Below are positions 1-64,000 of a stretch of DNA of 64,000 bases, in pieces. The position numbers and the translations under genes are program-made. The notes beneath the pieces are model-generated. The model searched no databases. It had not been told where the DNA came from and saw nothing but the letters and a program-made list of their open reading frames with translations. The DNA lies in IMG/VR virus record IMGVR_UViG_3300042892_002669, positions 1 through 64,000 of that record; one strand, 5' to 3'. Each line of letters begins with the position of its first letter. Positions within the stretch are counted from its first letter, which is position 1. Origin of the DNA: a virus.

Positions 1-126
1 ATTTAAAGTCAAGTATGATATTGGCTGTTCTGATGTCATTGTCCTTCAATCGTTTGGTAACAGTCATTGCTTCATCAACTTTGCCATCAGGTCTTTTAAA
101 GTAGGTAATCAGTAAGTATCTCATAA

Positions 127-1053
127 TTACAGTGAGCTTAATTCACATAAGGTAGCAGCCAAGCTGATCTCCGGGATACCAACCAATGGCAAATTGGCCA
201 GTCCATTGCGTATAACAATAATAGCAGCATCTTTTTCATCTGGCGACTTGCCCCAAAGATCCAAGTTGTTGTACATCCACTGATAGGTATCTTCCAGTCT
301 GGTGGGATACAATTGCAAGTACTGCATCAGTGTCTTGCGACCTTCCAGTATCTTGCCTGCCTTAAACATATCAGTTGCTTCAATCAACAATTCATCTTCG
401 CTGTTGCCCACAGCAGCCAGTGATTGCAGTTTACCATCTGAACTGTTTACCTGCAATTGATTCAGGCATTTGCGCAAGTCTGGATAAGTGCCACGCACAT
501 AGCTGTCCAATGTGTCAATATCAAATTCCACTTGCTCGGCCAGCAACACTGTGGCTGCTCGTGCAGTGAATTCTGCTCGGTCAGTTTTGGTGATATGAAA
601 CTCGTGACAGCGTGATTTGAGTGCGGGAATGATTCTGTGTTGATAGTTACAAGTCAATATAAAGCGCACTGTTTGGTGATATGATTCCATATCGTTACGC
701 AGCGCTGCCTGTCCCTGCGGAGTAAGATAGTCTGCTTCGTCTAGCAAAACAACTTTAAACTTACCAAAGGGAATAGTCTGCACAAATCCAATGATCTTGT
801 TTCGGACAACATCAACTGAGTTCTCACGACTGGCATTGATTTCCAATACATCGTAGTCTTCAATTCCCAATTCATTGATCAATACCTTGGCCAATGTGGT
901 CTTGCCTGTACCTGGATCACCACTCAACAACAAGTGAGGAATACTGTCATCACGTATCCAACCCTGCACCTGCTGGCGCTGTCGGTCATCAACGAACACG
1001 TATTCTGCTACAGTAGAGGGACGATACTTTTCAACCCACAGCTTATTTTTCAT
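127..1053 (-). CDS. gp44: Clamp loader AAA+ subunit (RFC-small / T4 gp44-like)
   Basis: LWVEKYRP N-terminus, Walker A GDPGTGKT, Walker B LLDEAD, SRC motif (LKSRC). Confidence 0.95.
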   Translation of the reverse strand: MKNKLWVEKYRPSTVAEYVFVDDRQRQQVQGWIRDDSIPHLLLSGDPGTGKTTLAKVLINELGIEDYDVLEINASRENSVDVVRNKIIGFVQTIPFGKFKVVLLDEADYLTPQGQAALRNDMESYHQTVRFILTCNYQHRIIPALKSRCHEFHITKTDRAEFTARAATVLLAEQVEFDIDTLDSYVRGTYPDLRKCLNQLQVNSSDGKLQSLAAVGNSEDELLIEATDMFKAGKILEGRKTLMQYLQLYPTRLEDTYQWMYNNLDLWGKSPDEKDAAIIVIRNGLANLPLVGIPEISLAATLCELSSL

Positions 1054-1379
1054 CGCTTTAATGCCTCAAATGTGATAATTCTACCAATTGCTTCGCCCAA
1101 ATCTTCTTCAGCTTTAATGATGTGTAATGACACATTATGTGAATCTGCTTTATTATCGTAGTGACGTATTTCCAAGATGTTTCCACCACTGGCTGGATAC
1201 AGCATAAAGGTGATACCCTCAGCTCCGGGAGTTTTCTGCCCACTAGTACTAATAGCATTGATACGATGTCTATGGTGACGCATCATGGAAGAATTATCCG
1301 TAACTGAGCCTTCTTCCTCCTCCTCCAACATATTACCCTGTCTGGCCCAGGCCGCCAACTTACGTTTTAACCAATTCAT
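1050..1379 (-). CDS. Hypothetical protein
   Basis: 109-aa ORF packed between groES-like and clamp loader genes (4-nt overlap). Confidence 0.75.
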   Translation of the reverse strand: MNWLKRKLAAWARQGNMLEEEEEGSVTDNSSMMRHHRHRINAISTSGQKTPGAEGITFMLYPASGGNILEIRHYDNKADSHNVSLHIIKAEEDLGEAIGRIITFEALKR

Positions 1380-1742
1380 TTAATATACCTTATCACTCAT
1401 TGTTTGATCCTCAACTGGTTCATCACTGACCATGAGAATGTCTTTGATATCTACTTTGCGTATGGTTCTTTCACCACTAGCGTCTTCAATTTTGATACCA
1501 CGAGTCCAACGACCGTGACTTACCAGAATGTATTCACCAACTTTCAAGTGCTCCTGTTCAGGACCCACTGCATAGATTTTACACCATCTGGGTCTGATAC
1601 CACTCAGCTTGGTGTCATCGTTTAGTAGTAGGATACCACCAGTGGTTAGGCGCTCGCTAAATATCATATCGGTTACAATAACCGAATCCTTTAATGCCTT
1701 GAGTTCATTGACTCTGTGTGCTTGGAACGCTGATTCTTTCAT
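1380..1742 (-). CDS. groES: GroES/Cpn10-like co-chaperonin
   Basis: LKALKDSVIV, mobile loop TTGGILL, AVGP..LKVGEYIL, DILMV; start moved to ATG 1742. Confidence 0.85.
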   Translation of the reverse strand: MKESAFQAHRVNELKALKDSVIVTDMIFSERLTTGGILLLNDDTKLSGIRPRWCKIYAVGPEQEHLKVGEYILVSHGRWTRGIKIEDASGERTIRKVDIKDILMVSDEPVEDQTMSDKVY

Positions 1743-1774
1743 AGTCTCTATTATAGTTAGGTTAGTTGGTAATA

Positions 1775-2161
1775 TCAAGTGTTTTGGTTATCTTGGTCAG
1801 TATCCTCATCTAATTGCTCAAATTCTCTCTCAAGTTCGGTCAATTCGTCAGGATCTATTTTTGGTTTGGTTGCTGCTTTAGTTGCAGTGGTTTTGGTTGC
1901 AACAGGCTTGGCTGCTATTACTGGCTGTGGTGCAGGTGCCGCAGTACCAGTCACATCGCTGGCCATTGCTCTAGCATCAATTGTATTATTATATACTCCA
2001 CTTACTCGTTTGTTGTTGTCATGTATAACATTGCCATGGCTATCTAGTACATCTCCACGGGCATTTACATTCATGTTACCCACCGCCCTTACTTTTTCAT
2101 TTTGTGCCTTGAGTGCTGCCATATCTATGTTCTTACCCATTGCTGTGCTGTATTTTGACAT
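1775..2161 (-). CDS. Hypothetical protein
   Basis: 128-aa ORF with GGAG RBS, Ala/Thr/Lys linker and acidic tail. Confidence 0.75.
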   Translation of the reverse strand: MSKYSTAMGKNIDMAALKAQNEKVRAVGNMNVNARGDVLDSHGNVIHDNNKRVSGVYNNTIDARAMASDVTGTAAPAPQPVIAAKPVATKTTATKAATKPKIDPDELTELEREFEQLDEDTDQDNQNT

Positions 2162-2170
2162 ATATTTCTC

Positions 2171-2677
2171 CTATTTTAAAAACTCGTCGATTGACAAGTC
2201 GTAATGCAAGCTATTTATTCTGTGTACCCCTATGCAGTACAAAACAAAACTAGCTATACTACTTCCCCTACCCACTCCCCACAAGACATTGTTACTGCGC
2301 ATGGTATCCACTAGGTATTTTAAATACCTGAGCATGGGAAACAGTCCACGTTCTTGGAACATGATCAGTTCTTGTCCTGCTCTCTGTAGTTCACTGTCAG
2401 CCTTACACTGATCCAATACATATTGGGCAATGTCTATGTTCTTGTATTCCGCAGGCATATACCAATTTAATTGCATTGACCGATCAAACTGCTTGATATC
2501 TACTTCTGGTTGTTGATAAACTGTTATTCTTGGTGCGTTAACCAACTCCAGTACTTCGTCAAAGGAAATGGGTTCCTCGACCAGTACCTGGTGGATTTTA
2601 GCGTCTGGATCTTGTAGATACACTGCACACAAATCAGCTGGTGTGAGTATCTGTTGTCCGTATAAATCAGTTCTCAT
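2171..2677 (-). CDS. dnaE: DNA polymerase III alpha (DnaE)-like, N-terminal palm fragment (split gene part 1)
   Basis: R...EL..F..RG, GVGRGSSIASFVLYCIGVHRINSLHYDLSIDEFLK matches DnaE GPGRGS..GSLVAY.L.IT..DPL...LLFERFL; stops just before the PDxDxD motif. Confidence 0.9.
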   Translation of the reverse strand: MRTDLYGQQILTPADLCAVYLQDPDAKIHQVLVEEPISFDEVLELVNAPRITVYQQPEVDIKQFDRSMQLNWYMPAEYKNIDIAQYVLDQCKADSELQRAGQELIMFQERGLFPMLRYLKYLVDTMRSNNVLWGVGRGSSIASFVLYCIGVHRINSLHYDLSIDEFLK

Positions 2678-2683
2678 TTGACT

Positions 2684-2712
2684 AGTATAACACCTAATCA
2701 AACAAATAGCAA
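2684..2712 (-). promoter_or_regulatory. Sigma70-type promoter (TTGCTA-17-TATACT), 6 nt before ATG 2677
   Basis: Near-consensus hexamers with 17-bp spacer. Confidence 0.6.
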
Positions 2713-2715
2713 CAG

Positions 2716-3330
2716 TTATTTTTCCGGTTTGTTGTCAAAACTGGCAAATACTATTTCACTGGATGAACCAGTAAAGGGCAATATGTCTTCTTCCCAACCC
2801 AAAAACAAATCATCCCAAGTAGATGAACTCTTGACCAATTTAACTACCTTTTTGGACTTGTTGTTTTTTGTCAGATTGTTTACCTTCAAACTGCTTTCAT
2901 TCCACCAACCCTCTTTGACAAACGGTCCCACAGTTTCTTCTACGCTGTGGTGACAGTTTACCCCATCACTGAGTTTAGAGGTTATGGCTATGTCAGTTAC
3001 AGTCAATCTGCCGTCAGTTATTGCGTTGATTTTTAACAACAGCATGATTCCTATTACCTGATCGTAGGGTAGTTCAGGTAGAGTACATATCTTTAAATCA
3101 GCATCCATGTACTTTTGGATCATTTCTGTGTCAGTTTCATCTATAAAGATAGTGCTCTCCAATGCTTTGTCAAACAAGTGATTTACTCTGTCCAGTGCTA
3201 TGTTTTGCTCACGCACATTGGTGGATTCTACCGTAAAGTGTATGTCTGCATCGTATGAGTTCATAAAGAACACACCCTTGAAGTAGGCTCCAGATTGGAA
3301 ACTAAAGGTACGACTTATTCTTGCTGTCAT
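2716..3330 (-). CDS. Hypothetical protein (possibly degenerate QueD/PTPS-like T-fold)
   Basis: 204-aa ORF; N-terminal ARISRTFSF resembles the first strand of QueD but His ligands are absent. Confidence 0.6.
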   Translation of the reverse strand: MTARISRTFSFQSGAYFKGVFFMNSYDADIHFTVESTNVREQNIALDRVNHLFDKALESTIFIDETDTEMIQKYMDADLKICTLPELPYDQVIGIMLLLKINAITDGRLTVTDIAITSKLSDGVNCHHSVEETVGPFVKEGWWNESSLKVNNLTKNNKSKKVVKLVKSSSTWDDLFLGWEEDILPFTGSSSEIVFASFDNKPEK

Positions 3331-3566
3331 TTTTTATTTTCGCCTGAGATGTTGATTTGGCCCTGCACGTTGCGCTTCTCGTACATTGCGTCTATGCGTT
3401 TGGTATATTCTACGTTGTAGCTTTCTATTACCATGCGCAGTTGCTGAATCATGGTTGCATTTTGCATTCTTAATGCAAATGACATCTTGCTCTGGAGATC
3501 ACCAATAGTTTTGGTGAGTTCGTCCATAGTTTTGTCAGATAGATCGTTGATGAATGGATGTTGCAT
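3327..3566 (-). CDS. Hypothetical coiled-coil protein
   Basis: 79-aa helical ORF just downstream of a late-promoter-like CTAAATA. Confidence 0.75.
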   Translation of the reverse strand: MQHPFINDLSDKTMDELTKTIGDLQSKMSFALRMQNATMIQQLRMVIESYNVEYTKRIDAMYEKRNVQGQINISGENKK

Positions 3567-3578
3567 CCATATATTTAG

Positions 3579-4610
3579 TTAGTAGGCGCTGGGTGAAATT
3601 CTTTTCCATATGGGACTCGCGCCATTTGTGTAGCTATTAGTGCATACATAAACATAATCTGCATCTACTTTTACTGCACCATGAACATCTGTGATATCAC
3701 CGGTTGGTAGCTGGCGCTTGTATGCTGCTGCATTTAGTGTGACCAATGCATCAGCAGTTAATGTCAAACTGGTATTGCTTGCTATAGAAGCCACTGTACC
3801 AATAACACTATTAGTTGAATCCAATATTACTCTACCCGCCACCAATTCAGTAGTAAACAGGGTGCCCACACCCACCACTGTACCCGAACTACCCACTGTG
3901 GTGATGGTGCCAGTGGCAGTCACATTGGAGACAGTGGGCGTACCTGCTAACACTACCTGTGATGCTCTTTGGCTTCTGTTTACTGGAACGATTTCCATAG
4001 TAGTACCGCAATCCAGCGTACTGATCACGTAGTGCAGTTGATTTACTCCGGCTGGGATAGTTAATGTGTTAGTATAGGTTACATTAGTACCCGGTATTGC
4101 TACGTTAGAACTATAATTTTCCAACAGTCTGGCGCTGGCAGTCATTCCATTAGTAGGTATCGAATTAGTAAGTGTAGTCTCTGGTAGTGTAATCATCGCG
4201 GCTGAGTTTGCAATAGTGAGAACTAGTTGCACATTGCTCTGTGTACCACTGGGTGCCCATCCACCGAAATCAATTGTGGTGTTACCTGTTATTGTACCGT
4301 AATGCACATCAGCTAAATTGACATTTACTTTTTGTGTCTCTGCAACATTTGTACCCAGATTATATGTAGTTGCTCTAAAGCTTTTTACCAGTGCGTTGCT
4401 GATTAACGTGTTGGCCATGTCATTGTTCAAGTTGATGCCTGTTAATCCAGACTTGACAATTGCTTTATTTTGTATATCAGTTATTTCTATGCTGGCAGTG
4501 TCAAGACTGTTCTTTAAGCTGGCAAAGTTATCACGAAAGCCCTGGCTATTGTTATTGACCCCAGGTACAGGATAGTTTGAATTAATTCCGTTAGTGTTTA
4601 TTGCACTCAT
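3579..4610 (-). CDS. Virion structural protein (tail/baseplate-associated)
   Basis: YPVPGVNNNSQGFRDNF N-terminus, Thr/Gly-rich beta body, fibre-like C-terminal YVYVC...WKR. Confidence 0.7.
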   Translation of the reverse strand: MSAINTNGINSNYPVPGVNNNSQGFRDNFASLKNSLDTASIEITDIQNKAIVKSGLTGINLNNDMANTLISNALVKSFRATTYNLGTNVAETQKVNVNLADVHYGTITGNTTIDFGGWAPSGTQSNVQLVLTIANSAAMITLPETTLTNSIPTNGMTASARLLENYSSNVAIPGTNVTYTNTLTIPAGVNQLHYVISTLDCGTTMEIVPVNRSQRASQVVLAGTPTVSNVTATGTITTVGSSGTVVGVGTLFTTELVAGRVILDSTNSVIGTVASIASNTSLTLTADALVTLNAAAYKRQLPTGDITDVHGAVKVDADYVYVCTNSYTNGASPIWKRISPSAY

Positions 4611-4647
4611 ATTGTTTTCCGTTGTGTCAGTTGTGTATTTAGTTCAA

Positions 4648-6801
4648 TTATTTGGGTAGTATTGTTTTTCTGGGGAACAACACATAGAAGTCATGCATAT
4701 CTATTGGATCAGGTGCCGGAGTTGAACTGGGTAGATTTAACCATTCTGGTTTACTCAAATAGCTGTTGTAATCAAAGGTTGAACTCTTGTCTACTGCATA
4801 TCTGTCTATCTGGAAATAAATCTCATTTAACTTGTGATTCCAGTCATTGTTTATATTGTCCACTACAGCCTGAGCATAACCAGGTTTGGTATAACAGACT
4901 ACCCATGCTTGTGTATATCCCAAAATACTGCCATTGGGTTGTTGACTGCGCATCCATCTGGGCAACAATTGACTGTCATAATTTTCGTCCAGTACACTGG
5001 CTATCTGCTTTCTCATGTTGGCAAAGCTGGCAGGATATACTGTTATAATAGAACCTGGATCTAAACTGGTAGAATAATCAATATTGTTTGTGTCATCACG
5101 CTCATAACTGTCGTATATGTTATTTTGTTTAGTATCCCACGGACCCTTGTTTAAATTGATATACTTGGGCCATCTGATCTTTTGCGCTACGCTGGTACCA
5201 TCTGCCTTAGCCAAGCTGTCAATGATCTCACTGTAAACAACTTCATGCAACACATTGCCCAGTTCATCTTTGGCCACTGCTGTCTTTAGTGGTCCCAGGG
5301 TAACGCTTCTCCAATAATGACTTAGGTCGATAGCTGACACATACTGCTCAATGGTACTGGCATTTATTCCATATACTTGCACGAACTTTACCTCTTTGGC
5401 TTTTCCAAAATATACATCATCTGGTCTGTACAGATATTCGGTAGGAATCAATGCGTCATCAGTTAACAGTGAATCTATTATCTTTCTGTCTGATAGGTTG
5501 GTAGTGGCCTTGAAATACATGTTGTCAGTGGGCACAGCAAAATACTGTTTGACAGTGACAGTGAATGTTCTGGTACTGCTTATCAGTGGATAAAAGGGAG
5601 CATATGCTCTGATGGTAAAGTTGAACACAGTGCTATCACCATGTGATAGAACTTTATTAGTTGGCTGATTGACTACCTTACCCAACAACTGTCCATTCTT
5701 GGCCAGTTTAAGGGCAGGTGGTAAATCACCGGATACCACTTCATAGATTAAATCAGCATCAGCAGTTGCCGACACTTCAAATTCTGATATGGTGTTGTTG
5801 TTAATGGTTCCTAAATTTTCGGCGGTAGTCCAGGTTACATTTGCACTTAGGTTATTGGCAACCCTGACAGTAAATGTCTGTACTTTGCTTGAATGTGTTG
5901 AATTACTCACTCTAACACTGTACTGATAATCGTTTATACCAAATTTACTCAGAGTAGGATTACCAGTTATCCAACCAGTTACTGGATCACCTATTAGCCC
6001 CATGGGTAAGTCAAGATATTCGTAAGTTAGTACATCTTTGTCAAAATCATGGCCTATTATCTTAAAGGTAAAATAGTTTCCACTTTGTGTAGTGGGAACG
6101 TGACCATCTTGTACGTAATAATCGTGATAGGGATCTTGCTTGTCTATGACGAATGTCATGGGCATATAATTTAATATTGCGGGAACTCTACGAATAGATG
6201 CACTGGCCAATTGAACGTTTTCTACTACGATATTATACTCAATTAAGGAAGAACCGGCGTCAGTGGTCAACTGTAATGTGAACGTACTAGTGATGGTGGT
6301 GGGGTTACCGTTAACTGATAGTGGAGGCATTGGGTACCCACGTATCAATCCATATTGATTCATTTCTAGTCCAGCTGGCAGTGCACCTGAAACTACACTG
6401 ATAAGTGCACCTGGATATTCTGTCATGCCAATGTACTCAACTTGATACTCTATCCATACTGAGTCAGTGGTGCTAATCAGTGTGCCTGGTGTGGCTACAA
6501 ATGAGGGCACTGCTCGCTTTAATATGGTAATAGAAAATGTGCGGTCGCTGATAATGCCCAAATTATCTGTGGCTCTGACAGTAAACGTACTTGTAGCATC
6601 CACGTTTGACTCATTTGGCCTTCCTCTGATCACGCCCAGCTGATCTATTGTCATATTGGCGGGTAGTGCACCGTTTAATAAGGTGAACGTTAAGCTGCTG
6701 GCAGGGTAAGTGGGATCAGCCAGCAATTCTATTCTGCTGACTCTATCTGAACTGTAAGATCCCAAACTACCCTTGGGTGTTAACCAAATTGGCTGAGCCA
6801 T
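4648..6801 (-). CDS. Multi Ig-like-domain virion protein (baseplate-associated)
   Basis: Four repeats of LP.G/(N)L/M.....G.I/L.G.P/V followed by FT+RA, typical of putative Ig (He_PIG-like) domains. Confidence 0.75.
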   Translation of the reverse strand: MAQPIWLTPKGSLGSYSSDRVSRIELLADPTYPASSLTFTLLNGALPANMTIDQLGVIRGRPNESNVDATSTFTVRATDNLGIISDRTFSITILKRAVPSFVATPGTLISTTDSVWIEYQVEYIGMTEYPGALISVVSGALPAGLEMNQYGLIRGYPMPPLSVNGNPTTITSTFTLQLTTDAGSSLIEYNIVVENVQLASASIRRVPAILNYMPMTFVIDKQDPYHDYYVQDGHVPTTQSGNYFTFKIIGHDFDKDVLTYEYLDLPMGLIGDPVTGWITGNPTLSKFGINDYQYSVRVSNSTHSSKVQTFTVRVANNLSANVTWTTAENLGTINNNTISEFEVSATADADLIYEVVSGDLPPALKLAKNGQLLGKVVNQPTNKVLSHGDSTVFNFTIRAYAPFYPLISSTRTFTVTVKQYFAVPTDNMYFKATTNLSDRKIIDSLLTDDALIPTEYLYRPDDVYFGKAKEVKFVQVYGINASTIEQYVSAIDLSHYWRSVTLGPLKTAVAKDELGNVLHEVVYSEIIDSLAKADGTSVAQKIRWPKYINLNKGPWDTKQNNIYDSYERDDTNNIDYSTSLDPGSIITVYPASFANMRKQIASVLDENYDSQLLPRWMRSQQPNGSILGYTQAWVVCYTKPGYAQAVVDNINNDWNHKLNEIYFQIDRYAVDKSSTFDYNSYLSKPEWLNLPSSTPAPDPIDMHDFYVLFPRKTILPK

Positions 6802-6806
6802 TTATA

Positions 6807-7424
6807 TTATCCTAATAACTTCAATGCAAGTTCATAATGATGTTTACGGTCTTCCAATCCAATAGTACCACCATTGATGCGTTTGGTTAATCCAGTAAAA
6901 TCGTCGTTGTCGCAGTACTTGTTTAGGTTGTTGTTGTCCCAGAACCAACCTGCACTGCTAACAGCGCCTTCTGGTGTCTCCAAGTATGCAACTGTTTCGT
7001 CTATGCTGATGCCCAAGTCTGCAGCAAATTTGGTGTAGTTTTGTTTACCAGTCAGTTGAATCAATCCACGACCACAGAATTTATATCCGTCACCGCTGGC
7101 TTCATCACCATTGCCCATACGATTAGCATATACTCTGTTTGCAATCTTTGCACCTTGTTTTTCATATTGTTTGGCGATAGCATCATCTGCAAAATATTTT
7201 TTGAATGTGGTTCTTAATCCTTTTGCACTATAACCCAAATTCTCTTTAACGAAATTAAAGCCACCTGATTCGTGTGCTACCTGTGCTACAAACGCAGCGG
7301 CGCGCTTTTTGTTTATATACATGTCATAGTATTCTGCTGTTTCATGCAGAGATTCAGCATACTTCTGCAATACTGCAGGTTTAGTTTTTGGGCACAGTTG
7401 TTTTAATAAATCTAGTGTAATCAT
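6807..7424 (-). CDS. Glycoside hydrolase family 19 endolysin
   Basis: AAFVAQVAHESGGF, YANRMGNG, GRGLIQLTGKQNY, SAGWFW, TKRINGG.IGLEDR. Confidence 0.93.
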   Translation of the reverse strand: MITLDLLKQLCPKTKPAVLQKYAESLHETAEYYDMYINKKRAAAFVAQVAHESGGFNFVKENLGYSAKGLRTTFKKYFADDAIAKQYEKQGAKIANRVYANRMGNGDEASGDGYKFCGRGLIQLTGKQNYTKFAADLGISIDETVAYLETPEGAVSSAGWFWDNNNLNKYCDNDDFTGLTKRINGGTIGLEDRKHHYELALKLLG

Positions 7425-7435
7425 CAGTTTTTCCT

Positions 7436-9550
7436 TTAAATTCTTCCTATAGCCACTTCAATTATGCCACTGGCACCTGAGAAGTTTTCTAGGCTCTTGC
7501 CTATCACAGTGCCTATCATGGGACTGGTAAATGCAGTGGCTATGCCTTCTCCTGCACTCACTATCATATCGCCCTTGTGTATAACGCCAGTTACTCGTAC
7601 TGGTACTCTACCCTGCAGTGCAACTGCAACAGGAAACTCACAGTTAATGTTAGTGTTCATCACATATGAAGGATCAGTGGTGACCACGCCTGCTACTCGG
7701 TTACTCATTGCAGTGTTGCATGTGGTGATCTCATATTCGCCGCCAAACTCTACCACTGTGCCTGGTTCAATGTTTTTATCTGCTGCATAGTACTCAGCCA
7801 AGTCTGCACCAATGGTGGCAAATACAGATCCTGCTGTCAATTGCCAGTTACCGGTAAGCAGACCCGGTGTGGTATTAGCACCAGTTGTTATAGAGCCAAC
7901 AGTTATCTCAGCCGCGGTGACCAGATTGGCAACAATGGCATTGGCATCTATATTTTCAAGAATACTTATATTGGGTGCGTATAGATAACCCAAGTTTGAG
8001 TTGAAACTTATATAGGGATTGGTTTTGATCTGCAAGTCACCAGTTGGATCACTGACGAAACTGACAAAGTAAGTACCAACCCCAACTGAGTTAGGTGCGA
8101 AATCAAACAAAGCTATGTTTGACTTGTAACTTAAATTAGCTGACTCCACTGTACCGAACACATTGGCAGCTTGTATATTACTTATATAGCCGCCGTCGCC
8201 CAAAAAGTAATTGGCGATCACGCTATTGCCTAAACTGGCGCTGGCGCCAGTTACAATAGGACCCACTACATATAAGCTATCCAAATCACCAACACTGGTG
8301 ATAGCAGGTTGCGCTGCTGTTGTCACTGTGCCTGCTGTAGTTGCAGAGTTAGCAACATTGGCTGACTCTGCGTGGCTTGCGTTAGCTACAGTGCCTATCA
8401 CACTATTGGCACTTAGATTAACTAATCCTGCCCCGTTACCACTAATAGAAGCAGTGGTGATACTAACTGCAAACATATTGGAGAGCACAGTGTTTTCAGC
8501 AACGGTTAAATTACCAGTGCTTAAATCTTGATCAACTATTATGTTACCAGTAGTAACCAAGTTGCCCACTGTGGTGGTGCTAGTTACGCTTAATTGAGAT
8601 AACGTGCCAACACTGGTTATGTTGGGTTGATCTGGATTAATAACTGTTACTGATTGAGTACTCAGATCAGCAAAACTGGCCGCGTCAGCAAAGGATGCTG
8701 AGCTGGCAGTGGCCACAGTTCCTGTGATATTAGCTGCTTGGATGTTACTCAAGTTGTTTCCACTGCCTATGAAGTAATTGGCAATAAGTGCATTACCCAA
8801 ATTGGCATTGGTTGCAGTAATGTTACCAGTTACAGTTAAACCAGAGAGTGTTCCAATGCTGGTAACATTTGGCTGAGCTGCAGTGGTCAATATGCCAGTT
8901 ACATAATTTGCAGTGAGTAAGTTGCCGGCCGCTACGTTTTGTGAGGTGATGTTACCTATTACGTTCAGTGTGGTCTCGTTCCAAGATAACTCTGAACTTC
9001 CACCGATTGTGCCCTGCTTGTTGTATAGGATACTGGTGTTACTTGAGGGGCTTGTGTATGCTGCAGCGTCAACTAAAGCTGCAGTAACATTACCCAAGAA
9101 AGTGGGAGCAGTGATATCGCCAGCAGAGGTTAATGATGTCAGTGTGCCCACTGTGGTAATATTGGGTTGCGAACTAGAATTGCTAGCTAACGTGCCCACT
9201 AAGTTACCAGTTGCTACCACGTTCACAGTGGAAATTGTATTTGCCAATGTAATCACAAAAGGAGTTCCACCTTGTGTGATAGTGGCTGAGTTACTGGTGG
9301 CTGTACCTATACCAACTAACAAACTGTTGCCTGTTTTCAACGTAACATTGGCTATGTTTGCTGCCAATACTACACTGCCCAAGTCTAATGTTTGGGTTAG
9401 TCCTGTACTGGCAACTATTCCGGTTACTCCGTTGATAGCTACAGAATACAGTTCTGTAATGTTGTCTTGTGTCTTTGCAAATGCTGCTCTTATAGAATCT
9501 GCATTTGCATCATTGGGGAATGATCCGAAGTCAATTGTTTGTTGTGACAT
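7436..9550 (-). CDS. Tail fibre/spike with C-terminal autoproteolytic intramolecular-chaperone-like domain
   Basis: PND..ADSIRAAF.K N-terminus, QPNITSVGTL repeats, C-terminal ADLAEYY..GTVV..GVV..P..VAL.GRVPVRV.G..GKSL. Confidence 0.8.
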   Translation of the reverse strand: MSQQTIDFGSFPNDANADSIRAAFAKTQDNITELYSVAINGVTGIVASTGLTQTLDLGSVVLAANIANVTLKTGNSLLVGIGTATSNSATITQGGTPFVITLANTISTVNVVATGNLVGTLASNSSSQPNITTVGTLTSLTSAGDITAPTFLGNVTAALVDAAAYTSPSSNTSILYNKQGTIGGSSELSWNETTLNVIGNITSQNVAAGNLLTANYVTGILTTAAQPNVTSIGTLSGLTVTGNITATNANLGNALIANYFIGSGNNLSNIQAANITGTVATASSASFADAASFADLSTQSVTVINPDQPNITSVGTLSQLSVTSTTTVGNLVTTGNIIVDQDLSTGNLTVAENTVLSNMFAVSITTASISGNGAGLVNLSANSVIGTVANASHAESANVANSATTAGTVTTAAQPAITSVGDLDSLYVVGPIVTGASASLGNSVIANYFLGDGGYISNIQAANVFGTVESANLSYKSNIALFDFAPNSVGVGTYFVSFVSDPTGDLQIKTNPYISFNSNLGYLYAPNISILENIDANAIVANLVTAAEITVGSITTGANTTPGLLTGNWQLTAGSVFATIGADLAEYYAADKNIEPGTVVEFGGEYEITTCNTAMSNRVAGVVTTDPSYVMNTNINCEFPVAVALQGRVPVRVTGVIHKGDMIVSAGEGIATAFTSPMIGTVIGKSLENFSGASGIIEVAIGRI

Positions 9551-9570
9551 GTCTATTTTACCTTATAGAG

Positions 9571-9578
9571 TATTTATC
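9571..9578 (-). promoter_or_regulatory. T4-like late promoter GATAAATA
   Basis: One of over 20 intergenic (G/C/T)(A/C)TAAATA copies oriented toward structural genes. Confidence 0.7.
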
Positions 9579-9602
9579 GCTATTAATAAACTTATCGTAA
9601 CC

Positions 9603-9633
9603 AAAAAAATAGCCCGGAGAACCGAGCTATTTT
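9603..9633. terminator. Intrinsic terminator
   Basis: AAAATAGC.CGG-AGAA-CCG.GCTATTTT hairpin, U-tract on the minus strand, downstream of the 1343-aa gene. Confidence 0.75.
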
Positions 9634-9647
9634 AGACTGCACGTGTA

Positions 9648-12600
9648 TTACTTTAATCCACTTAATTTCAAGAATTCAGCCATTAAGTCATTGGATTCAC
9701 TTACTTTTACTGAAGTATGTGGCAATGTGGTTTGATCGCGCTTTCTTCTGTTCAATCCACCAGATATAGTGTTCATCATAAAGTCTATATCTTGGTCAGC
9801 TTGGTCATCGGCTGAATTGGCATAGCTTTCTTCAACTTGTTCTTCAACTTCGTCTTTTTTAGATTTCTTTCTCTCATCACGAGCAGCATCCCATGAAGCT
9901 TTATCGTTATGATCTCCGCCCCAATTTTTTGGATTATCAGGATTTTCGTCATCTTCTTCGTCGTGTTCTTCGTATTCATCAGGATCGTCAGCTCTGGCTT
10001 CGTCTACCATTTGACCGTGTTCGCAAGAGCCTTCAGACATGCCACATTCATTGCATGAGCCTGATTCTTCTTCGTCGCTGGATTCTTCATCTGCGTAGTC
10101 GTCACTGGATTCGTCTGATCCAATACCTGACATCTTTTTCATCAGTGACAACATATCGTCACCACCTGATTCACCATCATCAACAGTGATAAGCGCAGTT
10201 CCTTCGTGGTCTTGATCACCTGACATGGGCACACCATAGTTAGAGAACTTGGTTGAGTCTTCTTGCTTGTTGCCCATGCCGCCTAAACCAGCGTTTCTCA
10301 TGATAGCCATGACTTCTTGTGCATCTGCACCCGAAGCAGTAACTGAGATAGTGTCATCTCCCTGATCGCCCTGTGTGGTGGATATAGTTAAACTTTCAGT
10401 TAATAACGAATTCAACTGTCTATTCCAACTTTCTAATTGTGTGTCCATATTTTTGCTTTCCTTAACATCAAAGTGTTTGTCGCCCAGTGTAAATGACTCT
10501 TTACCTGCAGCCTTTGCCATTTTTGCTGCATAAGTAAATGGACTTTCTTCTAATTCAGCTTCATCAATCTCTGACTTGCCTGTGGCAAATCTACCTAAAC
10601 CTGTACCTATATCAGATACATCTTTCTTGAATATGCTGAATGCGCCTTGTTTTTCTTTACTGCATTCACTTGCGGGCCAAACGTCCATGTCACCTGAAGC
10701 GGTGTGTACAAAACACTTGTCGCCTTCAACACGATCAACAGTTCCAGCAGTACCTCTCCAGTACACTGTTTCACCTGAATCAAATGCTTCTGGCAGCATG
10801 GCTGTTTCTGATGTTATCTGTGGTGCTCCCATGTCTTCTTGGAATCTGTTATATACCCATTGATGTGGATCGCCTGTACGTGCTTTGGCTATGCCATATG
10901 GAATCTCACCGCTGTCAAGGTAGTAATCAAACAGGGCCTCATATAAATCATCATCCATGTCCATATCTGGATTGGCCATGAACTGTTTGACTTCATGCTT
11001 GAATCTATTGGTAACATGCGCCAATGTATCATGCGAGTCTTCCATATGAATGCCTTCTTTGACAGTTTTCTTTGCTCTTAGTGCAGCAAAATCTTTAGCA
11101 TCTAATTTACCTTTTGGTGGGGCAACGTCAAGTTTCTTTTGACCACCTTTAAGACCTTCAAGTAAATCGTCGAGTGCGGCTGAATACGCCATGTGTACAA
11201 ATTCTTGTGTGTCTGGATGATTGCCACCTATTGTCCAATCCATTCCAGAAATATTGTCACTGTCAGGATATATAGTAGCAATTAATCCATTACTAAATTC
11301 TAATACCCACGTGCCGTCATCACCAGGAGGACCAAATGCAAATTCTAAATCTTCTGCGTTCGTTCTTAATGACCCCTGTTTTGTTGTACGGTTTGCCTTC
11401 ATTCCAGGATCATCACTGATGTTCATGGGAGTAATATCAAACTTGGGTAGATAACGTTTATCGTGTTTTGATCTGCCAAACATGCCTTCGTCTTGCTCGT
11501 CAATCTTTTTAGCAATTTTGTGTGCCTTGACAATTGTGCTTTTCTTCAGTGGAGGCTCGTCATCTGCTGCTTTCTTAGCCACTGCCATACCAATTGCATA
11601 TTTGTTTTTGGCTTTGGCTTCATTGATAGCTGCTTCTGATGATTCAATCCAATCTTTCAAACTGGATTTCTTCTCTTTGTACTCTGGGCTGCCCTTGGGT
11701 GGTTTGTCTGACAGTGTATGTCTGGTTACCTTGGTTGGGTTTGCTTTTGCATAAGATTTGCTCTCTTTATCTGAGGCACGCTTGGCAGCAGTGTCTTTTG
11801 GATTGGTAGCAACTACGTCACCCTTTGGACGACCACGCCCTTTTTTCTCAGCTGGCGCTTTGGAAACTGTAGTACCAGTATCTTCATCATCTGAGTCACC
11901 TTGGTATTCAGCGCCATAGCTGCCTGAATACTTCTGTCCCTTGATGTCAGCCATTTTAGCTTCGTTCATTGATATAGCATCCATGATGCCAAACATTTTT
12001 TTAAAGTCCATACTCATATGTGTTTCCTTAGATTCCTTTGTTATATTACTTAACTGCTTGATGTGCGCTAGTGCATCATCGCCTTCTTTTACTTGAGATT
12101 TGTCGCCGAGGCCAAAAAAGTTTTTAACTGCAGACAAGTTCCTGTCTCCAGATGCTTTTTGATCTGCTGCTTGTTGCGCAGCCTTTTCGGCGCCTGGATA
12201 CTGTTTGCCATAGTTGCTTTTGTTACTGTCCCATGCAATTTCATCGGGGCTTCTGGTAGTGTACAGGCCGCCAGTGCCAGTAGTTGTACTACCACCAGTA
12301 CCAGTACCTACAACTTGTGCTCCTGGTTCCAGTACAGGTTTGCCAGCGCCGGCTTGTGCTGCACGTAATTCAGTTGCTGCATCGGCAGGACTCATGCTAC
12401 TAATATTTGCTGGCAATGGCATTTTTGCATTTTGTGGTTCAATTATATTAGGCTGCATTGTATTGTTACTACCGCCGCGAGTTGCTGGCTGACTGGTAGT
12501 AGTATCTTCACCTGATTTATAATTGGGATTTGGTTTTCCGCCTACATATTGATATTCTGATGGTGTTGGACCACCAGCTGTTGCACTTGCTCTATCCGCT

Positions 12601-13679
12601 GTAGCTTGAGCTTGACGTTTGATGTTAGCTGATGCATTATTCGTAGGTGCCACTGGTTTAACTGCGGCCACCGGTGGTTGTTCACCAGTTGTAGTAGTGT
12701 TGCTACCCCGAGGAGCTTGTGCAAGATTTGATTGTGCTGCAATTCTTTCTCGCTCTCTACTGGCAGCATCAGGTCTTGCTGCGATTGCCAGCTTGGATGG
12801 TGGTGGCTTGACTGCAGGTGTTACCTTAGCTGGTATTGGCTTTGTTGGTAACGCCGCGTTAGGTGTAGTATTGAGCGGATATGTTCTTGACGGTAAACTT
12901 GCATTGTTGGCTGGCTCAGAGGCTGACCTCACCGGTGCTGCAGGTGTTGTTGCTACTGGTGCTGCAGGTGTTGTTGCTACTGGTGCTGCAGGTGCAGGTG
13001 CTGCGTTGGATGTGTTTGGTGCTGCGTTAGGTGGTGTTGTTGCTGCAGGTGCTGCAGGTGCTGTTGCTGCCCCAGAAGGAATCGCACCATACAATGCTTC
13101 TTTAGCAGCATCGTAGGCAGAAACGGCCGCGTATCCCAAGGCGCCAGCGCCGGCTAATGCCTTTTTTGGATTGTTCCATGCCAATTTTGCGGCATCAACT
13201 GCTCTGCTGGTTGCACTGGGCGTGTTCGCAGCCAGCGCAGCTTTCGCAGCTTTAGCATCCATAGCAGCTTGAATCTGTGGGGGTATTCGTTCATTCTTTG
13301 CACTTGCATTACTAAGATCGCCTTTTGTTGCGGCGGCTTTATCAGTAGCAGCCTTCTCAGTAGCAGCTTTCTCAGCAGTAGCAGCTTGGGCCGGCTTGGC
13401 CTTGGCAGCAGCTGGATTAACTAATATACTTTTTCCGGTATTAGCATTAGTCGAACCAGTTGGTACTGTATTTAATTTAGCTGTTGCAGGTTTAGCTTGT
13501 ACACCAAATTTGGACTTAAAATTAGGGTTGTTAACTTTACCTCCACCGCCACCTCCTGGAAAACCGCCTCCACCTAAATCAGGTGACATGAATGGATCTC
13601 CCCGGTGAGGGCTAGATTTTCCTAGATCACCCATGTATGTGTCGGCGTACGCCTCAGACAATATATTCTTGATCTTCAT
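9648..13679 (-). CDS. Large low-complexity probable internal head/core polyprotein
   Basis: 1343 aa, Ala/Pro-rich then acidic; many (L/I/V/M)xE|(A/S/G) sites; starts MKIKNILSEA, ends FLKLSGLK. Confidence 0.7.
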   Translation of the reverse strand: MKIKNILSEAYADTYMGDLGKSSPHRGDPFMSPDLGGGGFPGGGGGGKVNNPNFKSKFGVQAKPATAKLNTVPTGSTNANTGKSILVNPAAAKAKPAQAATAEKAATEKAATDKAAATKGDLSNASAKNERIPPQIQAAMDAKAAKAALAANTPSATSRAVDAAKLAWNNPKKALAGAGALGYAAVSAYDAAKEALYGAIPSGAATAPAAPAATTPPNAAPNTSNAAPAPAAPVATTPAAPVATTPAAPVRSASEPANNASLPSRTYPLNTTPNAALPTKPIPAKVTPAVKPPPSKLAIAARPDAASRERERIAAQSNLAQAPRGSNTTTTGEQPPVAAVKPVAPTNNASANIKRQAQATADRASATAGGPTPSEYQYVGGKPNPNYKSGEDTTTSQPATRGGSNNTMQPNIIEPQNAKMPLPANISSMSPADAATELRAAQAGAGKPVLEPGAQVVGTGTGGSTTTGTGGLYTTRSPDEIAWDSNKSNYGKQYPGAEKAAQQAADQKASGDRNLSAVKNFFGLGDKSQVKEGDDALAHIKQLSNITKESKETHMSMDFKKMFGIMDAISMNEAKMADIKGQKYSGSYGAEYQGDSDDEDTGTTVSKAPAEKKGRGRPKGDVVATNPKDTAAKRASDKESKSYAKANPTKVTRHTLSDKPPKGSPEYKEKKSSLKDWIESSEAAINEAKAKNKYAIGMAVAKKAADDEPPLKKSTIVKAHKIAKKIDEQDEGMFGRSKHDKRYLPKFDITPMNISDDPGMKANRTTKQGSLRTNAEDLEFAFGPPGDDGTWVLEFSNGLIATIYPDSDNISGMDWTIGGNHPDTQEFVHMAYSAALDDLLEGLKGGQKKLDVAPPKGKLDAKDFAALRAKKTVKEGIHMEDSHDTLAHVTNRFKHEVKQFMANPDMDMDDDLYEALFDYYLDSGEIPYGIAKARTGDPHQWVYNRFQEDMGAPQITSETAMLPEAFDSGETVYWRGTAGTVDRVEGDKCFVHTASGDMDVWPASECSKEKQGAFSIFKKDVSDIGTGLGRFATGKSEIDEAELEESPFTYAAKMAKAAGKESFTLGDKHFDVKESKNMDTQLESWNRQLNSLLTESLTISTTQGDQGDDTISVTASGADAQEVMAIMRNAGLGGMGNKQEDSTKFSNYGVPMSGDQDHEGTALITVDDGESGGDDMLSLMKKMSGIGSDESSDDYADEESSDEEESGSCNECGMSEGSCEHGQMVDEARADDPDEYEEHDEEDDENPDNPKNWGGDHNDKASWDAARDERKKSKKDEVEEQVEESYANSADDQADQDIDFMMNTISGGLNRRKRDQTTLPHTSVKVSESNDLMAEFLKLSGLK
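12934..13070. repeat. In-frame tandem repeats (24-bp unit GGTGCTGCAGGTGTTGTTGCTACT encoding PAAPVATT, plus degenerate copies)
   Basis: Two exact copies and further partial copies read directly. Confidence 0.85.
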
Positions 13680-13897
13680 TTTCTACTACCTCTAGCGTCT
13701 AATTTTTCTTCTATTCTAGCCAACTGCTGTTGTACTGCAGTTAATTTTTCATTAGTGGACTGTGCTTTAACAGTGATCACTTCTACCTTTTTGTCTAAGT
13801 CAGCCATGGCAGTGTTCATGGTCATGTATCCTGTGCCACCCAAACTACAGGCGCCGATAACTATCCAAGTCAACTGGCCGGAGCTGAAGTCTATCAT
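13676..13897 (-). CDS. Small single-TM coiled-coil protein
   Basis: Hydrophobic LTWIVIGACSLGGTGYM followed by heptads ending LARIEEKLD. Confidence 0.7.
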   Translation of the reverse strand: MIDFSSGQLTWIVIGACSLGGTGYMTMNTAMADLDKKVEVITVKAQSTNEKLTAVQQQLARIEEKLDARGSRK

Positions 13898-14487
13898 TTT
13901 CTAGCTCCAGTGGCTGGCTTAGGAGGACGACTAACACTGGTCATTGGACTCTTGGTTTGTATGTTCTCTTTAGATTTGTTGGGCGCTGTGGGTGTTTTAT
14001 CACCTGCATAGTCAATAGTGACGCTTGGTTCTTTGGGTAACACTTTATCCAAATATTGATTGCCATAGTCTTTGTTTGCCTGCTCTGCGCCACTGTCAGT
14101 CTCATATGGACTGGTTATCAATGGGCTTGCCTGATTGGCGTATTGATCATTCTCACTGTTGATGCTGTCATCGTACTGTGAAGAAATCACTCTCACTGAG
14201 TTTATATTCTTACCCAACAATTGAGCCATTTGCTGAATCATTGGTTCAGTGGCAGGGTACTTGAACTCTGCTTTAAAGATATGAACTGACTCGTTTTTCA
14301 GATCAGGAAAGCCGTATGGGTCTTTCATGATGGGGATAGTTTTTGGATCGCTGACACTAACTGGATCAAATTTGTTCAAGTTGTACTTGAACATTTCAAT
14401 AAAATTCTTATCGAGATCACCTGCTATCTTAATAGTGTAATGGTATGTTCTTACACTTTCAGTTAAATATTGACGTAGACTTTTCAT
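13894..14487 (-). CDS. Hypothetical head-associated protein
   Basis: Start MKSLRQYLTES after AGGA RBS and late promoter at 14508-14515. Confidence 0.75.
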   Translation of the reverse strand: MKSLRQYLTESVRTYHYTIKIAGDLDKNFIEMFKYNLNKFDPVSVSDPKTIPIMKDPYGFPDLKNESVHIFKAEFKYPATEPMIQQMAQLLGKNINSVRVISSQYDDSINSENDQYANQASPLITSPYETDSGAEQANKDYGNQYLDKVLPKEPSVTIDYAGDKTPTAPNKSKENIQTKSPMTSVSRPPKPATGARK

Positions 14488-14506
14488 GGTTTGTTTCCTA
14501 TTAGTA

Positions 14507-14998
14507 TTATTTATCACTATTGGTGTTTTTGTTTGCCAATAACATTTTCAGCAGTTCGTTTCTATCAAGTACACTGCCCGTTCCCAATGGCGTAGATTCT
14601 ACTTCTTTGGTCTTTTCTGTGGTTTTTTGATCTAATGCTGCTTTTTTAAGCTGCAAGTCAATCATTTTTAACTTTTTATTCAATTTAGCTGTTTTTGCAG
14701 TGATTGCATGCCCCAACATACTGCTGGCACTGTTAAATATCTCACTGGCAAATCTGCTGTCCACTTGCATTCCCAGTTCCATCAAGTCATCAAAGCTTTC
14801 TTTGGCTAACTGTGCCAGTTCATCCATCTCAGCATCGCTGGCTTCTAACCCTCGTACCTGGGGTAATGCACTTTCTATTTTTTCTAAATTTGAATATGCC
14901 TGAGTAGTAACTTGCTCAATTGCCTGCACTTGGTCAGACTCACGCTGTGGTGCAATATCTTCTGGCAATTCAAACAATTCTGAAAGTTTCTTTGTCAT
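14507..14998 (-). CDS. Putative terminase small subunit (gp16-like)
   Basis: Helical SRFASEIF...KLNKKLKMIDLQ and C-terminal DRNELLKML resemble gp16-type proteins; adjacent to gp4. Confidence 0.5.
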   Translation of the reverse strand: MTKKLSELFELPEDIAPQRESDQVQAIEQVTTQAYSNLEKIESALPQVRGLEASDAEMDELAQLAKESFDDLMELGMQVDSRFASEIFNSASSMLGHAITAKTAKLNKKLKMIDLQLKKAALDQKTTEKTKEVESTPLGTGSVLDRNELLKMLLANKNTNSDK

Positions 14999-15023
14999 AC
15001 TACTCCTATATAGTAGTATTTAT

Positions 15024-15461
15024 TTACTTTTTTTTACCATTATAAAAAATGTCGTCTTCAGTTATTACTCTAAACACCAATCCCTGACTCTTACAATATG
15101 CATGGGCTGCTTGCCATTTGGCATGATTTACTGCCACCACTGCTCGGTCAGACACACTGGCCTTTTTACTTTCAATGATACTTTGTTTTTTTGGCTTGAT
15201 CTCCACTACTTCAGCTATTTTACTTCCATATTTGTTTTGATACACTACCACAAAGTCGGGAATGTAATTTGCAATTTTGCCTGTAAGCGGATTACGATAG
15301 GGTATTTTAATAGACTCACTGGCCCAGTTTAACACATTGGGATTGTTGTCAAGGAATGTCATGAATGTGAGTTCCCAACCTGATCTGAATCTGGGCTTGT
15401 GGTTGCCCAAATACTTTTCAGTGTTTTTCACTTCGTATATTCCCTGCGCAAAGCGTGACAT
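15024..15461 (-). CDS. gp4: Head completion nuclease (T4 gp4-like)
   Basis: RSGWEL.FM.FLD, WASE.I.IPY, YIPDF, EIKP..Q, N.AKW.AA. Confidence 0.9.
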   Translation of the reverse strand: MSRFAQGIYEVKNTEKYLGNHKPRFRSGWELTFMTFLDNNPNVLNWASESIKIPYRNPLTGKIANYIPDFVVVYQNKYGSKIAEVVEIKPKKQSIIESKKASVSDRAVVAVNHAKWQAAHAYCKSQGLVFRVITEDDIFYNGKKK

Positions 15462-15826
15462 TATATCACTATGTTTCGTTGAATTGCTTGATTTGGTTGA
15501 GGTGCTGAGCTTACACCATATAGTGTAGCCTTTGATTTTATACTGTTAAGATAGTAGGCCATGATAGCATTCATTTCTAGGCCACTCTTGCCCTTGATCT
15601 CATCCAGCAGCGTTAACACATGGTAACCAGTCATGTCTGCTATTCTGAACAAAAAAATTGTAAAGTTAGTGGCAATAGTATTGCTGTCACTCACGCTTAT
15701 AAAGTAGCTGCGAACTACGTCATACTCAGCAGCACCAATAGGTACGGTGTTGTCAAAAGCCTGCTCAAATTGTCTGGTGTCACTGTCCTGATTGGTGGTT
15801 GGTGCGCTGTCTAGTGTTTTACTCAT
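15461..15826 (-). CDS. Hypothetical protein
   Basis: 121-aa ORF in the tail/head-completion cluster. Confidence 0.75.
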   Translation of the reverse strand: MSKTLDSAPTTNQDSDTRQFEQAFDNTVPIGAAEYDVVRSYFISVSDSNTIATNFTIFLFRIADMTGYHVLTLLDEIKGKSGLEMNAIMAYYLNSIKSKATLYGVSSAPQPNQAIQRNIVI

Positions 15827-15852
15827 TGTGTTACCCCAAGTGTATGTTGTAT

Positions 15853-16965
15853 TTATTTGGTGCCGTTATACACTGGGAAATTAAATGCACTGTTTCTATT
15901 GGGAGTGCCTCTGGCTGCATCTGATACTCCACCCAACAAATCACCTTTTACTGCATTGAGTAAACCACCTGATTTAAAGGTGTTGGCTGTTCTGCCTGCG
16001 GTTTGAACTGCACCCAGAATGTTGCCACTGGCCAAGTCACTGACAATTGAATCAACTCCATCAACTAGGCCGCCCTGCCCCAATATAGTACCATTGGCGC
16101 CGGCACGTGCTATAGGACTCACTGTTTTATCATAGTGTGCAGGATTTGCAAAATCATCCAAGCTGGGATCTCGACCATCAATCGCGCCTGCTGCATACTT
16201 GACAGTTTCATACCCAATGGTCATGCTATTTTCCATTGTACCACCTGCTTCACTGTAACTGTAGGTGTCATGCTTAAAACCAGTTATCATTGGATTTATC
16301 AACGTGTACATCGATACATTGTGCTGGTTAAATCCATGTATTCTGATTGATTTAAAAAACGGCACTTTACTCATACTCAATGAGCCAGCCAACTGAGATC
16401 GTTGATCTGCCGCGCTTTCGCCTATGTAACCCCAATCAACTGATTCCATATCATAATCATATATATTTCTTTTATTGTAATCTATTTTTTCTGGACCACG
16501 ACTCACTTGACGGCTGGAATCCATTCCCACTTTAGTGGCATCTTTATAATAGTAAGTGTAATAGTTATACCATAGTTGTCTGATCAAGTTGGCATTGTCA
16601 TCATGAAACGTAATGTTGATGTCATCATACTTGATTTTAGTTTGTACAATACGCTTTCTATTGTACTGATTCATAGTGTGAGTATCAAACGTGAAGGCTG
16701 GCAATTGAATTGTTTTTACTGCCAATCCAAATTGGTTGTCAACAGGAAATGCTGCGTTAGTGGGATCGATTAGATTGGTGTTTATATCAAAGTATACATG
16801 AAATAAAAACTTAAATTTAGGACTATATGAATAACTGTCAGTTCTAAATGTCTTTGACGCATGTTGAAAATCGCGCAGGTAGTCGTTGCCAAAGAACCCT
16901 TTGGCAACTCCACTCAACGTTCTACCTACTGAATCTCCTAATAGATTCTCGATAAATCCGGCCAT
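15853..16965 (-). CDS. Tail tube-like baseplate/tube junction protein (gp54/gp48-like)
   Basis: Tube-fold pattern VKTIQLP.F, I.YDDINITFHDD, MTIGYE; follows the tube gene. Confidence 0.7.
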   Translation of the reverse strand: MAGFIENLLGDSVGRTLSGVAKGFFGNDYLRDFQHASKTFRTDSYSYSPKFKFLFHVYFDINTNLIDPTNAAFPVDNQFGLAVKTIQLPAFTFDTHTMNQYNRKRIVQTKIKYDDINITFHDDNANLIRQLWYNYYTYYYKDATKVGMDSSRQVSRGPEKIDYNKRNIYDYDMESVDWGYIGESAADQRSQLAGSLSMSKVPFFKSIRIHGFNQHNVSMYTLINPMITGFKHDTYSYSEAGGTMENSMTIGYETVKYAAGAIDGRDPSLDDFANPAHYDKTVSPIARAGANGTILGQGGLVDGVDSIVSDLASGNILGAVQTAGRTANTFKSGGLLNAVKGDLLGGVSDAARGTPNRNSAFNFPVYNGTK

Positions 16966-16971
16966 TGAGAA

Positions 16972-17607
16972 TTATCTTCCGCCGCCGATACCAGTTACTG
17001 TAGTACCACCGAATGCACGACCAACTTGTACGCCAACACCTGAACTTAATGGTGATTGGATTGCGTTGTCGAATCTAATTGCCAACTGCATAGTGGCCAT
17101 TTCACTTGAACCGTAGTTCAAGTTGTTATAGTTCACTGACTGCAAGAAGCAACCATATAGTTCCCATGTTTCTAGTACGTTGGGTGTTAATGTACCATTA
17201 CCACCGTCTAGAACTTCGTAGTTTACCTGAAACTTATAGTCTTGTCCAGTAGCAGCACTGGCTTGCTCAACAAAGTCCATTTGTTTCTGCAATTGCTGAC
17301 CTACCAATTTGGCTACGCTACCAGATGCGTCATCACGCAAGTTGATAGTAGTAGCTGCCCATTCATGTTTACCTGCCAAATACATTTTACTGTTGTAGAT
17401 GTCAATTGGAATTTCAGAGAAACTCACTGAAGGACGAGTGACATCCATTACTTGTTTGGTTAACTCTTGGGTAGAACCACCTACCCCAAAGTTTAAAAAC
17501 AATGCTCTAAAACGATATTGTAGCTTGGGCATCAACAGACCTTGAGAACTAGCTGTATTATCCGCCCCTACGGTCATATTGAACAATGATTGTGATGCTG
17601 TTGCCAT
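16972..17607 (-). CDS. gp19: Tail tube protein (gp19-like)
   Basis: YRFR, P.VSF.EI, YLAGK.EW, WELYGCF..SVNY..L.Y, IRFDNA; directly after the sheath gene. Confidence 0.88.
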   Translation of the reverse strand: MATASQSLFNMTVGADNTASSQGLLMPKLQYRFRALFLNFGVGGSTQELTKQVMDVTRPSVSFSEIPIDIYNSKMYLAGKHEWAATTINLRDDASGSVAKLVGQQLQKQMDFVEQASAATGQDYKFQVNYEVLDGGNGTLTPNVLETWELYGCFLQSVNYNNLNYGSSEMATMQLAIRFDNAIQSPLSSGVGVQVGRAFGGTTVTGIGGGR

Positions 17608-17626
17608 GTTTAAATCTCCTTAATAT

Positions 17627-17634
17627 TATTTATC
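17627..17634 (-). promoter_or_regulatory. Late promoter GATAAATA (tail tube)
   Basis: Followed by AAGGAG RBS and ATG 17607. Confidence 0.7.
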
Positions 17635-17663
17635 TATGAATTTATGCTCAGGTTCTGAACAAT

Positions 17664-20600
17664 TTATTGTCCAGATAATGCTGCGATTCCACCTGTGTTC
17701 AACACACGAACTGGAATATAGATAAATTCTGCTGCTTTTGTTGGTTCAATTGCAATGTCAATGTGCAACTCATTTCTGTCAATGACAGCAGGAGTGTTGT
17801 TAGATCCATCACATACTACCAAGTAATCATATAAACCGCGTTTGCTAACTAAATCAACAAACAGAGTTTGTACCACTGCTGCTATCTGACTGCGTGTCAG
17901 TGCATCATTGGGTTCAAATATGAACGGACGAGTGATTGACTGTAATCTTTCGCGGATATAGCAAATCAGGCGCGCCACATTTGTACGATCCAATGCACTA
18001 CTAGTGGCTTTACTGTTCTTGTTACCATAGTTCAATAAGCCAATACCAGTGAATGATGCCAATGGATTGATTTGATTGGTGTACAGAACGTCACGAATTG
18101 CATTACGATTCTTCACTGATTGGAATTCACCAGTCAATGCATCAATGTAACCAATACTAGTGGCGTTGTCGATAGTACCACGACGAGTACCAGCTGCTGC
18201 TAACCAAGGATAAGCGATTCTGTCATTACGTAAGAATGTACGCAGCATCATGTGACTCGCTGGCACTACTACACTTGTTCCGCCGGGTTCTGTGGCGATA
18301 CCACTTGGATAGAATAAGCCCATGTACTCATCACGTGTAACCAAACCATCTTCACCTGATCCGGCAGCACCAACTGTGTTGTTGGCCCAAGCTAACAAAT
18401 CAGATGCCTGATCAGATAATCTTAGTGGAGTATCACCAATGATGTAGGCAGTGTTATTTCTCTCGTTGTTTAAGCCAACCATTTCAGGTTGCAGCTCAGG
18501 ATAACCTGGGCATGCCATTAGGTTCATGAATGTGTCTTCTTCACGAATCGCCATGTTAGTTGAAATTGCTGATTTCATTGCCACTGTTACCATGTGACGT
18601 TGAGCCTTGCGACCCATATATGGACTTCCATCAGTCTTTAGTCCACTGGCAGATACCCATGCATCAATCATGATAGGCAGCGATTGATCTGGGAAATTTG
18701 CTGCAGTAAAGTAATTGGTTCTGTATTGCTTGACATTGTACCCCGAACGGCGTGTGTTGAACAACAACATACCCTGTGGGTACAATCCTGCAGCAGGAGC
18801 ATCTAAATCCAAATAGTTGCTTACCAGCAGGCTAGCAATGCTTGGAATAGGATCATTTGCTGGATCGATATCGCTAGTACTACCCCAACGAGCGTCTGCA
18901 AATAAGATACCGTCATTGGTAGTTTGATCAGTTACATCAATTTTCACCCAAGTATCTATTCCATCTGACGACTGCCAGCGATATAGTGCTGGATAGTTTT
19001 CTAAATCGTTTGAATCTAACCATAAGTCACCGTAAGCTAGTGCAGAAACGCCATCTGACTGCACAGTTGGTGCATCTGTTGCAATTATTGGGCCGGCGCT
19101 GTCAGTGCTGTTAAGTCCACTTGAGATCGGGTTTCCTTGGTTGTCATATGCAGTGTTACGATATCCGATCCATGCACCTTGCTTTTGGATCATAATATCT
19201 ACTTGATCTATAACGCTATAGAACCAATTGGTTTTGTTTAATGGTGCCTTTGTAGGGGCGCCCTCATTGGCAGTGTATGCGATTCTGTTCCAATTGCTTG
19301 CACCCAAGTAATAACCCAAGTTAGGAGCTCCTGAAACGTATGCCACACCAATTACGCCATTGCTGTTCATGATTGGACCAACTCCAGCTACTGCAGTTGA
19401 ATCCAATTCAGTTACTGTCAATGTTAAGTCATTAGTAGGAGTAGTTCCACCCAATTGATCACCAGAAATAACTATCAGATCGCCAACTGAATAGTCAATA
19501 CCAGCACTGGTAATACCATCGATCATATATGTTTTGCCTGATGCAAACACATTGAACACCGCATTTGATCCGGCAGCGCCGCCTGTTGGACGAGTTGAGC
19601 TGGTTTGCTGTGCTGAGCTATTGGTGATGCTGGCTATGTGCCTACGACTGATGCCAGTGGTTGCACCAAGGATAAATCCTGCGGCCTCTAGTACAGCTTG
19701 ATTAGAGTTGTTACCAGGTACGCTTAGTACAATCTCACCACCCAGAGTATGGGTTAGTTGTATGGCGCCACCTGCTGTAACTGCTGCTGTGGTATTTGGA
19801 ATACTCGCGCCTGACCATGCAGTGACAAAATCAGCAGCAGTCTCACCTGGAATTACCAATGTGTAGGGAGTACTCAACACGGCAGAACCAACTGTTGAAA
19901 CTCTGACTACCAACTGATCGCCGTATGTAAATGTAGGATTAGTTATGGTTCCTGTTACCACTGTAGCGCCCTTAGTGGTACGCTCGTACAAGTAAACTGG
20001 GCTACCTGGAACTGCCATGGCCATTGAGTAGTCACCAACTACGGTGCCTGCTGCAATATTCTTACCGCCTGCTCCATCTAATTGATAGTTTGCATCAGTG
20101 ATGCTTGTATATAGTTTTACATTTTTCTGAACGAAGGATTCAGTAGTGCTGCTATATTGTGCTAGCACTGTGCTGATACCAGCTCCAGCTGCACTGGTCT
20201 TAATCCAAACAGATCCGGTTGGGCGTGGGCTGGTTTGCCCTGCGGTCCACATTGGCATTTCTGCTGAAGTACCGTAGGCTATGTCAGGTTGATAGTACTT
20301 GGTTGTAGAACTTAATCCCAAGTAGTCTAGGATTGTTTCTGTTGTGCCACCGTAGGTTGCTGAGCTGAATTGAATGAATGATTCTTCAGCTGGCGAGGAA
20401 GAATATACTACTACATATTTACCGGAACTGTCTATTCCTGCACTGATTCTGTCCAATCCCAATTGATTTATGTCATTGGCAACGTCAACTGCTGTATTAC
20501 CTGAAACGGTAACTGTCACGTTATATTCGTCATTTACATTTATAGTAAAAGTGCTACCAACAATATTCAATTGCTGTGATGAGCTTAGATCGCCGCCGAA

Positions 20601-21311
20601 GCTAGCTAGTCTGATGTCGCCTGTTCCAGTGGCAGTTGGTATAGAATTTAACCATGCATCACCACCTAATCGGATCCATTGGTTAAACGAATTCTTATAA
20701 AAATATTGTGCTTCGTTTAATGGATCAGGTAATTGTGTATATCTAGCATCAATTGCGTAGTCGCCTATATTACCTATAGTGTTCTTGGGAGTGTCACCTG
20801 ACATAGAATCGTCGAGGGTTATCACAGTTGGTATCTTGTTGGTAAACTTGCCAGTTGACTGGTTGAATTCGTAAATTCCCCATGCACTTGAAGTGGTGTC
20901 TAACCAGTAGGTTCCATTTGCTGGCGCGCCAGTTGGACGTCCAACTGCTCCCACCAGGCTGGCTAGGTCAATATCTGCTCTCAGTACGTAGCAACGGTTA
21001 GTTATACTCATCAATGAGTATGCAGCTAATAAACCATATTCATTTAACTCGTACCCCTGAATAGGAGTTCCGTCTGTAGTCTTGTAAAAGAATGGGTTTC
21101 CGTATAAGTTGACCAAATCACGCGATGATGATATCAGGGTTAATTTGTTAGCGTTGGCAGAGGTGGTAGCTACTGCTACGCCAGTTCCTGCTGCATTTGT
21201 CTTATTCTGTGCAGTTGCAAGAATGATAAGTGGTACTGAATTAGAGGCTGCTGGTGCGTATTGACTTTGGTCAATGATGGTTACTTCTACGCCTGGGGAT
21301 ACTAATGCCAT
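17664..21311 (-). CDS. gp18: Contractile tail sheath protein (gp18-like) with large central insertion
   Basis: MALVSPGVEVTIID start; C-terminal PWLAAAG.RRG, LY.NQINP, RTNVARL, FEPND..TR, IEP.KAAEFIYI. Confidence 0.95.
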   Translation of the reverse strand: MALVSPGVEVTIIDQSQYAPAASNSVPLIILATAQNKTNAAGTGVAVATTSANANKLTLISSSRDLVNLYGNPFFYKTTDGTPIQGYELNEYGLLAAYSLMSITNRCYVLRADIDLASLVGAVGRPTGAPANGTYWLDTTSSAWGIYEFNQSTGKFTNKIPTVITLDDSMSGDTPKNTIGNIGDYAIDARYTQLPDPLNEAQYFYKNSFNQWIRLGGDAWLNSIPTATGTGDIRLASFGGDLSSSQQLNIVGSTFTINVNDEYNVTVTVSGNTAVDVANDINQLGLDRISAGIDSSGKYVVVYSSSPAEESFIQFSSATYGGTTETILDYLGLSSTTKYYQPDIAYGTSAEMPMWTAGQTSPRPTGSVWIKTSAAGAGISTVLAQYSSTTESFVQKNVKLYTSITDANYQLDGAGGKNIAAGTVVGDYSMAMAVPGSPVYLYERTTKGATVVTGTITNPTFTYGDQLVVRVSTVGSAVLSTPYTLVIPGETAADFVTAWSGASIPNTTAAVTAGGAIQLTHTLGGEIVLSVPGNNSNQAVLEAAGFILGATTGISRRHIASITNSSAQQTSSTRPTGGAAGSNAVFNVFASGKTYMIDGITSAGIDYSVGDLIVISGDQLGGTTPTNDLTLTVTELDSTAVAGVGPIMNSNGVIGVAYVSGAPNLGYYLGASNWNRIAYTANEGAPTKAPLNKTNWFYSVIDQVDIMIQKQGAWIGYRNTAYDNQGNPISSGLNSTDSAGPIIATDAPTVQSDGVSALAYGDLWLDSNDLENYPALYRWQSSDGIDTWVKIDVTDQTTNDGILFADARWGSTSDIDPANDPIPSIASLLVSNYLDLDAPAAGLYPQGMLLFNTRRSGYNVKQYRTNYFTAANFPDQSLPIMIDAWVSASGLKTDGSPYMGRKAQRHMVTVAMKSAISTNMAIREEDTFMNLMACPGYPELQPEMVGLNNERNNTAYIIGDTPLRLSDQASDLLAWANNTVGAAGSGEDGLVTRDEYMGLFYPSGIATEPGGTSVVVPASHMMLRTFLRNDRIAYPWLAAAGTRRGTIDNATSIGYIDALTGEFQSVKNRNAIRDVLYTNQINPLASFTGIGLLNYGNKNSKATSSALDRTNVARLICYIRERLQSITRPFIFEPNDALTRSQIAAVVQTLFVDLVSKRGLYDYLVVCDGSNNTPAVIDRNELHIDIAIEPTKAAEFIYIPVRVLNTGGIAALSGQ

Positions 21312-21365
21312 TTTAAAATTTCCTTTATGTTATGATTTTGAGGGTTAACTCCCTGTTGATAGTAT

Positions 21366-21427
21366 TATTTATGTTTATTTCCATAAAACACGTGGTTGCT
21401 ACTCTTTATAAAGAGCTGCTATAAATA
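21366..21427. promoter_or_regulatory. Divergent late promoters (CATAAATA minus, TATAAATA plus)
   Basis: 21366-21373 drives the sheath; 21420-21427 is an exact T4 late consensus 5 nt before ATG 21433. Confidence 0.7.
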
Positions 21428-21432
21428 ACAGT

Positions 21433-21780
21433 ATGAACCGACCCATGTGCCCAGTATGCAACAAAAATCACTGTGCTGCCAACTATTATCGCAAAGGAGT
21501 GCGGTATTTTCGCAGTAAATGTGATGACTGTATCCGCAAGAACAAAGGCATACGCCCAGCTGTTCCTACTTGGAAGAAGCTGGGCTATACCAAAAAGACT
21601 GGCTGTGACTTATGTGGGTTTAGAAGAATATATGACAGTCAAATGGTAGTATTTCACGTTGACGGTAACTTAACTAACAATGAGTTAGTGAATCTACGTA
21701 CCATTTGCTTAAATTGTATTGAAGTGGTAAAGCGCAAAGAACCTATTTGGAAGCTGGGTGATTTAGAAATTGATCCCTAA
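21433..21780 (+). CDS. Zn-finger HNH-like protein
   Basis: CPVC, CDDC, CDLC, CLNC; FHVDGNLTNN...NL..IC. Confidence 0.75.
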   Translation: MNRPMCPVCNKNHCAANYYRKGVRYFRSKCDDCIRKNKGIRPAVPTWKKLGYTKKTGCDLCGFRRIYDSQMVVFHVDGNLTNNELVNLRTICLNCIEVVKRKEPIWKLGDLEIDP

Positions 21781-22409
21781 CAGGCCATGATAGTTTTTAT
21801 CTTGGTGTGTAAATCATCTATCGTGCCATCATTTTCAATTTCATAGTCATAGTGTAATCCCACACTCATGTACTCGCTGGGGTGAATCTTGGCATCCCAA
21901 AGACGGCTCTTTGCCAGTATCCAGCCAATGTGGGCATCTCCCCTGTTGACTGCAACTGCGTCATCGTACCAAATGGGTTTAGGCCCTCGTGTGATTCTGA
22001 TGGTTGTTCCGCCGGCTCGCTTGATAGCAGCAAGTTCATTGGGGAATCTGGTGTCAGTGATTACGATATCATCTTTGCTTTGTGTAATCTTGTTTTCTAG
22101 GCTGGCGATCCAAATGTCGTCATGAAAATGATTGCGAGCCACTTCAGTTCCCCAGTGCTGCAATACCCATCTGGGAGTTAGTTCAGGAATACCCAGTCGT
22201 TCACTCCACCAGGGATCAACTTGTTCTCGCCATTCACGACTGTATGTGGTGTTTCCTTCAAGTAGAGTGCGATCCCATCCAAATATATATGAGACCGCAT
22301 CTTTTAATGATCCTGCAAAGCTTTCTTTTTTGAATCCATGAAATGAAGTCAGATAGTTGGCTACTGTATCTTTGCCTGAACCGATGAATCCAGTGACGCT
22401 AATAATCAT
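21777..22409 (-). CDS. gp1: Deoxynucleoside monophosphate kinase (gp1-like)
   Basis: GFIGSGKDT P-loop, FA.SLKD, TPRWVLQ.WGTEV.R, ITDTRFPNE. Confidence 0.93.
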   Translation of the reverse strand: MIISVTGFIGSGKDTVANYLTSFHGFKKESFAGSLKDAVSYIFGWDRTLLEGNTTYSREWREQVDPWWSERLGIPELTPRWVLQHWGTEVARNHFHDDIWIASLENKITQSKDDIVITDTRFPNELAAIKRAGGTTIRITRGPKPIWYDDAVAVNRGDAHIGWILAKSRLWDAKIHPSEYMSVGLHYDYEIENDGTIDDLHTKIKTIMAC

Positions 22410-22477
22410 ATTGCTCCCAAGTTATGTGACTATTATATCGCACAACAGCAATAATGTACAGCGTTTAGGTTACTAAA

Positions 22478-23242
22478 TTAGCCCTGAACCCAAGTCAGTG
22501 GTTGCGAATAGTCCACGTATCTGCGTAGGTCTTCCAGTAGCTGTGCTTGCAGGGCTGCACCTTCAGCTTTCAATGCAGTACCGTTCAGCGTAGTGCCGCC
22601 ACCAGGTCCCACGATGCTGGCAAACTTCTCACGAGCCTCACCCAGGGTGAGTTTGAGTTGGCTGAATACCCAGTCACCTATCCAAACCCCTGATCCTGGA
22701 TCTTGTAACAGTGTTGATTCAGGTTTTTGAGTATCAGCCCAAACCAATATCTTTTCTCCGGATCCCTTGGGGTCACGCACCAGTCTTATCTGTTTAGTCA
22801 CTGGGTTGAATGTGAATACCACATATCCACCAAACATACGTGCAGCTAACTCAATATAGCCAGCATAAAAGTCATATGTGGCTAATCCGCCTGCATAGTT
22901 GTAGTTTAACAGATAGGTATTTAAGATTGCGCTGCTGAATGGGTCAAACGAGCTGGATGCAGGTCCTGTTTCCAGACCAATGGTTCTACGGAATACTTGT
23001 CTGACATTGATGAATTCATCTGGCAACGTATAAGTGTCCATTTTAGCTTCCAGTGTCAACAGAGTGTATGATTCTTCTGTTGCGTTCTGGGCGCGTTGTC
23101 TATAGACTTTTATTGCATATTTGTACGCAGCTTCATAGTGTTCAGGATCTAATTCTAAGTCTACGATACCGTCACCCAACCTGTATCGTAGATTGTCAAA
23201 TAGTTCTTGCTTTAATTCTTGAAGTGTAAGTGCTGATGCCAT
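22478..23242 (-). CDS. gp13: Neck protein (gp13-like)
   Basis: LK..L..RLG..VDLEL, LGEAREKF, PGG.TTLNG..L..EG. Confidence 0.85.
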   Translation of the reverse strand: MASALTLQELKQELFDNLRYRLGDGIVDLELDPEHYEAAYKYAIKVYRQRAQNATEESYTLLTLEAKMDTYTLPDEFINVRQVFRRTIGLETGPASSSFDPFSSAILNTYLLNYNYAGGLATYDFYAGYIELAARMFGGYVVFTFNPVTKQIRLVRDPKGSGEKILVWADTQKPESTLLQDPGSGVWIGDWVFSQLKLTLGEAREKFASIVGPGGGTTLNGTALKAEGAALQAQLLEDLRRYVDYSQPLTWVQG

Positions 23243-23290
23243 AGTTGTATGCCCTGTTTATACTGTATTTATCAGGCATACCAGACAAAC

Positions 23291-23866
23291 TTATCTCCAT
23301 TTGGGACCATCAAACCAAGCTGCAACTGAGTGTCTGGTGCCCTTGGTAACTGGCGTGGCTGCATGGTATATAAAGCTGGGAATGAATATCACAGTGCCCT
23401 GAGTTCTGATTTCCTGTGGAACCATCTGTTCCATAGTGGTTTCATACAGTTCAAAATTACCACCCTCATATGTGTCTGGATCAGTTAGTTGTATGATGCA
23501 CGAGAGTTTTCTATGATACTTGGGATCGTTGTTTATCCAAAATACATCTTGATGCCTTTTGTACTCTCCCTGAACAGCCTCATCGTATTCAGCCAGTTGT
23601 AGATAACTGAGTTTAGACAAGTGAAAATCAAACCAAACATCATTTGCCTGCAATGCCAGCTTCCACAGTTCATCAAACAAGAATTTAAAATTCTCATTGT
23701 CCTGTTGTATAAATCTCACTGAACCTCTGCGAAATTCAGAGTTGATTATGCTATTGGCCACTCCCATAGAGGGAGTTTCTGCGGGGATAGACAATCCCTG
23801 AGCTAAGATATGATTGCATATGTCTGGACTAAAGTGTCCCTTAAAGTAACACCATTCACCCTTCAT
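23291..23866 (-). CDS. 2OG-Fe(II) oxygenase (prolyl-hydroxylase-like)
   Basis: HQD, RKLS..IQL, YEGG, IFIPSF.YH...PVTKGTR.S...W..GP; start moved to 23866. Confidence 0.9.
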   Translation of the reverse strand: MKGEWCYFKGHFSPDICNHILAQGLSIPAETPSMGVANSIINSEFRRGSVRFIQQDNENFKFLFDELWKLALQANDVWFDFHLSKLSYLQLAEYDEAVQGEYKRHQDVFWINNDPKYHRKLSCIIQLTDPDTYEGGNFELYETTMEQMVPQEIRTQGTVIFIPSFIYHAATPVTKGTRHSVAAWFDGPKWR

Positions 23867-23867
23867 A

Positions 23868-24296
23868 TCAAATGTCTCCAGCTTGACGATTTTCGCTGTA
23901 GTGTGGGTCAAAGTTGCCACCTGGATAGCGTGACTCAAGCTTTCTAACGTTCTCTGCAATAACATCATTGGGATCAAGATTCAACGCACGACAACTATTG
24001 ATCCAGTACCACATAATGTCCCCTAATTCACGCTTCATATGGAACACGTTTTCATCAGTAAGTGGCTTACCCTGAAACAGCATCTTTTTTGGTATCTCGC
24101 AAAACTCTCCAGTTTCTGCTGCCAACCCCAGTGCGCCTGTAATCAACAATGGCACATTGATAGTGGGCCCATGATCGTTGCCGTCCCAGTTACCATCCAG
24201 TTCATCCAGTCTGTTCATAAACGCAGTAAGATCAGTGCTGGGTTCGCTGGTCACGGCTCCCACAAATTCGCTGTATTTGTTTAAATCAATATTCAT
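23868..24296 (-). CDS. mazG: MazG-like NTP pyrophosphohydrolase
   Basis: GLAAETGEFCEI.KK, RELGDIMWY, N..KL..RYP. Confidence 0.9.
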   Translation of the reverse strand: MNIDLNKYSEFVGAVTSEPSTDLTAFMNRLDELDGNWDGNDHGPTINVPLLITGALGLAAETGEFCEIPKKMLFQGKPLTDENVFHMKRELGDIMWYWINSCRALNLDPNDVIAENVRKLESRYPGGNFDPHYSENRQAGDI

Positions 24297-25489
24297 TAGA
24301 ATGCCTTTAAAATTATAAGTGAGTCATTAAATCTACCATTTGGCGTAGTAGCAGTTGCCTTAATTTCTTTGAAGTATTTACGTGCAGCTGGCTTGCTGCC
24401 CATGATTTCTTTGATGGCTTCTGCTGGCTTGCGCAATGTCTTTACTTCACTAGTTGACGTATCAAATCCCAGTAGAGTGTTGCCCTTGACTGTGAATGTT
24501 TTGCTGTAATCATCCGCAATATAGTGATGCAGTTTACGTTTGGCAGTGTCGTATACCCACGCCTCACTTGCACCATGCAGCTTAGTAGGATGTACACTAA
24601 CCAAATCCAGTTTGGCTGCAACATCTTTAAACTCCCGCAAGTACTTGAGTTTGCTCACAATCTTTTCTACCGGCACTGCCTTGCGAGCACGTGGGGTACG
24701 TGCAGTTTTCTTTACGCTGATATAGCTGTTGAGGTCACTTAATACACCATCAATAAACTTGATGATATTTTTAAGTTGAGTTTTTGTAAACTGATTGTAG
24801 CCCTCAGTTAGCAGACTGTCTTTGCTCTCCAGTACTTCTTCAAACTCAGCCAGCTTTTTCTTCCAAACACTGGCAACCAGTGGGATATGCTGTGGCATCA
24901 CATTTCGTTTGGCCAACTCGTCCATTGGGCGCAGTGAGTGTGTTGACTTGGCACCAGCTGCAATGTATTCATCAAACAGTCCCTCAATCTCACCGCAGGC
25001 TTCACTGGCTTTTTCGCGCAAGATTTCCTGAATGTTGGGACGATTAGCCGTTTCAACTTTGTCTGCCGGTGCCTCTTCTGCAGACTTAAAGCCAGACTTA
25101 AAGATGGTCTCGGGTTTAGAAACAGTGAGCAACAGTCTGGTGATTTCATTTTGCAGTGTTGCCTGTTCGTATTCTGTTAACTCAAGTCCTCTGAGTGTCA
25201 TACGCGACAGCCAGCACAGTGTAGTTAGTACTTCGCTTTCAGGCACTTTGTGCATTTGCTTGGCATCAGCTTTTCTGTCATTGTTTTCCAGATACTGAAT
25301 CAGCAAGTCCTTGCCCTCTTTGCGGCCATAGAATCGGTTGTACCAATTGAATGCACGTGACAGAGTAGAACTCCTAACCACTGTTTCGGGCTGAGTTTCA
25401 AAGCTGGGTTCTTCACCCATGTATTTGGTATCTACGTCTTTGGGGTTCAGTGCTTTTACCATTGTGTTGATGGACGATTTGCGTGTCAT
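24296..25489 (-). CDS. Hypothetical phage protein
   Basis: About 397-aa ORF behind a sigma70 promoter and AGGAG RBS. Confidence 0.8.
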   Translation of the reverse strand: MTRKSSINTMVKALNPKDVDTKYMGEEPSFETQPETVVRSSTLSRAFNWYNRFYGRKEGKDLLIQYLENNDRKADAKQMHKVPESEVLTTLCWLSRMTLRGLELTEYEQATLQNEITRLLLTVSKPETIFKSGFKSAEEAPADKVETANRPNIQEILREKASEACGEIEGLFDEYIAAGAKSTHSLRPMDELAKRNVMPQHIPLVASVWKKKLAEFEEVLESKDSLLTEGYNQFTKTQLKNIIKFIDGVLSDLNSYISVKKTARTPRARKAVPVEKIVSKLKYLREFKDVAAKLDLVSVHPTKLHGASEAWVYDTAKRKLHHYIADDYSKTFTVKGNTLLGFDTSTSEVKTLRKPAEAIKEIMGSKPAARKYFKEIKATATTPNGRFNDSLIILKAF

Positions 25490-25516
25490 GTCTACTCCTG
25501 TCATTGTTTGTGTTAC

Positions 25517-25545
25517 ATTATAGCATAGTACTTATTAAATTGCAA
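25517..25545 (-). promoter_or_regulatory. Sigma70 promoter TTGCAA-17-TATAAT with extended -10 TG
   Basis: Read directly upstream of 25489. Confidence 0.7.
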
Positions 25546-25606
25546 CCTAATGTTGTATAAACACAACACCCGTTGGGCATAAATACTAGACTATTGGAAC
25601 CCATAA

Positions 25607-27244
25607 ATGCCTAAATTATCGCTATACCGCTCCCAAAAATCCAACGATTACAAGTTTTTTGACAGGAATATCGCTGAGCTATTCACCGTTGGCGGTACTG
25701 ACCTGTTTATACATAAGTATTTGGGTCCAAGTGACCAGGGTCCAACCACTTCATTGAGCCAGCCCAGATATGACAAACTTGATCCCACCAATATACAAGA
25801 TTTATTGTTTTTAGAGAATCGTGACCGCAAATATGATAGCAATATTTACAGATTACGTGGGCACTACAATACCCAAAATTTGGACTTTGATTTGAGTCAA
25901 TTTGGATTGTTTTTGAACAGTGATGTCATATTCATAACAGTTCACTATAACACCATGATAGAACTGATTGGTCGTAAGCTAATAGTGGGTGATGTATTTG
26001 AACTACCTCACTTGACTGACTATCACCCACTGAACGAAAAGATACCCACTGCACTGCGCCGATACTATCAGATCACTGATGCCAATTTCGCCAGTGAAGG
26101 CTTCAGCAGCAGCTGGTATCCTCACTTGTGGCGAATCAAGTGTGAGCCACTGGTTGACAGTCAAGAATTCGCTAACATATTGGATAAGCCTGTGGCACAA
26201 GATAACTTTTTGGGTGACTGGGACAAGACTACAACTTATGTTCCAGGCTATGTGGTCAGCTATGGTGACAAAAATTACATGCCCAAGCAAAATGTACCAG
26301 CGGGCATCCCCTGCACTGATACAACCTATTGGCAACTGGATATCGCTGACAGCTTGAAAGATATCTTGGGACGCTATAACAAGAATTTACAAATCAATGA
26401 AGCCATGATCAGTGAGGCCACCAGAATCGTACCAGCAAATGGATACGACAGAAAGCAACTGTACTTGGCTCCACTCAATGAGTACAATGAACCTGGCGCC
26501 GCCAAAAATGTTATCATACGCAGAGGCACTCCTGAAACAACTGTTAACTCTATTGAGTATGTAAACGGCAACATACCCATCGTTAGAATAGCCGCCGCGT
26601 CATTGAATAATATCAATGCATTAATGGACTCCACTGACTTGTTGGCATCATTCGTCAAACTCAGCTTGACTATAACCACTGTAATGCCTGAAAGAACTGA
26701 AAATGGTTCAGGTAGTGTGGAGCCAGACATCGTGCTGTCAGTGAAAGCACTGGGACCAATTGACATACCATATGGCACAGTAGACAACATAAATTCCGGC
26801 AGTGATGCCAGTGTTGATTCAGCCTCGTTTAATTCAGATGTGTTTCAAATAACTGAAGTACAAGACTTCCGCGCTGACGCCGACCCCAGGTTTAAGTTTG
26901 TAAAGAAAGAAACTGCCAGAGGCTTTGGATACACTGATGGCTATATGGCAGGCGAGGCTGCAGCACCAAACGGAGAACCATTTGGATCAGGCATCACCTT
27001 CCCCACCAGTGCCAAAGTTGGTGACTATTTCTTGAGAATGGATTACTTGCCTCAGCAGATGTTTCGTTGGGACGGCAATTTATGGGTTAAGATTTCTGAA
27101 GTCACCAGGGTGGAATCTGGATCCAACTCCAACCAAACGCAAATGGGCAGCTTTGTTAATAACAGCAATGTGACTGCTACATTGAACGGGCCTATCCCAG
27201 AGAAACAGGCACTATCAACAATTTTAAATATTACACCAGACTAA
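25607..27244 (+). CDS. gp14: Neck/head-closure protein (gp14-like), extended
   Basis: LSQFGLF..D.IFIT, GDVFELPHL, W.IKCE; late promoter CATAAATA at 25578-25585; precedes gp15. Confidence 0.7.
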   Translation: MPKLSLYRSQKSNDYKFFDRNIAELFTVGGTDLFIHKYLGPSDQGPTTSLSQPRYDKLDPTNIQDLLFLENRDRKYDSNIYRLRGHYNTQNLDFDLSQFGLFLNSDVIFITVHYNTMIELIGRKLIVGDVFELPHLTDYHPLNEKIPTALRRYYQITDANFASEGFSSSWYPHLWRIKCEPLVDSQEFANILDKPVAQDNFLGDWDKTTTYVPGYVVSYGDKNYMPKQNVPAGIPCTDTTYWQLDIADSLKDILGRYNKNLQINEAMISEATRIVPANGYDRKQLYLAPLNEYNEPGAAKNVIIRRGTPETTVNSIEYVNGNIPIVRIAAASLNNINALMDSTDLLASFVKLSLTITTVMPERTENGSGSVEPDIVLSVKALGPIDIPYGTVDNINSGSDASVDSASFNSDVFQITEVQDFRADADPRFKFVKKETARGFGYTDGYMAGEAAAPNGEPFGSGITFPTSAKVGDYFLRMDYLPQQMFRWDGNLWVKISEVTRVESGSNSNQTQMGSFVNNSNVTATLNGPIPEKQALSTILNITPD

Positions 27245-27253
27245 GGAATACAC

Positions 27254-28624
27254 ATGGCAGCTTACTTCAATGACAATCAGATACGCAGATTTCTAATTCA
27301 ATTTGCGCGTATCTTTTCTGACTGGCAAGTTACTAAAGGCAAAGATCCAGCAGGCAACGATATATTAGTTCGTGTGCCCATTATGTACGGCGACAGTAGT
27401 CGTCAAGCTGCAGCTATTATAGCCAACAACAGTGCCAGCAGCATGCCCAGTGCGCCCCTGATTACCTATTATATAACAGCAGTAGAGTACGATCAAACCA
27501 GAACTCAAGATCCCTATTTCATTGACAAGATGAGTATAAGAAGAAGAAACTGGAATACTGAAACACAAAGCTACGAGAATGTACAGGGCGATGCGTTCAC
27601 TGTAGAGCGTGTGATGCCAGTTCCCTACACTCTGAGAATTTCAGTTGATTTTTGGACCACTAACTACAATCAGAAACTTGAACTCATTGAGCAGTTGGGC
27701 GTGTTGTTCAACCCCAGCATGGAGTTACAAAGCACAGACAACTTTATTGACTGGACCAGCTTGAGTGTAGTTTACCAAGAAGGATTAACATTCAGTTCAC
27801 GCTCAATACCACAGGGCACTGGCAATCCAATTGACGTATTAACTTGGAAATTCTACATGCCAATTTGGATAAGCAGCAGCGCCAAGGTCAAGAAGCTGGG
27901 CGTTATCTACAAAATTATTGCCAGTATATTCAAGGGCAACGCACTGACTGACATGCAGGACGATGACCTGTTGTTGGGTACCAGACAGAAAATTACACCA
28001 TATGGCTATAAGGTATTGCTGTTGGGCAACTCATTGCAGTTGTTGCCCAATTATGCCACAGCCTCGCCCAGCAATTCCACGTTGGATACGCCTGTTAGTC
28101 CTGATACTGATCTGGGCTGGACAGCCTTTTTGAACCTGTATGGTAAAGTAAAGCCAGGCATAAGTCAGATATGGTTACAGAATCCAAACATGACCACTGA
28201 CATAGTTGGCACTGTTGCATTTAATCCATCGGATGACCGACTGTTGATATTTGATATTGACACTGCGACTTTACCACAGGATACACTGGATCCAGTAGAC
28301 AGCGTTATTAATCCTCGCAATAAATATCCAGACAATGGATTGCCCACTGTGGCAATGGGACAACGCTATCTGGTAATTGATCAGATTGGCAGCGCTGATG
28401 TCAATCCTGCAGATAGTCCGTGGGGTTCACTGATAGCCAATCCCAACGACATAATTGAATACGATGGCGCCAATTGGACAGTGGTGTTTGACAGTGCATC
28501 TTCCACACGAGTAGAATTTGTCAAGAATTTAACCACCATGGTACAATACAGATATCAAGATAGTGCATGGGTGAAAAGCTATGAGGGGTACTACGCTCCT
28601 GGAGATTTCTCTGTAGTAATTTAA
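27254..28624 (+). CDS. gp15: Tail sheath stabiliser/terminator (gp15-like)
   Basis: YF...QIRR...QF.RIFS, VPIMYG, PVPY.L, Q.LELIEQ...LFNP. Confidence 0.88.
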   Translation: MAAYFNDNQIRRFLIQFARIFSDWQVTKGKDPAGNDILVRVPIMYGDSSRQAAAIIANNSASSMPSAPLITYYITAVEYDQTRTQDPYFIDKMSIRRRNWNTETQSYENVQGDAFTVERVMPVPYTLRISVDFWTTNYNQKLELIEQLGVLFNPSMELQSTDNFIDWTSLSVVYQEGLTFSSRSIPQGTGNPIDVLTWKFYMPIWISSSAKVKKLGVIYKIIASIFKGNALTDMQDDDLLLGTRQKITPYGYKVLLLGNSLQLLPNYATASPSNSTLDTPVSPDTDLGWTAFLNLYGKVKPGISQIWLQNPNMTTDIVGTVAFNPSDDRLLIFDIDTATLPQDTLDPVDSVINPRNKYPDNGLPTVAMGQRYLVIDQIGSADVNPADSPWGSLIANPNDIIEYDGANWTVVFDSASSTRVEFVKNLTTMVQYRYQDSAWVKSYEGYYAPGDFSVVI

Positions 28625-28654
28625 GCAGTGCTCGTTTTGATGATAAATCAATAT

Positions 28655-29080
28655 ATGAGCAAAGTTGAAAACACATCAGCAGGAATATTCTTTTACTGTG
28701 ATAGCACGGATAGATTTTTATTCCTGTTGAGAAACGATGAAAAGAACAATGGATTCTGGGGAATACCTGGCGGCAAATTAGAAAATGCTGAAACACTCAG
28801 TCAGGGATTGGCTCGTGAATGTCAAGAGGAAATCGCATTCTTTCCCACCAATGCCAAACTGGTTCCCATTCAGAAATTCGTAAACAACACGTTTACCTAT
28901 CATACATTCTTTTGTACGATACCAGATGAGTTTATTCCAGTACTAAATGATGAGCATGTGGGATACTGTTGGGTTGATGTGCATCATTATCCTAAACCAC
29001 TGCATCCAGGGTTATTTAACACTATCAACTTTGATGTAGTGCAAACGAAATTAAAAGAACTTACAAAAAAAGCCGCATAA
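28655..29080 (+). CDS. Nudix hydrolase
   Basis: Nudix box GGKLENAETLSQGLARECQEEI; LNDEH..Y.W. Confidence 0.92.
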   Translation: MSKVENTSAGIFFYCDSTDRFLFLLRNDEKNNGFWGIPGGKLENAETLSQGLARECQEEIAFFPTNAKLVPIQKFVNNTFTYHTFFCTIPDEFIPVLNDEHVGYCWVDVHHYPKPLHPGLFNTINFDVVQTKLKELTKKAA

Positions 29081-29091
29081 GCGGCTTTTTT
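29065..29091. terminator. Bidirectional intrinsic terminator
   Basis: AAAAAAAGCCGC-ATAA-GCGGCTTTTTT between convergent genes. Confidence 0.9.
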
Positions 29092-29108
29092 GTATACTAT
29101 AGCTTAGA

Positions 29109-30062
29109 TTAAGCGTTAGTGATTCTTACAGAAACATTGGCCACTGGTGATCCAAATGTCCATTGTGCAGGTGAGTCATCAGCAAACTGTGTTCCAGTAT
29201 TGGCAACTACCACAGCCTTGTGGTTACTGATTTTAACTACCCAGTATGTACCACCAGCACTGTCAGTTGCAACAATAGCCATTTGGCCTGCTGCACTTGG
29301 AGTTGCTGCAACCAATGAGCATACTTCTGTGCCATCTGTTGTTTTAACTTTAAAGCGACGAGCATTTTTCTGACTGATAATATCAGCAGTTTTGTTTGAC
29401 CCACCAGTAACATACGCGGTTGGTACGATAGCATTTTCTTGATTAGTACTTGAACTAACATTACCTGTATCAACGGTTAATGTGACAGTTGGTACACCAA
29501 CTGCTGTTCCACCTGTATTAGTACCAGCTGTAGTCCAAGATAATGTAGGTACTGCAATATAACCAGAACCTTTTTCAACTGTAGTAATACTCTTAACACG
29601 ATACTTTACAGTGGCTTGTTGCTCACCGTCACCACCGACGATTTGATATGATGTTTCGGCTGTAGGAACTGTTGTAAACGAACCACGGTTAACTGGAACC
29701 ATAACTTGAACTTCACCTTGACCAGAGCCAACTGCTGTAATGTTAAGAGTAACACCAGCTAAACCTGTCAATGTTGTTGCGCCTCCAGTAGTAGTAACAT
29801 AACCGTTACCAGCTAGACCGTTTTGAGATACAATGCTTTCAACTTCCCAAACTACTGTAGCAGTAGCTTGTACACCAGTAGGTAGTGATGGTGCTGGGAT
29901 TACTAGTTGCGGTTGTGAATAAGTAGCATTGATAATTAAGCTACCTTTTTGTACTGCCAATGTATAATCAGCTAAACCTTCACCACCAATGCCATCATCA
30001 GCGCTGGTTGTAGTGCCAATGTTTCTATTACCAAAATATTTCTTATTTAACGGACGTCCCAT
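29109..30062 (-). CDS. Probable virion structural protein
   Basis: MGRPLNKKYFG start, Gly/Thr-rich beta body, strong RBS, late promoter. Confidence 0.7.
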   Translation of the reverse strand: MGRPLNKKYFGNRNIGTTTSADDGIGGEGLADYTLAVQKGSLIINATYSQPQLVIPAPSLPTGVQATATVVWEVESIVSQNGLAGNGYVTTTGGATTLTGLAGVTLNITAVGSGQGEVQVMVPVNRGSFTTVPTAETSYQIVGGDGEQQATVKYRVKSITTVEKGSGYIAVPTLSWTTAGTNTGGTAVGVPTVTLTVDTGNVSSSTNQENAIVPTAYVTGGSNKTADIISQKNARRFKVKTTDGTEVCSLVAATPSAAGQMAIVATDSAGGTYWVVKISNHKAVVVANTGTQFADDSPAQWTFGSPVANVSVRITNA

Positions 30063-30083
30063 TTGTTTCTCCTTAGTTAGTTA

Positions 30084-30150
30084 GCGTTCTAGGCCTACGC
30101 AGTGGGTTACTGCATAAACTCTCAATTAAGAGTGAACATGTCTATTTATC
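30084..30150 (-). promoter_or_regulatory. Late promoter followed by structured 5' leader (predicted three-way junction)
   Basis: GATAAATA, then UGUUC/GAACG closing stem around two hairpins. Confidence 0.55.
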
Positions 30151-33100
30151 TTATACGCCTATCGGATTAGGTCCGCCTGTGGGCACACTAGTCATAGTTA
30201 TCTTAAATTTAGCACCGGTTGAGTTGTTTATGATGTACAACCCGTCACTACCTGGCATCATGGTCCAAGTGTTAGCTTCATTCTTCATGGTAACATCACT
30301 GACATACAAGTTCTTCCAATGCAGATCAAGAGTTGGAACAACAGCAAGTATCAAGTCATTTACACCATCTGTGCCGTTCAATGCACTACCAAAAATAGTA
30401 ACTGTGTCATTAAATGTTAGAGTTGAGCCAGATGAAGTTGTACTATCAGCCGCAGCCGTTAGGGTTAAAGTGTTAGTTAAACTGTCAATAGTTACTACTC
30501 GTTGTCCAGAAGTAAATCCAGCGCCAGTTACTGCCATTTGTTGTGTAATACCCGAAATGTCATTCACCACAAGTGATATGCCTGTTGTGTTGACAAAAGT
30601 TTTATTTATGGAAGCGTATCCCGAACCTAATGCATTAATCCTAACTTTATACACCTGTCCGCCCACGCTAGCCGGAGTTGTATATACTTCAAATGATGCG
30701 TCCGCGCCCGACCCACTGGTAGCTACCAGTGGGTTCAACTCACCAGTGGGAGAAGATTGTGACACTATCCATGATTCGGCGAAAGTTTTAGCCGCGGCCG
30801 GGGTACCGGAGATAATATCTAATGAAGCGATTGATCCAGCTTTGGCACCTAAATTTTGTGAGGCTGTAGTACCAGGCACAACACTACCAACTGCATCAAC
30901 TGTTGTTGTTTGATATCCACCATTCCAAATAGTTACTTTATTATCCTTATCATTTACTCCTAATCCACTGCCTTCCATATATGGATATGCAATAAAATCT
31001 GCATTTGTATCAGATAGCATAGTGAATCCATTGGTCAATGACGTAAAATAGATACCATGTGTGGCACCGTGATAGCCAGTAATTGATACTAAATCAGGAT
31101 CCCAAATTAAACTAGTATTATCGCCAGGGATTGTGTACTGTCCATCCTTGTGTACAGTTAGTCCAAGTAGTGACCCAACACTGGTGATAGCAGGCTGTGC
31201 TGCTGTTGTCACTGTGCCAGCAGTAGTTGCAGTAGTGGCTGAACCAGCAGTAGTTGCGCTGGTAGCAGTTGCTACAGTGCCCACTACATTTGAAGCATTC
31301 AAGTTGGTTAAGGCGGCGCCGTTGCCTGAGAATAAATTGGCAGTTAATCGACCGGTGGTTTTGGCATATGTTAGCTGCGAATCACCACCAAAGGCTCCTG
31401 CATCATTAAATTGTACCTGTTGCGATGCGCCGCCTGGATTCACATCAGGTTGAGCTACCCAACTTAGTATTCCAGTGCCATCTGTTTGTATCACATACCC
31501 TGCAGTACCGCCGGTGATGGTTACGTTGGACAATGGTCCCAGATTAGCCAGTCTGGTTACTATCAGATTGCCATTGGATGTCAGATTGCCGTCTACTCTT
31601 AGTTCGGTCAATATGCCCACACTTGTTATACTGGACTGCGCACTGGCAGTGACTGTGCCTGCTGTAGTTGCGCTGGTGGCGCTGGCTACTGTGCCTGTTA
31701 CATTGGCTGCTGGAATACTGGTCAAGCCAGCAGCGGAACCGTAGAATGCAGTGGCTGTTAATCTGCCAGTGGTTTTATCAAAGGTCAATGCTGAGCTTGT
31801 GTTGGACACACCACTATCATTGAATTGAACTTGTTTATCTGAGCCTGGTGCTGATTTAGGATTCTGCCACGACAACACACCTAAGCCGTCAGTGGATAAC
31901 ATATAACCAGATGTTCCACCTGTGATGGTGACATTGGCCACTGCGCCTAAATTGGCAGTGCTGGTTGCTATTATATTTCCACTTACATTACCAATGAAGT
32001 TGCCTGCACGAACATTGCCCAGAGTATTGAATGTTACAACGTCACTTGCTACACTTACGTTACTGCCAAATACAAATTCTCCAGCATTGTTATCCCAACC
32101 CATGAATGCATCAACTGGCTCAGTGGTAAAATAATGTAATAGCTGACCTCTGTCTTTACCATCATTGCTTTCTAATACACCTGTTGTATTTCCGCCTTGC
32201 TCTATAATTGGATCTTTAACAACCATGGTTTCCACATTGGCAGTGATAGTAACACCACTAACTGTTAGGTTGCCGCTGATTGTGGCATCGCCTGCTGCTA
32301 AAGTGCCAACAGTTGATAAGTTGCCTGCTGTTGCTGTGCCAGTAACTGACAAGCTGGTTAATGTACCAACACTTGTAATGTTAGGTTGTGCTGGCGTTGT
32401 TACAGTTCCTGCGGTAGTTGCAGTACCTGCAGTGGTCGCGCTGGTTGCTGCTCCGCTTAGTGCGCCTACAAATGTGGTAGCTATTATCGCGCCATTGGCT
32501 AAGTTGGCCGAAAAACTGGCATTAGACAAGTGTGCGTAGTTACCAGTGGTAGTATCACTGATAAAAGGAATATATGCTGTGCCAGTGTTGGTCAATGTGG
32601 TTAATAGTGCTGCTGCATTGGTTGCATTGGCAACTGCACCACTTACGTTGGCGCCTGTTACTGCATTGGCTGTGGTTGCATATGTAGCCAAGCCAACCGC
32701 ACCTGAAACATTAGAACCTGTTACTGCGTTGGCAGTGGCTGCGAATGTAACTTCACCTGTAACGTTAGCGCCTGCTATTGAAGTTAGCCCTACCCCGTTT
32801 GCGATAATATAATCTACGCTTAATGTTTTGGTTGAATTATTATAAGTTAATCCTGAGCTGCCGGCAAAACTACCAGCACTATTAAATTGAACTTGGGTAT
32901 CGTCGCCACCTGGGGTAGTTTCTGAACCACCCGAACCTGCTGATTGTACTACCCAACTTAAATTACCGCTACCATCCGTTCTCAGTACATATCCAGCAGT
33001 ACCACCAAGTATTCTAACATTGCTCACTGCACCCAGACTTATATTTGCACCTGAAAGAGATACATTGCCTATGCTTGTTAAACTGGTCAGTGTACCAACA

Positions 33101-35052
33101 CTTGTGATATTTGGTTGTGCGTTTGTATAAACCGTACCTGCGACTAGTGCATTAGCTACCTGTCCAGTAATATTGGTACCAACGATTGACTCAGCACTGC
33201 CTGCTATAACTGCACGAACCGCATTGGCTACGAAGCCGGTTACGTTAGCACCTGCTACTCGGTTTGATACGTTTGCAAAACTAACAGCACCAGTTACGTT
33301 AGCACCTGCTACTGCGTTTGCAGTTGTTGCGAAACTTACTGCGCCTGATACATTAGCACCAGCTACGCTGTTAGCCGTAGTTGCGAAAGCCACTGCACCA
33401 GTTACGTTAGCACCTGTTATATTAGCTAGACCGGCGGCGTTTCCACTAAATGTGGAAGTCAATACGCCTGTTACTTTATCAAAAGTTAATTTATTATCGG
33501 CGCCGATTGAACCATTGTCATTAAACTGGACTTGCGTGTTGATTCCAGACGCTACCGCAGTTCCCAGCAGTGGGGGTTGCCAAGACAGGGTACCGTCACC
33601 TGCAGTGGTCAGTACATAATTAGTGCTGCCGCCTAAAATCTTTACATTGGCAACTGGACCTAGATTAGCGACTCCATCAACGTGTAATGATGTCAGATTG
33701 CCCACTGTAGTAATATTTGGTTGGGCAGCAGTGGTTAATACTCCAGTGAAGTAATTGGCAGCTATCAAATTGGCGGCGCTGATGTCACCGGAACTCAGTG
33801 TAACATCACTCATGGTAACACTAGTGGCATCTGCAGTTATCTGTTGAGTACCGATAAAAATAGACTTGCCGGTGGACATGTATACGTCTTTCCAGCGTTG
33901 AGCGGGAGATCCTAGGTCATATGTTAAGTCTATGCTTGGTATCAAACTAGTGGTTACATTGCCAGTTACGTTCAAGTCTTTAACATTGGCTGTGCCAGTG
34001 GTTGTTAAGTTTCCTGCTGTCAAGTTGCCAGTTACTGTGGCAATATTGCTTATGATTACGTTATTGGCGTTAACATTGCCTGTTATGTTTGCTGTAGTGG
34101 TAGCAGTGATGCTGGTAAATGCACCGGAGTTGGCTGTAACTGCACCAATCGCACCAGAGAACGATCCCTTAAAGGTATTGGCCGCTACGTTTTTGGTAGC
34201 TGTTATGTTTCCAGTTACTGTTAATAAGTTGGTAACTCTGTTAAATGCTAGATTACCAGTGGCAACGAATACACCAGAACCATCACTTATTTGTATTTGA
34301 TTGTTGGCTCCTGCTGACGCACCGGTGCCAGCCGCAAAGAATGCAGCGGTGGCTACACCACTATCAGCTACATATGCAGTGAATGCAGTGGCGTTTACTT
34401 GTTTAGTTGGGTCATTAAAATCTATGCTGGTATATAGGGCAAATGTGTTTGATGTTAGTACTTGAGCAAAGTATTTGTTGGTTCCCAGTTCACCAGCAGT
34501 TCTGATTTGAGTCATGCCATCAACATCAACGATAGTGACCGGAACACCGGTGCTCAATTGATTTGGTGTAACTGTGGTAACTACTGCAGGATTGGTTTGT
34601 GATATGTCTGCAATATCATATGTTACTACCCCTGCATTGGTCCAAGTTAAGTTACCTGTACCATCAGTCTGTAGTACATAGCCATTGGTTCCACCCAGTA
34701 TCTTTACATAGTCTGATTCGCCTAAATTGATATCAACTGTGGAAGCTGGGCCACCGCCGTTTACCCAAGCATAGTCTTTTGCTACCAGTAGTTGACCATC
34801 AGTTAAATCAGATACGTTAAATGTAGTATTGGCTGCGCCATCAATTTTGGCAAAGTTTAGCAGCGAAACTTCAGTTAGTACCTCTGTTTGAGTGGTAGTT
34901 CCACCCTCAGCTGGTGGATGCAATGTTGGATCATTGCCTATATATAGTCTGCGTTCGTCTGTGGCAAAGCCAAGCTCGCCCTCAGATAATTGGGGTAAAT
35001 CTACGTTAGCCCCAGTGCGGTGTTGAATCCTTGAAATCTGTATGATTGCCAT
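30151..35052 (-). CDS. Long tail fibre protein
   Basis: 1633 aa; IQHRTG..LPQL..GELGFATD.RRLYIG N-terminus; repeated GGT.GYVL.TDG.G.LSW, QVQFN, AQPNITSVG.L and GANVTG modules. Confidence 0.85.
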   Translation of the reverse strand: MAIIQISRIQHRTGANVDLPQLSEGELGFATDERRLYIGNDPTLHPPAEGGTTTQTEVLTEVSLLNFAKIDGAANTTFNVSDLTDGQLLVAKDYAWVNGGGPASTVDINLGESDYVKILGGTNGYVLQTDGTGNLTWTNAGVVTYDIADISQTNPAVVTTVTPNQLSTGVPVTIVDVDGMTQIRTAGELGTNKYFAQVLTSNTFALYTSIDFNDPTKQVNATAFTAYVADSGVATAAFFAAGTGASAGANNQIQISDGSGVFVATGNLAFNRVTNLLTVTGNITATKNVAANTFKGSFSGAIGAVTANSGAFTSITATTTANITGNVNANNVIISNIATVTGNLTAGNLTTTGTANVKDLNVTGNVTTSLIPSIDLTYDLGSPAQRWKDVYMSTGKSIFIGTQQITADATSVTMSDVTLSSGDISAANLIAANYFTGVLTTAAQPNITTVGNLTSLHVDGVANLGPVANVKILGGSTNYVLTTAGDGTLSWQPPLLGTAVASGINTQVQFNDNGSIGADNKLTFDKVTGVLTSTFSGNAAGLANITGANVTGAVAFATTANSVAGANVSGAVSFATTANAVAGANVTGAVSFANVSNRVAGANVTGFVANAVRAVIAGSAESIVGTNITGQVANALVAGTVYTNAQPNITSVGTLTSLTSIGNVSLSGANISLGAVSNVRILGGTAGYVLRTDGSGNLSWVVQSAGSGGSETTPGGDDTQVQFNSAGSFAGSSGLTYNNSTKTLSVDYIIANGVGLTSIAGANVTGEVTFAATANAVTGSNVSGAVGLATYATTANAVTGANVSGAVANATNAAALLTTLTNTGTAYIPFISDTTTGNYAHLSNASFSANLANGAIIATTFVGALSGAATSATTAGTATTAGTVTTPAQPNITSVGTLTSLSVTGTATAGNLSTVGTLAAGDATISGNLTVSGVTITANVETMVVKDPIIEQGGNTTGVLESNDGKDRGQLLHYFTTEPVDAFMGWDNNAGEFVFGSNVSVASDVVTFNTLGNVRAGNFIGNVSGNIIATSTANLGAVANVTITGGTSGYMLSTDGLGVLSWQNPKSAPGSDKQVQFNDSGVSNTSSALTFDKTTGRLTATAFYGSAAGLTSIPAANVTGTVASATSATTAGTVTASAQSSITSVGILTELRVDGNLTSNGNLIVTRLANLGPLSNVTITGGTAGYVIQTDGTGILSWVAQPDVNPGGASQQVQFNDAGAFGGDSQLTYAKTTGRLTANLFSGNGAALTNLNASNVVGTVATATSATTAGSATTATTAGTVTTAAQPAITSVGSLLGLTVHKDGQYTIPGDNTSLIWDPDLVSITGYHGATHGIYFTSLTNGFTMLSDTNADFIAYPYMEGSGLGVNDKDNKVTIWNGGYQTTTVDAVGSVVPGTTASQNLGAKAGSIASLDIISGTPAAAKTFAESWIVSQSSPTGELNPLVATSGSGADASFEVYTTPASVGGQVYKVRINALGSGYASINKTFVNTTGISLVVNDISGITQQMAVTGAGFTSGQRVVTIDSLTNTLTLTAAADSTTSSGSTLTFNDTVTIFGSALNGTDGVNDLILAVVPTLDLHWKNLYVSDVTMKNEANTWTMMPGSDGLYIINNSTGAKFKITMTSVPTGGPNPIGV
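33230..33420. repeat. 54-bp-period in-frame repeats (about 18 aa, GANVTGAVSFATTANAVA)
   Basis: GTTACGTTAGCACCTG core or variant recurs four times at 54-nt spacing. Confidence 0.8.
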
Positions 35053-35107
35053 AGTATAGTTCTTATAAGAAGATGTATACTATTTATCAAACTTTTTGAG
35101 GTTTATT

Positions 35108-35794
35108 TTATAGCAGTTTCATGTAATATTGCTCTACTCGTCTGAACCACAAGTCAACATAGCTGTCAAACTCGTTGCCTTCAACCACAAACTCCAGATA
35201 TTGAAAGTCAGGAGTACACATGAAGATAACACCCTTGCGGATCTTGGTTCCATGCAGTTCATTGTGTGCTGTGGCATATGCAGCAGACTGTACAAAGTAG
35301 TCAGTGATCCATTCACGTTTTTTGACTTTATTGCTCTGTTTGTGGTCCATGATGGCTTCGTCGCCATTGTGTACGCCACACAAATCAGTGGTACCTGCGT
35401 ATATCTTGGGGAAGTATAATGGCACTTCTACACCCCAGTATTCATTGCAGTTGACCAGTCCTTTAGAAATAATCTCTTTGGCCATGGTATGGCTTTGTAG
35501 ACTGTATGGATTAGTGCCTGGGTCAGTTAATATGCCAGTCTTGATGTAATCCTCAAGATACTTGTGCATGCGTGTGCCGCGGCCCGCAGCTTCGGTGGTA
35601 ATCTCCTGTGCTTTCTGCACACCCACACGCTTGCGCCACTCATGCAGTGCTTGTTTGCTTTCCTCTGTTTTAGTTGCGTCTAGGATTGTTGTTACGCTGG
35701 GTAGTTTTTCACCGTCTGGTGTAGCGTATTTGCGGGAACCGTCAATGGTTTCTCGGTTGATGCTTACATATTTGAATTTGTTGGGAGTGTACAT
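35108..35794 (-). CDS. PD-(D/E)XK exonuclease
   Basis: LPSVTTIL, RGTRMH..LE, E..LY...YAGTTDL, DHKQS, Q..AY. Confidence 0.9.
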   Translation of the reverse strand: MYTPNKFKYVSINRETIDGSRKYATPDGEKLPSVTTILDATKTEESKQALHEWRKRVGVQKAQEITTEAAGRGTRMHKYLEDYIKTGILTDPGTNPYSLQSHTMAKEIISKGLVNCNEYWGVEVPLYFPKIYAGTTDLCGVHNGDEAIMDHKQSNKVKKREWITDYFVQSAAYATAHNELHGTKIRKGVIFMCTPDFQYLEFVVEGNEFDSYVDLWFRRVEQYYMKLL

Positions 35795-35800
35795 GTAGCT

Positions 35801-35829
35801 ATTATATTATGTTTTGTAACATAATGCAA
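35801..35829 (-). promoter_or_regulatory. Sigma70 promoter TTGCAT-17-TATAAT, 6 nt before ATG
   Basis: Read directly; no RBS between -10 and start. Confidence 0.7.
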
Positions 35830-35838
35830 CGCATTTGG

Positions 35839-36159
35839 TTAAACGGTGAAACTTGACCCACATCCACATGCAGCTTTTACATTGGGATTTTTAATTACGA
35901 ATTCTGCGGAAGTCAATGTTTGTTTGTAATCAACTTCTGCTTCTTGTAGGTATTGCATTGATATTGCATCTACTACTACGCTGATTCCATCTTTGTCAAA
36001 TCTTAAATCATCTTCTTCAATTATATTTTCTAGAGAGAATCCATATTTAAATCCTGAACAACCACCGCCCTCAACGAAAATTCGCAGCATGGCATTGGGT
36101 TCATCCTCATTGATGATTGATTTGATTTTTGATACTGCTGAGTCAGTTATTGTTATCAT
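35839..36159 (-). CDS. erpA: A-type Fe-S carrier (ErpA/IscA/HesB family)
   Basis: LRIFVEGGGCSGFKYGF, VVDAIS..YL, NPN...ACGCGSSF. Confidence 0.95.
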   Translation of the reverse strand: MITITDSAVSKIKSIINEDEPNAMLRIFVEGGGCSGFKYGFSLENIIEEDDLRFDKDGISVVVDAISMQYLQEAEVDYKQTLTSAEFVIKNPNVKAACGCGSSFTV

Positions 36160-36482
36160 TTGGCTGCACGTTTAGCCATTTTTGAAACTATGGATTCTGC
36201 TTCATCAGGTTCAATCACTGCCGCTTGAGCACGCTGTCCTTTAAAGATAACGTCATTGCCCTTGATGTCATCTATGATATTTTTTAAAGGATCTTTTTTA
36301 ATCATATCATAGATGTCAGAACGGTCTATAATGATATCATTGTCTTTTAGCAGAGACAACAATGTACCAGTGGTCATGGGTTTGTCTGAGTTGGTATCAG
36401 CCATACGTGACTTAAGTTGACTGACTACTGCAATCAACTTAGTACGCAATGGATCGTCATCACCAAATTCACACAATAACAT
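36156..36482 (-). CDS. Hypothetical protein
   Basis: 108-aa ORF coupled to neighbours. Confidence 0.75.
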   Translation of the reverse strand: MLLCEFGDDDPLRTKLIAVVSQLKSRMADTNSDKPMTTGTLLSLLKDNDIIIDRSDIYDMIKKDPLKNIIDDIKGNDVIFKGQRAQAAVIEPDEAESIVSKMAKRAAK

Positions 36483-37189
36483 TACTTGCGCTTTCCGCGA
36501 CCAATGCTGGGAGCTGGGACTTCTTCTGGTTCTTCAGGCATTTCTGCACTGGCTTCCATATCTGGCATCTCTGCTTCTGGTTCCATTGGCATTTCACCCA
36601 TGTCACCCATGTCGCCCATCTCTCCACCAAATGCTGCGGCTGATTCTTGACCAGTAACCACGTTCATTGCGCCTTGTAGGCCCACTTTGGCTTGTTGCAG
36701 TGCTGCGCCCAGTGTGCTCAGTGCCTCAGTTGCTTGACCGTTGAACTGTTCGCCTTCATTGGTTCCGATCTCACTGTTAACACTGTCTACCACTGCTGGT
36801 AATTCTTTGACTAACATATCAGAAATGTTTTCAATCATTTTCTGAACAGTGTCAATCATGTCTTTGGCAGCTAGAACAACTTGAGCTTGTTCAACTCCTT
36901 CGTTCTCTACCACGATTCTGGCATTGTAGATTGGTCTAGCCTTTAATTCACCATACTGATGAAGTAGTGCTTGTTCCATAAAAATCAGCTTGAGATAAGC
37001 TGGATTTTGCTCGCTTTGATGAATGCGATTGGACTCTTTGGTTTCTTTAATCAGAGTTTTTACTTTGGTGAGCATATTCTTTGTCTCGGACAAAGATAAT
37101 TTCTCAAAGTTTGCTGTGGTATTAAAGTTCTCTTTAAGAGCTTTTTTAGCCATTTGGCTAGGCTTGTTGTTAAATTCGGTAAGTTTCAT
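36482..37189 (-). CDS. Hypothetical acidic protein (possible head core)
   Basis: Start MKLTEF after late promoter 37215-37222; E/M/P-rich tail. Confidence 0.7.
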   Translation of the reverse strand: MKLTEFNNKPSQMAKKALKENFNTTANFEKLSLSETKNMLTKVKTLIKETKESNRIHQSEQNPAYLKLIFMEQALLHQYGELKARPIYNARIVVENEGVEQAQVVLAAKDMIDTVQKMIENISDMLVKELPAVVDSVNSEIGTNEGEQFNGQATEALSTLGAALQQAKVGLQGAMNVVTGQESAAAFGGEMGDMGDMGEMPMEPEAEMPDMEASAEMPEEPEEVPAPSIGRGKRK

Positions 37190-37232
37190 AGTTTTTCCCA
37201 AAATACTTATAATGTATTTATCATTGTTTAAA

Positions 37233-37709
37233 TTATTTGCGTGGAGTTTGGCTGAACTTGGCCAACTGCCATCGCTTGGTTGCTATTACGTATGACTCCA
37301 TCTCAGTTGTTATAATCTTGCGTTTACGCCTATCTTCACACAGCTTGTTGAAATATATAAATTTAGTGGCTGGATCTTTGGCTTTTTTGTCAAATCTTTC
37401 ATATAACTTGATGTTTAGATCAATGCCTGACAGTGATCTGTCCAGTTCCAATATTCTGTTGGCTTCATAGTGAGATCCACGATGATCCAATGTAGCCCAG
37501 GTAACTGCATATTTCAATGAGCTGATTTGGTGGGTATAATCCAACGATATCTTGTGTACCGAATAGCAGCTATTTTCTGGTTCTATCATATACTTCTCAA
37601 ACAATCGGTAGCCATTGCCATCTTCTATGATAATGCTGTTCTTCAGATTATCGTATGTTTTGGCATTCAATACACGTTCAAATGCCTGGAACAGTTCCTT
37701 CTCATTCAT
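37233..37709 (-). CDS. Hypothetical protein
   Basis: 158-aa ORF overlapping the upstream gene. Confidence 0.7.
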   Translation of the reverse strand: MNEKELFQAFERVLNAKTYDNLKNSIIIEDGNGYRLFEKYMIEPENSCYSVHKISLDYTHQISSLKYAVTWATLDHRGSHYEANRILELDRSLSGIDLNIKLYERFDKKAKDPATKFIYFNKLCEDRRKRKIITTEMESYVIATKRWQLAKFSQTPRK

Positions 37710-38157
37710 TTGTCAATACCTCAAAGTGTATGTTCTTGAGTTGTGGAGAACTGGACAGAAACAATGGCAGTTTATCGTATTCATTGTTTATTTTGATCAT
37801 GGGCACACTATCGCAGTCCATGTACAATGCCCCCAGATTATTGTCGTCCACGGTAAAAACGCCCACGTGGTTGACGTAGAAATTAAACTGCCAAATCTTC
37901 ACAGTTTTCTTTTCTGTGTACCCTGACCCAAACTGTGCAAAATCTGACAACTTCATCTCTGCTACAATTGGTTCACTTATGTTTTCTGGCTGCGCCCTCA
38001 GAGAGATCACCTGCACGATAGTGTCAAAGTTGCTCTGCATATTGCGTTTATTCTGCCACACAGCCGCACTCTCCGCTAAATCCAACGGAGGCTTACGACT
38101 GACTATGTTAGTTTTTGTTATATTGAATAAAGTATAACATCTGATATTCATGCCCAT
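37702..38157 (-). CDS. Hypothetical protein
   Basis: 151-aa ORF 4 nt after TTAAATA. Confidence 0.7.
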   Translation of the reverse strand: MGMNIRCYTLFNITKTNIVSRKPPLDLAESAAVWQNKRNMQSNFDTIVQVISLRAQPENISEPIVAEMKLSDFAQFGSGYTEKKTVKIWQFNFYVNHVGVFTVDDNNLGALYMDCDSVPMIKINNEYDKLPLFLSSSPQLKNIHFEVLTNE

Positions 38158-38175
38158 ACTGTATTTAATAGAGGT

Positions 38176-38205
38176 AAAAAAACCCGAAATTAATTTCGGG
38201 TTTCT
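38176..38205 (-). terminator. Intrinsic terminator
   Basis: AAACCCGAAATTAATTTCGGGTTT inverted repeat with U-tract on the minus strand. Confidence 0.85.
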
Positions 38206-38221
38206 TGTAGAACGGCTTAGA

Positions 38222-38608
38222 TTAAGCTAAAGTGAAGCCACCAGTGGTAACATCAACTGCAGCTAGTGCGAAGCTGTCAACTGTGCCCAATGCACGAACA
38301 GCGACTTGCAATGCAGCAGCAGTCCAAGCAGCAGCTGGGTACAGAGCGATGCTCATGATGCCATCTGCATTAACTTGATACATGTGAACAGTAGCCAATT
38401 GTGTTGCTGTTTTGATTACTGAATCAACTGCACTGTTAACACCCAATTTTGCTGATGGATCAGCTTTCAAGTCAAGCTTGAAGAAATCAAGCTTAGGACC
38501 AGCGATTTGAACTGGGATACCAACTGCTGTTGCGCCTGAACCATTGGTTTGGTCGATTGCGAATACTGGCTTTACATCACCGTGAGTTTGTAATAGATTG
38601 TTTGACAT
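38222..38608 (-). CDS. Small probable virion protein
   Basis: Own late promoter, 5' hairpin, strong RBS and terminator. Confidence 0.65.
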   Translation of the reverse strand: MSNNLLQTHGDVKPVFAIDQTNGSGATAVGIPVQIAGPKLDFFKLDLKADPSAKLGVNSAVDSVIKTATQLATVHMYQVNADGIMSIALYPAAAWTAAALQVAVRALGTVDSFALAAVDVTTGGFTLA

Positions 38609-38675
38609 TTTATTTTTCCTTTAAAAGTGAGTCATGCAGACTCTACTTTTATTTATCATTTGTGTACGAAAAGGG

Positions 38676-39827
38676 TTACCTACCAGCTAAATTTTGACGA
38701 CTGAATCCCATTCTGTCTACAAATTTTAAGTTGTTGGATACAAACCCCTCTTGTGTCTGTGTACCATCCTGTAAGTATCCCTTTATAGGACCAACTTCAG
38801 CTTGTTTTGCCAATTGATCGACTACCAGCATCTTTAGCTTGTACAATTGAACCCAAATGATGAACGCAGCCTTGACTTCGTTCTTTTTAGTGGGCAGATA
38901 AGCCAACAACTTGGCTTTCATGGTTTCAGTGAAGGGTCTGGATTGCACAAACTGCAAAAAATCAGAACCCATGCTGTTCAAGTTTCCAGCTACGATTCTC
39001 TTGTTCACGTATACAGTAAACAGTCCAGCAAAAGCAGTTCTGGCCTGAGGAGCACTGTTGAATAAGTCATCTACCATGGGACCATAGGTTTGTATGGCCT
39101 GTTCAGCAGCTTTGGACAGTGTGGTGTTTAATTTTAGTTTGGGAGGGTTTGGCATTGCACTGGGCACAATAGCAACATTGCTGACATTTTGCAAGCTGCC
39201 TATTCCACCATTTAGTGTGACTGCATCATCGGTGCTCATTGCATCGGCTTCTATAAACTGATGCACTGCAATGCCTGCTACTTTTTTATCAAACAGCTTG
39301 CCCAATTCACTATCTTGTTCTACTGTATAGGTAATACCATTGGGATTAGCCCTAAAGGTGTACATACCATCTTGTGCTTGCAGCGGGCTACTAAACAACA
39401 GGTCTCCCCAATAGTACCCAGGCTGCTTGGGTGTTGCTCGTTCAAGTCCGGCCCAAATAGATCCTATGATCTTGGTCAGATCCGATCTGACTACTCCACG
39501 ATCTACATCATACTTGGCAAATTGCTGCGGAGTATATATGGTTCTACCAACTCCACCAGCTTTGTTGAACATGTGCTTGTCCATGATACTGAATCTACCA
39601 GCAGAATCTCTGCCAAATATCAGTGCAGGATATCCATCCCATTTAATAGTTACAGTTTTGGGATTTTGCACTGTGGCCAGTATTGATCTCAGTGCAGCTT
39701 GTGCACCACTGGATCCAGCAGTAAATATCAAATCCTCTGGGTGATCCAGATGTCCTTTGGCTTCAGTGACTGGTACTGTGTTTATTTGCTCTAATTTTTC
39801 AATTAAAGATGAGATGTCTTCGCTCAT
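38676..39827 (-). CDS. Putative ligase-like nucleotidyltransferase
   Basis: TIKWDG (KxDG), YWGDLLF, EGFV, LKFVDR in ligase motif order. Confidence 0.55.
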   Translation of the reverse strand: MSEDISSLIEKLEQINTVPVTEAKGHLDHPEDLIFTAGSSGAQAALRSILATVQNPKTVTIKWDGYPALIFGRDSAGRFSIMDKHMFNKAGGVGRTIYTPQQFAKYDVDRGVVRSDLTKIIGSIWAGLERATPKQPGYYWGDLLFSSPLQAQDGMYTFRANPNGITYTVEQDSELGKLFDKKVAGIAVHQFIEADAMSTDDAVTLNGGIGSLQNVSNVAIVPSAMPNPPKLKLNTTLSKAAEQAIQTYGPMVDDLFNSAPQARTAFAGLFTVYVNKRIVAGNLNSMGSDFLQFVQSRPFTETMKAKLLAYLPTKKNEVKAAFIIWVQLYKLKMLVVDQLAKQAEVGPIKGYLQDGTQTQEGFVSNNLKFVDRMGFSRQNLAGR

Positions 39828-39828
39828 A

Positions 39829-40518
39829 TTATAATCTTGCATCCTGTTGTTGTTTAATAGCAGCAGTCAATTTTACTAAATCAGCATCTGACAATTTAGG
39901 CAGTAAATCTGAAACTGATTTTAGCGACACTGTTCCTGCTTCTGCGGCTGGTGTTTCTTCCTTAGGAGTACTTGCTTTGATTGCTTGGAATAGCAATTCG
40001 CCAATGTCCTTAAGTTCGGCTGTGCCACGGGTAGATTGGTAATTCTTTGCCAGCTGGTTACACAGATTCATTATGTCATAATCGTACGGTGCTATATTTA
40101 CTCCGGCGGCGTACTGTTTGATAACCTTGTTCAAGTATCCTGCCAGATCAAATTGATCTGGGCTGGTTCCTGATTGCAGGATACGTTGATTTTCTGCCTT
40201 GACCGCATCATAGTTGGGATCCGTGGGGTTAATCGTCTTGCCCCCATAAACTACAGGTTGGTTGGCCGCAATAGCCTGCATATTTTTCTGTGCTACTGTA
40301 TAGGCTTGCTGTTGTTTTTGTATTTTGGGCCACACAATAGCTAACATGCCGCCGATTTTTTTGGTAAATTCACCGATAAAATGACTTTTTTTCAGAGCAT
40401 CTTGTGCATATGTGGCACCCTTTGAGTATCCGGCTGCTGCTCCCAAGGTGCCTATTCCAGCCTTGATCCAATCAGTGATTGCTTCATTAATTGTGCTGTC
40501 AACTTCCTGGAGTTTCAT
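39829..40518 (-). CDS. Hypothetical probable internal head protein
   Basis: MKLQEVDSTINEA start. Confidence 0.7.
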   Translation of the reverse strand: MKLQEVDSTINEAITDWIKAGIGTLGAAAGYSKGATYAQDALKKSHFIGEFTKKIGGMLAIVWPKIQKQQQAYTVAQKNMQAIAANQPVVYGGKTINPTDPNYDAVKAENQRILQSGTSPDQFDLAGYLNKVIKQYAAGVNIAPYDYDIMNLCNQLAKNYQSTRGTAELKDIGELLFQAIKASTPKEETPAAEAGTVSLKSVSDLLPKLSDADLVKLTAAIKQQQDARL

Positions 40519-40753
40519 CTTTTTTCCGTATGCTTTTGCTGAATTTGGTCTGGTCTTTGCTTTTTATTGCACTGAGTAACTTACGTTCCAAAATACTAGC
40601 CCGGTCAGCATCATAGTGCTTGTTGATCATTTCTAGCAAATTGATCGCACTGGTGATAATGTTGTTGGCGCGGCTCTCTATGATATGACTAGTATCACGT
40701 TTGTCGCTCATAGCTTCCAGTTCTTCTAGTAAACTTTTTGTTTTTCGTTCCAT
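40499..40753 (-). CDS. Hypothetical protein
   Basis: 84-aa ORF after late promoter 40774-40781 and AGGA RBS. Confidence 0.75.
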   Translation of the reverse strand: MERKTKSLLEELEAMSDKRDTSHIIESRANNIITSAINLLEMINKHYDADRASILERKLLSAIKSKDQTKFSKSIRKKDETPGS

Positions 40754-40779
40754 ATTCGGTGTTCCTGTAAGTATATTTA

Positions 40780-42192
40780 TCACTTTTTAAGACTATTGAG
40801 CATTGCCCTCAGTTTTGTACTCTGCACTTCCGCTACCACTTTCTTCTCCGGGGCTGCATCCATAACTTCACTTACATGAGTAGGACTAACTACTTCACTG
40901 GAAACCTTGAATTTACTCATAATTTGATTGGCTGATGACTGTTGATTATTGGCTGCATAATCGTCAGTTCCAGGGTCAGTAATTCTAAGTGTTTCTATGT
41001 TAAATTCTAGGTCAATCTTCTGTCCAACACCACTACTGCTTCGGGTTTTCATCAATTGAATCTGATATTGACCACGCTCGCGCATACTTCTACTGGTAAA
41101 GATACCTATCACGTTATCTGCTGTGTTGATCTTTGAGATACCACCACTAATATGACTGTGATCAAATTCAATTTCTTCCACTGCGCTACGATTCAACTGA
41201 CTGGCTGTTACCAACAACACATTCAATTCTTTGGCTAGATTTCTAATTTCTTCTGCTACATACTTGTCTTTAATGAACAAATCACTGGGGCTTACTTTAG
41301 CACTCACTGGCATCAACAAGTCCAAATAGTCAATACACAGGAAGTCCACTTTGAAGTTGGCTTGGATTTGCAGTTCTTTGCAATAAGCCCTGATATCATT
41401 CACTGTACTCTGTGCTGGCATATACTTGATACGAAAGTCACCCGACTTCTTGGCAGTCATTTTGACTTTCATTTCAACTGTGTCTAGTTCTCTGAAAATA
41501 TCTCTGGCACCCACTGAAGTAACCATGCTGTCAATACGCATTGCACTCAAGCCTTCACTGAGTTCCAGTGTTAAGTATACGCCACTGAGTCCTTGCTGTG
41601 CCCAGTTCACTGCAAGATTTTGCATGAACAAGCTTTTACCTGAGCCAGATCCGCCTGCAAAGATTTGTAGTTCTCCACGATTGAATCCACCATACAGTGC
41701 TTTGTCTAGCACTGGCCAGCCTGTACTGACCTGTCCATTGTTGTTCTTTAGTTTCATCAGGCGAGCACGAGGATCAGAAAAGTAATCAGTACCCATGTCT
41801 TTGCTAATACTGATCTGAACTGCGTCTTTAATCAGTTTCTCCACAGGATCATAATCACCCTTCTCTAACAAGTCGGCTGATTTCAGAATGGCACGTTCTA
41901 GTTCTTGTCGTTTGGTAAACTGTTCAAACTCATCCAGAAACCATTCACAATGACCTTCACCCAAGTCGGCCACTGGCTCTAAATCAACACTGCATGATGC
42001 AGCGATTTGACCAGGTTCAGGCAGCGTGTTATATTTCTCAGTGTGTTCCTTAAAGAATTTAACAACAGGTTTCAATGCCTTATCAAAGTTTTCAGGATTT
42101 ACTATGTTGGATACTCGGGTGTATAATTCACCGTCAGTAACCATCATGCGCAAAAACAACTTCTGAACTTCGAAATTATAATCTTTTAACAA
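40780..42192 (-). CDS. gp41: Replicative DnaB-like helicase (gp41-like)
   Basis: GGSGSGKS, LELSE, IDYLDL, TASQLNRS, KTR. Confidence 0.95.
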   Translation of the reverse strand: MLKDYNFEVQKLFLRMMVTDGELYTRVSNIVNPENFDKALKPVVKFFKEHTEKYNTLPEPGQIAASCSVDLEPVADLGEGHCEWFLDEFEQFTKRQELERAILKSADLLEKGDYDPVEKLIKDAVQISISKDMGTDYFSDPRARLMKLKNNNGQVSTGWPVLDKALYGGFNRGELQIFAGGSGSGKSLFMQNLAVNWAQQGLSGVYLTLELSEGLSAMRIDSMVTSVGARDIFRELDTVEMKVKMTAKKSGDFRIKYMPAQSTVNDIRAYCKELQIQANFKVDFLCIDYLDLLMPVSAKVSPSDLFIKDKYVAEEIRNLAKELNVLLVTASQLNRSAVEEIEFDHSHISGGISKINTADNVIGIFTSRSMRERGQYQIQLMKTRSSSGVGQKIDLEFNIETLRITDPGTDDYAANNQQSSANQIMSKFKVSSEVVSPTHVSEVMDAAPEKKVVAEVQSTKLRAMLNSLKK

Positions 42193-43150
42193 TATTTTTC
42201 CTCTGCATTTCTATTTTTATTTTACTAGTGGTCGCACTCTGTAGTATACTTAACAGAGTGGGAAACTTGCCATATTTAATTACTGCATCATTAACATCTT
42301 TTATCTCATCGTGCCAACTGGGTATGCTTACACTGTATCCCAACTCTATGGCTCGTTCACACACTGCCATACCTGGCTTGTCTCTGTCAGGAACAAATAT
42401 AATTTGACGATTCAGTTGTCTCAGTAACCTTGATTGCATGTCACTGATATCATTGTGCATCAATGCGCAACCATCTATACTCAGTGCATCAAATATGCCT
42501 TCAACCAAGATACACACTTGCCAGTCTGCCTTCTGTTGATCGTAACCAAATACATATCCCGGTTGTTGATCGTTGATGTACTTGGGTATTCTAGTGTCCA
42601 AGAATCTGCTGGTATTGCCCACTATAGTGTTTTGATAGGTATATGGTACTATAACTCGGTTACTGTTTCTGCCAGTGGCAGTGGGTGATACAAAGAATTT
42701 GAACTCTACTGGATTTACTTTTCTAGACAACAGGTAGTCAACATAAACTTTATGCTGTGGGTTGGTCAAATCTAACGGTTCACTGTCAGGCAACTGAGTT
42801 TGTTTAAAGTGTAGGGGCTTTTCTTTTTTAAACTTCTTGGTAAAGTCCAATAGGTCTTTGTTCTGCAGGCTTTCCAAGTTCCAGCGTTGTATCTGTTGTT
42901 GATCTACGCCGCACCAAGTTAGAAAGTCTCTGGTTTTCTTACTTAGACTGTTGCCAATTTCCAGATTACAACTGTATCCACAATTGAAACAATGATATAC
43001 CCAATTGGCGCCTTCAGTAAACTTGATGCCACCGCGCTGCCGTCTGTCCACGGTGTGACCGCGCTTGTCGCAGCAGGGCGCATTGAAGCTATGCCAGCCG
43101 CTGCCGCTTACTTTCTTCTTACCAGGAACAATCAATAAAATATCAAACAT
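42176..43150 (-). CDS. gp61: DNA primase (gp61-like, Zn-ribbon plus TOPRIM)
   Basis: CC...HCFNC, VEGIFDA, PDRD..G, KDVNDA. Confidence 0.92.
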   Translation of the reverse strand: MFDILLIVPGKKKVSGSGWHSFNAPCCDKRGHTVDRRQRGGIKFTEGANWVYHCFNCGYSCNLEIGNSLSKKTRDFLTWCGVDQQQIQRWNLESLQNKDLLDFTKKFKKEKPLHFKQTQLPDSEPLDLTNPQHKVYVDYLLSRKVNPVEFKFFVSPTATGRNSNRVIVPYTYQNTIVGNTSRFLDTRIPKYINDQQPGYVFGYDQQKADWQVCILVEGIFDALSIDGCALMHNDISDMQSRLLRQLNRQIIFVPDRDKPGMAVCERAIELGYSVSIPSWHDEIKDVNDAVIKYGKFPTLLSILQSATTSKIKIEMQRKNIVKRL

Positions 43151-43198
43151 GCTAGTATTATAGCATACTGTAAGACAAAAGTATAGCAGTGTGGTATC

Positions 43199-43975
43199 TT
43201 ATCTTACCAAAACTCCAGCTACATCACCTGCTGTGCCGGCAAATTCTATACGATAGAATGGATGAGCACCATTGGGAATAGTATAGCCAATTGTAGTTGA
43301 GTTGGTGCTGTATGTGTAAACATCATCAATTGCATACCAATCACCTTGCACCTCAGTGGACGCTTGCAATTGTACCGTACCGGTATAATTACTGTATGCT
43401 ACCTGCATGGTAACAGTGGAGTCTGATGCCAATTGAAATACACTGCTATAAAAGGTAACCGCCACGTTTCCAACTGGATATTGGTGACTGGGTATCCCAA
43501 CTATCTGGGATGGTACGAATTCGGGCAGTATGCTGTCTAGTACCTGTATTACTCCACTGGCGGTGGTGTCTGAGTCTGCAAACACTGGGTACCCAGCTTC
43601 AGTTGATCCAGAGTCTTTCCACTCCAATGAGTACCTGCACATTTGTGATGTGATTGTATTCAACTCACCGTCGGTGACTTCTAATATAGCAATACCAGTT
43701 AATGGCAGCGCACCCAGTGTTGGATCAGTACTAAGAGCTTTGGTCATTAGTACACTCTTATTGTCATCACTGAGCAATCTGAACGATATTTCTTTTCCAG
43801 TGACATCAACTGGCTTTTGCTCTTGGTTTAAAAATTGGAATTGAATCTTATTTTTAACGCCCTTGTGCAATTTAATGGTTTTTGCGTACACGTTTTTGTA
43901 TCTCCTAGCTGAGTTTCCATGCGAAACCACTACCGTTTGTCTGGGGGTATAGTAATAAACAGAGGTTGAGTACAT
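43199..43975 (-). CDS. Hypothetical beta-rich virion protein
   Basis: Late-promoter-like AATAAATA upstream; FQFLNQEQKPVDVTG pattern. Confidence 0.65.
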   Translation of the reverse strand: MYSTSVYYYTPRQTVVVSHGNSARRYKNVYAKTIKLHKGVKNKIQFQFLNQEQKPVDVTGKEISFRLLSDDNKSVLMTKALSTDPTLGALPLTGIAILEVTDGELNTITSQMCRYSLEWKDSGSTEAGYPVFADSDTTASGVIQVLDSILPEFVPSQIVGIPSHQYPVGNVAVTFYSSVFQLASDSTVTMQVAYSNYTGTVQLQASTEVQGDWYAIDDVYTYSTNSTTIGYTIPNGAHPFYRIEFAGTAGDVAGVLVR

Positions 43976-44052
43976 GCGAATTAGTCCTTTACACTATTTA
44001 TTAAATTTTTCGGTAATAGTTCCAAGATAAATATCCGTGAATATTGAACCTT

Positions 44053-44430
44053 ATGCATAACGAGTTTTTCACTAACCTAACTGCCAACCATCCATTTATC
44101 ACGGTCTGTTCCTATTCGGGACAAGATTATGTGGGTATAATCCAAAACCGTGATGATATAGTCACCACTATGTACGATTATGGGGCTATCGTAACCAATC
44201 CATTGCGTGAAAAGTTCCTAGAATTAGGGGACATTTGGTGGTGGGAAAGCAACAGACTGACGCCCATTAACCTGTTTCTCAAGGATGATTGGTCTGTGTT
44301 CAAGCAGTACTTGCGTACATTCAACAACAAAAGTCTAAACGTGCTGCATGGCCCAATCTGTAGCATCAGCGAGCTGAGCAAAAAGAAATCCAAACGTAAA
44401 TCTATTACCCTAGTCCGGCGTCTTGGATAA
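44053..44430 (+). CDS. Hypothetical protein
   Basis: Plus-strand ORF after GATAAATA at 44026-44033; WWWESNR..PINLFL. Confidence 0.75.
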   Translation: MHNEFFTNLTANHPFITVCSYSGQDYVGIIQNRDDIVTTMYDYGAIVTNPLREKFLELGDIWWWESNRLTPINLFLKDDWSVFKQYLRTFNNKSLNVLHGPICSISELSKKKSKRKSITLVRRLG

Positions 44431-44979
44431 CAAGTTCATGTGTACTACAACCAGATGGGCGTAGCCGATTGCATGCGCTTTCTTAAAACTGTACCCTTCA
44501 TCGTTCTTATCCCACACTGTCTTTGCAACTTCGCTCCATGCTTTGCCTATCAAATGCTTTTTTGCTGGTCTGATCAGTGCTAAAAACATGGCCAGTCTGG
44601 GAATACTGTTCACTGGCTCTGGCATCTTGCGTAAACTATTGTAGTGATTACTCAAGTGCAACAGTCGGCTGACGAAAGCACTGTCATTCAACTGCTTCCA
44701 ATCAGGTTCCCGCATCAGTGATATTAACTCTGCTTCATCCTTGATTAAATTGTACACGTGTACATTCAGCAAGTCTAACTTCAAGTAACCACGTTTATCT
44801 GCCTCAGTGTAATCAATATTGGCCATGCTGTTGACTGCATCATAGGGTATGTCAGTTATATGCACGCCAGTGGTGTGCTTGCGCATGGGAGTGACCTTGC
44901 GCATGGCTGCAGGAATATGCTTGATATGTTCAAGTATCTTGCTGCGATCACCAAAGTCAATATCAATGTCAAAGTTCAT
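44410..44979 (-). CDS. dnaE: DNA polymerase III alpha (DnaE)-like catalytic fragment, miniaturised (split gene part 2)
   Basis: DIDIDF, KHTTGV, GYLKLDLL, LALIRPA, YSFKKAHAIGYA in DnaE order within 189 aa. Confidence 0.9.
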   Translation of the reverse strand: MNFDIDIDFGDRSKILEHIKHIPAAMRKVTPMRKHTTGVHITDIPYDAVNSMANIDYTEADKRGYLKLDLLNVHVYNLIKDEAELISLMREPDWKQLNDSAFVSRLLHLSNHYNSLRKMPEPVNSIPRLAMFLALIRPAKKHLIGKAWSEVAKTVWDKNDEGYSFKKAHAIGYAHLVVVHMNLLSKTPD

Positions 44980-45524
44980 GGCTGCATCACGCCTGCATCA
45001 ATTAGTTTCCTGTATGCCCTCTGTACCACAATAGCCTGACGTTCTGCATCTTCTACTGCTTTGTGTGTGGTAACATGTCCACCATCTTTTAGTTTAACTC
45101 CAGCAACTTCATACAGAGTTCTGGTGTCTCTCACTGTGTAGAAGGGCCATGGGCATCTGATATCCAGTTGCGCCCAGGCATTCTCCATGGCCACACAGTC
45201 AAACGCTGCACCATTACTCCACACTGCTCGCTTGTTCCAGCAAAACTTGTAAAGCTGTTGCATGGCATCACGAAAAGGAATTCGGCCTTGGTCTCCCATG
45301 GCCTCCTGCTGTGCTGCCAGACTTTGTGTACCCCACCACCTGAGTGTATCTTCATTGATTGTTCTGTTGAATTGCTCAGTTTGTTCTTCAATGGTGGGGC
45401 GCAATTCCAGTCGTTCCACTACGCCAGTTCCCTTGGGATCAAATCTGACCGCACCAATAGTAAGTATGACACAGTAAGGACTTGTGTCTAAACTTTCAAT
45501 GTCAATCATTATATCAGTTGCCAT
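44976..45524 (-). CDS. DEDDh (DnaQ-like) 3'-5' exonuclease
   Basis: MIDIESL, WSNGAAFD, RDTRT, HKAVEDA. Confidence 0.9.
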   Translation of the reverse strand: MATDIMIDIESLDTSPYCVILTIGAVRFDPKGTGVVERLELRPTIEEQTEQFNRTINEDTLRWWGTQSLAAQQEAMGDQGRIPFRDAMQQLYKFCWNKRAVWSNGAAFDCVAMENAWAQLDIRCPWPFYTVRDTRTLYEVAGVKLKDGGHVTTHKAVEDAERQAIVVQRAYRKLIDAGVMQP

Positions 45525-45527
45525 ATA

Positions 45528-45770
45528 CTAACTCCATCTTAATACAAAAAAGGTTACTTCTTGATTCGTTGAAAATTCCAGTGTCATTCCTGTTATTGAT
45601 TCTTTACCATTTGCTAGAGTAGCGTCACACCATTCTTCTAATTCTGTTAAGTGCTCATCCCAATACACGTAATCAATCAGCAATACCCAATGATCAGCCT
45701 GACACGAAGGAAATGCCACTGTCTTAGGACATACAATGAATTTAAGTTTAGAATCTATCTTTTTTATCAT
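45528..45770 (-). CDS. Hypothetical protein
   Basis: 80-aa ORF ending F.LRWS. Confidence 0.7.
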   Translation of the reverse strand: MIKKIDSKLKFIVCPKTVAFPSCQADHWVLLIDYVYWDEHLTELEEWCDATLANGKESITGMTLEFSTNQEVTFFVLRWS

Positions 45771-45784
45771 TTAGATAATTAGAA

Positions 45785-46066
45785 TTACTCACCGTTTACC
45801 AGTTGCTGATTGTCCGATACCAACGCCAACAGTGCATGAGCAGTGAATGTGACCTGCTCCTCAGACAACTTTAAGTTGTAGGCATGATCCAGCATGTGCA
45901 GCACTTCGTGATACACTGCTATTTTTTTAGTTTGATCAGTCATTGTTTGATTGATCCAAATCTCCTGGGTGTTGAAGTTGGCCAGCCCCACTCTGCCTTC
46001 CATTTCTTCAGCAGTCTTGAGTAAGATTTCGTACCGCAATCCACATATTTGTATATTATCTATCAT
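45785..46066 (-). CDS. Small HExxH metallopeptidase-like protein
   Basis: GLA.F..QEIWIN, YHEVLH, downstream EEQV. Confidence 0.7.
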   Translation of the reverse strand: MIDNIQICGLRYEILLKTAEEMEGRVGLANFNTQEIWINQTMTDQTKKIAVYHEVLHMLDHAYNLKLSEEQVTFTAHALLALVSDNQQLVNGE

Positions 46067-46069
46067 AGT

Positions 46070-46765
46070 TTACCATTTCAATTCTGTCATCAATTGTTTT
46101 ATTTCATCTGCTTTGTCAACTTCTTTGCTAAATTTAATAGCCCACTGCACTGGATTAATGTAGTCGTAGACCATCTTAACTTGGTCATGAGCCAACTCAT
46201 CCAGCAGTTTAACACCACTTTCACTTTGATACAACACCCATGGGCTAATTCGTCCAGTGGTGATAGCATAGCATATCTTGTTTCTGTTACCATAACGCAA
46301 GTAATCATTTGGTTGTAGTTTTTCAGCTTCAGCCAAATCCAAACAGTGTGACACCGTGCGTGTCACTGCATCCAATGCATTCTCAGTTTTGGTATATTCC
46401 AATAGGAACTTGGTATAGTTTGCATCACTGGTCCATGTATCCAACTTGATATTTTCTTTGAGCAAGAAGTCTACGAATCTGGACACGTTCACGCAATTCA
46501 TTGCCACACTGTAGGCGCCAAATTTTACAAAAGCAGTGTAATAGGCAGACTTGATAAACTCCTCATATGTACGAACTTTTTTACTCAGGCTATTTTTAGT
46601 GTAGAATTGCAACCAGCTTTGAAATCCTATTTGATTGCCCCTACGGTCTCTCTCCAACCAACGATGTTTATACTCACATATGTGCTTGAGTAATGTACTC
46701 TCACGCACAAAGCTCCTGTTACAAAATTCACACGAGTGCTTGTCAGTTGCCGCGATCTTGCTCAT
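46070..46765 (-). CDS. Hypothetical protein with N-terminal Zn finger
   Basis: CEFC..F..E.TL.KH.C. Confidence 0.75.
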   Translation of the reverse strand: MSKIAATDKHSCEFCNRSFVRESTLLKHICEYKHRWLERDRRGNQIGFQSWLQFYTKNSLSKKVRTYEEFIKSAYYTAFVKFGAYSVAMNCVNVSRFVDFLLKENIKLDTWTSDANYTKFLLEYTKTENALDAVTRTVSHCLDLAEAEKLQPNDYLRYGNRNKICYAITTGRISPWVLYQSESGVKLLDELAHDQVKMVYDYINPVQWAIKFSKEVDKADEIKQLMTELKW

Positions 46766-47339
46766 ATTGTTCTATTTCTTCGTCTGTTATAATATCATTG
46801 AGCACACCAATGTCAGCTAATTTTAGATTGGGAAACATAGTTCCCAAGTAGAATTTACGCCGTTGTTGTTTTACAACTTCTTCGCTAACTGCTTTTATAT
46901 TTTCGGCTGATTCTTTAGTATATATTTTTGCATAATAGTCAGACACTTCCTTGACTGTTGCTTTGTCTTTTAACAGAGAAACTGCTGCCCTGATATGCGG
47001 GATATACTGATGGAACTGTTTTCCCAACTTGGGACTGGCTGCGCACAACATCAACCACTGCAGTTTACTGTGCTTGGCTATTGCCTCATTTAACAGATAC
47101 GTATTGGCATGTTTCTCCAAGCTTTGCAAGTAGTACTGTTGAATGCCACTGCTGGCTTTCACTGCACTCATCCAATGAGCCAGCATAAAGGGCACAAACT
47201 TTTTACGCTGTTCATCAGTTAACCTGTCATAGTAATCATAGTCTTTTCTGTCCAATGCATCCAGTGCAGGAAACAATGGGAAGTCAGTGTCTGTGAACTT
47301 TTCGTCAGCCGAGGTTTTTGTTGTCTTTGCTTTTGCCAT
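46743..47339 (-). CDS. Putative clamp loader small subunit (gp62-like)
   Basis: KKFVPFML..WMS and KLQW..L patterns resemble gp62 of T4-like phages. Confidence 0.55.
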   Translation of the reverse strand: MAKAKTTKTSADEKFTDTDFPLFPALDALDRKDYDYYDRLTDEQRKKFVPFMLAHWMSAVKASSGIQQYYLQSLEKHANTYLLNEAIAKHSKLQWLMLCAASPKLGKQFHQYIPHIRAAVSLLKDKATVKEVSDYYAKIYTKESAENIKAVSEEVVKQQRRKFYLGTMFPNLKLADIGVLNDIITDEEIEQYEQDRGN

Positions 47340-47842
47340 CAGAATGCCTGGTTATAATCTACAATCTCACAATTTCTACTGACTTCTTTAACAAAATATA
47401 TGCATCTGGGTTTAGGACCATCTTCAATTGGCACACACAAGAACTGACCATTCTTCAATCTGGGCGCATACCAAGTTACATCATGGTAGATATCAATTAT
47501 CTCAATCTCACAGAACGTGGGCTTGAAACTGGTGAGAGGATTGAACTCAAATACCTTGAAGCCTCTGTCATTGATACTGGTAAGTGGCAGTGTTTCCAAG
47601 TCACCCAATTCTGGTTCGCCAATCAACACTTGCCAATCAACTGGCATCTTGATTATTTTTTCTGCGATTCGTAGTACCAGTGCTGGACTGTTAAATGATT
47701 CTAAAAAGATCAGGGGAATGTAATGATAGTCAACGTTTGCTGGATTACTGTTATCCAAAATAGCAAAGCGCAGGTCATCTATTTCTTCCGGAAGAGTTTC
47801 AAGATTGTAAGCGGAGTTGTTGTCTAGTGTAAGAATTTTCAT
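47339..47842 (-). CDS. Hypothetical all-beta protein (possible degenerate Hint fold)
   Basis: 167-aa ORF behind its own sigma70 promoter. Confidence 0.7.
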   Translation of the reverse strand: MKILTLDNNSAYNLETLPEEIDDLRFAILDNSNPANVDYHYIPLIFLESFNSPALVLRIAEKIIKMPVDWQVLIGEPELGDLETLPLTSINDRGFKVFEFNPLTSFKPTFCEIEIIDIYHDVTWYAPRLKNGQFLCVPIEDGPKPRCIYFVKEVSRNCEIVDYNQAF

Positions 47843-47848
47843 GTTATT

Positions 47849-47877
47849 ATTATAGCAGTATATTAGGAGTAAGTCAA
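47849..47877 (-). promoter_or_regulatory. Sigma70 promoter TTGACT-17-TATAAT, 6 nt before ATG
   Basis: Read directly; extended -10 TG present. Confidence 0.75.
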
Positions 47878-47879
47878 TC

Positions 47880-49337
47880 TTATCGGTACTTTAATTTTTC
47901 TACAGTAAATGGATAGTTAGCATCCTTGTAAAATTCTTTCCGCTTGGTCAGGTGCCGCTTGGCAAACTTACAGCTACTGGTTATATCCCAGATCATCACA
48001 TGATCTTTGTCTTCAGCTTTTCGGATACCTCGACCAATCGATTGTATAACCCGAACGAAGCTTTTTCCAGGCTCAATAAGAACAAGGTTAAAGATACGGG
48101 GTATATTAATACCCACAGCAGCAACACCGTAAGTTGCAATAATAATTTTACCAGTACTTGTCGCAATTTCATCATATTCTTCTTTCCTTTCAGTTAATTT
48201 TGTTTCGCCACTTACAAACACACTATCAGGCAGTCTGCTAATTAGTTCTTTACCAGCATTGACACGATCTACCAGTACCAGAGTATTTCCGGTAGCATTG
48301 ACCTTGAGAATCAACTCAGCCATTGTATCCAGTCGGTCAGTGTCTTCCAGTAAATGTTTCAACTCACTCTGATAGTTACTGAACTCCACAGTGTCCTGCA
48401 GTTGTACAATATTTACATGACACTGTGCCAGTACGCCTCTGTCTTGCAATTCACTGGCCGATAATTTGTTGGTAACTGCACCAATACTTACCAGCAGTGA
48501 TAGCTGTTGTGATTTCTCTTTTGGAATAGTTCCAGTCAATCCCCACCGAATGGGTACTTTAGCAAATGGACCAGTCAACATTGTTTTTAGTGCATCGGCC
48601 TGCGCCATGTGCGCTTCGTCAACCATGATGCATACCACATCTTCAATAAAGTCTACGATTGAGATTTCAGCTTCACCTGATTTAGTTGCCTTCATCATGT
48701 TGTTAAGGCTTTGCCAAGTGCATATGGTATGCGTCTTGCCAATGTCTTTGCGATCACCAAAGTAAACACCCACATCCAATCCCAAGTTGATGTAGTCTGC
48801 TTCAGTTTGTACCACCAAACTCTTGTTGGGTACGATAACAATGCTACGACCATATTCTTCTACACTTTTGCTCAATGCAGCGGTGATCAGAGTTTTGCCT
48901 GCACCAGTGGCCACTTCTTGCATACTCTGTGGGTTGGCCAGAAAGTCGTTAACAATGGACACTTGATAGTCACGAAATAAAACTGGATCGCCTGCTCGCG
49001 GGTGACCCACTGGCCATGTTTTGTCGCTGAATGTATCTTCTGTTATCTGTGTAAAATTGAAATGATGAGTGTGCTCTCGCAAATCTTCCAATTCAATATC
49101 GTAGCCAGCGCTGTCAAGCACTGGCAAGATTTCTTCTAGTAGATTTACATAAGTAGAGCCACCCAAGCTGAAATAACTGACCTTGCCATTCCATCTGCCC
49201 AGTCTCACTGATGGCAAATATCGGGCGCCAGGTACATCAAACTCAAACATCTTCATTAACTTTCTGCGTTCTGCTACTTCCAGGCCAATCAGCTTGCAGT
49301 TTACTTCATCTTGTATTATTATTTTACATTGACTCAC
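47880..49337 (-). CDS. uvsW: SF2 helicase UvsW-like
   Basis: RDYQ, ATGAGKT, DEAH, GLTGT, QSIGRGIR. Confidence 0.93.
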   Translation of the reverse strand: MSQCKIIIQDEVNCKLIGLEVAERRKLMKMFEFDVPGARYLPSVRLGRWNGKVSYFSLGGSTYVNLLEEILPVLDSAGYDIELEDLREHTHHFNFTQITEDTFSDKTWPVGHPRAGDPVLFRDYQVSIVNDFLANPQSMQEVATGAGKTLITAALSKSVEEYGRSIVIVPNKSLVVQTEADYINLGLDVGVYFGDRKDIGKTHTICTWQSLNNMMKATKSGEAEISIVDFIEDVVCIMVDEAHMAQADALKTMLTGPFAKVPIRWGLTGTIPKEKSQQLSLLVSIGAVTNKLSASELQDRGVLAQCHVNIVQLQDTVEFSNYQSELKHLLEDTDRLDTMAELILKVNATGNTLVLVDRVNAGKELISRLPDSVFVSGETKLTERKEEYDEIATSTGKIIIATYGVAAVGINIPRIFNLVLIEPGKSFVRVIQSIGRGIRKAEDKDHVMIWDITSSCKFAKRHLTKRKEFYKDANYPFTVEKLKYR

Positions 49338-49349
49338 AGTGAGTTATCC

Positions 49350-50408
49350 TTAATAGCCTATTGGCGTGTTATCAGTTAACGAAACAATCTTGCCGGCAAA
49401 CTTGCCGCCAGCGTGTTCAAAATCAACAGTGCCCAATTGAATCAGGATGGGCATCTGATGAGTTCTGGCCAACAGTTCATTTGAAATAGTTTCTTTAACG
49501 GTTCGTATAGTGTTGGTGTTGTGTGCGATTCCCAACTCAGCCAACATGTGTTCAACTGGTTCGGCGCTGATATAATTACTATATGGATTAAGATACAGCA
49601 CATAGTCACACTCTACACTTTTAAGTAACAGTGCCAGTTCATCCATATTATGGATGTTATGTTGTATATTGGTGTTTACAGCAAAACTTAATTTGGTCAC
49701 AGTGTCAGTGTCATTGGCATCAGGTGCTATCTCTTGTTGTAACTGTGGATCAATAGCCACTCCACATGCAGCGAGCTTGGCTATAGTGGACCAGTCAGTT
49801 GACAGTTCCAAGTGTTTCAATGCAGTGTCCAATTGTTCAGATGTAGCAACTATATACAACCTGCCATTGATTCTGGTCAGTGTAGGTTCCCAATACTTGC
49901 AGTTTTCATATAAGGAGACTTCATTGAGTATACCAGTTATCGTATCGCAACAGGTGAATTCAGTGTAGTGCTTGCGAACCATGTCAACAATCAGCTTGAG
50001 CGAACGTAATCCAAACTCAGCGTAGTAATACTTTTCAGTTTGATGCCACTGCATTACACCAAGTGCCCTAAATTCTTTTACAAAAGAATCTTTGTAGGGA
50101 CTGCGCAATATGATAGTGTCAGAATCTACCTTTATATTTGGTACGGTGAATTCACTGGCACTGGGAATAATTTTAGTTGACCAGGGCAGTGCGGCCAGTG
50201 CAGCAACATCATACTCATATTTGGTAAACTGTTTGTGATATTTTAGCAGCACTTTTTTAAACAGTGCAGCTTGATTGGTAGTGATTGGCTTTCTGGACAA
50301 GATATTAGTCACTTGCAAACTGTGCAAAAATCTCTTGTCGTAAGAGCCCAGACTAATGTGCGTGAGCAATAACTCTAGCACTTCTTCCGCATTGTGTATT
50401 CTGTTCAT
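49350..50408 (-). CDS. Hypothetical protein
   Basis: 352-aa ORF; TTGCAT-17-TATAAT promoter at 50416-50444. Confidence 0.75.
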   Translation of the reverse strand: MNRIHNAEEVLELLLTHISLGSYDKRFLHSLQVTNILSRKPITTNQAALFKKVLLKYHKQFTKYEYDVAALAALPWSTKIIPSASEFTVPNIKVDSDTIILRSPYKDSFVKEFRALGVMQWHQTEKYYYAEFGLRSLKLIVDMVRKHYTEFTCCDTITGILNEVSLYENCKYWEPTLTRINGRLYIVATSEQLDTALKHLELSTDWSTIAKLAACGVAIDPQLQQEIAPDANDTDTVTKLSFAVNTNIQHNIHNMDELALLLKSVECDYVLYLNPYSNYISAEPVEHMLAELGIAHNTNTIRTVKETISNELLARTHQMPILIQLGTVDFEHAGGKFAGKIVSLTDNTPIGY

Positions 50409-50455
50409 GTGTTCAATTATACAGTGTATTCATAAAAAATGCAACATAAATGGAA

Positions 50456-50477
50456 ACAGGGAGCTTGCGCTCCCTGT
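50456..50477 (-). terminator. Probable terminator hairpin
   Basis: ACAGGGAGC-TTGC-GCTCCCTGT 9-bp stem. Confidence 0.7.
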
Positions 50478-50494
50478 GGACACTTGCAAAAATA

Positions 50495-51529
50495 CTAGCG
50501 TTTCATACATGTACTAACTGCAAGATTGCGCCAGTTATTTGGACTGATCTTAACTAAGTCTGCAATTTTCAAACACATACGCAAACTTAATTCATGCACT
50601 CTATTTTTATTTTCAGCAATAAAGTCCAGAATCATATCAGCTTGCGCTGCTTCAAACGCATAGTCTTTAAACAGCCCGCCATCTGCATCACGATGCACTT
50701 GCTTGATACGCAACATCTTGTCACGCTCAGTATCAATCGTCAAATCTAAAAAGTGACAACGACTTTGCAATGCTTCCAAATGATCTTGCAATTTCTTGCT
50801 CTTGACATTCTCAAACTTCAAGTTAGTGATAAAGATTGCACTGCCGTGAAAATCAAATTGATCTGGGATTCCCTCACGACGAAGCAATGCGCTGTCACTG
50901 TTCCAGCAGATTTTACGGCGCTTGCCTGAATCAAGTGCTGCTTTCAGAATGTTCAGTGACAAGTCATCTTGAAATACGCTGTCACAGTCATCAAACACCA
51001 GAATGTTTTTCTTGTCACTGAATTTGTACAATTGTGCGTACAAGCCCAGTGCAGTCATTGCACCTTTTACAATCTCATAACGAACACGCTTGCCAGCAAG
51101 TTTGTCAAACATGCTAGCTTTTTCTAGCTGAGTTTCAACACCATAGCTTTTGCCTACACCCGGCGGGCCTGAAACAATCATAGCACGAATATCACTGTTG
51201 ATACATGCGCCCGTCATTTCATCAAGTACCGCAAAACGGGTAGCAATGCGATCCATTGCTTGTTCATCTGTTTCTACTGATTTAATTTCTTTTGCTTTAA
51301 ATGCAATAACGTCTGTTGTCACTTCTGCACTCCCGTCTAAATATTGAATATCGCTGATTGAATCTACTTTTACTCTGACGATCTCATTAGCATGATCGAA
51401 TTGCCCATCGTTTTGCACTGTTACATAATTTGCATTCTTGCCAGTTTGATAGCCCTTGACTAACGTGAACACTTGATTTACTACACGACTGTTACGATAC
51501 TGTCCGGAGATGATATTAATAGTTGACAT
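50495..51529 (-). CDS. AAA+ ATPase
   Basis: GPPGVGKS, VFDDCD, IFITN, ALQSR. Confidence 0.88.
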   Translation of the reverse strand: MSTINIISGQYRNSRVVNQVFTLVKGYQTGKNANYVTVQNDGQFDHANEIVRVKVDSISDIQYLDGSAEVTTDVIAFKAKEIKSVETDEQAMDRIATRFAVLDEMTGACINSDIRAMIVSGPPGVGKSYGVETQLEKASMFDKLAGKRVRYEIVKGAMTALGLYAQLYKFSDKKNILVFDDCDSVFQDDLSLNILKAALDSGKRRKICWNSDSALLRREGIPDQFDFHGSAIFITNLKFENVKSKKLQDHLEALQSRCHFLDLTIDTERDKMLRIKQVHRDADGGLFKDYAFEAAQADMILDFIAENKNRVHELSLRMCLKIADLVKISPNNWRNLAVSTCMKR

Positions 51530-51563
51530 TGTTTGCTTCCTTATGTAGTTATCAATACTGTGT

Positions 51564-51592
51564 ATTATACGTGATATGTGATTTACTGTCAA
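51564..51592 (-). promoter_or_regulatory. Consensus sigma70 early promoter TTGACA-17-TATAAT
   Basis: Perfect hexamers and spacing. Confidence 0.88.
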
Positions 51593-51602
51593 CTAAATTG
51601 TC

Positions 51603-51836
51603 TCAAAATACGGCACCCTTGAATTGCTCATAGTCATAGAATGCTACTAACTTATCTTGTTTAAAATACACTGCGATGCCACCCAAATCGTCACATGCGT
51701 CATAATCTGTAAATTCACGCTCAAACCGGTCTTGCAAATCATTGATTGAGTTGCTATCTACATAAGAATCTTCAAAATCATGTGTGTACGTAGCGCTGTT
51801 AATAGTGTTGCTTTCAACGTCAGTGATATCTCTCAT
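51603..51836 (-). CDS. Small acidic early protein
   Basis: 77 aa with GGAG RBS behind a consensus promoter. Confidence 0.7.
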   Translation of the reverse strand: MRDITDVESNTINSATYTHDFEDSYVDSNSINDLQDRFEREFTDYDACDDLGGIAVYFKQDKLVAFYDYEQFKGAVF

Positions 51837-51869
51837 GTTTTTTGCTCCCAATTGATTAGTTAAGTACAC

Positions 51870-51898
51870 ATTATAGCAGACTGTGCATTTACTGTCAA
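51870..51898 (-). promoter_or_regulatory. Consensus sigma70 early promoter TTGACA-17-TATAAT
   Basis: Perfect hexamers; shares TTGACAGTAAAT with the promoter at 51564-51592. Confidence 0.88.
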
Positions 51899-51933
51899 GT
51901 GTGTCTTTTTAGCAACATATTGCTAATTTAGCA

Positions 51934-52389
51934 TCAAATACTGGCGTCTTCCATACCCGCTGTACGCAGTCTGGTGATATGACCCAGCATGAAGTTTTTA
52001 CTTTCAAGCCCTTTCATAACACCCAGCCAACGATTGCGAATCAGTGCCACTTCGTTGATGATAGTTTCAAAGTCAATGACTTCATCTTCGCCGTCCACAT
52101 ACTTCTCAGCATCTCTGCTGGTGAGTACACGATTGTATGCTTCCAAATATTTCTGGAAGTGTTTGCGTCTGATCTTTCTAAGCTGGATGTTCAGAAAGTT
52201 CAGCACAGCCTCAATCTCTTGTAGTTGATTGAATCTGTGCTCGGTGACGCCAGGCAATGAAGCAAGATTTTTTTCAATGTTACCAAAGACGCCAACATCA
52301 CGTTTGGCGTTGCCCAGTTCATTTTCATAATGTAAAATGAAATCAGGTATTGATGCTAGGTCTCTGTTAACTGTTGTATACCAATCCAT
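51934..52389 (-). CDS. uvsY: Recombination mediator UvsY-like
   Basis: Helical, AEKYVDGEDEV, MKGLESKNFML; near uvsX. Confidence 0.8.
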   Translation of the reverse strand: MDWYTTVNRDLASIPDFILHYENELGNAKRDVGVFGNIEKNLASLPGVTEHRFNQLQEIEAVLNFLNIQLRKIRRKHFQKYLEAYNRVLTSRDAEKYVDGEDEVIDFETIINEVALIRNRWLGVMKGLESKNFMLGHITRLRTAGMEDASI

Positions 52390-52401
52390 TGCTGTTTCCT
52401 A

Positions 52402-52647
52402 TCAATAAGGTTCGTCTTCGTCTTCGTCGTACTCGTCCAGATCATCGTCCAGTTGATCCGCATAAACTTTTAATGCAGTGGCAATGTCTTTGTCGCCACG
52501 GAAAGCAAATGCTGCCTTGATATCTGTGGGATCAGCATTATTTTCTATCATGTAATGCACGATAGAATCTGCTGCATCCTTGCGTTCATTGAAATCAATA
52601 TGATTACGCAACACTTCCCAAACTTCTGCAACTATATCTAAATTCAT
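52402..52647 (-). CDS. Hypothetical acidic protein
   Basis: 81-aa ORF between uvsX and uvsY. Confidence 0.7.
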   Translation of the reverse strand: MNLDIVAEVWEVLRNHIDFNERKDAADSIVHYMIENNADPTDIKAAFAFRGDKDIATALKVYADQLDDDLDEYDEDEDEPY

Positions 52648-53753
52648 TAGACCATCTCCTGTTCAATTGCTGGGTCATCTGTTTGTTCAACTTGGTCAAC
52701 CACTTCCTCATCTGGCGTTGCCGTTGATTTTTTCACACCATTGCTAAATTCAGTCATCACGGTGTCCAAGCAGTTGTTCTCATTTGATTCCCAACCCTTG
52801 CGGAACTGCTTGATAACAACACCATCGCCAGTGGTGTAAGACAATCGGTTGCCTTCTTTGGTGAGCAGTCCATTTTTCTCAAACAAGTCAAGCAAGCCCG
52901 AATATGGATTCATACCAGTGCTGTATGGAATCTTGATCTGCAGAGTTTCAAAAGGTTTGGCGTATCGTGTTTTCATAATCTTACATGCGGCACGAATACC
53001 ATTTACTTCTGAGACCTTGTTACCATCTTCATCTTCTTTGAGCTTGAGCTTCTTCATTGCAACCAGAATACTACTTGCGTATACGAAGCCCTGACCACCA
53101 CTTACTTTATCATCTGGATCAAACATATCCTGACTGGCGTATGTGTGATTGGTAGCTACCATACCAATGTTCAAGCTACCAAACATATTTACTGAGTTAC
53201 GTACAAGTGAGGCCAGTGCTTTGGGCTTACGACCCATGTCACCTTTCATGTCACCTGCTTCAAACTGATTAACGTCAGTTGGAGTCAGTAACATGCCCAA
53301 ACTGTCAATAACAAACAATACTTTTGGACGATCTTCCAAAGGCAATGTCTTGTAATCTGTTACAAACTTGCTTACTGTTTTAGCCACATCGTCAATCATG
53401 GCCATGTTTAATTTTAATAGTTTATCTTCACCGGTGTCAACGCCCAGATCATGCAACCACTTTTCATCTAGTGCATTTTCCGAATCGATGAGAACCACAA
53501 AGATACCTTGCTTTTGTGCGTGTCTAACCAAGTTGCCACTGCATATAAAGCTTTTCCCTGATCCAGATTCACCAGCAAATACAGTGACTTTGCCCAAAGG
53601 AACGCCTTTGTTAAAATCACCACTGATAAGATAATTGAGTGCATAATTTCCTGTACTGATCCAATCGGTTGGATCATTAAAACCTATACTAAGACCATCG
53701 ATGCTCTTAGTAATTTCCCGTCTAAATTTTGATACGTCAAATGGCTTTGCCAA
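52647..53753 (-). CDS. uvsX: RecA/UvsX recombinase
   Basis: GESGSGKS, IDSENAL, IDSLGML, NHTY, SGGQG..YASS; TTG start after AGGAG. Confidence 0.95.
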   Translation of the reverse strand: MAKPFDVSKFRREITKSIDGLSIGFNDPTDWISTGNYALNYLISGDFNKGVPLGKVTVFAGESGSGKSFICSGNLVRHAQKQGIFVVLIDSENALDEKWLHDLGVDTGEDKLLKLNMAMIDDVAKTVSKFVTDYKTLPLEDRPKVLFVIDSLGMLLTPTDVNQFEAGDMKGDMGRKPKALASLVRNSVNMFGSLNIGMVATNHTYASQDMFDPDDKVSGGQGFVYASSILVAMKKLKLKEDEDGNKVSEVNGIRAACKIMKTRYAKPFETLQIKIPYSTGMNPYSGLLDLFEKNGLLTKEGNRLSYTTGDGVVIKQFRKGWESNENNCLDTVMTEFSNGVKKSTATPDEEVVDQVEQTDDPAIEQEMV

Positions 53754-53768
53754 TTTATTCTCCTAATT

Positions 53769-53993
53769 TCATTTATTAGTACGATACACGTTATTGACCT
53801 TTTTGTCAATAATTTCCGGGCACTTGTCAGCAATAACATCAATATCCCAATCATTTGGAAAGTGTCTGAGTGCTGTTCTTGCCCTATCTCTAACCATGCC
53901 AGGAACTCTGGGTGTTTTACCAGGGTCGCACAGTTCTTCTAATAGTTTTTTACCCTGCTTAATGGCGAGGTATCTTTGGTCTGGAAGTGTCAT
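53769..53993 (-). CDS. Hypothetical protein
   Basis: MTLPDQRY...TPRVP..VR.RA...LRHFP; AGGAG RBS. Confidence 0.75.
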   Translation of the reverse strand: MTLPDQRYLAIKQGKKLLEELCDPGKTPRVPGMVRDRARTALRHFPNDWDIDVIADKCPEIIDKKVNNVYRTNK

Positions 53994-54009
53994 GTAATTC
54001 TCCTAAAGA

Positions 54010-54028
54010 AGGGGAACACAGTTCCCCT
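54010..54028 (-). terminator. Terminator-like hairpin after gp32
   Basis: AGGGGAAC-ACA-GTTCCCCT. Confidence 0.7.
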
Positions 54029-54038
54029 GTCTTATACT

Positions 54039-55037
54039 TTATACCTTAGCCTGGCGTGAGCGAATCATTGCCAAAATATCTTGGGCTTTGTCGCTTGACG
54101 GTGCTGGAGCTTGTGCAGCGACTGCTGCGGGTGGAGTTTCAAATTGGTCGTCACCTGTCCAAGGAGCAGTAGCAGGTGCTGCTGCAGGCTTGCTGGTTAC
54201 CACTGTTTCAAATGTATCAGTGGCGGCCTTGACTGCACCAGCTGGTGCATCCAAACCATATGGACGATAGTATGCACCCCAACGTTCGTTGTCGTAGGGT
54301 TTACCATCCACACTTGCCTCAAACATTTCTTTCATGATGCGCAGTTCTGCTTCACCAGGTTTCTTTGGCAAGAATTCTGACAGATTGAAAAGACCATGTG
54401 CTTCAATTGCAGCTTGTTCAGCCTCAGTCAATGCACTTTCTTTACGACTCCAAGTTGAAGTGCTATAGTCTGCATAGCCACCCTTGGATGTTTTAGTCAC
54501 GCGGAAATCAAGACCCTGCATGTAGTCAGTGGGCAGGTTTTCCATTTCAGGATCCATCAAGCTGGACTTGATAATGGTAAAGATTTGTGGACTGATGATG
54601 AAACGACGAATTGGATTCGCAGGAGCCTTGTCATCACCAATTGGATTCTGACGTACAAAACCCTGAAACAGGTAGCTGCGTTTCTTCCAGTACTTGTTGG
54701 CCATTTCTTTCAATGACTCATCTTTGTACCAGGGACGTACTTCTGCCAAGATTGGGCAGCTATCGCCATACATTTCTACGCATGGAACTTGTACCACAAC
54801 TTGTTTGCTATTGCTATCACCCTTGACACCATTGAATGGCAGCTTGATTACTTGACGCTCTACCCAGAAGAAAGTGTTAGCTGCGTCACCGTCTGGTAAG
54901 AAACGAATGGTAGCGTTGGTACCTTCTTCCATATTCCAATGGGCGTAGATTGAGTTGTCGCTTTGGGTAGGGGATGCTGATGATGATTTGTTTTCTTGTG
55001 CCGCGATACGGGCACGAATTTCTGCTAATGAAGCCAT
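54039..55037 (-). CDS. gp32: Single-stranded DNA-binding protein (gp32-like)
   Basis: IRFLP, C...GD.CP, YWKKRSY, G.DF...K..KGGYADYSTS. Confidence 0.9.
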   Translation of the reverse strand: MASLAEIRARIAAQENKSSSASPTQSDNSIYAHWNMEEGTNATIRFLPDGDAANTFFWVERQVIKLPFNGVKGDSNSKQVVVQVPCVEMYGDSCPILAEVRPWYKDESLKEMANKYWKKRSYLFQGFVRQNPIGDDKAPANPIRRFIISPQIFTIIKSSLMDPEMENLPTDYMQGLDFRVTKTSKGGYADYSTSTWSRKESALTEAEQAAIEAHGLFNLSEFLPKKPGEAELRIMKEMFEASVDGKPYDNERWGAYYRPYGLDAPAGAVKAATDTFETVVTSKPAAAPATAPWTGDDQFETPPAAVAAQAPAPSSDKAQDILAMIRSRQAKV

Positions 55038-55039
55038 GA

Positions 55040-55153
55040 TATTTCCTTTATATTAAGATGGTCTTTGTTTTTTATTGTCGCTACTTCACTATGAAGTAAC
55101 TAACGCAGACACTATTATAACAAACAATAGCATCTGCGTCAAGTATATTTATC
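55040..55153 (-). promoter_or_regulatory. gp32 control region: late promoter, sigma70 promoter inside an inverted repeat, second hairpin, A-rich leader
   Basis: GATAAATA 55146-55153; TTGACG-17-TATAAT 55114-55142; hairpins 55102-55140 and 55080-55100. Confidence 0.7.
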
Positions 55154-55191
55154 CCAAATGGGACAAATAGATTTTTTTACTGCAGTTTTTA

Positions 55192-57468
55192 CTACTTTAT
55201 TAACCCAGATAGTCTGCGCATTGCAGCCAACTGGTCAGTACTCTCGTCTACACCAACCAGATCGCCTGGTTTGGCACTAAGAAAATCTCCCAATTCTTCT
55301 GCACCACGGCCCCGTTTACCACTTTGATGTTTCCATTCAGAACCAACACGAACAATTTTATCACCGTCGTCATTTACATAAACACGACTGTCGTCCGTGT
55401 AGTACCCAAAAGAATTTAGGGTCGATATCAGAGTATCTTTTGACTCAGAGCCTTCCGACACACCTTGCTCTTTATTTGCTAACTGGTCTAACTTGTCATA
55501 GCGGTCAAAATGCTTCTTGGAAGTTTTGGTATCGCCCTTCATACTGGCATCTTGTGACTTGGCAATTTCTTGTCCAGCACGACTTTTAACATCTTGACCT
55601 GTAGCCAAACGCTTGATATCTTTTCCCAAGCCCTCCGCCACACCTTGCTCTACTGGTCGTTTGAAATTTGGACGAGGTGCTTTACCACTCAGAAACTTCC
55701 CAACATCGGACCAATGACCCACTACTTGGCCTTGTTTGTTTAGTGCTACGATTTTATCATCTTTTTTCGTAATAGTATATCCACTACTTTTAGCCTGATC
55801 TTTCCAATCATACCAACTTGTAAACTTATCAGATTCATTCAATGAGCCTTCCGCTACACCTTTTGTGACCCGAGCAACACCTACCTGCTGATCTTTTGGC
55901 TCAATTGGCTGTTGACCTTGTTCTTGTTCCTTGCGCTTTTTTGCAGCCAGGTCTGCCACGCTACCTTTGCGAGGCTTTTTTGCACCGTAACTGAATGGAC
56001 CAGCCTCCGCCACACCTTCTTTGGGTTCCTGTCTGTCGTACTGACGTTGAGCGCGAGCCTGACTATCATCGGGAAATTGATGGGGTTTCTTGGGTGATTG
56101 GTATTGGTCACCGCGAATGCCTTTGTACACACGCTCACCAGTTTCAGGATCATCCTCGTAGTGATGACGTTCACCTGGACGTAAACTCTCTGCCACTTCT
56201 GGAGTCATGGGTCTTTCAATCTTGTCTATCACACTGTGCATGCGATGGTCATCCGATTGTTCCATCCAATTGATAATGGTTTCAACTGCATCTGCATCAG
56301 GATCTTGCTCTGACAATTCTTCCAGTAGGCCGTTCAACTGATCATCTTCCAAGTTTACCGAAGCCAACATTGCTTTTGCATTCATTGCATTTGGCCCAAC
56401 CACAATCTCATCACTCAACATGCCTGCCAAATCATCCAACTGAGGCATACTCTTGGGTGCTAATCTTTCACTGACCAATTGATCGGCCCACTCTGACAAT
56501 TCAGATATTTCAGCCACTTCATTCATAGAATTGCGACCTCGGCTGATCTTGGACAATATGGGCATGGCGCTTTCTATTCTTGGATCCAATGTGGCGTTCA
56601 TAAACATCTCACTGAGATCCGCACCAGCTGCGTCTTCTATTAGAGTGGGTGACCAATTGTCAAAATGTTCATTGTAGCCACGCTTGCCTGCCATTTTGCG
56701 CAATGACTCACGCAACTGCAGATAGTGTTCAGTGCCTTCTGTGACCAATTGTTGTGTGCTTTCATTGAACTGACCATTTTTAGTGGCTCTGACAAAGCCT
56801 GCCATTTTGGTATAGTCTTCGCACATCTCTCGGATATGATTCCAACGCTCGTCGTTTGGTAATCCACCTTCAGCTATGTGTCTGGCGAAAGGTCTGGCCA
56901 ATCCAGGTTTGGTAGTTGGTGCCAGTACTCGTTCACCCAATGAGTTCTCAATAAAGATTTGAGCAATGTTTCTGTAGCGTTGCTCACCTTCTTCTATTTT
57001 GCGGGTGTGCTTGATCACCATCTTTACTGTGGGAACTGCATCGCTGTAGCTGCCTGACTTGCCCATGGGGTAGTAACCCTCATCCAGTTTTTTTGTGTTT
57101 TCTCTTTTTGCCATATCGTATTTTAAATTGTCAATATCACTTAATTCAAATTTGCTTACTTTACCAAATGTCAGTTTGCGCAATCTGGCAGTTAGTTCGT
57201 GGAAACTGAGCATGCCATCATCAGTTGAACCAGCTGGACTCCCAGCAACGTCATCCCCAAAGTACAGTGTAAGTTCACCAGTGCCGTCGATTCCTATAGT
57301 GATAGTTCCATAGTTTTCTCCGTCTTTGATAAAGTTAAACTGAAACACATCGGCGTCATCGGTTATAGCCATTTCTTTGCCCGACGAATCCAGCATGGTT
57401 GGCTTGTATCCGTTGGTCTTCAAGAACTTGAACACTGTGGCTTTTACTGAGTTTTGGTTAATTGGCAT
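55192..57468 (-). CDS. Probable head-associated polyprotein with C-terminal repeat-delimited modules
   Basis: 758 aa after late promoter 57491-57498; GVAEG-bounded modules; ends MRRLSGLIK. Confidence 0.75.
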   Translation of the reverse strand: MPINQNSVKATVFKFLKTNGYKPTMLDSSGKEMAITDDADVFQFNFIKDGENYGTITIGIDGTGELTLYFGDDVAGSPAGSTDDGMLSFHELTARLRKLTFGKVSKFELSDIDNLKYDMAKRENTKKLDEGYYPMGKSGSYSDAVPTVKMVIKHTRKIEEGEQRYRNIAQIFIENSLGERVLAPTTKPGLARPFARHIAEGGLPNDERWNHIREMCEDYTKMAGFVRATKNGQFNESTQQLVTEGTEHYLQLRESLRKMAGKRGYNEHFDNWSPTLIEDAAGADLSEMFMNATLDPRIESAMPILSKISRGRNSMNEVAEISELSEWADQLVSERLAPKSMPQLDDLAGMLSDEIVVGPNAMNAKAMLASVNLEDDQLNGLLEELSEQDPDADAVETIINWMEQSDDHRMHSVIDKIERPMTPEVAESLRPGERHHYEDDPETGERVYKGIRGDQYQSPKKPHQFPDDSQARAQRQYDRQEPKEGVAEAGPFSYGAKKPRKGSVADLAAKKRKEQEQGQQPIEPKDQQVGVARVTKGVAEGSLNESDKFTSWYDWKDQAKSSGYTITKKDDKIVALNKQGQVVGHWSDVGKFLSGKAPRPNFKRPVEQGVAEGLGKDIKRLATGQDVKSRAGQEIAKSQDASMKGDTKTSKKHFDRYDKLDQLANKEQGVSEGSESKDTLISTLNSFGYYTDDSRVYVNDDGDKIVRVGSEWKHQSGKRGRGAEELGDFLSAKPGDLVGVDESTDQLAAMRRLSGLIK
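55451..56022 (-). repeat. Four dispersed ~20-bp direct repeats (core AAGGTGT(G/A)(G/T)CGGA(A/G)G) separating unique in-frame modules
   Basis: Copies at 55451-55470, 55631-55650, 55847-55866, 56003-56022; periods 180, 216, 156 nt. Confidence 0.85.
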
Positions 57469-57496
57469 AATAGGTCTTATTGTAATATTGTATTTA

Positions 57497-59050
57497 TCAA
57501 CTCATCACTGCATAGAAGGGCAGCGGGGGCAGGAATTCGTCATAATCTCTGATTTGAGTCTCCAATTCCATGTGAAAGCTGCCCAATTCTTGTATCATTC
57601 TGACTATCAGTAGCGTAGACATGACCAAATCATCAGTTTCTCCCGATTTTGCTGCATAACTGCCACCATGGGCCACAAAAGTCTTGAGTTCACTTATCAG
57701 ACTGCGGCTGTTTATCTTCATCTTCTTGGATTCTATCAACTGCTTTAGCTTGGCGCATGCTGCCAGTTTACTCTTGTTGGTGGTGTTAAATCCCTTGCGT
57801 TTTTTAACTCCAGACTCCGTTAGCATGGTGCCAGGTATGTTGTGCTCACCATATTCATGCAGCGACACATTGGCAGCTTCGCCTATACTATTGTTTTCCA
57901 AACTGTAATAGATATTGTTTGGTTCGCCCGTACATTCAACTATGTACTTGATAATCTGCGTGATCAATTTAACTTGCTCGGGGATCGCGGTTTTGTTGTG
58001 CTTCCATTCACCAATCTGGGTAGTGGAGTTTGCTTCAAATATTTGTATAGCCGCTGGATCGCCACCAGTGCCCAAACTTGGATCCAGTCCAATAACATAA
58101 ATGTTGCCTTTGGTTGGTTGCTTGTACCAACGAATTTGTCCCTGTCTGGTAGTGGGTTCAACTCCTTCAAGTTCAAACAGTGCATTGGCATTGATCAGTG
58201 TTTCATCTGCAATGATAAATTCAATTTCCATTTCACGACGGAATCTGTCATCACCCAACTGTGCTCGCATACTGGTAGCCCAGGCTTCATCACGTTCAGG
58301 ATGTGATCTCCAAGTGGCTTTGTACGCACGGAATCCATTGATGCCCAATTCTGTTTCGTTGCCATACTCATCTTCACATTTGTTTGCACCTTTCCAAATC
58401 AGTGCAAATTGATCTTCGTCACTGTTTGGTGTGCTGGTTATAATTGCTTTACCACCAGTTGATAGTGTTGGAGTAATGGATGTCCAGAACTCTTTGGCTA
58501 TGGTTGGTCTTACGAATGCAAACTCGTCCAAGTACAGTAGTGAGATAGATAGACCACGACCTGTGTTTTCAGTTGTAGTTGCGCTTATGATACGACTGCC
58601 GTTGTCAAAGTCTATGTTACCCTTGTTGTAGGTGACCGCCCCTGCTTTAATATGATGAGGACAATTCTCATATGCATATCTTACACGAGACATGATTTCT
58701 TGTGCGCCTGCATATTTGTGCGCTGCAATCAGTATAGTAGTATCAGGTACAAACATAGCGTACCACAAGAGGTAACCTGCGGCACTGGTTGATTTACCTG
58801 TTTGTCGTGCCATCAAGCTGATACTGAATCGGTAATTATGATAAGTGTGTATCAGTTCTTTTTGGAAATCCCATGGATGATAGAGCAAACTGCCGCGAGT
58901 TGGATGCTGTATATAGAAGAAATTGTCCATGAAGTAGAGATATCCCATGATGGGATCACTACATTTTACGAAATCGTCCAGTTGCTGTTGATTGGCAAAC
59001 GTGGTTTTCTCGTAAGGAGTTTTTATTAACGCGGTGATATTTGTACTCAT
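57497..59050 (-). CDS. gp17: Terminase large subunit (gp17-like)
   Basis: ARQTGKST, YLDEFAF, ITSTPN, GLDPSLGTGGD, DDLVM. Confidence 0.95.
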   Translation of the reverse strand: MSTNITALIKTPYEKTTFANQQQLDDFVKCSDPIMGYLYFMDNFFYIQHPTRGSLLYHPWDFQKELIHTYHNYRFSISLMARQTGKSTSAAGYLLWYAMFVPDTTILIAAHKYAGAQEIMSRVRYAYENCPHHIKAGAVTYNKGNIDFDNGSRIISATTTENTGRGLSISLLYLDEFAFVRPTIAKEFWTSITPTLSTGGKAIITSTPNSDEDQFALIWKGANKCEDEYGNETELGINGFRAYKATWRSHPERDEAWATSMRAQLGDDRFRREMEIEFIIADETLINANALFELEGVEPTTRQGQIRWYKQPTKGNIYVIGLDPSLGTGGDPAAIQIFEANSTTQIGEWKHNKTAIPEQVKLITQIIKYIVECTGEPNNIYYSLENNSIGEAANVSLHEYGEHNIPGTMLTESGVKKRKGFNTTNKSKLAACAKLKQLIESKKMKINSRSLISELKTFVAHGGSYAAKSGETDDLVMSTLLIVRMIQELGSFHMELETQIRDYDEFLPPLPFYAVMS

Positions 59051-59091
59051 AATGAGTATTTAGATGTCGGGTGTAATCGGGTAATAAAATA

Positions 59092-60150
59092 TTACGCCGC
59101 GGTCAGTGTGATGTATTTTACTACTGGCCCGTGATTTCCTGCCCAACCGCCGGTATCAATACCAGTAAGACTGATTGCCGCAGAAGTAATAGTATTGAAT
59201 GTTGCGGGGATTTCACTTCTATTAAGCGTCAATGTAATATCAGTGAAATTTTGAGGAGCGTTTGAAGTTCCTGTAGTTTTTGTAATTACTGTGCCACCTG
59301 AAATGTTTTTGTAAACCACTGTAAAATTATAAGTGTCGATTTGAGTGTAGCCGCCAACAGCCTTATCATCATGTCTTAGATTCACAACAGCAGTAAATGT
59401 GCTTGCATCAGCAGTCACGCTTGACACTGTAACATTGCGGCTTAATGTTCTTGATGTAAATGAGAAATAAAGCTCACCGTTATATAATGCAATTTGAGAC
59501 CCGGCGGTATATGAATAAGTTCCGAAGCCGCCACTAGCAGTCCATCCAGTAGTTCCGCCACTAAAATCTGAGTTAGTAATTAATTGTTGCGGTGTCATTG
59601 TTGGCGTAAGACTAGTATCATTGGTAGTAATAGTACTGCTTGTAGCAACAATAGGTCCACTTATTGATACTGTGCGAATTTGTAACGCATAATTTTCAGA
59701 TCCTTCGGTTAATGTATCAGCTTTTAAGTCAAATGATACCGTACCTGATCCGCTATTAATTGTAAAACTACCCGATGGTAAACTACCACTAACAAAGTCT
59801 GCGCCAGTAACACTACCTGTTACGGTATAATATAAAGTAGTTCCATCTGTTACATTAGTGGTAGTAATATCAAATGCTGTTCCTAACCCAGTACCTTCGT
59901 CAACTGAATTAGCACGTGATGCTACACTGTAACTTGGTGGTGGAGGACCTAATGTCCATGGACGACCGGAAACTAATCCACTAGGATGTGATTGTACACT
60001 AACATCATTATCTGAATAAACTGAAGGTAGTAAAGTTGTGTCTAGTGTACTAGGGCGACCATCTGTCGCACGTTTAGTAATTGCCGCAGTTAACTTAGCA
60101 TTTTGCTTTGCTTGTTTGGTAGATAGTGTTGAAATTCCATTAATGGACAT
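59092..60150 (-). CDS. Probable virion surface protein (Calx-beta/Ig-like plus carbohydrate-binding-like domains)
   Basis: SVDEG, ADF, ADTLTEGSE; then LITNSDFSGGTTGW...GWAGNHGP. Confidence 0.65.
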   Translation of the reverse strand: MSINGISTLSTKQAKQNAKLTAAITKRATDGRPSTLDTTLLPSVYSDNDVSVQSHPSGLVSGRPWTLGPPPPSYSVASRANSVDEGTGLGTAFDITTTNVTDGTTLYYTVTGSVTGADFVSGSLPSGSFTINSGSGTVSFDLKADTLTEGSENYALQIRTVSISGPIVATSSTITTNDTSLTPTMTPQQLITNSDFSGGTTGWTASGGFGTYSYTAGSQIALYNGELYFSFTSRTLSRNVTVSSVTADASTFTAVVNLRHDDKAVGGYTQIDTYNFTVVYKNISGGTVITKTTGTSNAPQNFTDITLTLNRSEIPATFNTITSAAISLTGIDTGGWAGNHGPVVKYITLTAA

Positions 60151-60151
60151 G

Positions 60152-60433
60152 TTATTTTCCTAATGGCTTTTCGCCGGTTAGATATGGTCTACTAAACCAT
60201 AGTTGGAACCATTCGGGAGTACCTGGCTGTATATTGTGCTGCTTCATCAGGTTACCTTTTTCAGTGCCAGTCACACTGATGTTGATCTCACCGCCCACCA
60301 CTTGAGGAGTGATACCACTGAGTTTCTTCAAGTCATCTAATGTGGTATCAGTATTTTGTTCCATGGAGGGAACGGACTTGAGCTTGTCAAATCCGTTCAT
60401 TATACTAGATTGTTTCCATACATCAAATGACAT
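60152..60433 (-). CDS. Hypothetical protein
   Basis: 93 aa; DDLKKLSGI motif; IQPGTPEWFQLWF. Confidence 0.75.
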   Translation of the reverse strand: MSFDVWKQSSIMNGFDKLKSVPSMEQNTDTTLDDLKKLSGITPQVVGGEINISVTGTEKGNLMKQHNIQPGTPEWFQLWFSRPYLTGEKPLGK

Positions 60434-60448
60434 ATAGTATTTATCAGA

Positions 60449-61141
60449 TTACTTGATATCTAGAGGCCTTGCTTTGGTAGCTACGATACAATAGTATTTT
60501 TCTCTTACTTCTTGTTTGGAGCCGTCTTCATTCTCACCCACAGCCAAATCAAATTCTAATGTGTTGAACGTATCAATATTAAAACCAGTTCGTTGTAATA
60601 GTGCCGTCAATTGAGTAGAACCCAATATACTATAGTGATTCAAGTTAGTTTCGTGCTGTCTGTCACATTCAGGAGCAGGAACTTCAATATAAATCTTGCT
60701 ACCCTGTTTTAGCACACGGTTATATTCCATTAAACTAAAGATAGGATATGGACTGTGTTCCAGTGAGTGGCGAAGGAAAATAAAGTCAACACTTTCGTCA
60801 TAGTATCCTTCTTTTTGCGGAAGAAAACTCATGTCATAAGTCTTGATAGTGTGTCCTTTATTTTTACAGATTTCAATGTCGCCAGGACTGAGGGTGACTC
60901 CCACCAAGTTGGTATATCCTCGCTGTTTCATTTCGTCTAGAAAATATCCAGGACCGCAACCTAAATCTAGTATAGCTGCATCTTTTGGTAATGCAATTGG
61001 ATCTATATATTCGTTTACTACTTTGGTGGTAAGTTGTTGATGGAACCCGCTTTCACCTTCTTCGTAAATGTGGCAATTTACCAACCATTCGTAGTAGAAT
61101 TTAAGTTTAACGGTATCAAATACAGTGTTTATGTCAATCAT
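60449..61141 (-). CDS. Class I SAM-dependent methyltransferase
   Basis: ILDLGCGPG, DFIFLRHSLEHS, RVLKQG. Confidence 0.9.
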   Translation of the reverse strand: MIDINTVFDTVKLKFYYEWLVNCHIYEEGESGFHQQLTTKVVNEYIDPIALPKDAAILDLGCGPGYFLDEMKQRGYTNLVGVTLSPGDIEICKNKGHTIKTYDMSFLPQKEGYYDESVDFIFLRHSLEHSPYPIFSLMEYNRVLKQGSKIYIEVPAPECDRQHETNLNHYSILGSTQLTALLQRTGFNIDTFNTLEFDLAVGENEDGSKQEVREKYYCIVATKARPLDIK

Positions 61142-61759
61142 TTATAGTTCTCTCTTTTTACAGTTATCAAAATGCCATCGTTGCATTACCCCAGAGCCAC
61201 CTAAGGTATTACAATGAGGACATACTATTTTGGGTTTTGGTTTACCTGCATTTGCTTCGCTATTTTTCCTTTTCCATTCATCTGATTGTACTTTTCCGAA
61301 GTTGGGATTATTAACACCAGTGCGAAGTTTATTTTTTGCGGAAAGGTCAGGTCGGGCGATTCCGCGTTTTTTGTTTGCTCTTTTATTTTTGTGTTCTGAC
61401 GATTGTGGACCATATGGGGGTCTTTTCCCTCGCATTTTGTCTAATGATTTTTCAGTGTGTTTTTCTCCCAAACGACATGGTCTATTATCATTGTTGTGTT
61501 GGTTGAAACTTCGTGGGTCATTTTTAGCGTCAAGAAGCTGTAGAATTTCTGTTTCTAACTGATAGATGTCTTTAGATTCACCCTCACAAATTATTTGACG
61601 AGACCACTCAGTGGGATTGGACAGTATAAGAGGTTTTACTTTTTTACTACTGCATAAGTAGCCATCATTTGGGTGGCAACCAATAGCATACCGTGAGCCA
61701 ATATACCAGCTGAGCGTTGGGAGGTGCGTCCATTTGTAAACATAAGCAATCGTTTTCAC
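61142..61759 (-). CDS. Free-standing GIY-YIG-like homing endonuclease with NUMOD3-like repeats
   Basis: AYVY...WYIGS, DGY..SS, FN; H(T/S)EE/K..K repeats, NPNFGK; C-terminal CPHC; GTG start. Confidence 0.8.
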   Translation of the reverse strand: MKTIAYVYKWTHLPTLSWYIGSRYAIGCHPNDGYLCSSKKVKPLILSNPTEWSRQIICEGESKDIYQLETEILQLLDAKNDPRSFNQHNNDNRPCRLGEKHTEKSLDKMRGKRPPYGPQSSEHKNKRANKKRGIARPDLSAKNKLRTGVNNPNFGKVQSDEWKRKNSEANAGKPKPKIVCPHCNTLGGSGVMQRWHFDNCKKREL

Positions 61760-61791
61760 TAATATACTTATTCAAGGAATCACACACTGAA

Positions 61792-62163
61792 TTATTTTCC
61801 AAATCCCTTAAAGGCCATCATGGGACTTGACTTGTTGGTACTGTCCAATTCCTCACTCTTTAGATCACCTTTGTTAAGGTCTTGGTAATCGGCGCCTGCC
61901 GCTTTGTAAGCCTGCTTGAGCATTTTTTGCTCTACATCAGTGTATGGATGAGCCGTTCTTTGCTTACCCACCCAGCTGGTTGAGTTGATGTCTATAGGAT
62001 TGGTTCCATCTGCACAAGCCGCTGCCATCATCACACGATTAAGTGTGTAATCACTGTTTGCTTGTTCCTTATCGTGAAACAAATTAAGACCTTTTGTGGC
62101 CTTTTGTTGGCGTTTGGTAATCTTACCTTTTTTGGCTTCGCCTATGAATTCTTTTGCTCTCAT
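61792..62163 (-). CDS. Hypothetical probable internal head protein
   Basis: MRAKEFIGEA start, 5 nt after CTAAATA. Confidence 0.75.
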   Translation of the reverse strand: MRAKEFIGEAKKGKITKRQQKATKGLNLFHDKEQANSDYTLNRVMMAAACADGTNPIDINSTSWVGKQRTAHPYTDVEQKMLKQAYKAAGADYQDLNKGDLKSEELDSTNKSSPMMAFKGFGK

Positions 62164-62171
62164 GATAGTAT

Positions 62172-62966
62172 TTAGCTGTTTATTTGGTAAGTGATAGTAT
62201 GTACAATTGTGGTGTCTAGTAATGGACTAACAGTCAATCTCATGTTGCCACCTGCAATAACTGCATCATATGTGGTTACTGGGCTTCCAGCAAACAGAGT
62301 TCCATATACTGAATGTCCTACTGTAGTGCCATTGTTATTTTTTCTCACAGACACAGTGGCCAATTGACTGTTTTGCGAACCAGTTTCACGTGAGCTTACT
62401 TCAAACTTGCCATTGTTAAATGATGCCAGTGGTAATTGATAGACGATTTGATTGGCAGCGTTATTTGCAGTAGTCACTGTCAGCGAATTCAGTACAGAAT
62501 TACCGTATGTGATGCTGTTTTGAACTGACAAACTGCCCAAACTCAGGTCAGGCTTAACATTGGATCCAGCAACACTAAAGCTAATTGAGTTGCCCACTTC
62601 TGTTACTTGTACGTTGCCAATACGCAATGCAGTTGAGCTTAAGTACAAGTTGCCAATGGTGTTGCTGGCGCTGCCTATGCTTATGGTGTTAGCAACCAGG
62701 GGAATTAGATTAACTCCCAAATTTAATCTGCTATTGCCACCATCAAGTGCCAGGTTACTAGTACCCACAAACGAATTTGTAGTTACGTTACCCACTGTGG
62801 CAGATGTTTTGAATTGCAATGCTCCATCAGGTCCAGTGGGATTTAGCCCACTAGTAGTGTTGGCAGTGTCTACGAAATTGTTGTTGATTTTTATAAATGC
62901 TACTCTGACTGGATCGCCTGTTCCGTCGTTGGGTAGTTCACCTACATTAATTAGTTCATAAGCCAT
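62172..62966 (-). CDS. Baseplate/tail-fibre-associated protein (gp9/gp10-like N-terminus)
   Basis: INVG..PNDGTGDP.R.AF.KIN.NF. Confidence 0.75.
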   Translation of the reverse strand: MAYELINVGELPNDGTGDPVRVAFIKINNNFVDTANTTSGLNPTGPDGALQFKTSATVGNVTTNSFVGTSNLALDGGNSRLNLGVNLIPLVANTISIGSASNTIGNLYLSSTALRIGNVQVTEVGNSISFSVAGSNVKPDLSLGSLSVQNSITYGNSVLNSLTVTTANNAANQIVYQLPLASFNNGKFEVSSRETGSQNSQLATVSVRKNNNGTTVGHSVYGTLFAGSPVTTYDAVIAGGNMRLTVSPLLDTTIVHTITYQINS

Positions 62967-63047
62967 ATGGTTGTCCCAGTTATAATGTATTTATCGGTTT
63001 GATTTCCAAATTGCAGTTGATAAATAGTAGACTATTTAGGAGATTTC

Positions 63048-63860
63048 ATGCGTAAGTTATTGTTAGTTTTACTTCTGGTCAGTTCAGGTGCCCATGCTTG
63101 GACACAGCGTCCACCCCAACCTGTACAAAGCTGCCAGGTACATAGCCCATATGGCTTCCCGCAGAGTGCGGTTCCAGTGTCTCCCATATGCAGACAAGCA
63201 TACTTGGTGGGCTATGATCCTGTGGTTAAAATGCCCAGATATGTAACATATGAGCTGTTGCCAAACAACGCATTGGGCTGCTGGCCACGAACTAACGCAT
63301 TCACCGCAGATCAAAGCGTAGTGAATGGGCCGCGCCCAGATGACTATGCAGCTACTGGCTACGACAAAGGGCATGCAGCACCGGACGGTGACTTGAGTTG
63401 GGATCAACAGGTAGAATATGAGTCATTTCTCATGACCAACATGTTCCCACAAGCAGGATCATTGAATCGCGGTATCTGGAAGCTGTTGGAAACCAGTGTT
63501 CGTGGTTGGGCTGTTCAATTGAAGCAACCACTGACCGTGTATGTTGGTGCAGTGTACAATGCGCAAGACAAAAAGATTGGCAGCGGAGTAGTTGTTCCGC
63601 ATGCATTCTACAAGATAGTGGTAAACAATGCCACTGGACAAGTAGCAGGATGGATGTTTCCGCACACTGCACCATACCCCAACTTGGGCAATGACTTGAC
63701 TAAATTTCGTATGCCTGTTGCACAGATTCAACAGTTAGCTGGAGTTAAGTTTGGATTTCCTGCGAAAGCACAAGAAATAGCACCTGGTAAAGAATGGCCT
63801 GTGGACTATGGAGCATTAACACAAGCCAAACGTGCCAAGTGCAAGGGCAGCGTTGAGTAA
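63048..63860 (+). CDS. Secreted sugar-non-specific DNA/RNA endonuclease (NucA/EndA family)
   Basis: Signal peptide MRKLLLVLLLVSSGAHA; GYDKGH.AP, F.MTNM.PQ...LNRG.W..LE, VP.AFYKIV. Confidence 0.92.
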   Translation: MRKLLLVLLLVSSGAHAWTQRPPQPVQSCQVHSPYGFPQSAVPVSPICRQAYLVGYDPVVKMPRYVTYELLPNNALGCWPRTNAFTADQSVVNGPRPDDYAATGYDKGHAAPDGDLSWDQQVEYESFLMTNMFPQAGSLNRGIWKLLETSVRGWAVQLKQPLTVYVGAVYNAQDKKIGSGVVVPHAFYKIVVNNATGQVAGWMFPHTAPYPNLGNDLTKFRMPVAQIQQLAGVKFGFPAKAQEIAPGKEWPVDYGALTQAKRAKCKGSVE

Positions 63861-63998
63861 TTACTTGCCAGCGTTTTCGTAGATATTTTTTTGTATTTGA
63901 TACCAATCTTGCCAGCCATTGACCAACACTGCACATTCATGATAGGATGTGTAGTTGTTGGCAACTGTTTTGGCAACATCAGATAACGTGGGATCGTC
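63861..63998 (-). CDS. Partial CDS (3' end), probable o-spanin-like protein
   Basis: Frame absent from the ORF track reads DDPTLSDVAKTVANNYTSYHECAVLVNGWQDWYQIQKNIYENAGK*; stop abuts the nuclease stop. Confidence 0.55.
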   Translation of the reverse strand, partial: DDPTLSDVAKTVANNYTSYHECAVLVNGWQDWYQIQKNIYENAGK

Positions 63999-64000
63999 AT

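What the first reader, a model, noticed from the sequence alone, without database searches (positions are those of the whole stretch)
2171..44979. Split, intein-less, minimal C-family (DnaE) polymerase encoded by two genes 42 kb apart
Seen: gene 2171-2677 (168 aa) ends GVGRGSS...YDLSIDEFLK* and gene 44410-44979 (189 aa) begins MNFDIDIDF. Known: in DnaE these segments are contiguous (GRGS...LLFERFLNPER..MPDFDVDF), so the break lies in the short loop before the catalytic DxD. Part 2 keeps equivalents of E. coli D401/D403/D555 (here D6, D8, D69) plus the HAGG-, RPG- and YxFNKSH-like motifs. The D8-D69 spacing is 61 aa versus 152 in E. coli, implying most of the thumb is lost. No PHP, HhH, clamp-binding or OB domain is recognisable, and the total is about 357 aa versus over 1100. 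Neither half carries intein sequence, unlike cyanobacterial split DnaE. Both ORFs are intact with their own expression context. Inference: a heterodimeric minimal polymerase working with T4-type accessory proteins, or one repurposed for priming, repair or nucleotidyl transfer.
Basis: partly seen in the sequence, partly recalled or inferred. Interest (0 to 1): 0.9.

Follow-up and report, generated by a model that had tools for sequence, protein, structure and literature searches.

The report
Split mini Pol III polymerase, jumbo phage

Summary
Observation confirmed and interpretation supported, but the kind is already published. Both ORFs exist, on the minus strand: 2171-2677 (168 aa) and 44410-44979 (189 aa). 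By sequence profile and predicted fold, part 1 residues 69-168 match E. coli Pol III alpha 278-393, carrying the R-G-S nucleotide-binding motif. Part 2 residues 1-189 match 399-780, carrying the three catalytic Asp, the adjacent Lys, and the Lys and steric-gate His of the fingers motif. The PHP domain, thumb, about 90 residues of fingers, clamp-binding and OB domains are absent. No intein sequence is present.

Both halves have thousands of metagenomic homologues with an identical breakpoint, invariant catalytic residues and purifying selection. They co-occur in every record examined. A complex prediction passes its controls (0.91 against 0.00). Rare natural fused proteins of 375-376 aa join the halves through a 9-residue linker.

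Iyer et al. 2021 (PMC7824862) described exactly this split minimal Pol III alpha, beside a family B polymerase, in group 2.2 jumbo phages. This scan has also found it before on other DNA. What it does beside the family B replicase is inferred, not shown. I favour short-patch DNA synthesis at the fork.

The parts
2171..2677 (-). Part 1 (N-half), 168 aa. Residues 69-168 are the N-terminal palm subdomain of Pol III alpha (E. coli 278-393) with G136-R137-G138-S139 = E. coli 361-364. Residues 1-68 are a small alpha/beta domain with no match.
   Evidence: PF07733, E 1e-8; phrog_11127, 1.5e-38; Z 10.0-12.1, rmsd 2.2-2.5, 94-97 residues aligned.
44410..44979 (-). Part 2 (C-half), 189 aa. Rest of the palm with D6/D8/D69 and K67 (E. 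coli D401/D403/D555, K553), no thumb, and a shortened fingers region with R137-P138 (E. coli R639-P640), K167 and H169 (E. coli K758 and steric gate H760).
   Evidence: phrog_11778, 3.7e-53; pLDDT 95.5; Z 8.6-9.8 over 182-186 residues, E. coli 399-780.
44976..45524 (-). Context: stand-alone DEDDh-type 3'-5' exonuclease (Rv2179c-like). Its stop overlaps the part 2 start (ATGA). It is a lineage-specific neighbour, not a universal one.
   Evidence: PF16473, 1.5e-33; overlap; adjacent in 2 of 5 relatives; not beside part 2 in Paride or GAP32.
44044..44430 (+). Context: small convergent gene (128 aa, phrog_11637) whose 3' end overlaps the 3' end of part 2. A gene of the same size and orientation sits there in Paride, GAP32 and Slicko01.
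40780..43150 (-). Context: DnaG-type primase (42176-43150) and DnaB-like replicative helicase (40780-42192), two genes downstream of part 2. This order is conserved in cultured relatives.
127..1778 (-). Context: clamp-loader large subunit (127-1053) and GroES-like co-chaperonin (1380-1778) just downstream of part 1. This order is conserved in Paride, GAP32 and SCTP-2.

Best explanation
The two genes encode the two subunits of one minimal C-family (DnaE/Pol III alpha-type) nucleotidyltransferase core. Part 1 supplies the helical N-terminal palm subdomain with the R-G-S motif, which in DnaE holds the triphosphate of the incoming nucleotide. Part 2 supplies the strands carrying the three metal-binding aspartates, and a trimmed fingers region carrying the steric-gate histidine. 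The halves are predicted to associate non-covalently, without protein splicing. The strand before the R-G-S motif (W133-G134) pairs with the DxD strand (I7-F9), which closes the palm sheet. The phage belongs to the RaK2/PA5oct-like 'group 2.2' jumbo phages. Its relatives replicate with a T4-type family B polymerase, so this enzyme is an accessory DNA polymerase. My preferred role is short-patch, low-processivity synthesis at the fork, such as extending primers or filling gaps on the lagging strand. Shown here: homology, fold, conserved catalytic residues, fixed breakpoint, co-occurrence, purifying selection. Inferred: heterodimer formation, dNTP-dependent templated synthesis, and the role beside PolB.
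For: Homology and fold.

Catalytic residues: D4, D6, K67, D69, R137 and P138 are invariant, and D8, H35, G38, K140, K166 and H169 are at 90% or more, over 88 sequences drawn mostly from 50%-identity clusters. G134, G136, R137, G138, S139 and S140 are invariant in part 1. D401/D403/D555 and the steric gate H760 are defined in PMC8485763.

One unit: the model supports binding; ipSAE 0.91 in three runs against a best control of 0.00. That mark was reached by 58 of 80 solved complexes and 2 of 110 mismatched pairs. Contact agreement was at least 96% and partner pLDDT at least 89. DnaE structures are solved, so part of this pass may come from memory. Natural fused proteins P0290, P0391 and P0392 (375-376 aa) join the halves in the same order through a 9-residue linker.

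Co-occurrence: 5 of 5 long related contigs, plus Paride, GAP32, Slicko01 and SCTP-2, carry one copy of each half, 11 to 128 kb apart.

Fixed breakpoint: all 120 listed part 1 homologues end in EF[LI]K. DxDxD starts within 12 residues of the N-terminus in 205 of 206 part 2 homologues.

Selection: part 1 omega has median 0.17, and 0.08 in the least saturated pair. Part 2 has pN 0.21-0.38 against pS above 0.8.

Accessory status: PolB is present in 5 of 5 related long contigs. Both halves lie in replication gene clusters. The same reading is published.
Against: No activity has been measured, and I found no experimental paper. The thumb and about 90 residues of the fingers are missing, as are the clamp-binding domain and the OB domain. 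Stable binding of a primer-template is therefore not assured. The C-terminus of part 2 is not conserved, so no obvious clamp-binding peptide is visible in the consensus; this was not tested further. PolB was not found in this 77-kb fragment, which CheckV rates 22% complete. Its presence in this phage is inferred from relatives. The primer-extension or gap-filling role rests only on gene neighbourhood and analogy.
Confidence: 0.7

Rival explanations
1. The pair is an active Pol-beta-fold nucleotidyltransferase that is no longer a templated DNA polymerase. It might add untemplated nucleotides, prime de novo, or make a nucleotide signal or modification.
For: The thumb and much of the fingers, which hold the duplex in DnaE, are deleted. 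Part 1 has an extra N-terminal 68-residue domain of unknown fold that contacts part 2 in the model. The phage group already has a full PolB.
Against: The fingers helix with K167 and the steric-gate H169 is kept at 90% conservation or more, as are R137-P138 of the template-side fingers. These features matter for templated dNTP selection (PMC8485763). Both genes sit in replisome clusters.
Confidence: 0.17
2. The two proteins act separately. Each half has been co-opted for its own job, and they do not form one active site.
For: The genes are 42 kb apart in different gene clusters and next to different partners: clamp loader against primase-helicase.
Against: Neither half alone holds a complete active site; the R-G-S motif is on one and all three Asp are on the other. 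Co-occurrence was complete in every record tested. Fused forms exist. The complex model passes its controls.
Confidence: 0.05
3. This is the phage's main replicase: a radically reduced DnaE working with the T4-type clamp and helicase.
For: No family B or A polymerase lies in this 77-kb fragment. Clamp loader, primase and helicase genes are adjacent.
Against: All five long relatives carry PolB reading frames; four are single frames of 900-981 aa and G005 has two frames of 560 and 417 aa. Two of these records are rated 100% complete. Cultured relatives carry PolB as well (PMC6892783; PMC7824862). No clamp-binding domain is present.
Confidence: 0.04
4. These are decaying remnants of a captured host dnaE, or an assembly artefact of a contiguous gene.
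For: The total is only 357 aa against more than 1100, and the pieces are far apart.
Against: There are thousands of homologues of fixed length, 4516 and 7156. Catalytic residues are invariant and pN is far below pS. The same split occurs in complete cultured phage genomes. Independent contigs from other runs run straight through the part 1 stop into the downstream gene, as in the window.
Confidence: 0.02

Closest known systems
Split minimal DNA polymerase III alpha of group 2.2 jumbo phages (Iyer, Anantharaman, Krishnan, Burroughs, Aravind 2021, Viruses 13:63, PMC7824862, section 3.4.1 and Fig. 3b); PHROGs phrog_11127 and phrog_11778
   Same: Two distantly located genes. The N-half is the NTP-binding subdomain and the C-half the Mg2+- and template-binding subdomain. 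No other Pol III domains are present. The host group is T4-like with PolB, clamp loader, DnaG primase and DnaB helicase. Synteny around both halves matches PA5oct-like phages and GAP32.
   Different: Nothing in kind. This copy comes from an uncultured freshwater phage and is at most about 45% identical to the versions in cultured phages. In this sublineage part 2 is translationally coupled to a stand-alone exonuclease.
Bacterial DnaE / Pol III alpha (E. coli 2HNH, Thermus aquaticus 2HPI/3E0D, M. tuberculosis DnaE1 5LEW/7PU7) and PolC (3F2B)
   Same: Pol-beta-like palm with the R-G-S motif, three catalytic Asp, the Lys next to the third Asp, the R-P fingers motif, and the F-x-K-x-H helix with the steric-gate His. 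The order and fold are the same.
   Different: 357 aa in two chains against 1100-1400 in one. There is no PHP domain, thumb, beta-binding domain, HhH or OB domain. About 90 fingers residues between E. coli 641 and 740 are missing. Part 1 has a new 68-residue N-terminal domain. The enzyme is not the main replicase.
Intein-split DnaE of cyanobacteria (DnaE-n / DnaE-c; from my own knowledge)
   Same: A C-family polymerase encoded by two distant genes.
   Different: The cyanobacterial halves carry split-intein fragments and are spliced into a full-length DnaE, and their break lies elsewhere in the protein. Here there is no room for intein sequence. The fold alignments run to the last residue of part 1 and from the first residue of part 2, and no intein family is hit.
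Bacillus subtilis DnaE beside PolC (functional analogy only; from my own knowledge)
   Same: A second C-family polymerase that works beside the main replicase and extends primers on the lagging strand. Part 2 lies two genes upstream of the primase-helicase pair in every relative examined.
   Different: B. subtilis DnaE is a full-length, clamp-binding enzyme, and the partner replicase here is family B. The analogy is untested.

Membership tests
Split minimal Pol III alpha of group 2.2 jumbo phages | Two separate, distantly located genes | tested here: met
   2171-2677 and 44410-44979, both on the minus strand, about 42 kb apart.
Split minimal Pol III alpha of group 2.2 jumbo phages | N-half corresponds to the NTP-binding palm subdomain of Pol III alpha | tested here: met
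   PF07733 at E 1e-8. phrog_11127 at 1.5e-38. VIA Z 10.0, rmsd 2.5, 97 residues on E. coli 278-393. The G-R-G-S motif is invariant.
Split minimal Pol III alpha of group 2.2 jumbo phages | C-half corresponds to the Mg2+-binding and template-binding subdomains | tested here: met
   phrog_11778 at 3.7e-53. The family profile hits only Pol III alpha chains in the PDB. Z 8.6-9.8 over 182-186 residues. D6 and D69 are invariant and D8 is kept in at least 90%.
Split minimal Pol III alpha of group 2.2 jumbo phages | No other Pol III alpha domains in the genome | tested here: met
   No PHP (PF02811) or Pol3 finger (PF17657) match, and a single PF07733 match, in this record and in two relatives rated 100% complete. 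This record itself is only a 22% fragment.
Split minimal Pol III alpha of group 2.2 jumbo phages | Accompanied by a family B polymerase and a T4-type replisome | tested here: inconclusive
   Clamp loader, DnaG primase and DnaB helicase are in the window. PolB is not in this 77-kb fragment but is in 5 of 5 long relatives.
C-family DNA polymerase (DnaE/PolC) | Pol-beta-like palm with three catalytic Asp and the G-S nucleotide-binding motif | tested here: met
   D6/D8/D69 = E. coli D401/D403/D555. R137/G138/S139 of part 1 = E. coli R362/G363/S364.
C-family DNA polymerase (DnaE/PolC) | Fingers helix with the steric-gate His | tested here: met
   F165-K-K-A-H169 aligns with E. coli F756-N-K-S-H760. 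H169 is kept in at least 90% of 88 sequences.
C-family DNA polymerase (DnaE/PolC) | PHP domain N-terminal to the palm | tested here: not met
   Part 1 residues 1-68 match nothing, and the fold match starts at E. coli 278. No PF02811 match.
C-family DNA polymerase (DnaE/PolC) | Thumb domain between the DxD motif and the third Asp | tested here: not met
   61 residues lie between D8 and D69, against 152 in E. coli. The 189 residues of part 2 span E. coli 399-780.
C-family DNA polymerase (DnaE/PolC) | Beta-clamp-binding, HhH and OB domains after the fingers | tested here: not met
   Part 2 ends at the equivalent of E. coli 780.
C-family DNA polymerase (DnaE/PolC) | Template-directed DNA synthesis | not testable with these tools
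   This needs a biochemical assay. I found no published one.
Intein-split DnaE (cyanobacterial type) | Split-intein fragments flanking the breakpoint | tested here: not met
   Part 1 ends at EFLK, equivalent to E. coli 393. Part 2 starts five residues before the equivalent of D401. No intein family is hit and no unaligned tails remain.

The most novel reading that the evidence does not exclude
This heterodimer would be the smallest natural template-directed C-family DNA polymerase: about 290 core residues, no thumb, and an active site assembled across two polypeptides. It would serve as a dedicated primer-extension enzyme that hands primers from the DnaG-type primase to the family B replicase, a division of labour like Pol alpha with Pol delta, or B. 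subtilis DnaE with PolC. The rare natural single-chain forms (375 aa) would then be a ready-made minimal polymerase scaffold.
Probability: 0.25. Interest if true: 0.7.

Novelty: new member of a known kind. Interest (0 to 1): 0.35.

Why it matters
The family is a natural experiment in how little of a replicative polymerase is needed. It has a Pol-beta-type palm and half a fingers domain, and its active site is divided between two polypeptides. It is widespread, with thousands of environmental homologues in aquatic jumbo phages, and it has been kept beside a complete family B replisome. Iyer et al. propose it as a model of the ancestral Pol III module. Biochemical proof of activity would inform both polymerase evolution and enzyme engineering. 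For this scan the practical message is that the finding is correct but already published, and that it has been met repeatedly on other DNA. As far as I could see, three points go beyond the passages of the 2021 paper that I read: rare secondary re-fusions, presence in a 141-kb phage that is not jumbo, and a lineage-specific coupling to a stand-alone exonuclease.

Tried and rejected
**Tools and searches that gave nothing**
The DNA and gene context of the fused proteins P0290, P0391 and P0392 could therefore not be fetched.
- Scans of viral contigs and metagenome contigs with P0290 found no fused locus. The two metagenome hits are ordinary DnaE genes.
- Alignment A4 (fused form plus both sets of halves) put part 1 sequences on the wrong half. 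I dropped it, so no model of the fused protein was made.
- A single-sequence search of part 2 against the PDB found nothing. Only the family profile did.
- The atlas search with part 1 residues 1-70 gave only scores under 0.9, which is no lead.
- The PaBG paper, which mentions Pol III often, concerns the gamma and beta subunits and is not relevant.

**Ideas rejected**
- The idea that the upstream exonuclease is a conserved proofreading subunit is rejected as a general rule. It is adjacent to part 2 in 2 of 5 relatives, 1.3 kb away in one, 47 kb away in one and absent from one. It is not next to part 2 in Paride or GAP32.

**Limits of the read and selection data**
- Reads: a roughly 96%-identical relative lies in two metatranscriptome libraries of one study. 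DNA carry-over cannot be excluded, so this is not evidence of transcription.
- Only the part 1 region could be laid.
- dN/dS for part 2 could not be computed because synonymous sites are saturated. Only pN against pS is given.
Full report
**1. The observation**

Both ORFs are real and intact, and both lie on the minus strand. Part 1 is 2171-2677, 168 aa from the ATG. An upstream TTG at 2701 would give 176 aa, but nearly all of the 120 closest homologues are exactly 168 aa. Part 2 is 44410-44979, 189 aa. The quoted end (...GVGRGSS...YDLSIDEFLK) and start (MNFDIDIDF) are correct, and so are D6, D8 and D69.

The part 2 start codon overlaps the stop of the upstream gene (ATGA). The part 1 stop is followed directly by the ribosome-binding site of the next gene. 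Both genes therefore sit inside operons of same-strand genes.

**2. Homology to DnaE**

- Part 1 hits Pfam DNA_pol3_alpha (PF07733, E 1e-8, profile positions 20-94). Part 2 hits no Pfam family.
- Both hit phage families already labelled DNA polymerase: phrog_11127 at 1.5e-38 and phrog_11778 at 3.7e-53.
- Part 1 residues 102-167 align without length change to E. coli Pol III alpha 327-392. This makes R137-G138-S139 the equivalents of R362-G363-S364.
- A profile of 88 diverse part 2 sequences matches nine distinct PDB sequences, all Pol III alpha, with best E 1.3e-5. It aligns K67/D69 with K553/D555, R137-P138 with R639-P640, and F165-K-K-A-H169 with F756-N-K-S-H760.
- D401, D403 and D555 are the E. 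coli catalytic residues and H760 is the steric gate (PMC8485763).

**3. Fold**

The AlphaFold2 models are confident: part 2 has pLDDT 95.5 and part 1 has 88.4.

- For part 2, the 15 best chains in the second-look structural alignment (VIA-align on Foldseek's own matches) are all C-family polymerases:
  - PolC 3F2B: Z 9.8, rmsd 3.0, 184 residues aligned.
  - Taq 3E0D: Z 9.5.
  - E. coli 2HNH: Z 8.6, rmsd 3.8, 182 residues aligned, spanning residues 399-780.
  - The next unrelated chain scores Z 3.3.
- For part 1, residues 69-168 match M. tuberculosis DnaE1 306-413 (Z 12.1, rmsd 2.2, 94 aligned). They also match E. coli 278-393 (Z 10.0, rmsd 2.5, 97 aligned). The next unrelated chain scores Z 2.2.

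By spacing, 91 residues are missing between the DxD motif and the third Asp; by my own knowledge of the E. coli structure this is the thumb region. Another 89 are missing between the R-P motif and the steric-gate helix. Everything after about residue 780 is missing, as is the PHP domain. Part 1 residues 1-68 form a small alpha/beta domain that matched nothing.

**4. One enzyme in two chains**

- Neither half has a full active site. The R-G-S motif is on part 1 and all three Asp are on part 2.
- A complex prediction with family alignments supports binding, though it does not show it:
  - ipSAE was 0.91 in three runs, against 0.00 for the best of three controls.
  - That mark was reached by 58 of 80 solved complexes and 2 of 110 mismatched pairs.
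  - Contact agreement was at least 96% and partner pLDDT at least 89.
  - DnaE structures are solved, so part of this pass may reflect memory of the contiguous fold.
- The most confident contacts pair W133-G134 of part 1 with I7-F9 of part 2. This lays the strand before the R-G-S motif beside the DxD strand. Part 1 residues 65-74 also pair with part 2 residues 41-43 and 63-65.
- Independent natural support comes from three proteins of 375-376 aa, P0290, P0391 and P0392:
  - They come from ENA and Logan assemblies and are 78-81% identical to each other.
  - They carry part 1, a 9-residue linker and part 2 in one chain, with all catalytic residues.
  - In a tree of C-halves they form a clade with support 1.0.
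  - That clade nests inside a 12-member clade with support 0.995. The other nine members are stand-alone C-halves that begin with Met 6-10 residues before the DxDxD motif.
  - Under midpoint rooting, the fused form is most simply a secondary re-fusion.

**5. Conservation**

- The library at 90% identity holds 4516 near-length homologues of part 2 and 7156 of part 1. Part 2 has 357 clusters at 50% identity.
- Over the 88 diverse C-halves, D4, D6, K67, D69, R137 and P138 are invariant. D8, H35, G38, W94, K140, K166 and H169 are kept in at least 90%.
- In 48 N-halves, W133, G134, G136, R137, G138, S139 and S140 are invariant.
- The breakpoint is fixed. All 120 listed N-halves end in EF[LI]K, and 205 of 206 C-halves start the DxDxD motif within 12 residues of the N-terminus. 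The same ends are seen in PA5oct-like Paride and in GAP32.
- Selection is purifying:
  - Part 1 omega has median 0.17, and 0.08 in the least saturated pair.
  - Part 2 has pN 0.21-0.38 while pS exceeds 0.8.
- Co-occurrence was complete wherever I looked:

| Records | Result |
|---|---|
| Cultured phages | 95 records with part 2 and 92 with part 1 by tblastn |
| Slicko01 (141 kb) and SCTP-2, which each appeared in only one of the two lists shown | Both carry both halves by profile search, 11 kb and 116 kb apart |
| Five long related IMG/VR contigs | One copy of each half, about 37-128 kb apart |

**6. Context and identity of the phage**

The window is part of a 77-kb IMG/VR contig rated 22% complete. 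Near-identical sequence lies in lake and freshwater metagenomes from a dozen or more studies.

- Part 1 lies upstream of a GroES-like gene and the clamp loader. Part 2 lies upstream of a small convergent gene, a structural-type gene, the DnaG primase and the DnaB helicase.
- The same orders occur in Paride, GAP32, SCTP-2 and Slicko01.
- PolB is not in this fragment. It is present in all five long relatives, two of which are rated complete, and in cultured relatives (PMC6892783).
- No PHP or Pol III finger family match, and only one PF07733 match, occurs in this record or in the two complete relatives.

**7. Comparison with the literature**

Iyer et al. [quoted passage not shown] They suggest a role in synthesis of one strand or in repair.

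That is the present finding. Searches of the held library found no later experimental work. The scan's own index shows the same family noted on several other genomes with the same conclusion. I had reached the paper before consulting the index.

**8. Mechanism and odds**

I put about 0.9 on the two proteins forming one Pol III alpha-type catalytic core. I put about 0.7 on that core being an active, dNTP-using, template-directed accessory polymerase.

- The steric-gate His and the template-side fingers motifs argue for templated DNA synthesis.
- Loss of the thumb, clamp-binding and OB domains argues for short, distributive synthesis.
- The conserved position next to primase-helicase makes primer extension or gap filling the most economical guess, but that step is pure inference.
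- The main rival, at about 0.17, is a nucleotidyltransferase that no longer copies a template.

**9. The neighbouring exonuclease**

The DEDDh exonuclease coupled to part 2 (PF16473, E 1.5e-33) invites a comparison with the alpha-epsilon pair. The pairing is confined to this sublineage:

- It is adjacent in G004 and G005.
- It is 1.3 kb away in G001 and 47 kb away in G002.
- It is absent from G003.
- It is not beside part 2 in Paride or GAP32.

**10. Verdict**

This is a new member of a kind described in 2021, with its function still untested. It is interesting as biology but not as a discovery.

Noticed in passing
window 44976-45524 (-): A stand-alone Rv2179c-like DEDDh 3'-5' exonuclease is translationally coupled (ATGA) to part 2. 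The adjacency recurs in some close relatives (G004, G005; near in G001) but not in G002, G003, Paride or GAP32. It may be a lineage-specific proofreading partner or only a neighbour.
   Followed up: partly
P0290, P0391, P0392 (proteins; DNA not retrievable): Natural single-chain versions (375-376 aa) of the split enzyme, with a 9-residue linker. They nest within a clade of stand-alone C-halves, which suggests secondary re-fusion.
   Followed up: partly
window 2474-2677 (-), part 1 residues 1-68: A conserved small alpha/beta N-terminal domain (M1, D4 and G7 nearly invariant) with no structural or feature match. In the complex model it touches part 2.
   Followed up: partly
window 44044-44430 (+): A small convergent gene (128 aa, phrog_11637, function unknown) overlaps the 3' end of part 2. 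A gene of the same size and orientation sits there in Paride, GAP32 and Slicko01.
   Followed up: no
Alishewanella phage Slicko01, OQ508956.1, about 67.6 kb and 79.0 kb (L092): A 141-kb phage, well below jumbo size, carries both halves only about 11 kb apart. The split enzyme is therefore not confined to jumbo genomes.
   Followed up: partly
L094:3366-7382: A metagenome contig with an ordinary-length DnaE whose PHP domain (382-aa ORF) and polymerase core (933-aa ORF) lie in separate consecutive reading frames. This is a different split, a frameshift or a sequencing error.
   Followed up: no
G005:C1:163654-166082: The PolB of one related contig lies in two reading frames (560 and 417 aa). This recalls the intein/HNH-interrupted PolB reported for phage MIJ3 (PMC6892783).
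   Followed up: no
window 9648-13679, 17664-21311, 30151-35052 (all -): Three very long ORFs (1343, 1215 and 1633 aa) lie between the two halves. They were not examined and are presumably virion or other large jumbo-phage proteins.
   Followed up: no
window 1000-4000: A roughly 96%-identical relative of this phage is present in two aquatic metatranscriptome libraries of one study, including a 6.2-kb contig across the part 1 region. DNA carry-over cannot be excluded.
   Followed up: partly

Follow-up and report, generated by a model that had tools for sequence, protein, structure and literature searches.

A shared in-frame junction repeat bounds exchangeable modules in a putative head-associated polyprotein gene of large freshwater phages

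Gene organization and genomic context

The window analysed here is a stretch of 64,000 nucleotides from a 77,105-bp viral record. Its gene P0001 encodes a 420-aa core, then five cassettes that are each 52-72 aa long, and lastly a tail of 27 aa. The features are listed below, with an arrow at each candidate cleavage position.

55192..57468, (-) strand: whole gene P0001, 758 aa, consisting of core, cassette array and tail (ORF and translation)
56209..57468, (-) strand: conserved N-terminal core, residues 1-420 (homology and AF2)
56188..56208, (-) strand: linker with the first candidate site, PEVAE↓S (E427), at its end; codons non-canonical (GCA)
56005..56187, (-) strand: cassette 0, residues 428-488 (61 aa, the SLRPGERHH... 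module), ending in J1
56004..56016, (-) strand: junction J1, GGTGTGGCGGAGG, EGVAE↓A, residues 484-489
55849..56004, (-) strand: cassette 1, residues 489-540 (52 aa)
55848..55860, (-) strand: junction J2, GGTGTAGCGGAAG, KGVAE↓G, residues 536-541
55633..55848, (-) strand: cassette 2, residues 541-612 (72 aa, alpha-beta3-alpha)
55632..55644, (-) strand: junction J3, GGTGTGGCGGAGG, QGVAE↓G, residues 608-613
55453..55632, (-) strand: cassette 3, residues 613-672 (60 aa, basic)
55452..55464, (-) strand: junction J4, GGTGTGTCGGAAG, QGVSE↓G, residues 668-673
55276..55452, (-) strand: cassette 4, residues 673-731 (59 aa)
55192..55275, (-) strand: C-terminal tail, residues 732-758 (...GDLVGVDESTDQLAAMRRLSGLIK), and stop codon

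The original prediction, made from the sequence of the window, had recognized modules of 52, 72 and 60 codons; these sizes are correct, and two further modules, of 61 and 59 aa, belong to the same array. The gene is flanked by a T4-type TerL (57497-59050) and by gp32 and RecA/UvsX, and phage PA5oct has the matching gene order of TerL, homologue and UvsX. The protein begins with MPINQNSVKATVF and has no leader of 10-20 aa ending in L/I-X-E, and a Pfam scan of its whole length gave no match. With several unrelated modules in one phage-borne chain, P0001 is built like the polyvalent proteins. Metatranscriptome contigs (X15) carry a variant of the gene, and since DNA can be present in RNA libraries these contigs may not reflect expression.

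Core and tail

The core has more than 1700 metagenomic homologues with 44 invariant columns, and its AF2 model reaches a pLDDT of about 90. It shares 24% identity with PA5oct gp278, and a tblastn search with it found 11 phages of the PA5oct group (E about 1e-12, residues 1-345). It also matches phrog_13484, a family of virion structural proteins (E = 2e-8), and its BFVD matches include a protein annotated as 'large polyvalent protein-associated domain'. By homology, the core can be assigned to the gp278-type family of virion structural proteins (phrog_13484). A Foldseek search of the core against the PDB gave no match at E <= 0.001. VIA-align returned middling matches to a KA1-like fold (residues 2-106, Z = 7.2, rmsd 2.8, 83 aligned residues) and to helical bundles, on which no fold assignment was based.

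The tail is near-universal in the protein family, and its sequence is similar to the C-terminal end of the scaffold proteins in relatives (...NVIDI[KR]RLAGL) and to that of a 1343-aa ORF of the window (9648-13679). Modelling the tail together with the G001 capsid protein (a relative) gave an ipSAE of 0.45, against 0.00 for the best control, a value within the range at or below 0.60 in which the ipSAE mark was passed by only 5 of the 78 solved calibration pairs but by all 4 passing mismatches (overall, 51 of the 78 solved pairs and 2 of the 108 mismatches passed the mark). The runs agreed in at least 93% of contacts, with a partner pLDDT of at least 61, hinting that the tail may dock on the capsid protein. 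A location in the head is suggested by this model, by the likeness of the tail to scaffold C-termini, and by the homologue gp278, which the PA5oct record annotates as a virion protein by ESI-MS/MS, the virion evidence being limited to that phage.

The junction repeat

The junctions read G-V-A/S-E and are written GGTGT(G/A)(G/T)CGGA(A/G)G. A search with the pattern GGTGTRKCGGARG placed four copies within this one ORF on the coding (-) strand, at 55452-55464, 55632-55644, 55848-55860 and 56004-56016, in agreement with the prediction; 0.22 copies were expected, and a count of 4 was reached in 0 of 100 shuffles. The scan of the complete 77,105-bp record returned no copies beyond these four. The codon preference claimed for the repeats is upheld against the 41 other ORFs of the window, in which GCG makes up 6.9% of Ala codons, TCG 4.5% of Ser codons, GTG 22.8% of Val codons and GGT 41% of Gly codons; P0001 contains four GCG codons, three of them inside junctions. 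The degenerate copy PEVAE↓S (residues 423-428, nt 56185-56202) uses GCA and is therefore not conserved as DNA. A related P[VM]AE site lies behind the core in several family members. Every junction falls in a stretch with a pLDDT below 50.

Exchange of cassettes at the junctions

Whole modules have been gained, lost and swapped at the junction among related phages. The homologues P0002 and P0004 are 97% identical in their shared part, yet their cassette sets differ, and sets also differ among P0003, P0005 and P0006 (74-85% identical in the shared part). P0003 and P0006 have different cassette orders, and every break among P0002-P0006 lies at G-V-A/S-E. Module number, identity and order thus vary between orthologues with breakpoints at the repeat, as had been proposed.

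The five cassettes have separate distributions. Cassette 0 stands behind an inserted methyltransferase module in P0018, and is replaced by a different module in P0025, P0027 and similar homologues. Cassette 1 is present in P0003 and P0037, shifted behind another cassette in P0006, and missing from P0002, P0004 and P0005. About 25 proteins, 225-1301 aa long, contain cassette 2 (pLDDT 73-84) at 94-100% identity, and in these it has about 18 different neighbours to its left and about as many to its right; no stand-alone gene for the cassette was found, the three short matches being contig-end fragments. Cassette 3 occurs in P0002 and P0065 and also in unrelated ORFs of four other contigs (L066, L067, L068 and L069), and cassette 4 occurs at differing positions in P0002, P0003, P0004 and P0006. 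Cassette 4 is joined to the tail without a junction here, and variant contigs at 55276 read ...SNQGVAE. Cassettes 2 and 3 lie in unrelated genes of other contigs always between the same junctions, which bears out the expectation that single modules recur elsewhere between the same repeats, and L071, L072 and L073 represent one gene with and without whole cassettes. As for the claim that the modules are mutually unrelated, a likeness of cassettes 2 and 4 suspected by eye proved not significant (BLASTP E = 0.22), which agrees with the claim for the sole pair compared.

Breakpoints were mapped from other junction-bearing loci and from metagenome contigs. The DNA homology blocks start and end within a few nucleotides of junctions: gene nt 1607-1850 for cassette 2, from junction to junction, 1820-2024 for cassette 3 and 1996-2204 for cassette 4. 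Lake-metagenome contigs from other studies have 16 loose ends, of which 14 fall inside the four junction zones, which cover 116 of 2351 nt (binomial 6e-17). One lies at J1 (56006), two at J2 (55848, 55862), seven at J3 (55629-55650) and four at J4 (55448, 55449, 55470, 55474); the remaining two are at 55276, where variants have a junction.

Distribution and codon uniformity of the junction

At least 120 IMG/VR contigs contain the exact 20-mer. A search of 596 Gb of bacterial genomes matched it once, between genes, which is about the calculated chance number; this match, in an intergenic inverted repeat within 71% GC DNA of a Propionicimonas MAG, was set aside as chance. Among 404 near-copies, 403 are in frame within ORFs of at least 100 codons. 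The 327 cassettes collected fall into 183 families, 117 of which are singletons. Of the 116 junction-bearing ORFs, 109 are devoid of the P0001-type core and tail. The system extends beyond the array inside one gene of the original description, to many unrelated genes. Pfam assigns deaminase, GNAT, methyltransferase and DUF6321-type domains to junction-bearing ORFs. ParB-like motifs were read by eye in some cassettes. The literature search found no published description of the system and no phage paper on GVAEG.

In 199 further copies, GCG makes up 88% of Ala codons (background 6.2%), and GTG (87%, background 19%), GGT (93%, 44%) and CAA (98%, 74%) are similarly favoured, so the synonymous conservation that had been noticed goes far beyond codon bias. 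The codon before Q keeps its third base whatever the amino acid (GAG, AAG or CAG). Within lineages, synonymous change in junction and cassette body was 0.19 versus 0.16 (4 sequences) and 0.14 versus 0.17 (3 sequences), and no extra purifying selection on junction DNA over cassette bodies was seen in these sets of 4 and 3. Because the junction drifts at about the rate of the cassette bodies, there is no sign of extra selection at the nucleotide level, and the DNA uniformity looks like concerted evolution by turnover rather than a nucleotide-level function. The conservation of the peptide is partly a by-product of that of the DNA.

A candidate site for the prohead protease

The T4 protease gp21 cleaves after L/I-X-E (PMC9026906). 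The sites V-A-E and V-S-E fit this motif, taken as a hydrophobic P3, any residue at P2 and Glu at P1. Of 403 junction copies, 3 depart from Glu at P1 and 1 from V/M/L at P3, and P2, P4 and P1' are variable (contrast with P1 and P3, p = 4e-11). Mismatches at the three successive nucleotides of each codon, counted in 240 variant junctions, were 71, 10 and 5 for Q; 5, 20 and 14 for G; 20, 1 and 29 for V; 16, 12 and 25 for A; 1, 2 and 27 for E; and 19, 82 and 98 for the second G (G'). Of the 77 mismatches at non-silent positions, the first two bases of the Glu codon and the middle base of the Val codon account for 4, and the Gly and Ala codons for 73.

Four of the six large junction-bearing records (G001, G003, G004 and G006) encode both an S77 protease and a gp23-type capsid protein; the S77 protease was not detected in the other two (G002 and G005), and neither protease nor capsid gene was found on the 77-kb record, which is 22% complete. 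The capsid proteins of these complete relatives read LL[AS]E↓SS, in which we take LL[AS]E↓S to lie at the position of the T4 gp23 maturation site, and LVAEG occurs in their scaffolds. Leaders like the T4 CTS, for example MRAKEFIGE↓A, are present on other ORFs of the window. Each of the 6 Tat-like RRGFLKG signals follows a junction at a distance of 3-7 aa, and 7 of 10 cassette families with a hydrophobic run begin with that run; signal-like starts could alternatively be relics of captured genes. The proposal of cleavage at VAE↓G thus gains indirect support from the substitution pattern, the S77 protease of relatives and the Tat-like signals, from which we infer that a T4-type prohead protease probably cuts the junction.

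Proposed mechanism and alternatives

Taken together, we think it somewhat probable that P0001, from an uncultured giant phage of fresh water whose head and replication genes are T4-type, encodes a head-associated cargo polyprotein, and that its junction is both a recombination patch and a protease site. A conserved core and an amphipathic C-terminal tail enclose a variable chain of small unrelated modules bounded by K-x-Q-G-V-A-E↓G-S, for which a nearly uniform string of about 20 nt codes, (N)AG CAA GGT GTG GCG GAA GGC TC. As DNA, the junction would be a phase-compatible homology patch, and recombination between its copies, whether these are in one gene, in different genes or in co-infecting phages, would insert, delete, replace and reorder modules in frame; ordinary homologous recombination presumably drives this exchange. 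As peptide, it would be a hydrophobic-x-Glu site for a T4-type prohead protease, which would divide the polyprotein inside the prohead into proteins of 6-15 kDa, to be delivered with the DNA like the T4 internal proteins. Copies with canonical DNA would stay exchangeable and spread, and drifted copies would be fixed in place and decay. There is about an even chance, in our estimate, that throughout a large group of freshwater phages one coding string of about 20 nt works at these two levels, as an in-frame adaptor across unrelated genes and as a head-protease site, and so sustains a phage-wide exchange market for injected effectors, an exon shuffling without introns.

The junction might instead be a recombination adaptor and flexible linker only, its translation being tolerated and the protein remaining an uncut polyvalent chain. 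Uniformity of the DNA would by itself conserve the peptide, the junctions lie in disordered linkers, most junction-bearing ORFs have no link to the head, polyvalent proteins can work as full-length chains (PMC5512222), and cleavage is deduced indirectly. The uneven substitutions described above, on the other hand, imply a protein-level constraint that matches L/I-X-E, and Tat-like signals, all of which follow closely behind junctions, need a free N-terminus; we consider an uncut chain unlikely.

Two further explanations seek the function in the nucleotide string itself. The 20-mer could be the recognition site of a dedicated DNA enzyme (a site-specific recombinase, a homing nuclease or similar) and the array a true intragenic integron, which would account for a string that is kept in many unrelated genes, including its rare codons and the third base before Q. 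The drift of junction synonymous sites at the cassette-body rate speaks against such an enzyme, and so does the neighbourhood: BLAST clustering of neighbours at 120 loci, although coarse, revealed no gene family that accompanies the arrays, recurrent neighbours being present in at most 40% of loci. The two commonest of these look by eye, from their sequences, like a DNA polymerase and a Dps-like protein. T4-type phages recombine very actively, and UvsX and gp32 are encoded beside the gene. A dedicated enzyme is thus very unlikely, and the integron-like mechanism of the original prediction is not supported, as the clustering of neighbours showed neither an integrase nor a universal neighbour gene. 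It is more improbable still that the fixed codons pause ribosomes at module borders, through the rare GTG-GCG or a Shine-Dalgarno-like GGAGG/GGAAGG string, so that each module folds first. GCG and GTG are indeed rare in this genome, and GGAGG is present in 2 of the 4 window copies; however, most copies have GGAAGG and not GGAGG, and the common codons GGT, CAA and GAA are held as tightly as the rare ones, so it is the string that is kept and not rarity. Pausing would also leave the exchange breakpoints at junctions unexplained.

A single frame-preserving sequence makes small modules interchangeable across genes and phages, a way in which new multi-effector proteins can arise very fast. Most of the 183 cassette families are without known function, and if delivery from the head is true they would be prime candidates for anti-defence or host takeover. 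The junction is also a simple sequence handle for collecting cassettes from metagenomes, and if the protease link is true, the gene would be a natural model for packing a phage head with several foreign proteins encoded by one gene.

Comparison with known systems

The T4 proteins IPI, IPII, IPIII and Alt carry a capsid targeting sequence and are processed by gp21 (PMC3012670, PMC9026906). There, and putatively here, a short conserved sequence carries diverse small proteins into the prohead; in both, only the short sequence is conserved, and the set varies between related phages. The T4 proteins are freed when the prohead protease cuts behind hydrophobic-x-Glu, and they leave the head with the DNA at ejection; we infer the same for the cassettes. 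Each T4 internal protein, however, has its own gene with an N-terminal leader, whereas many cargo modules here share one frame behind a 420-aa core, and P0001 has a C-terminal tail in place of the leader. The conserved sequence here is moreover internal, repeated, uniform as DNA and common to many unrelated genes. Polyvalent proteins are likewise long chains of many unrelated domains, for which delivery with the DNA and processing into units have been proposed; Iyer et al. 2017 (PMC5512222) attribute the processing to a zincin-like peptidase domain of the protein itself. In contrast, Pfam scans of P0001 and 8 long junction-bearing ORFs detected no peptidase family in these nine proteins. A term search of that article returned no mention of a linker, of shuffling or of a universal DNA-conserved junction.

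Other systems resemble this one in how units are exchanged. PeSLs are short conserved motifs at which T4-type genomes gain, lose and replace units by recombination (PMC2839356, PMC4122927), but they are intergenic promoter-terminator motifs that move whole genes, whereas the junction is coding, in frame and translated. Integrons likewise line up unrelated cassettes, with a repeated site marking the bounds of each; these cassettes are separate genes served by an integrase, attI/attC sites and a promoter, none of which was found here by the clustering of neighbours. Polymorphic toxins (Rhs, CdiA and MuF-toxins) consist of a conserved carrier, a short conserved motif behind it and, after the motif, a variable module. 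Their boundary DNA is the entry point for new modules, the Rhs boundary being also a proteolytic site, and each gene has one boundary and one variable tip, supplied by orphan cassettes. The array described here differs from these toxins in that the same junction lies on both flanks of every module, and modules can therefore stack in series and move between unrelated genes.

The gene, its core and its repeats

The array of repeats claimed in the original prediction lies within a single ORF, whose parts and neighbours are listed below; a vertical bar in a peptide marks a candidate cut after Glu.

55192-57468, minus strand: whole gene, 758 aa
Residues 1-420: conserved core, more than 1700 homologues
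Residues 423-428: PEVAE|S, degenerate copy of the repeat
Last 27 residues: C-terminal tail (...VDESTDQLAAMRRLSGLIK), present in nearly every family member
57497-59050: T4-type large terminase, neighbour
54039-55037: gp32-like protein, neighbour
52647-53753: RecA/UvsX-like protein, neighbour

The pattern GGTGTRKCGGARG is matched at 55452, 55632, 55848 and 56004 (0.22 matches expected; four reached in 0 of 100 shuffles), all in this one minus-strand ORF, and a scan of the 77,105-bp parent IMG/VR record, of which the window is part, revealed no further copies. The four repeats encode EGVAE|A, KGVAE|G, QGVAE|G and QGVSE|G; the array is thus confirmed. Because the record is rated only 22% complete, the phage genome is probably in the several-hundred-kb class; contigs carrying relatives of the gene measure 280-524 kb.

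The core is present throughout and the C-terminal part variable among homologues, whose lengths range from 442 to 1068 aa among the best 120 of the more than 1700. In an AF2 model the core has a pLDDT of ~90, the junctions all lie in stretches below 50, and cassette 2 forms a small alpha-beta3-alpha unit (pLDDT 73-84). Fold searches found no solved structural relative of the core. The proteins that it matches are uncharacterised and come from uncultured Caudovirales; one is named for a 'large polyvalent protein-associated domain'. The core is also 24% identical to PA5oct gp278, a virion protein according to its ESI-MS/MS-based annotation, which has the same TerL...UvsX neighbourhood.

Exchange of cassettes at the junctions

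Comparison of this gene (P0001) with its homologues shows module exchange at the junctions. In P0002 and P0004, 97% identical to P0001 in the part shared with it, another module replaces cassettes 1-2, and the next module differs between the two. P0005 carries four other cassettes, P0003 and P0006 have shared cassettes in different order, and P0061 has about nine junctions. Every break among close relatives falls at G-V-A/S-E. DNA homology blocks to other loci (gene nt 1607-1850, 1820-2024 and 1996-2204) start and stop at junctions, whose Glu codons end at nt 1620, 1836 and 2016, with the tail border at 2193. Module number, identity and order therefore vary among orthologues as had been proposed, and single modules do recur in other genes flanked by the same repeat: cassettes 2 and 3 also sit on other lake contigs, in ORFs unrelated to this one. 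Cassette 2 is 94-100% identical in about 25 proteins. These measure 225-1301 aa, and on each flank the cassette meets about 18 different neighbours; where it is only 74-75% identical, a canonical junction has been lost. Three loci (L071, L072, L073) are versions of a single gene that differ by the presence or absence of entire cassettes.

The gene or parts of it occur in runs of about 15 lake or freshwater metagenome studies. Fourteen of 16 loose contig ends from four runs lie in four junction zones (p = 6e-17), and the remaining two at 55276, with the variant reading ...SNQGVAE. In one variant contig of 2084 nt, from an RNA library, cassette 2 is missing and a different insert of 381 nt takes the position of cassette 4. 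If the assembler word was ~31 bases (a value taken from the index word size, as the assembler's setting is not given), it exceeds the length of the repeats, and assembly chimeras are then an unlikely source of such variants.

Position 55276 is the border between cassette 4 and the tail, which are here fused directly (...GDFLS|AKPGD..., bar at the border). P0003, P0006 and the variant contigs have ...GDFLSSNQGVAE there, then further cassettes and a segment ...QRVGQLGPKAKH; the fusion looks like the result of a deletion in which a junction was lost.

Spread and repertoire

The exact 20-mer CAAGGTGTGGCGGAAGGCTC is present in at least 120 IMG/VR contigs. Of 99 seed occurrences counted in open frames, 89 read QGVAEGS in frame and the remaining ten fall in spurious overlapping frames. 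Only 7 of 116 such junction ORFs contain the gene's core. In 596 Gb of bacterial genomes the 20-mer has one match, about the calculated chance number. This match (L202, a Propionicimonas MAG, 7070-7089) was rejected as fortuitous: it lies between genes in a 71% GC genome, within an inverted repeat that follows a stop codon.

In all, 251 proteins yielded 327 internal cassettes (median 71 aa) in 183 families, 117 of them singletons. Some junction-bearing proteins match deaminase, GNAT, methyltransferase, cytidylyltransferase, DUF6321 or Tat-signal. By eye, cassettes in L066 and L069 resemble ParB-type nucleases (DGNHR module), and one in L068 a HicA-type toxin.

About 40% of the junction loci L076-L195 share three neighbour gene families, two of which read as a DNA-polymerase-like ORF of ~920 aa and a Dps-like ORF; one common array site may thus lie near replication genes and away from the head genes. 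The complete 524-kb relative, G001:C1, has junction pairs at 176505/176886 and 524058/524439, with the same 381-nt spacing and one at the record's very end, which could reflect a terminal repeat or the duplication of a cassette gene. A 1360-aa ORF of a 191-kb contig (L050) carries a sister junction, [G/S/D]-M-A-E-G-Y (ATG GCG GAA GGC), keeping the GCG GAA GG core with Met at P3.

Uniformity of the junction DNA

The junction codons GCG and TCG are rare in 41 other ORFs of the window (6.9% of Ala and 4.5% of Ser; GTG, 22.8% of Val), which bears out the codon bias first remarked on. The bias extends to 199 further non-redundant junctions, located by peptide and not by DNA: GCG 88% (background 6.2%), GTG 87% (19%), GGT 93% (44%) and CAA 98% (74%). 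The codon before Q has G as third base whatever its amino acid. Synonymous differences within lineages are similar in junctions and cassette bodies (0.19 vs 0.16 for cassette 2, four sequences; 0.14 vs 0.17 for cassette 3, three sequences). We read this as concerted evolution by repeated exchange, because junctions drift at about the rate of the bodies; stronger nucleotide-level selection would not be needed, and junctions of unrelated cassettes would trace back to a far more recent common origin than the cassettes do.

The integron-type mechanism suggested in the original prediction is not supported: BLAST clustering of neighbours found no gene that accompanies the arrays generally. Ordinary homologous recombination, at which T4-type phages are proficient, would be the simplest agent of exchange.

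The junction as a candidate cut site

When the search was anchored on DNA, with a limit of three mismatches to the 18-mer, it recovered 404 non-redundant copies, 403 of them in frame. Mismatches at successive bases were Q 71, 10, 5; G 5, 20, 14; V 20, 1, 29; A 16, 12, 25; E 1, 2, 27; and G' 19, 82, 98. Of the 77 mismatches that fall on non-silent positions within one homology block, the two informative Glu bases and the middle Val base together take only 4 (p = 4e-11). Such a pattern is not what a pure DNA adaptor would give. Since the Glu and middle Val bases are almost never mismatched, the peptide rule is a hydrophobic residue (V/M/L), any residue, then Glu. This rule corresponds to that of T4 gp21, L/I-X-E (PMC9026906).

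Both an S77 protease gene and a gene for a gp23-type capsid protein were found in four of six large records with junctions. Their capsid proteins contain ...KKQLL[AS]E|SS[AV]GTTTAGNIA, in which LL[AS]E|SS presumably aligns with the T4 gp23 maturation site, and their scaffold proteins contain KLVAEG. The data set contains six Tat-like signals; each lies 3-7 residues past a junction, and the mature parts that follow differ. In seven of the ten cassette families that have a hydrophobic run, the run comes first; such signals work at free N-termini. The motif pattern of the predicted cut site stands, with Glu and a hydrophobic P3 kept; cleavage itself and delivery in the head are well motivated but inferred.

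A twin-arginine signal, RRGFLKG with an Ala/Gly-rich stretch, directly follows the junction in cassettes of five loci (L141, L186, L108, L094, L120) and of protein P0030, a hint that part of the cargo travels onward to the host periplasm.

The tail resembles the scaffold-protein C-terminus of complete relatives (...NVIDI[KR]RLAGL) and the end of the window's 1343-aa ORF (...LMAEFLKLSGLK). When a relative's tail was folded with its own capsid protein, ipSAE was 0.45 (best control 0.00), in a range, at or below 0.60, where only 5 of 78 solved pairs but all four passing mismatches passed; contact agreement between runs was at least 93% and partner pLDDT at least 61. The model weakly suggests that the tail might dock on the capsid protein.

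Short leaders that end in hydrophobic-x-Glu and resemble the T4 capsid targeting sequence (CTS) occur on four other window ORFs, among them:

61792-62163, minus strand: MRAKEFIGE|A
39829-40518, minus strand: MKLQEVDSTINE|A
13894-14487, minus strand: MKSLRQYLTE|S

The 1343-aa ORF (9648-13679, minus strand) has the leader MKIKNILSE|A and the same tail type as the gene (...VSESNDLMAEFLKLSGLK); these two are the only window ORFs of at least 60 aa ending in L[SA]G[LI].

Comparison with known systems

A published description of this junction system was not found in the literature. Among known systems, those nearest to it are T4 internal proteins with a CTS and gp21 processing, polyvalent proteins, the boundaries of polymorphic toxins, and PeSL shuffling. 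Unlike the arrays described here, none of these has a translated, repeated, DNA-uniform junction common to many genes.
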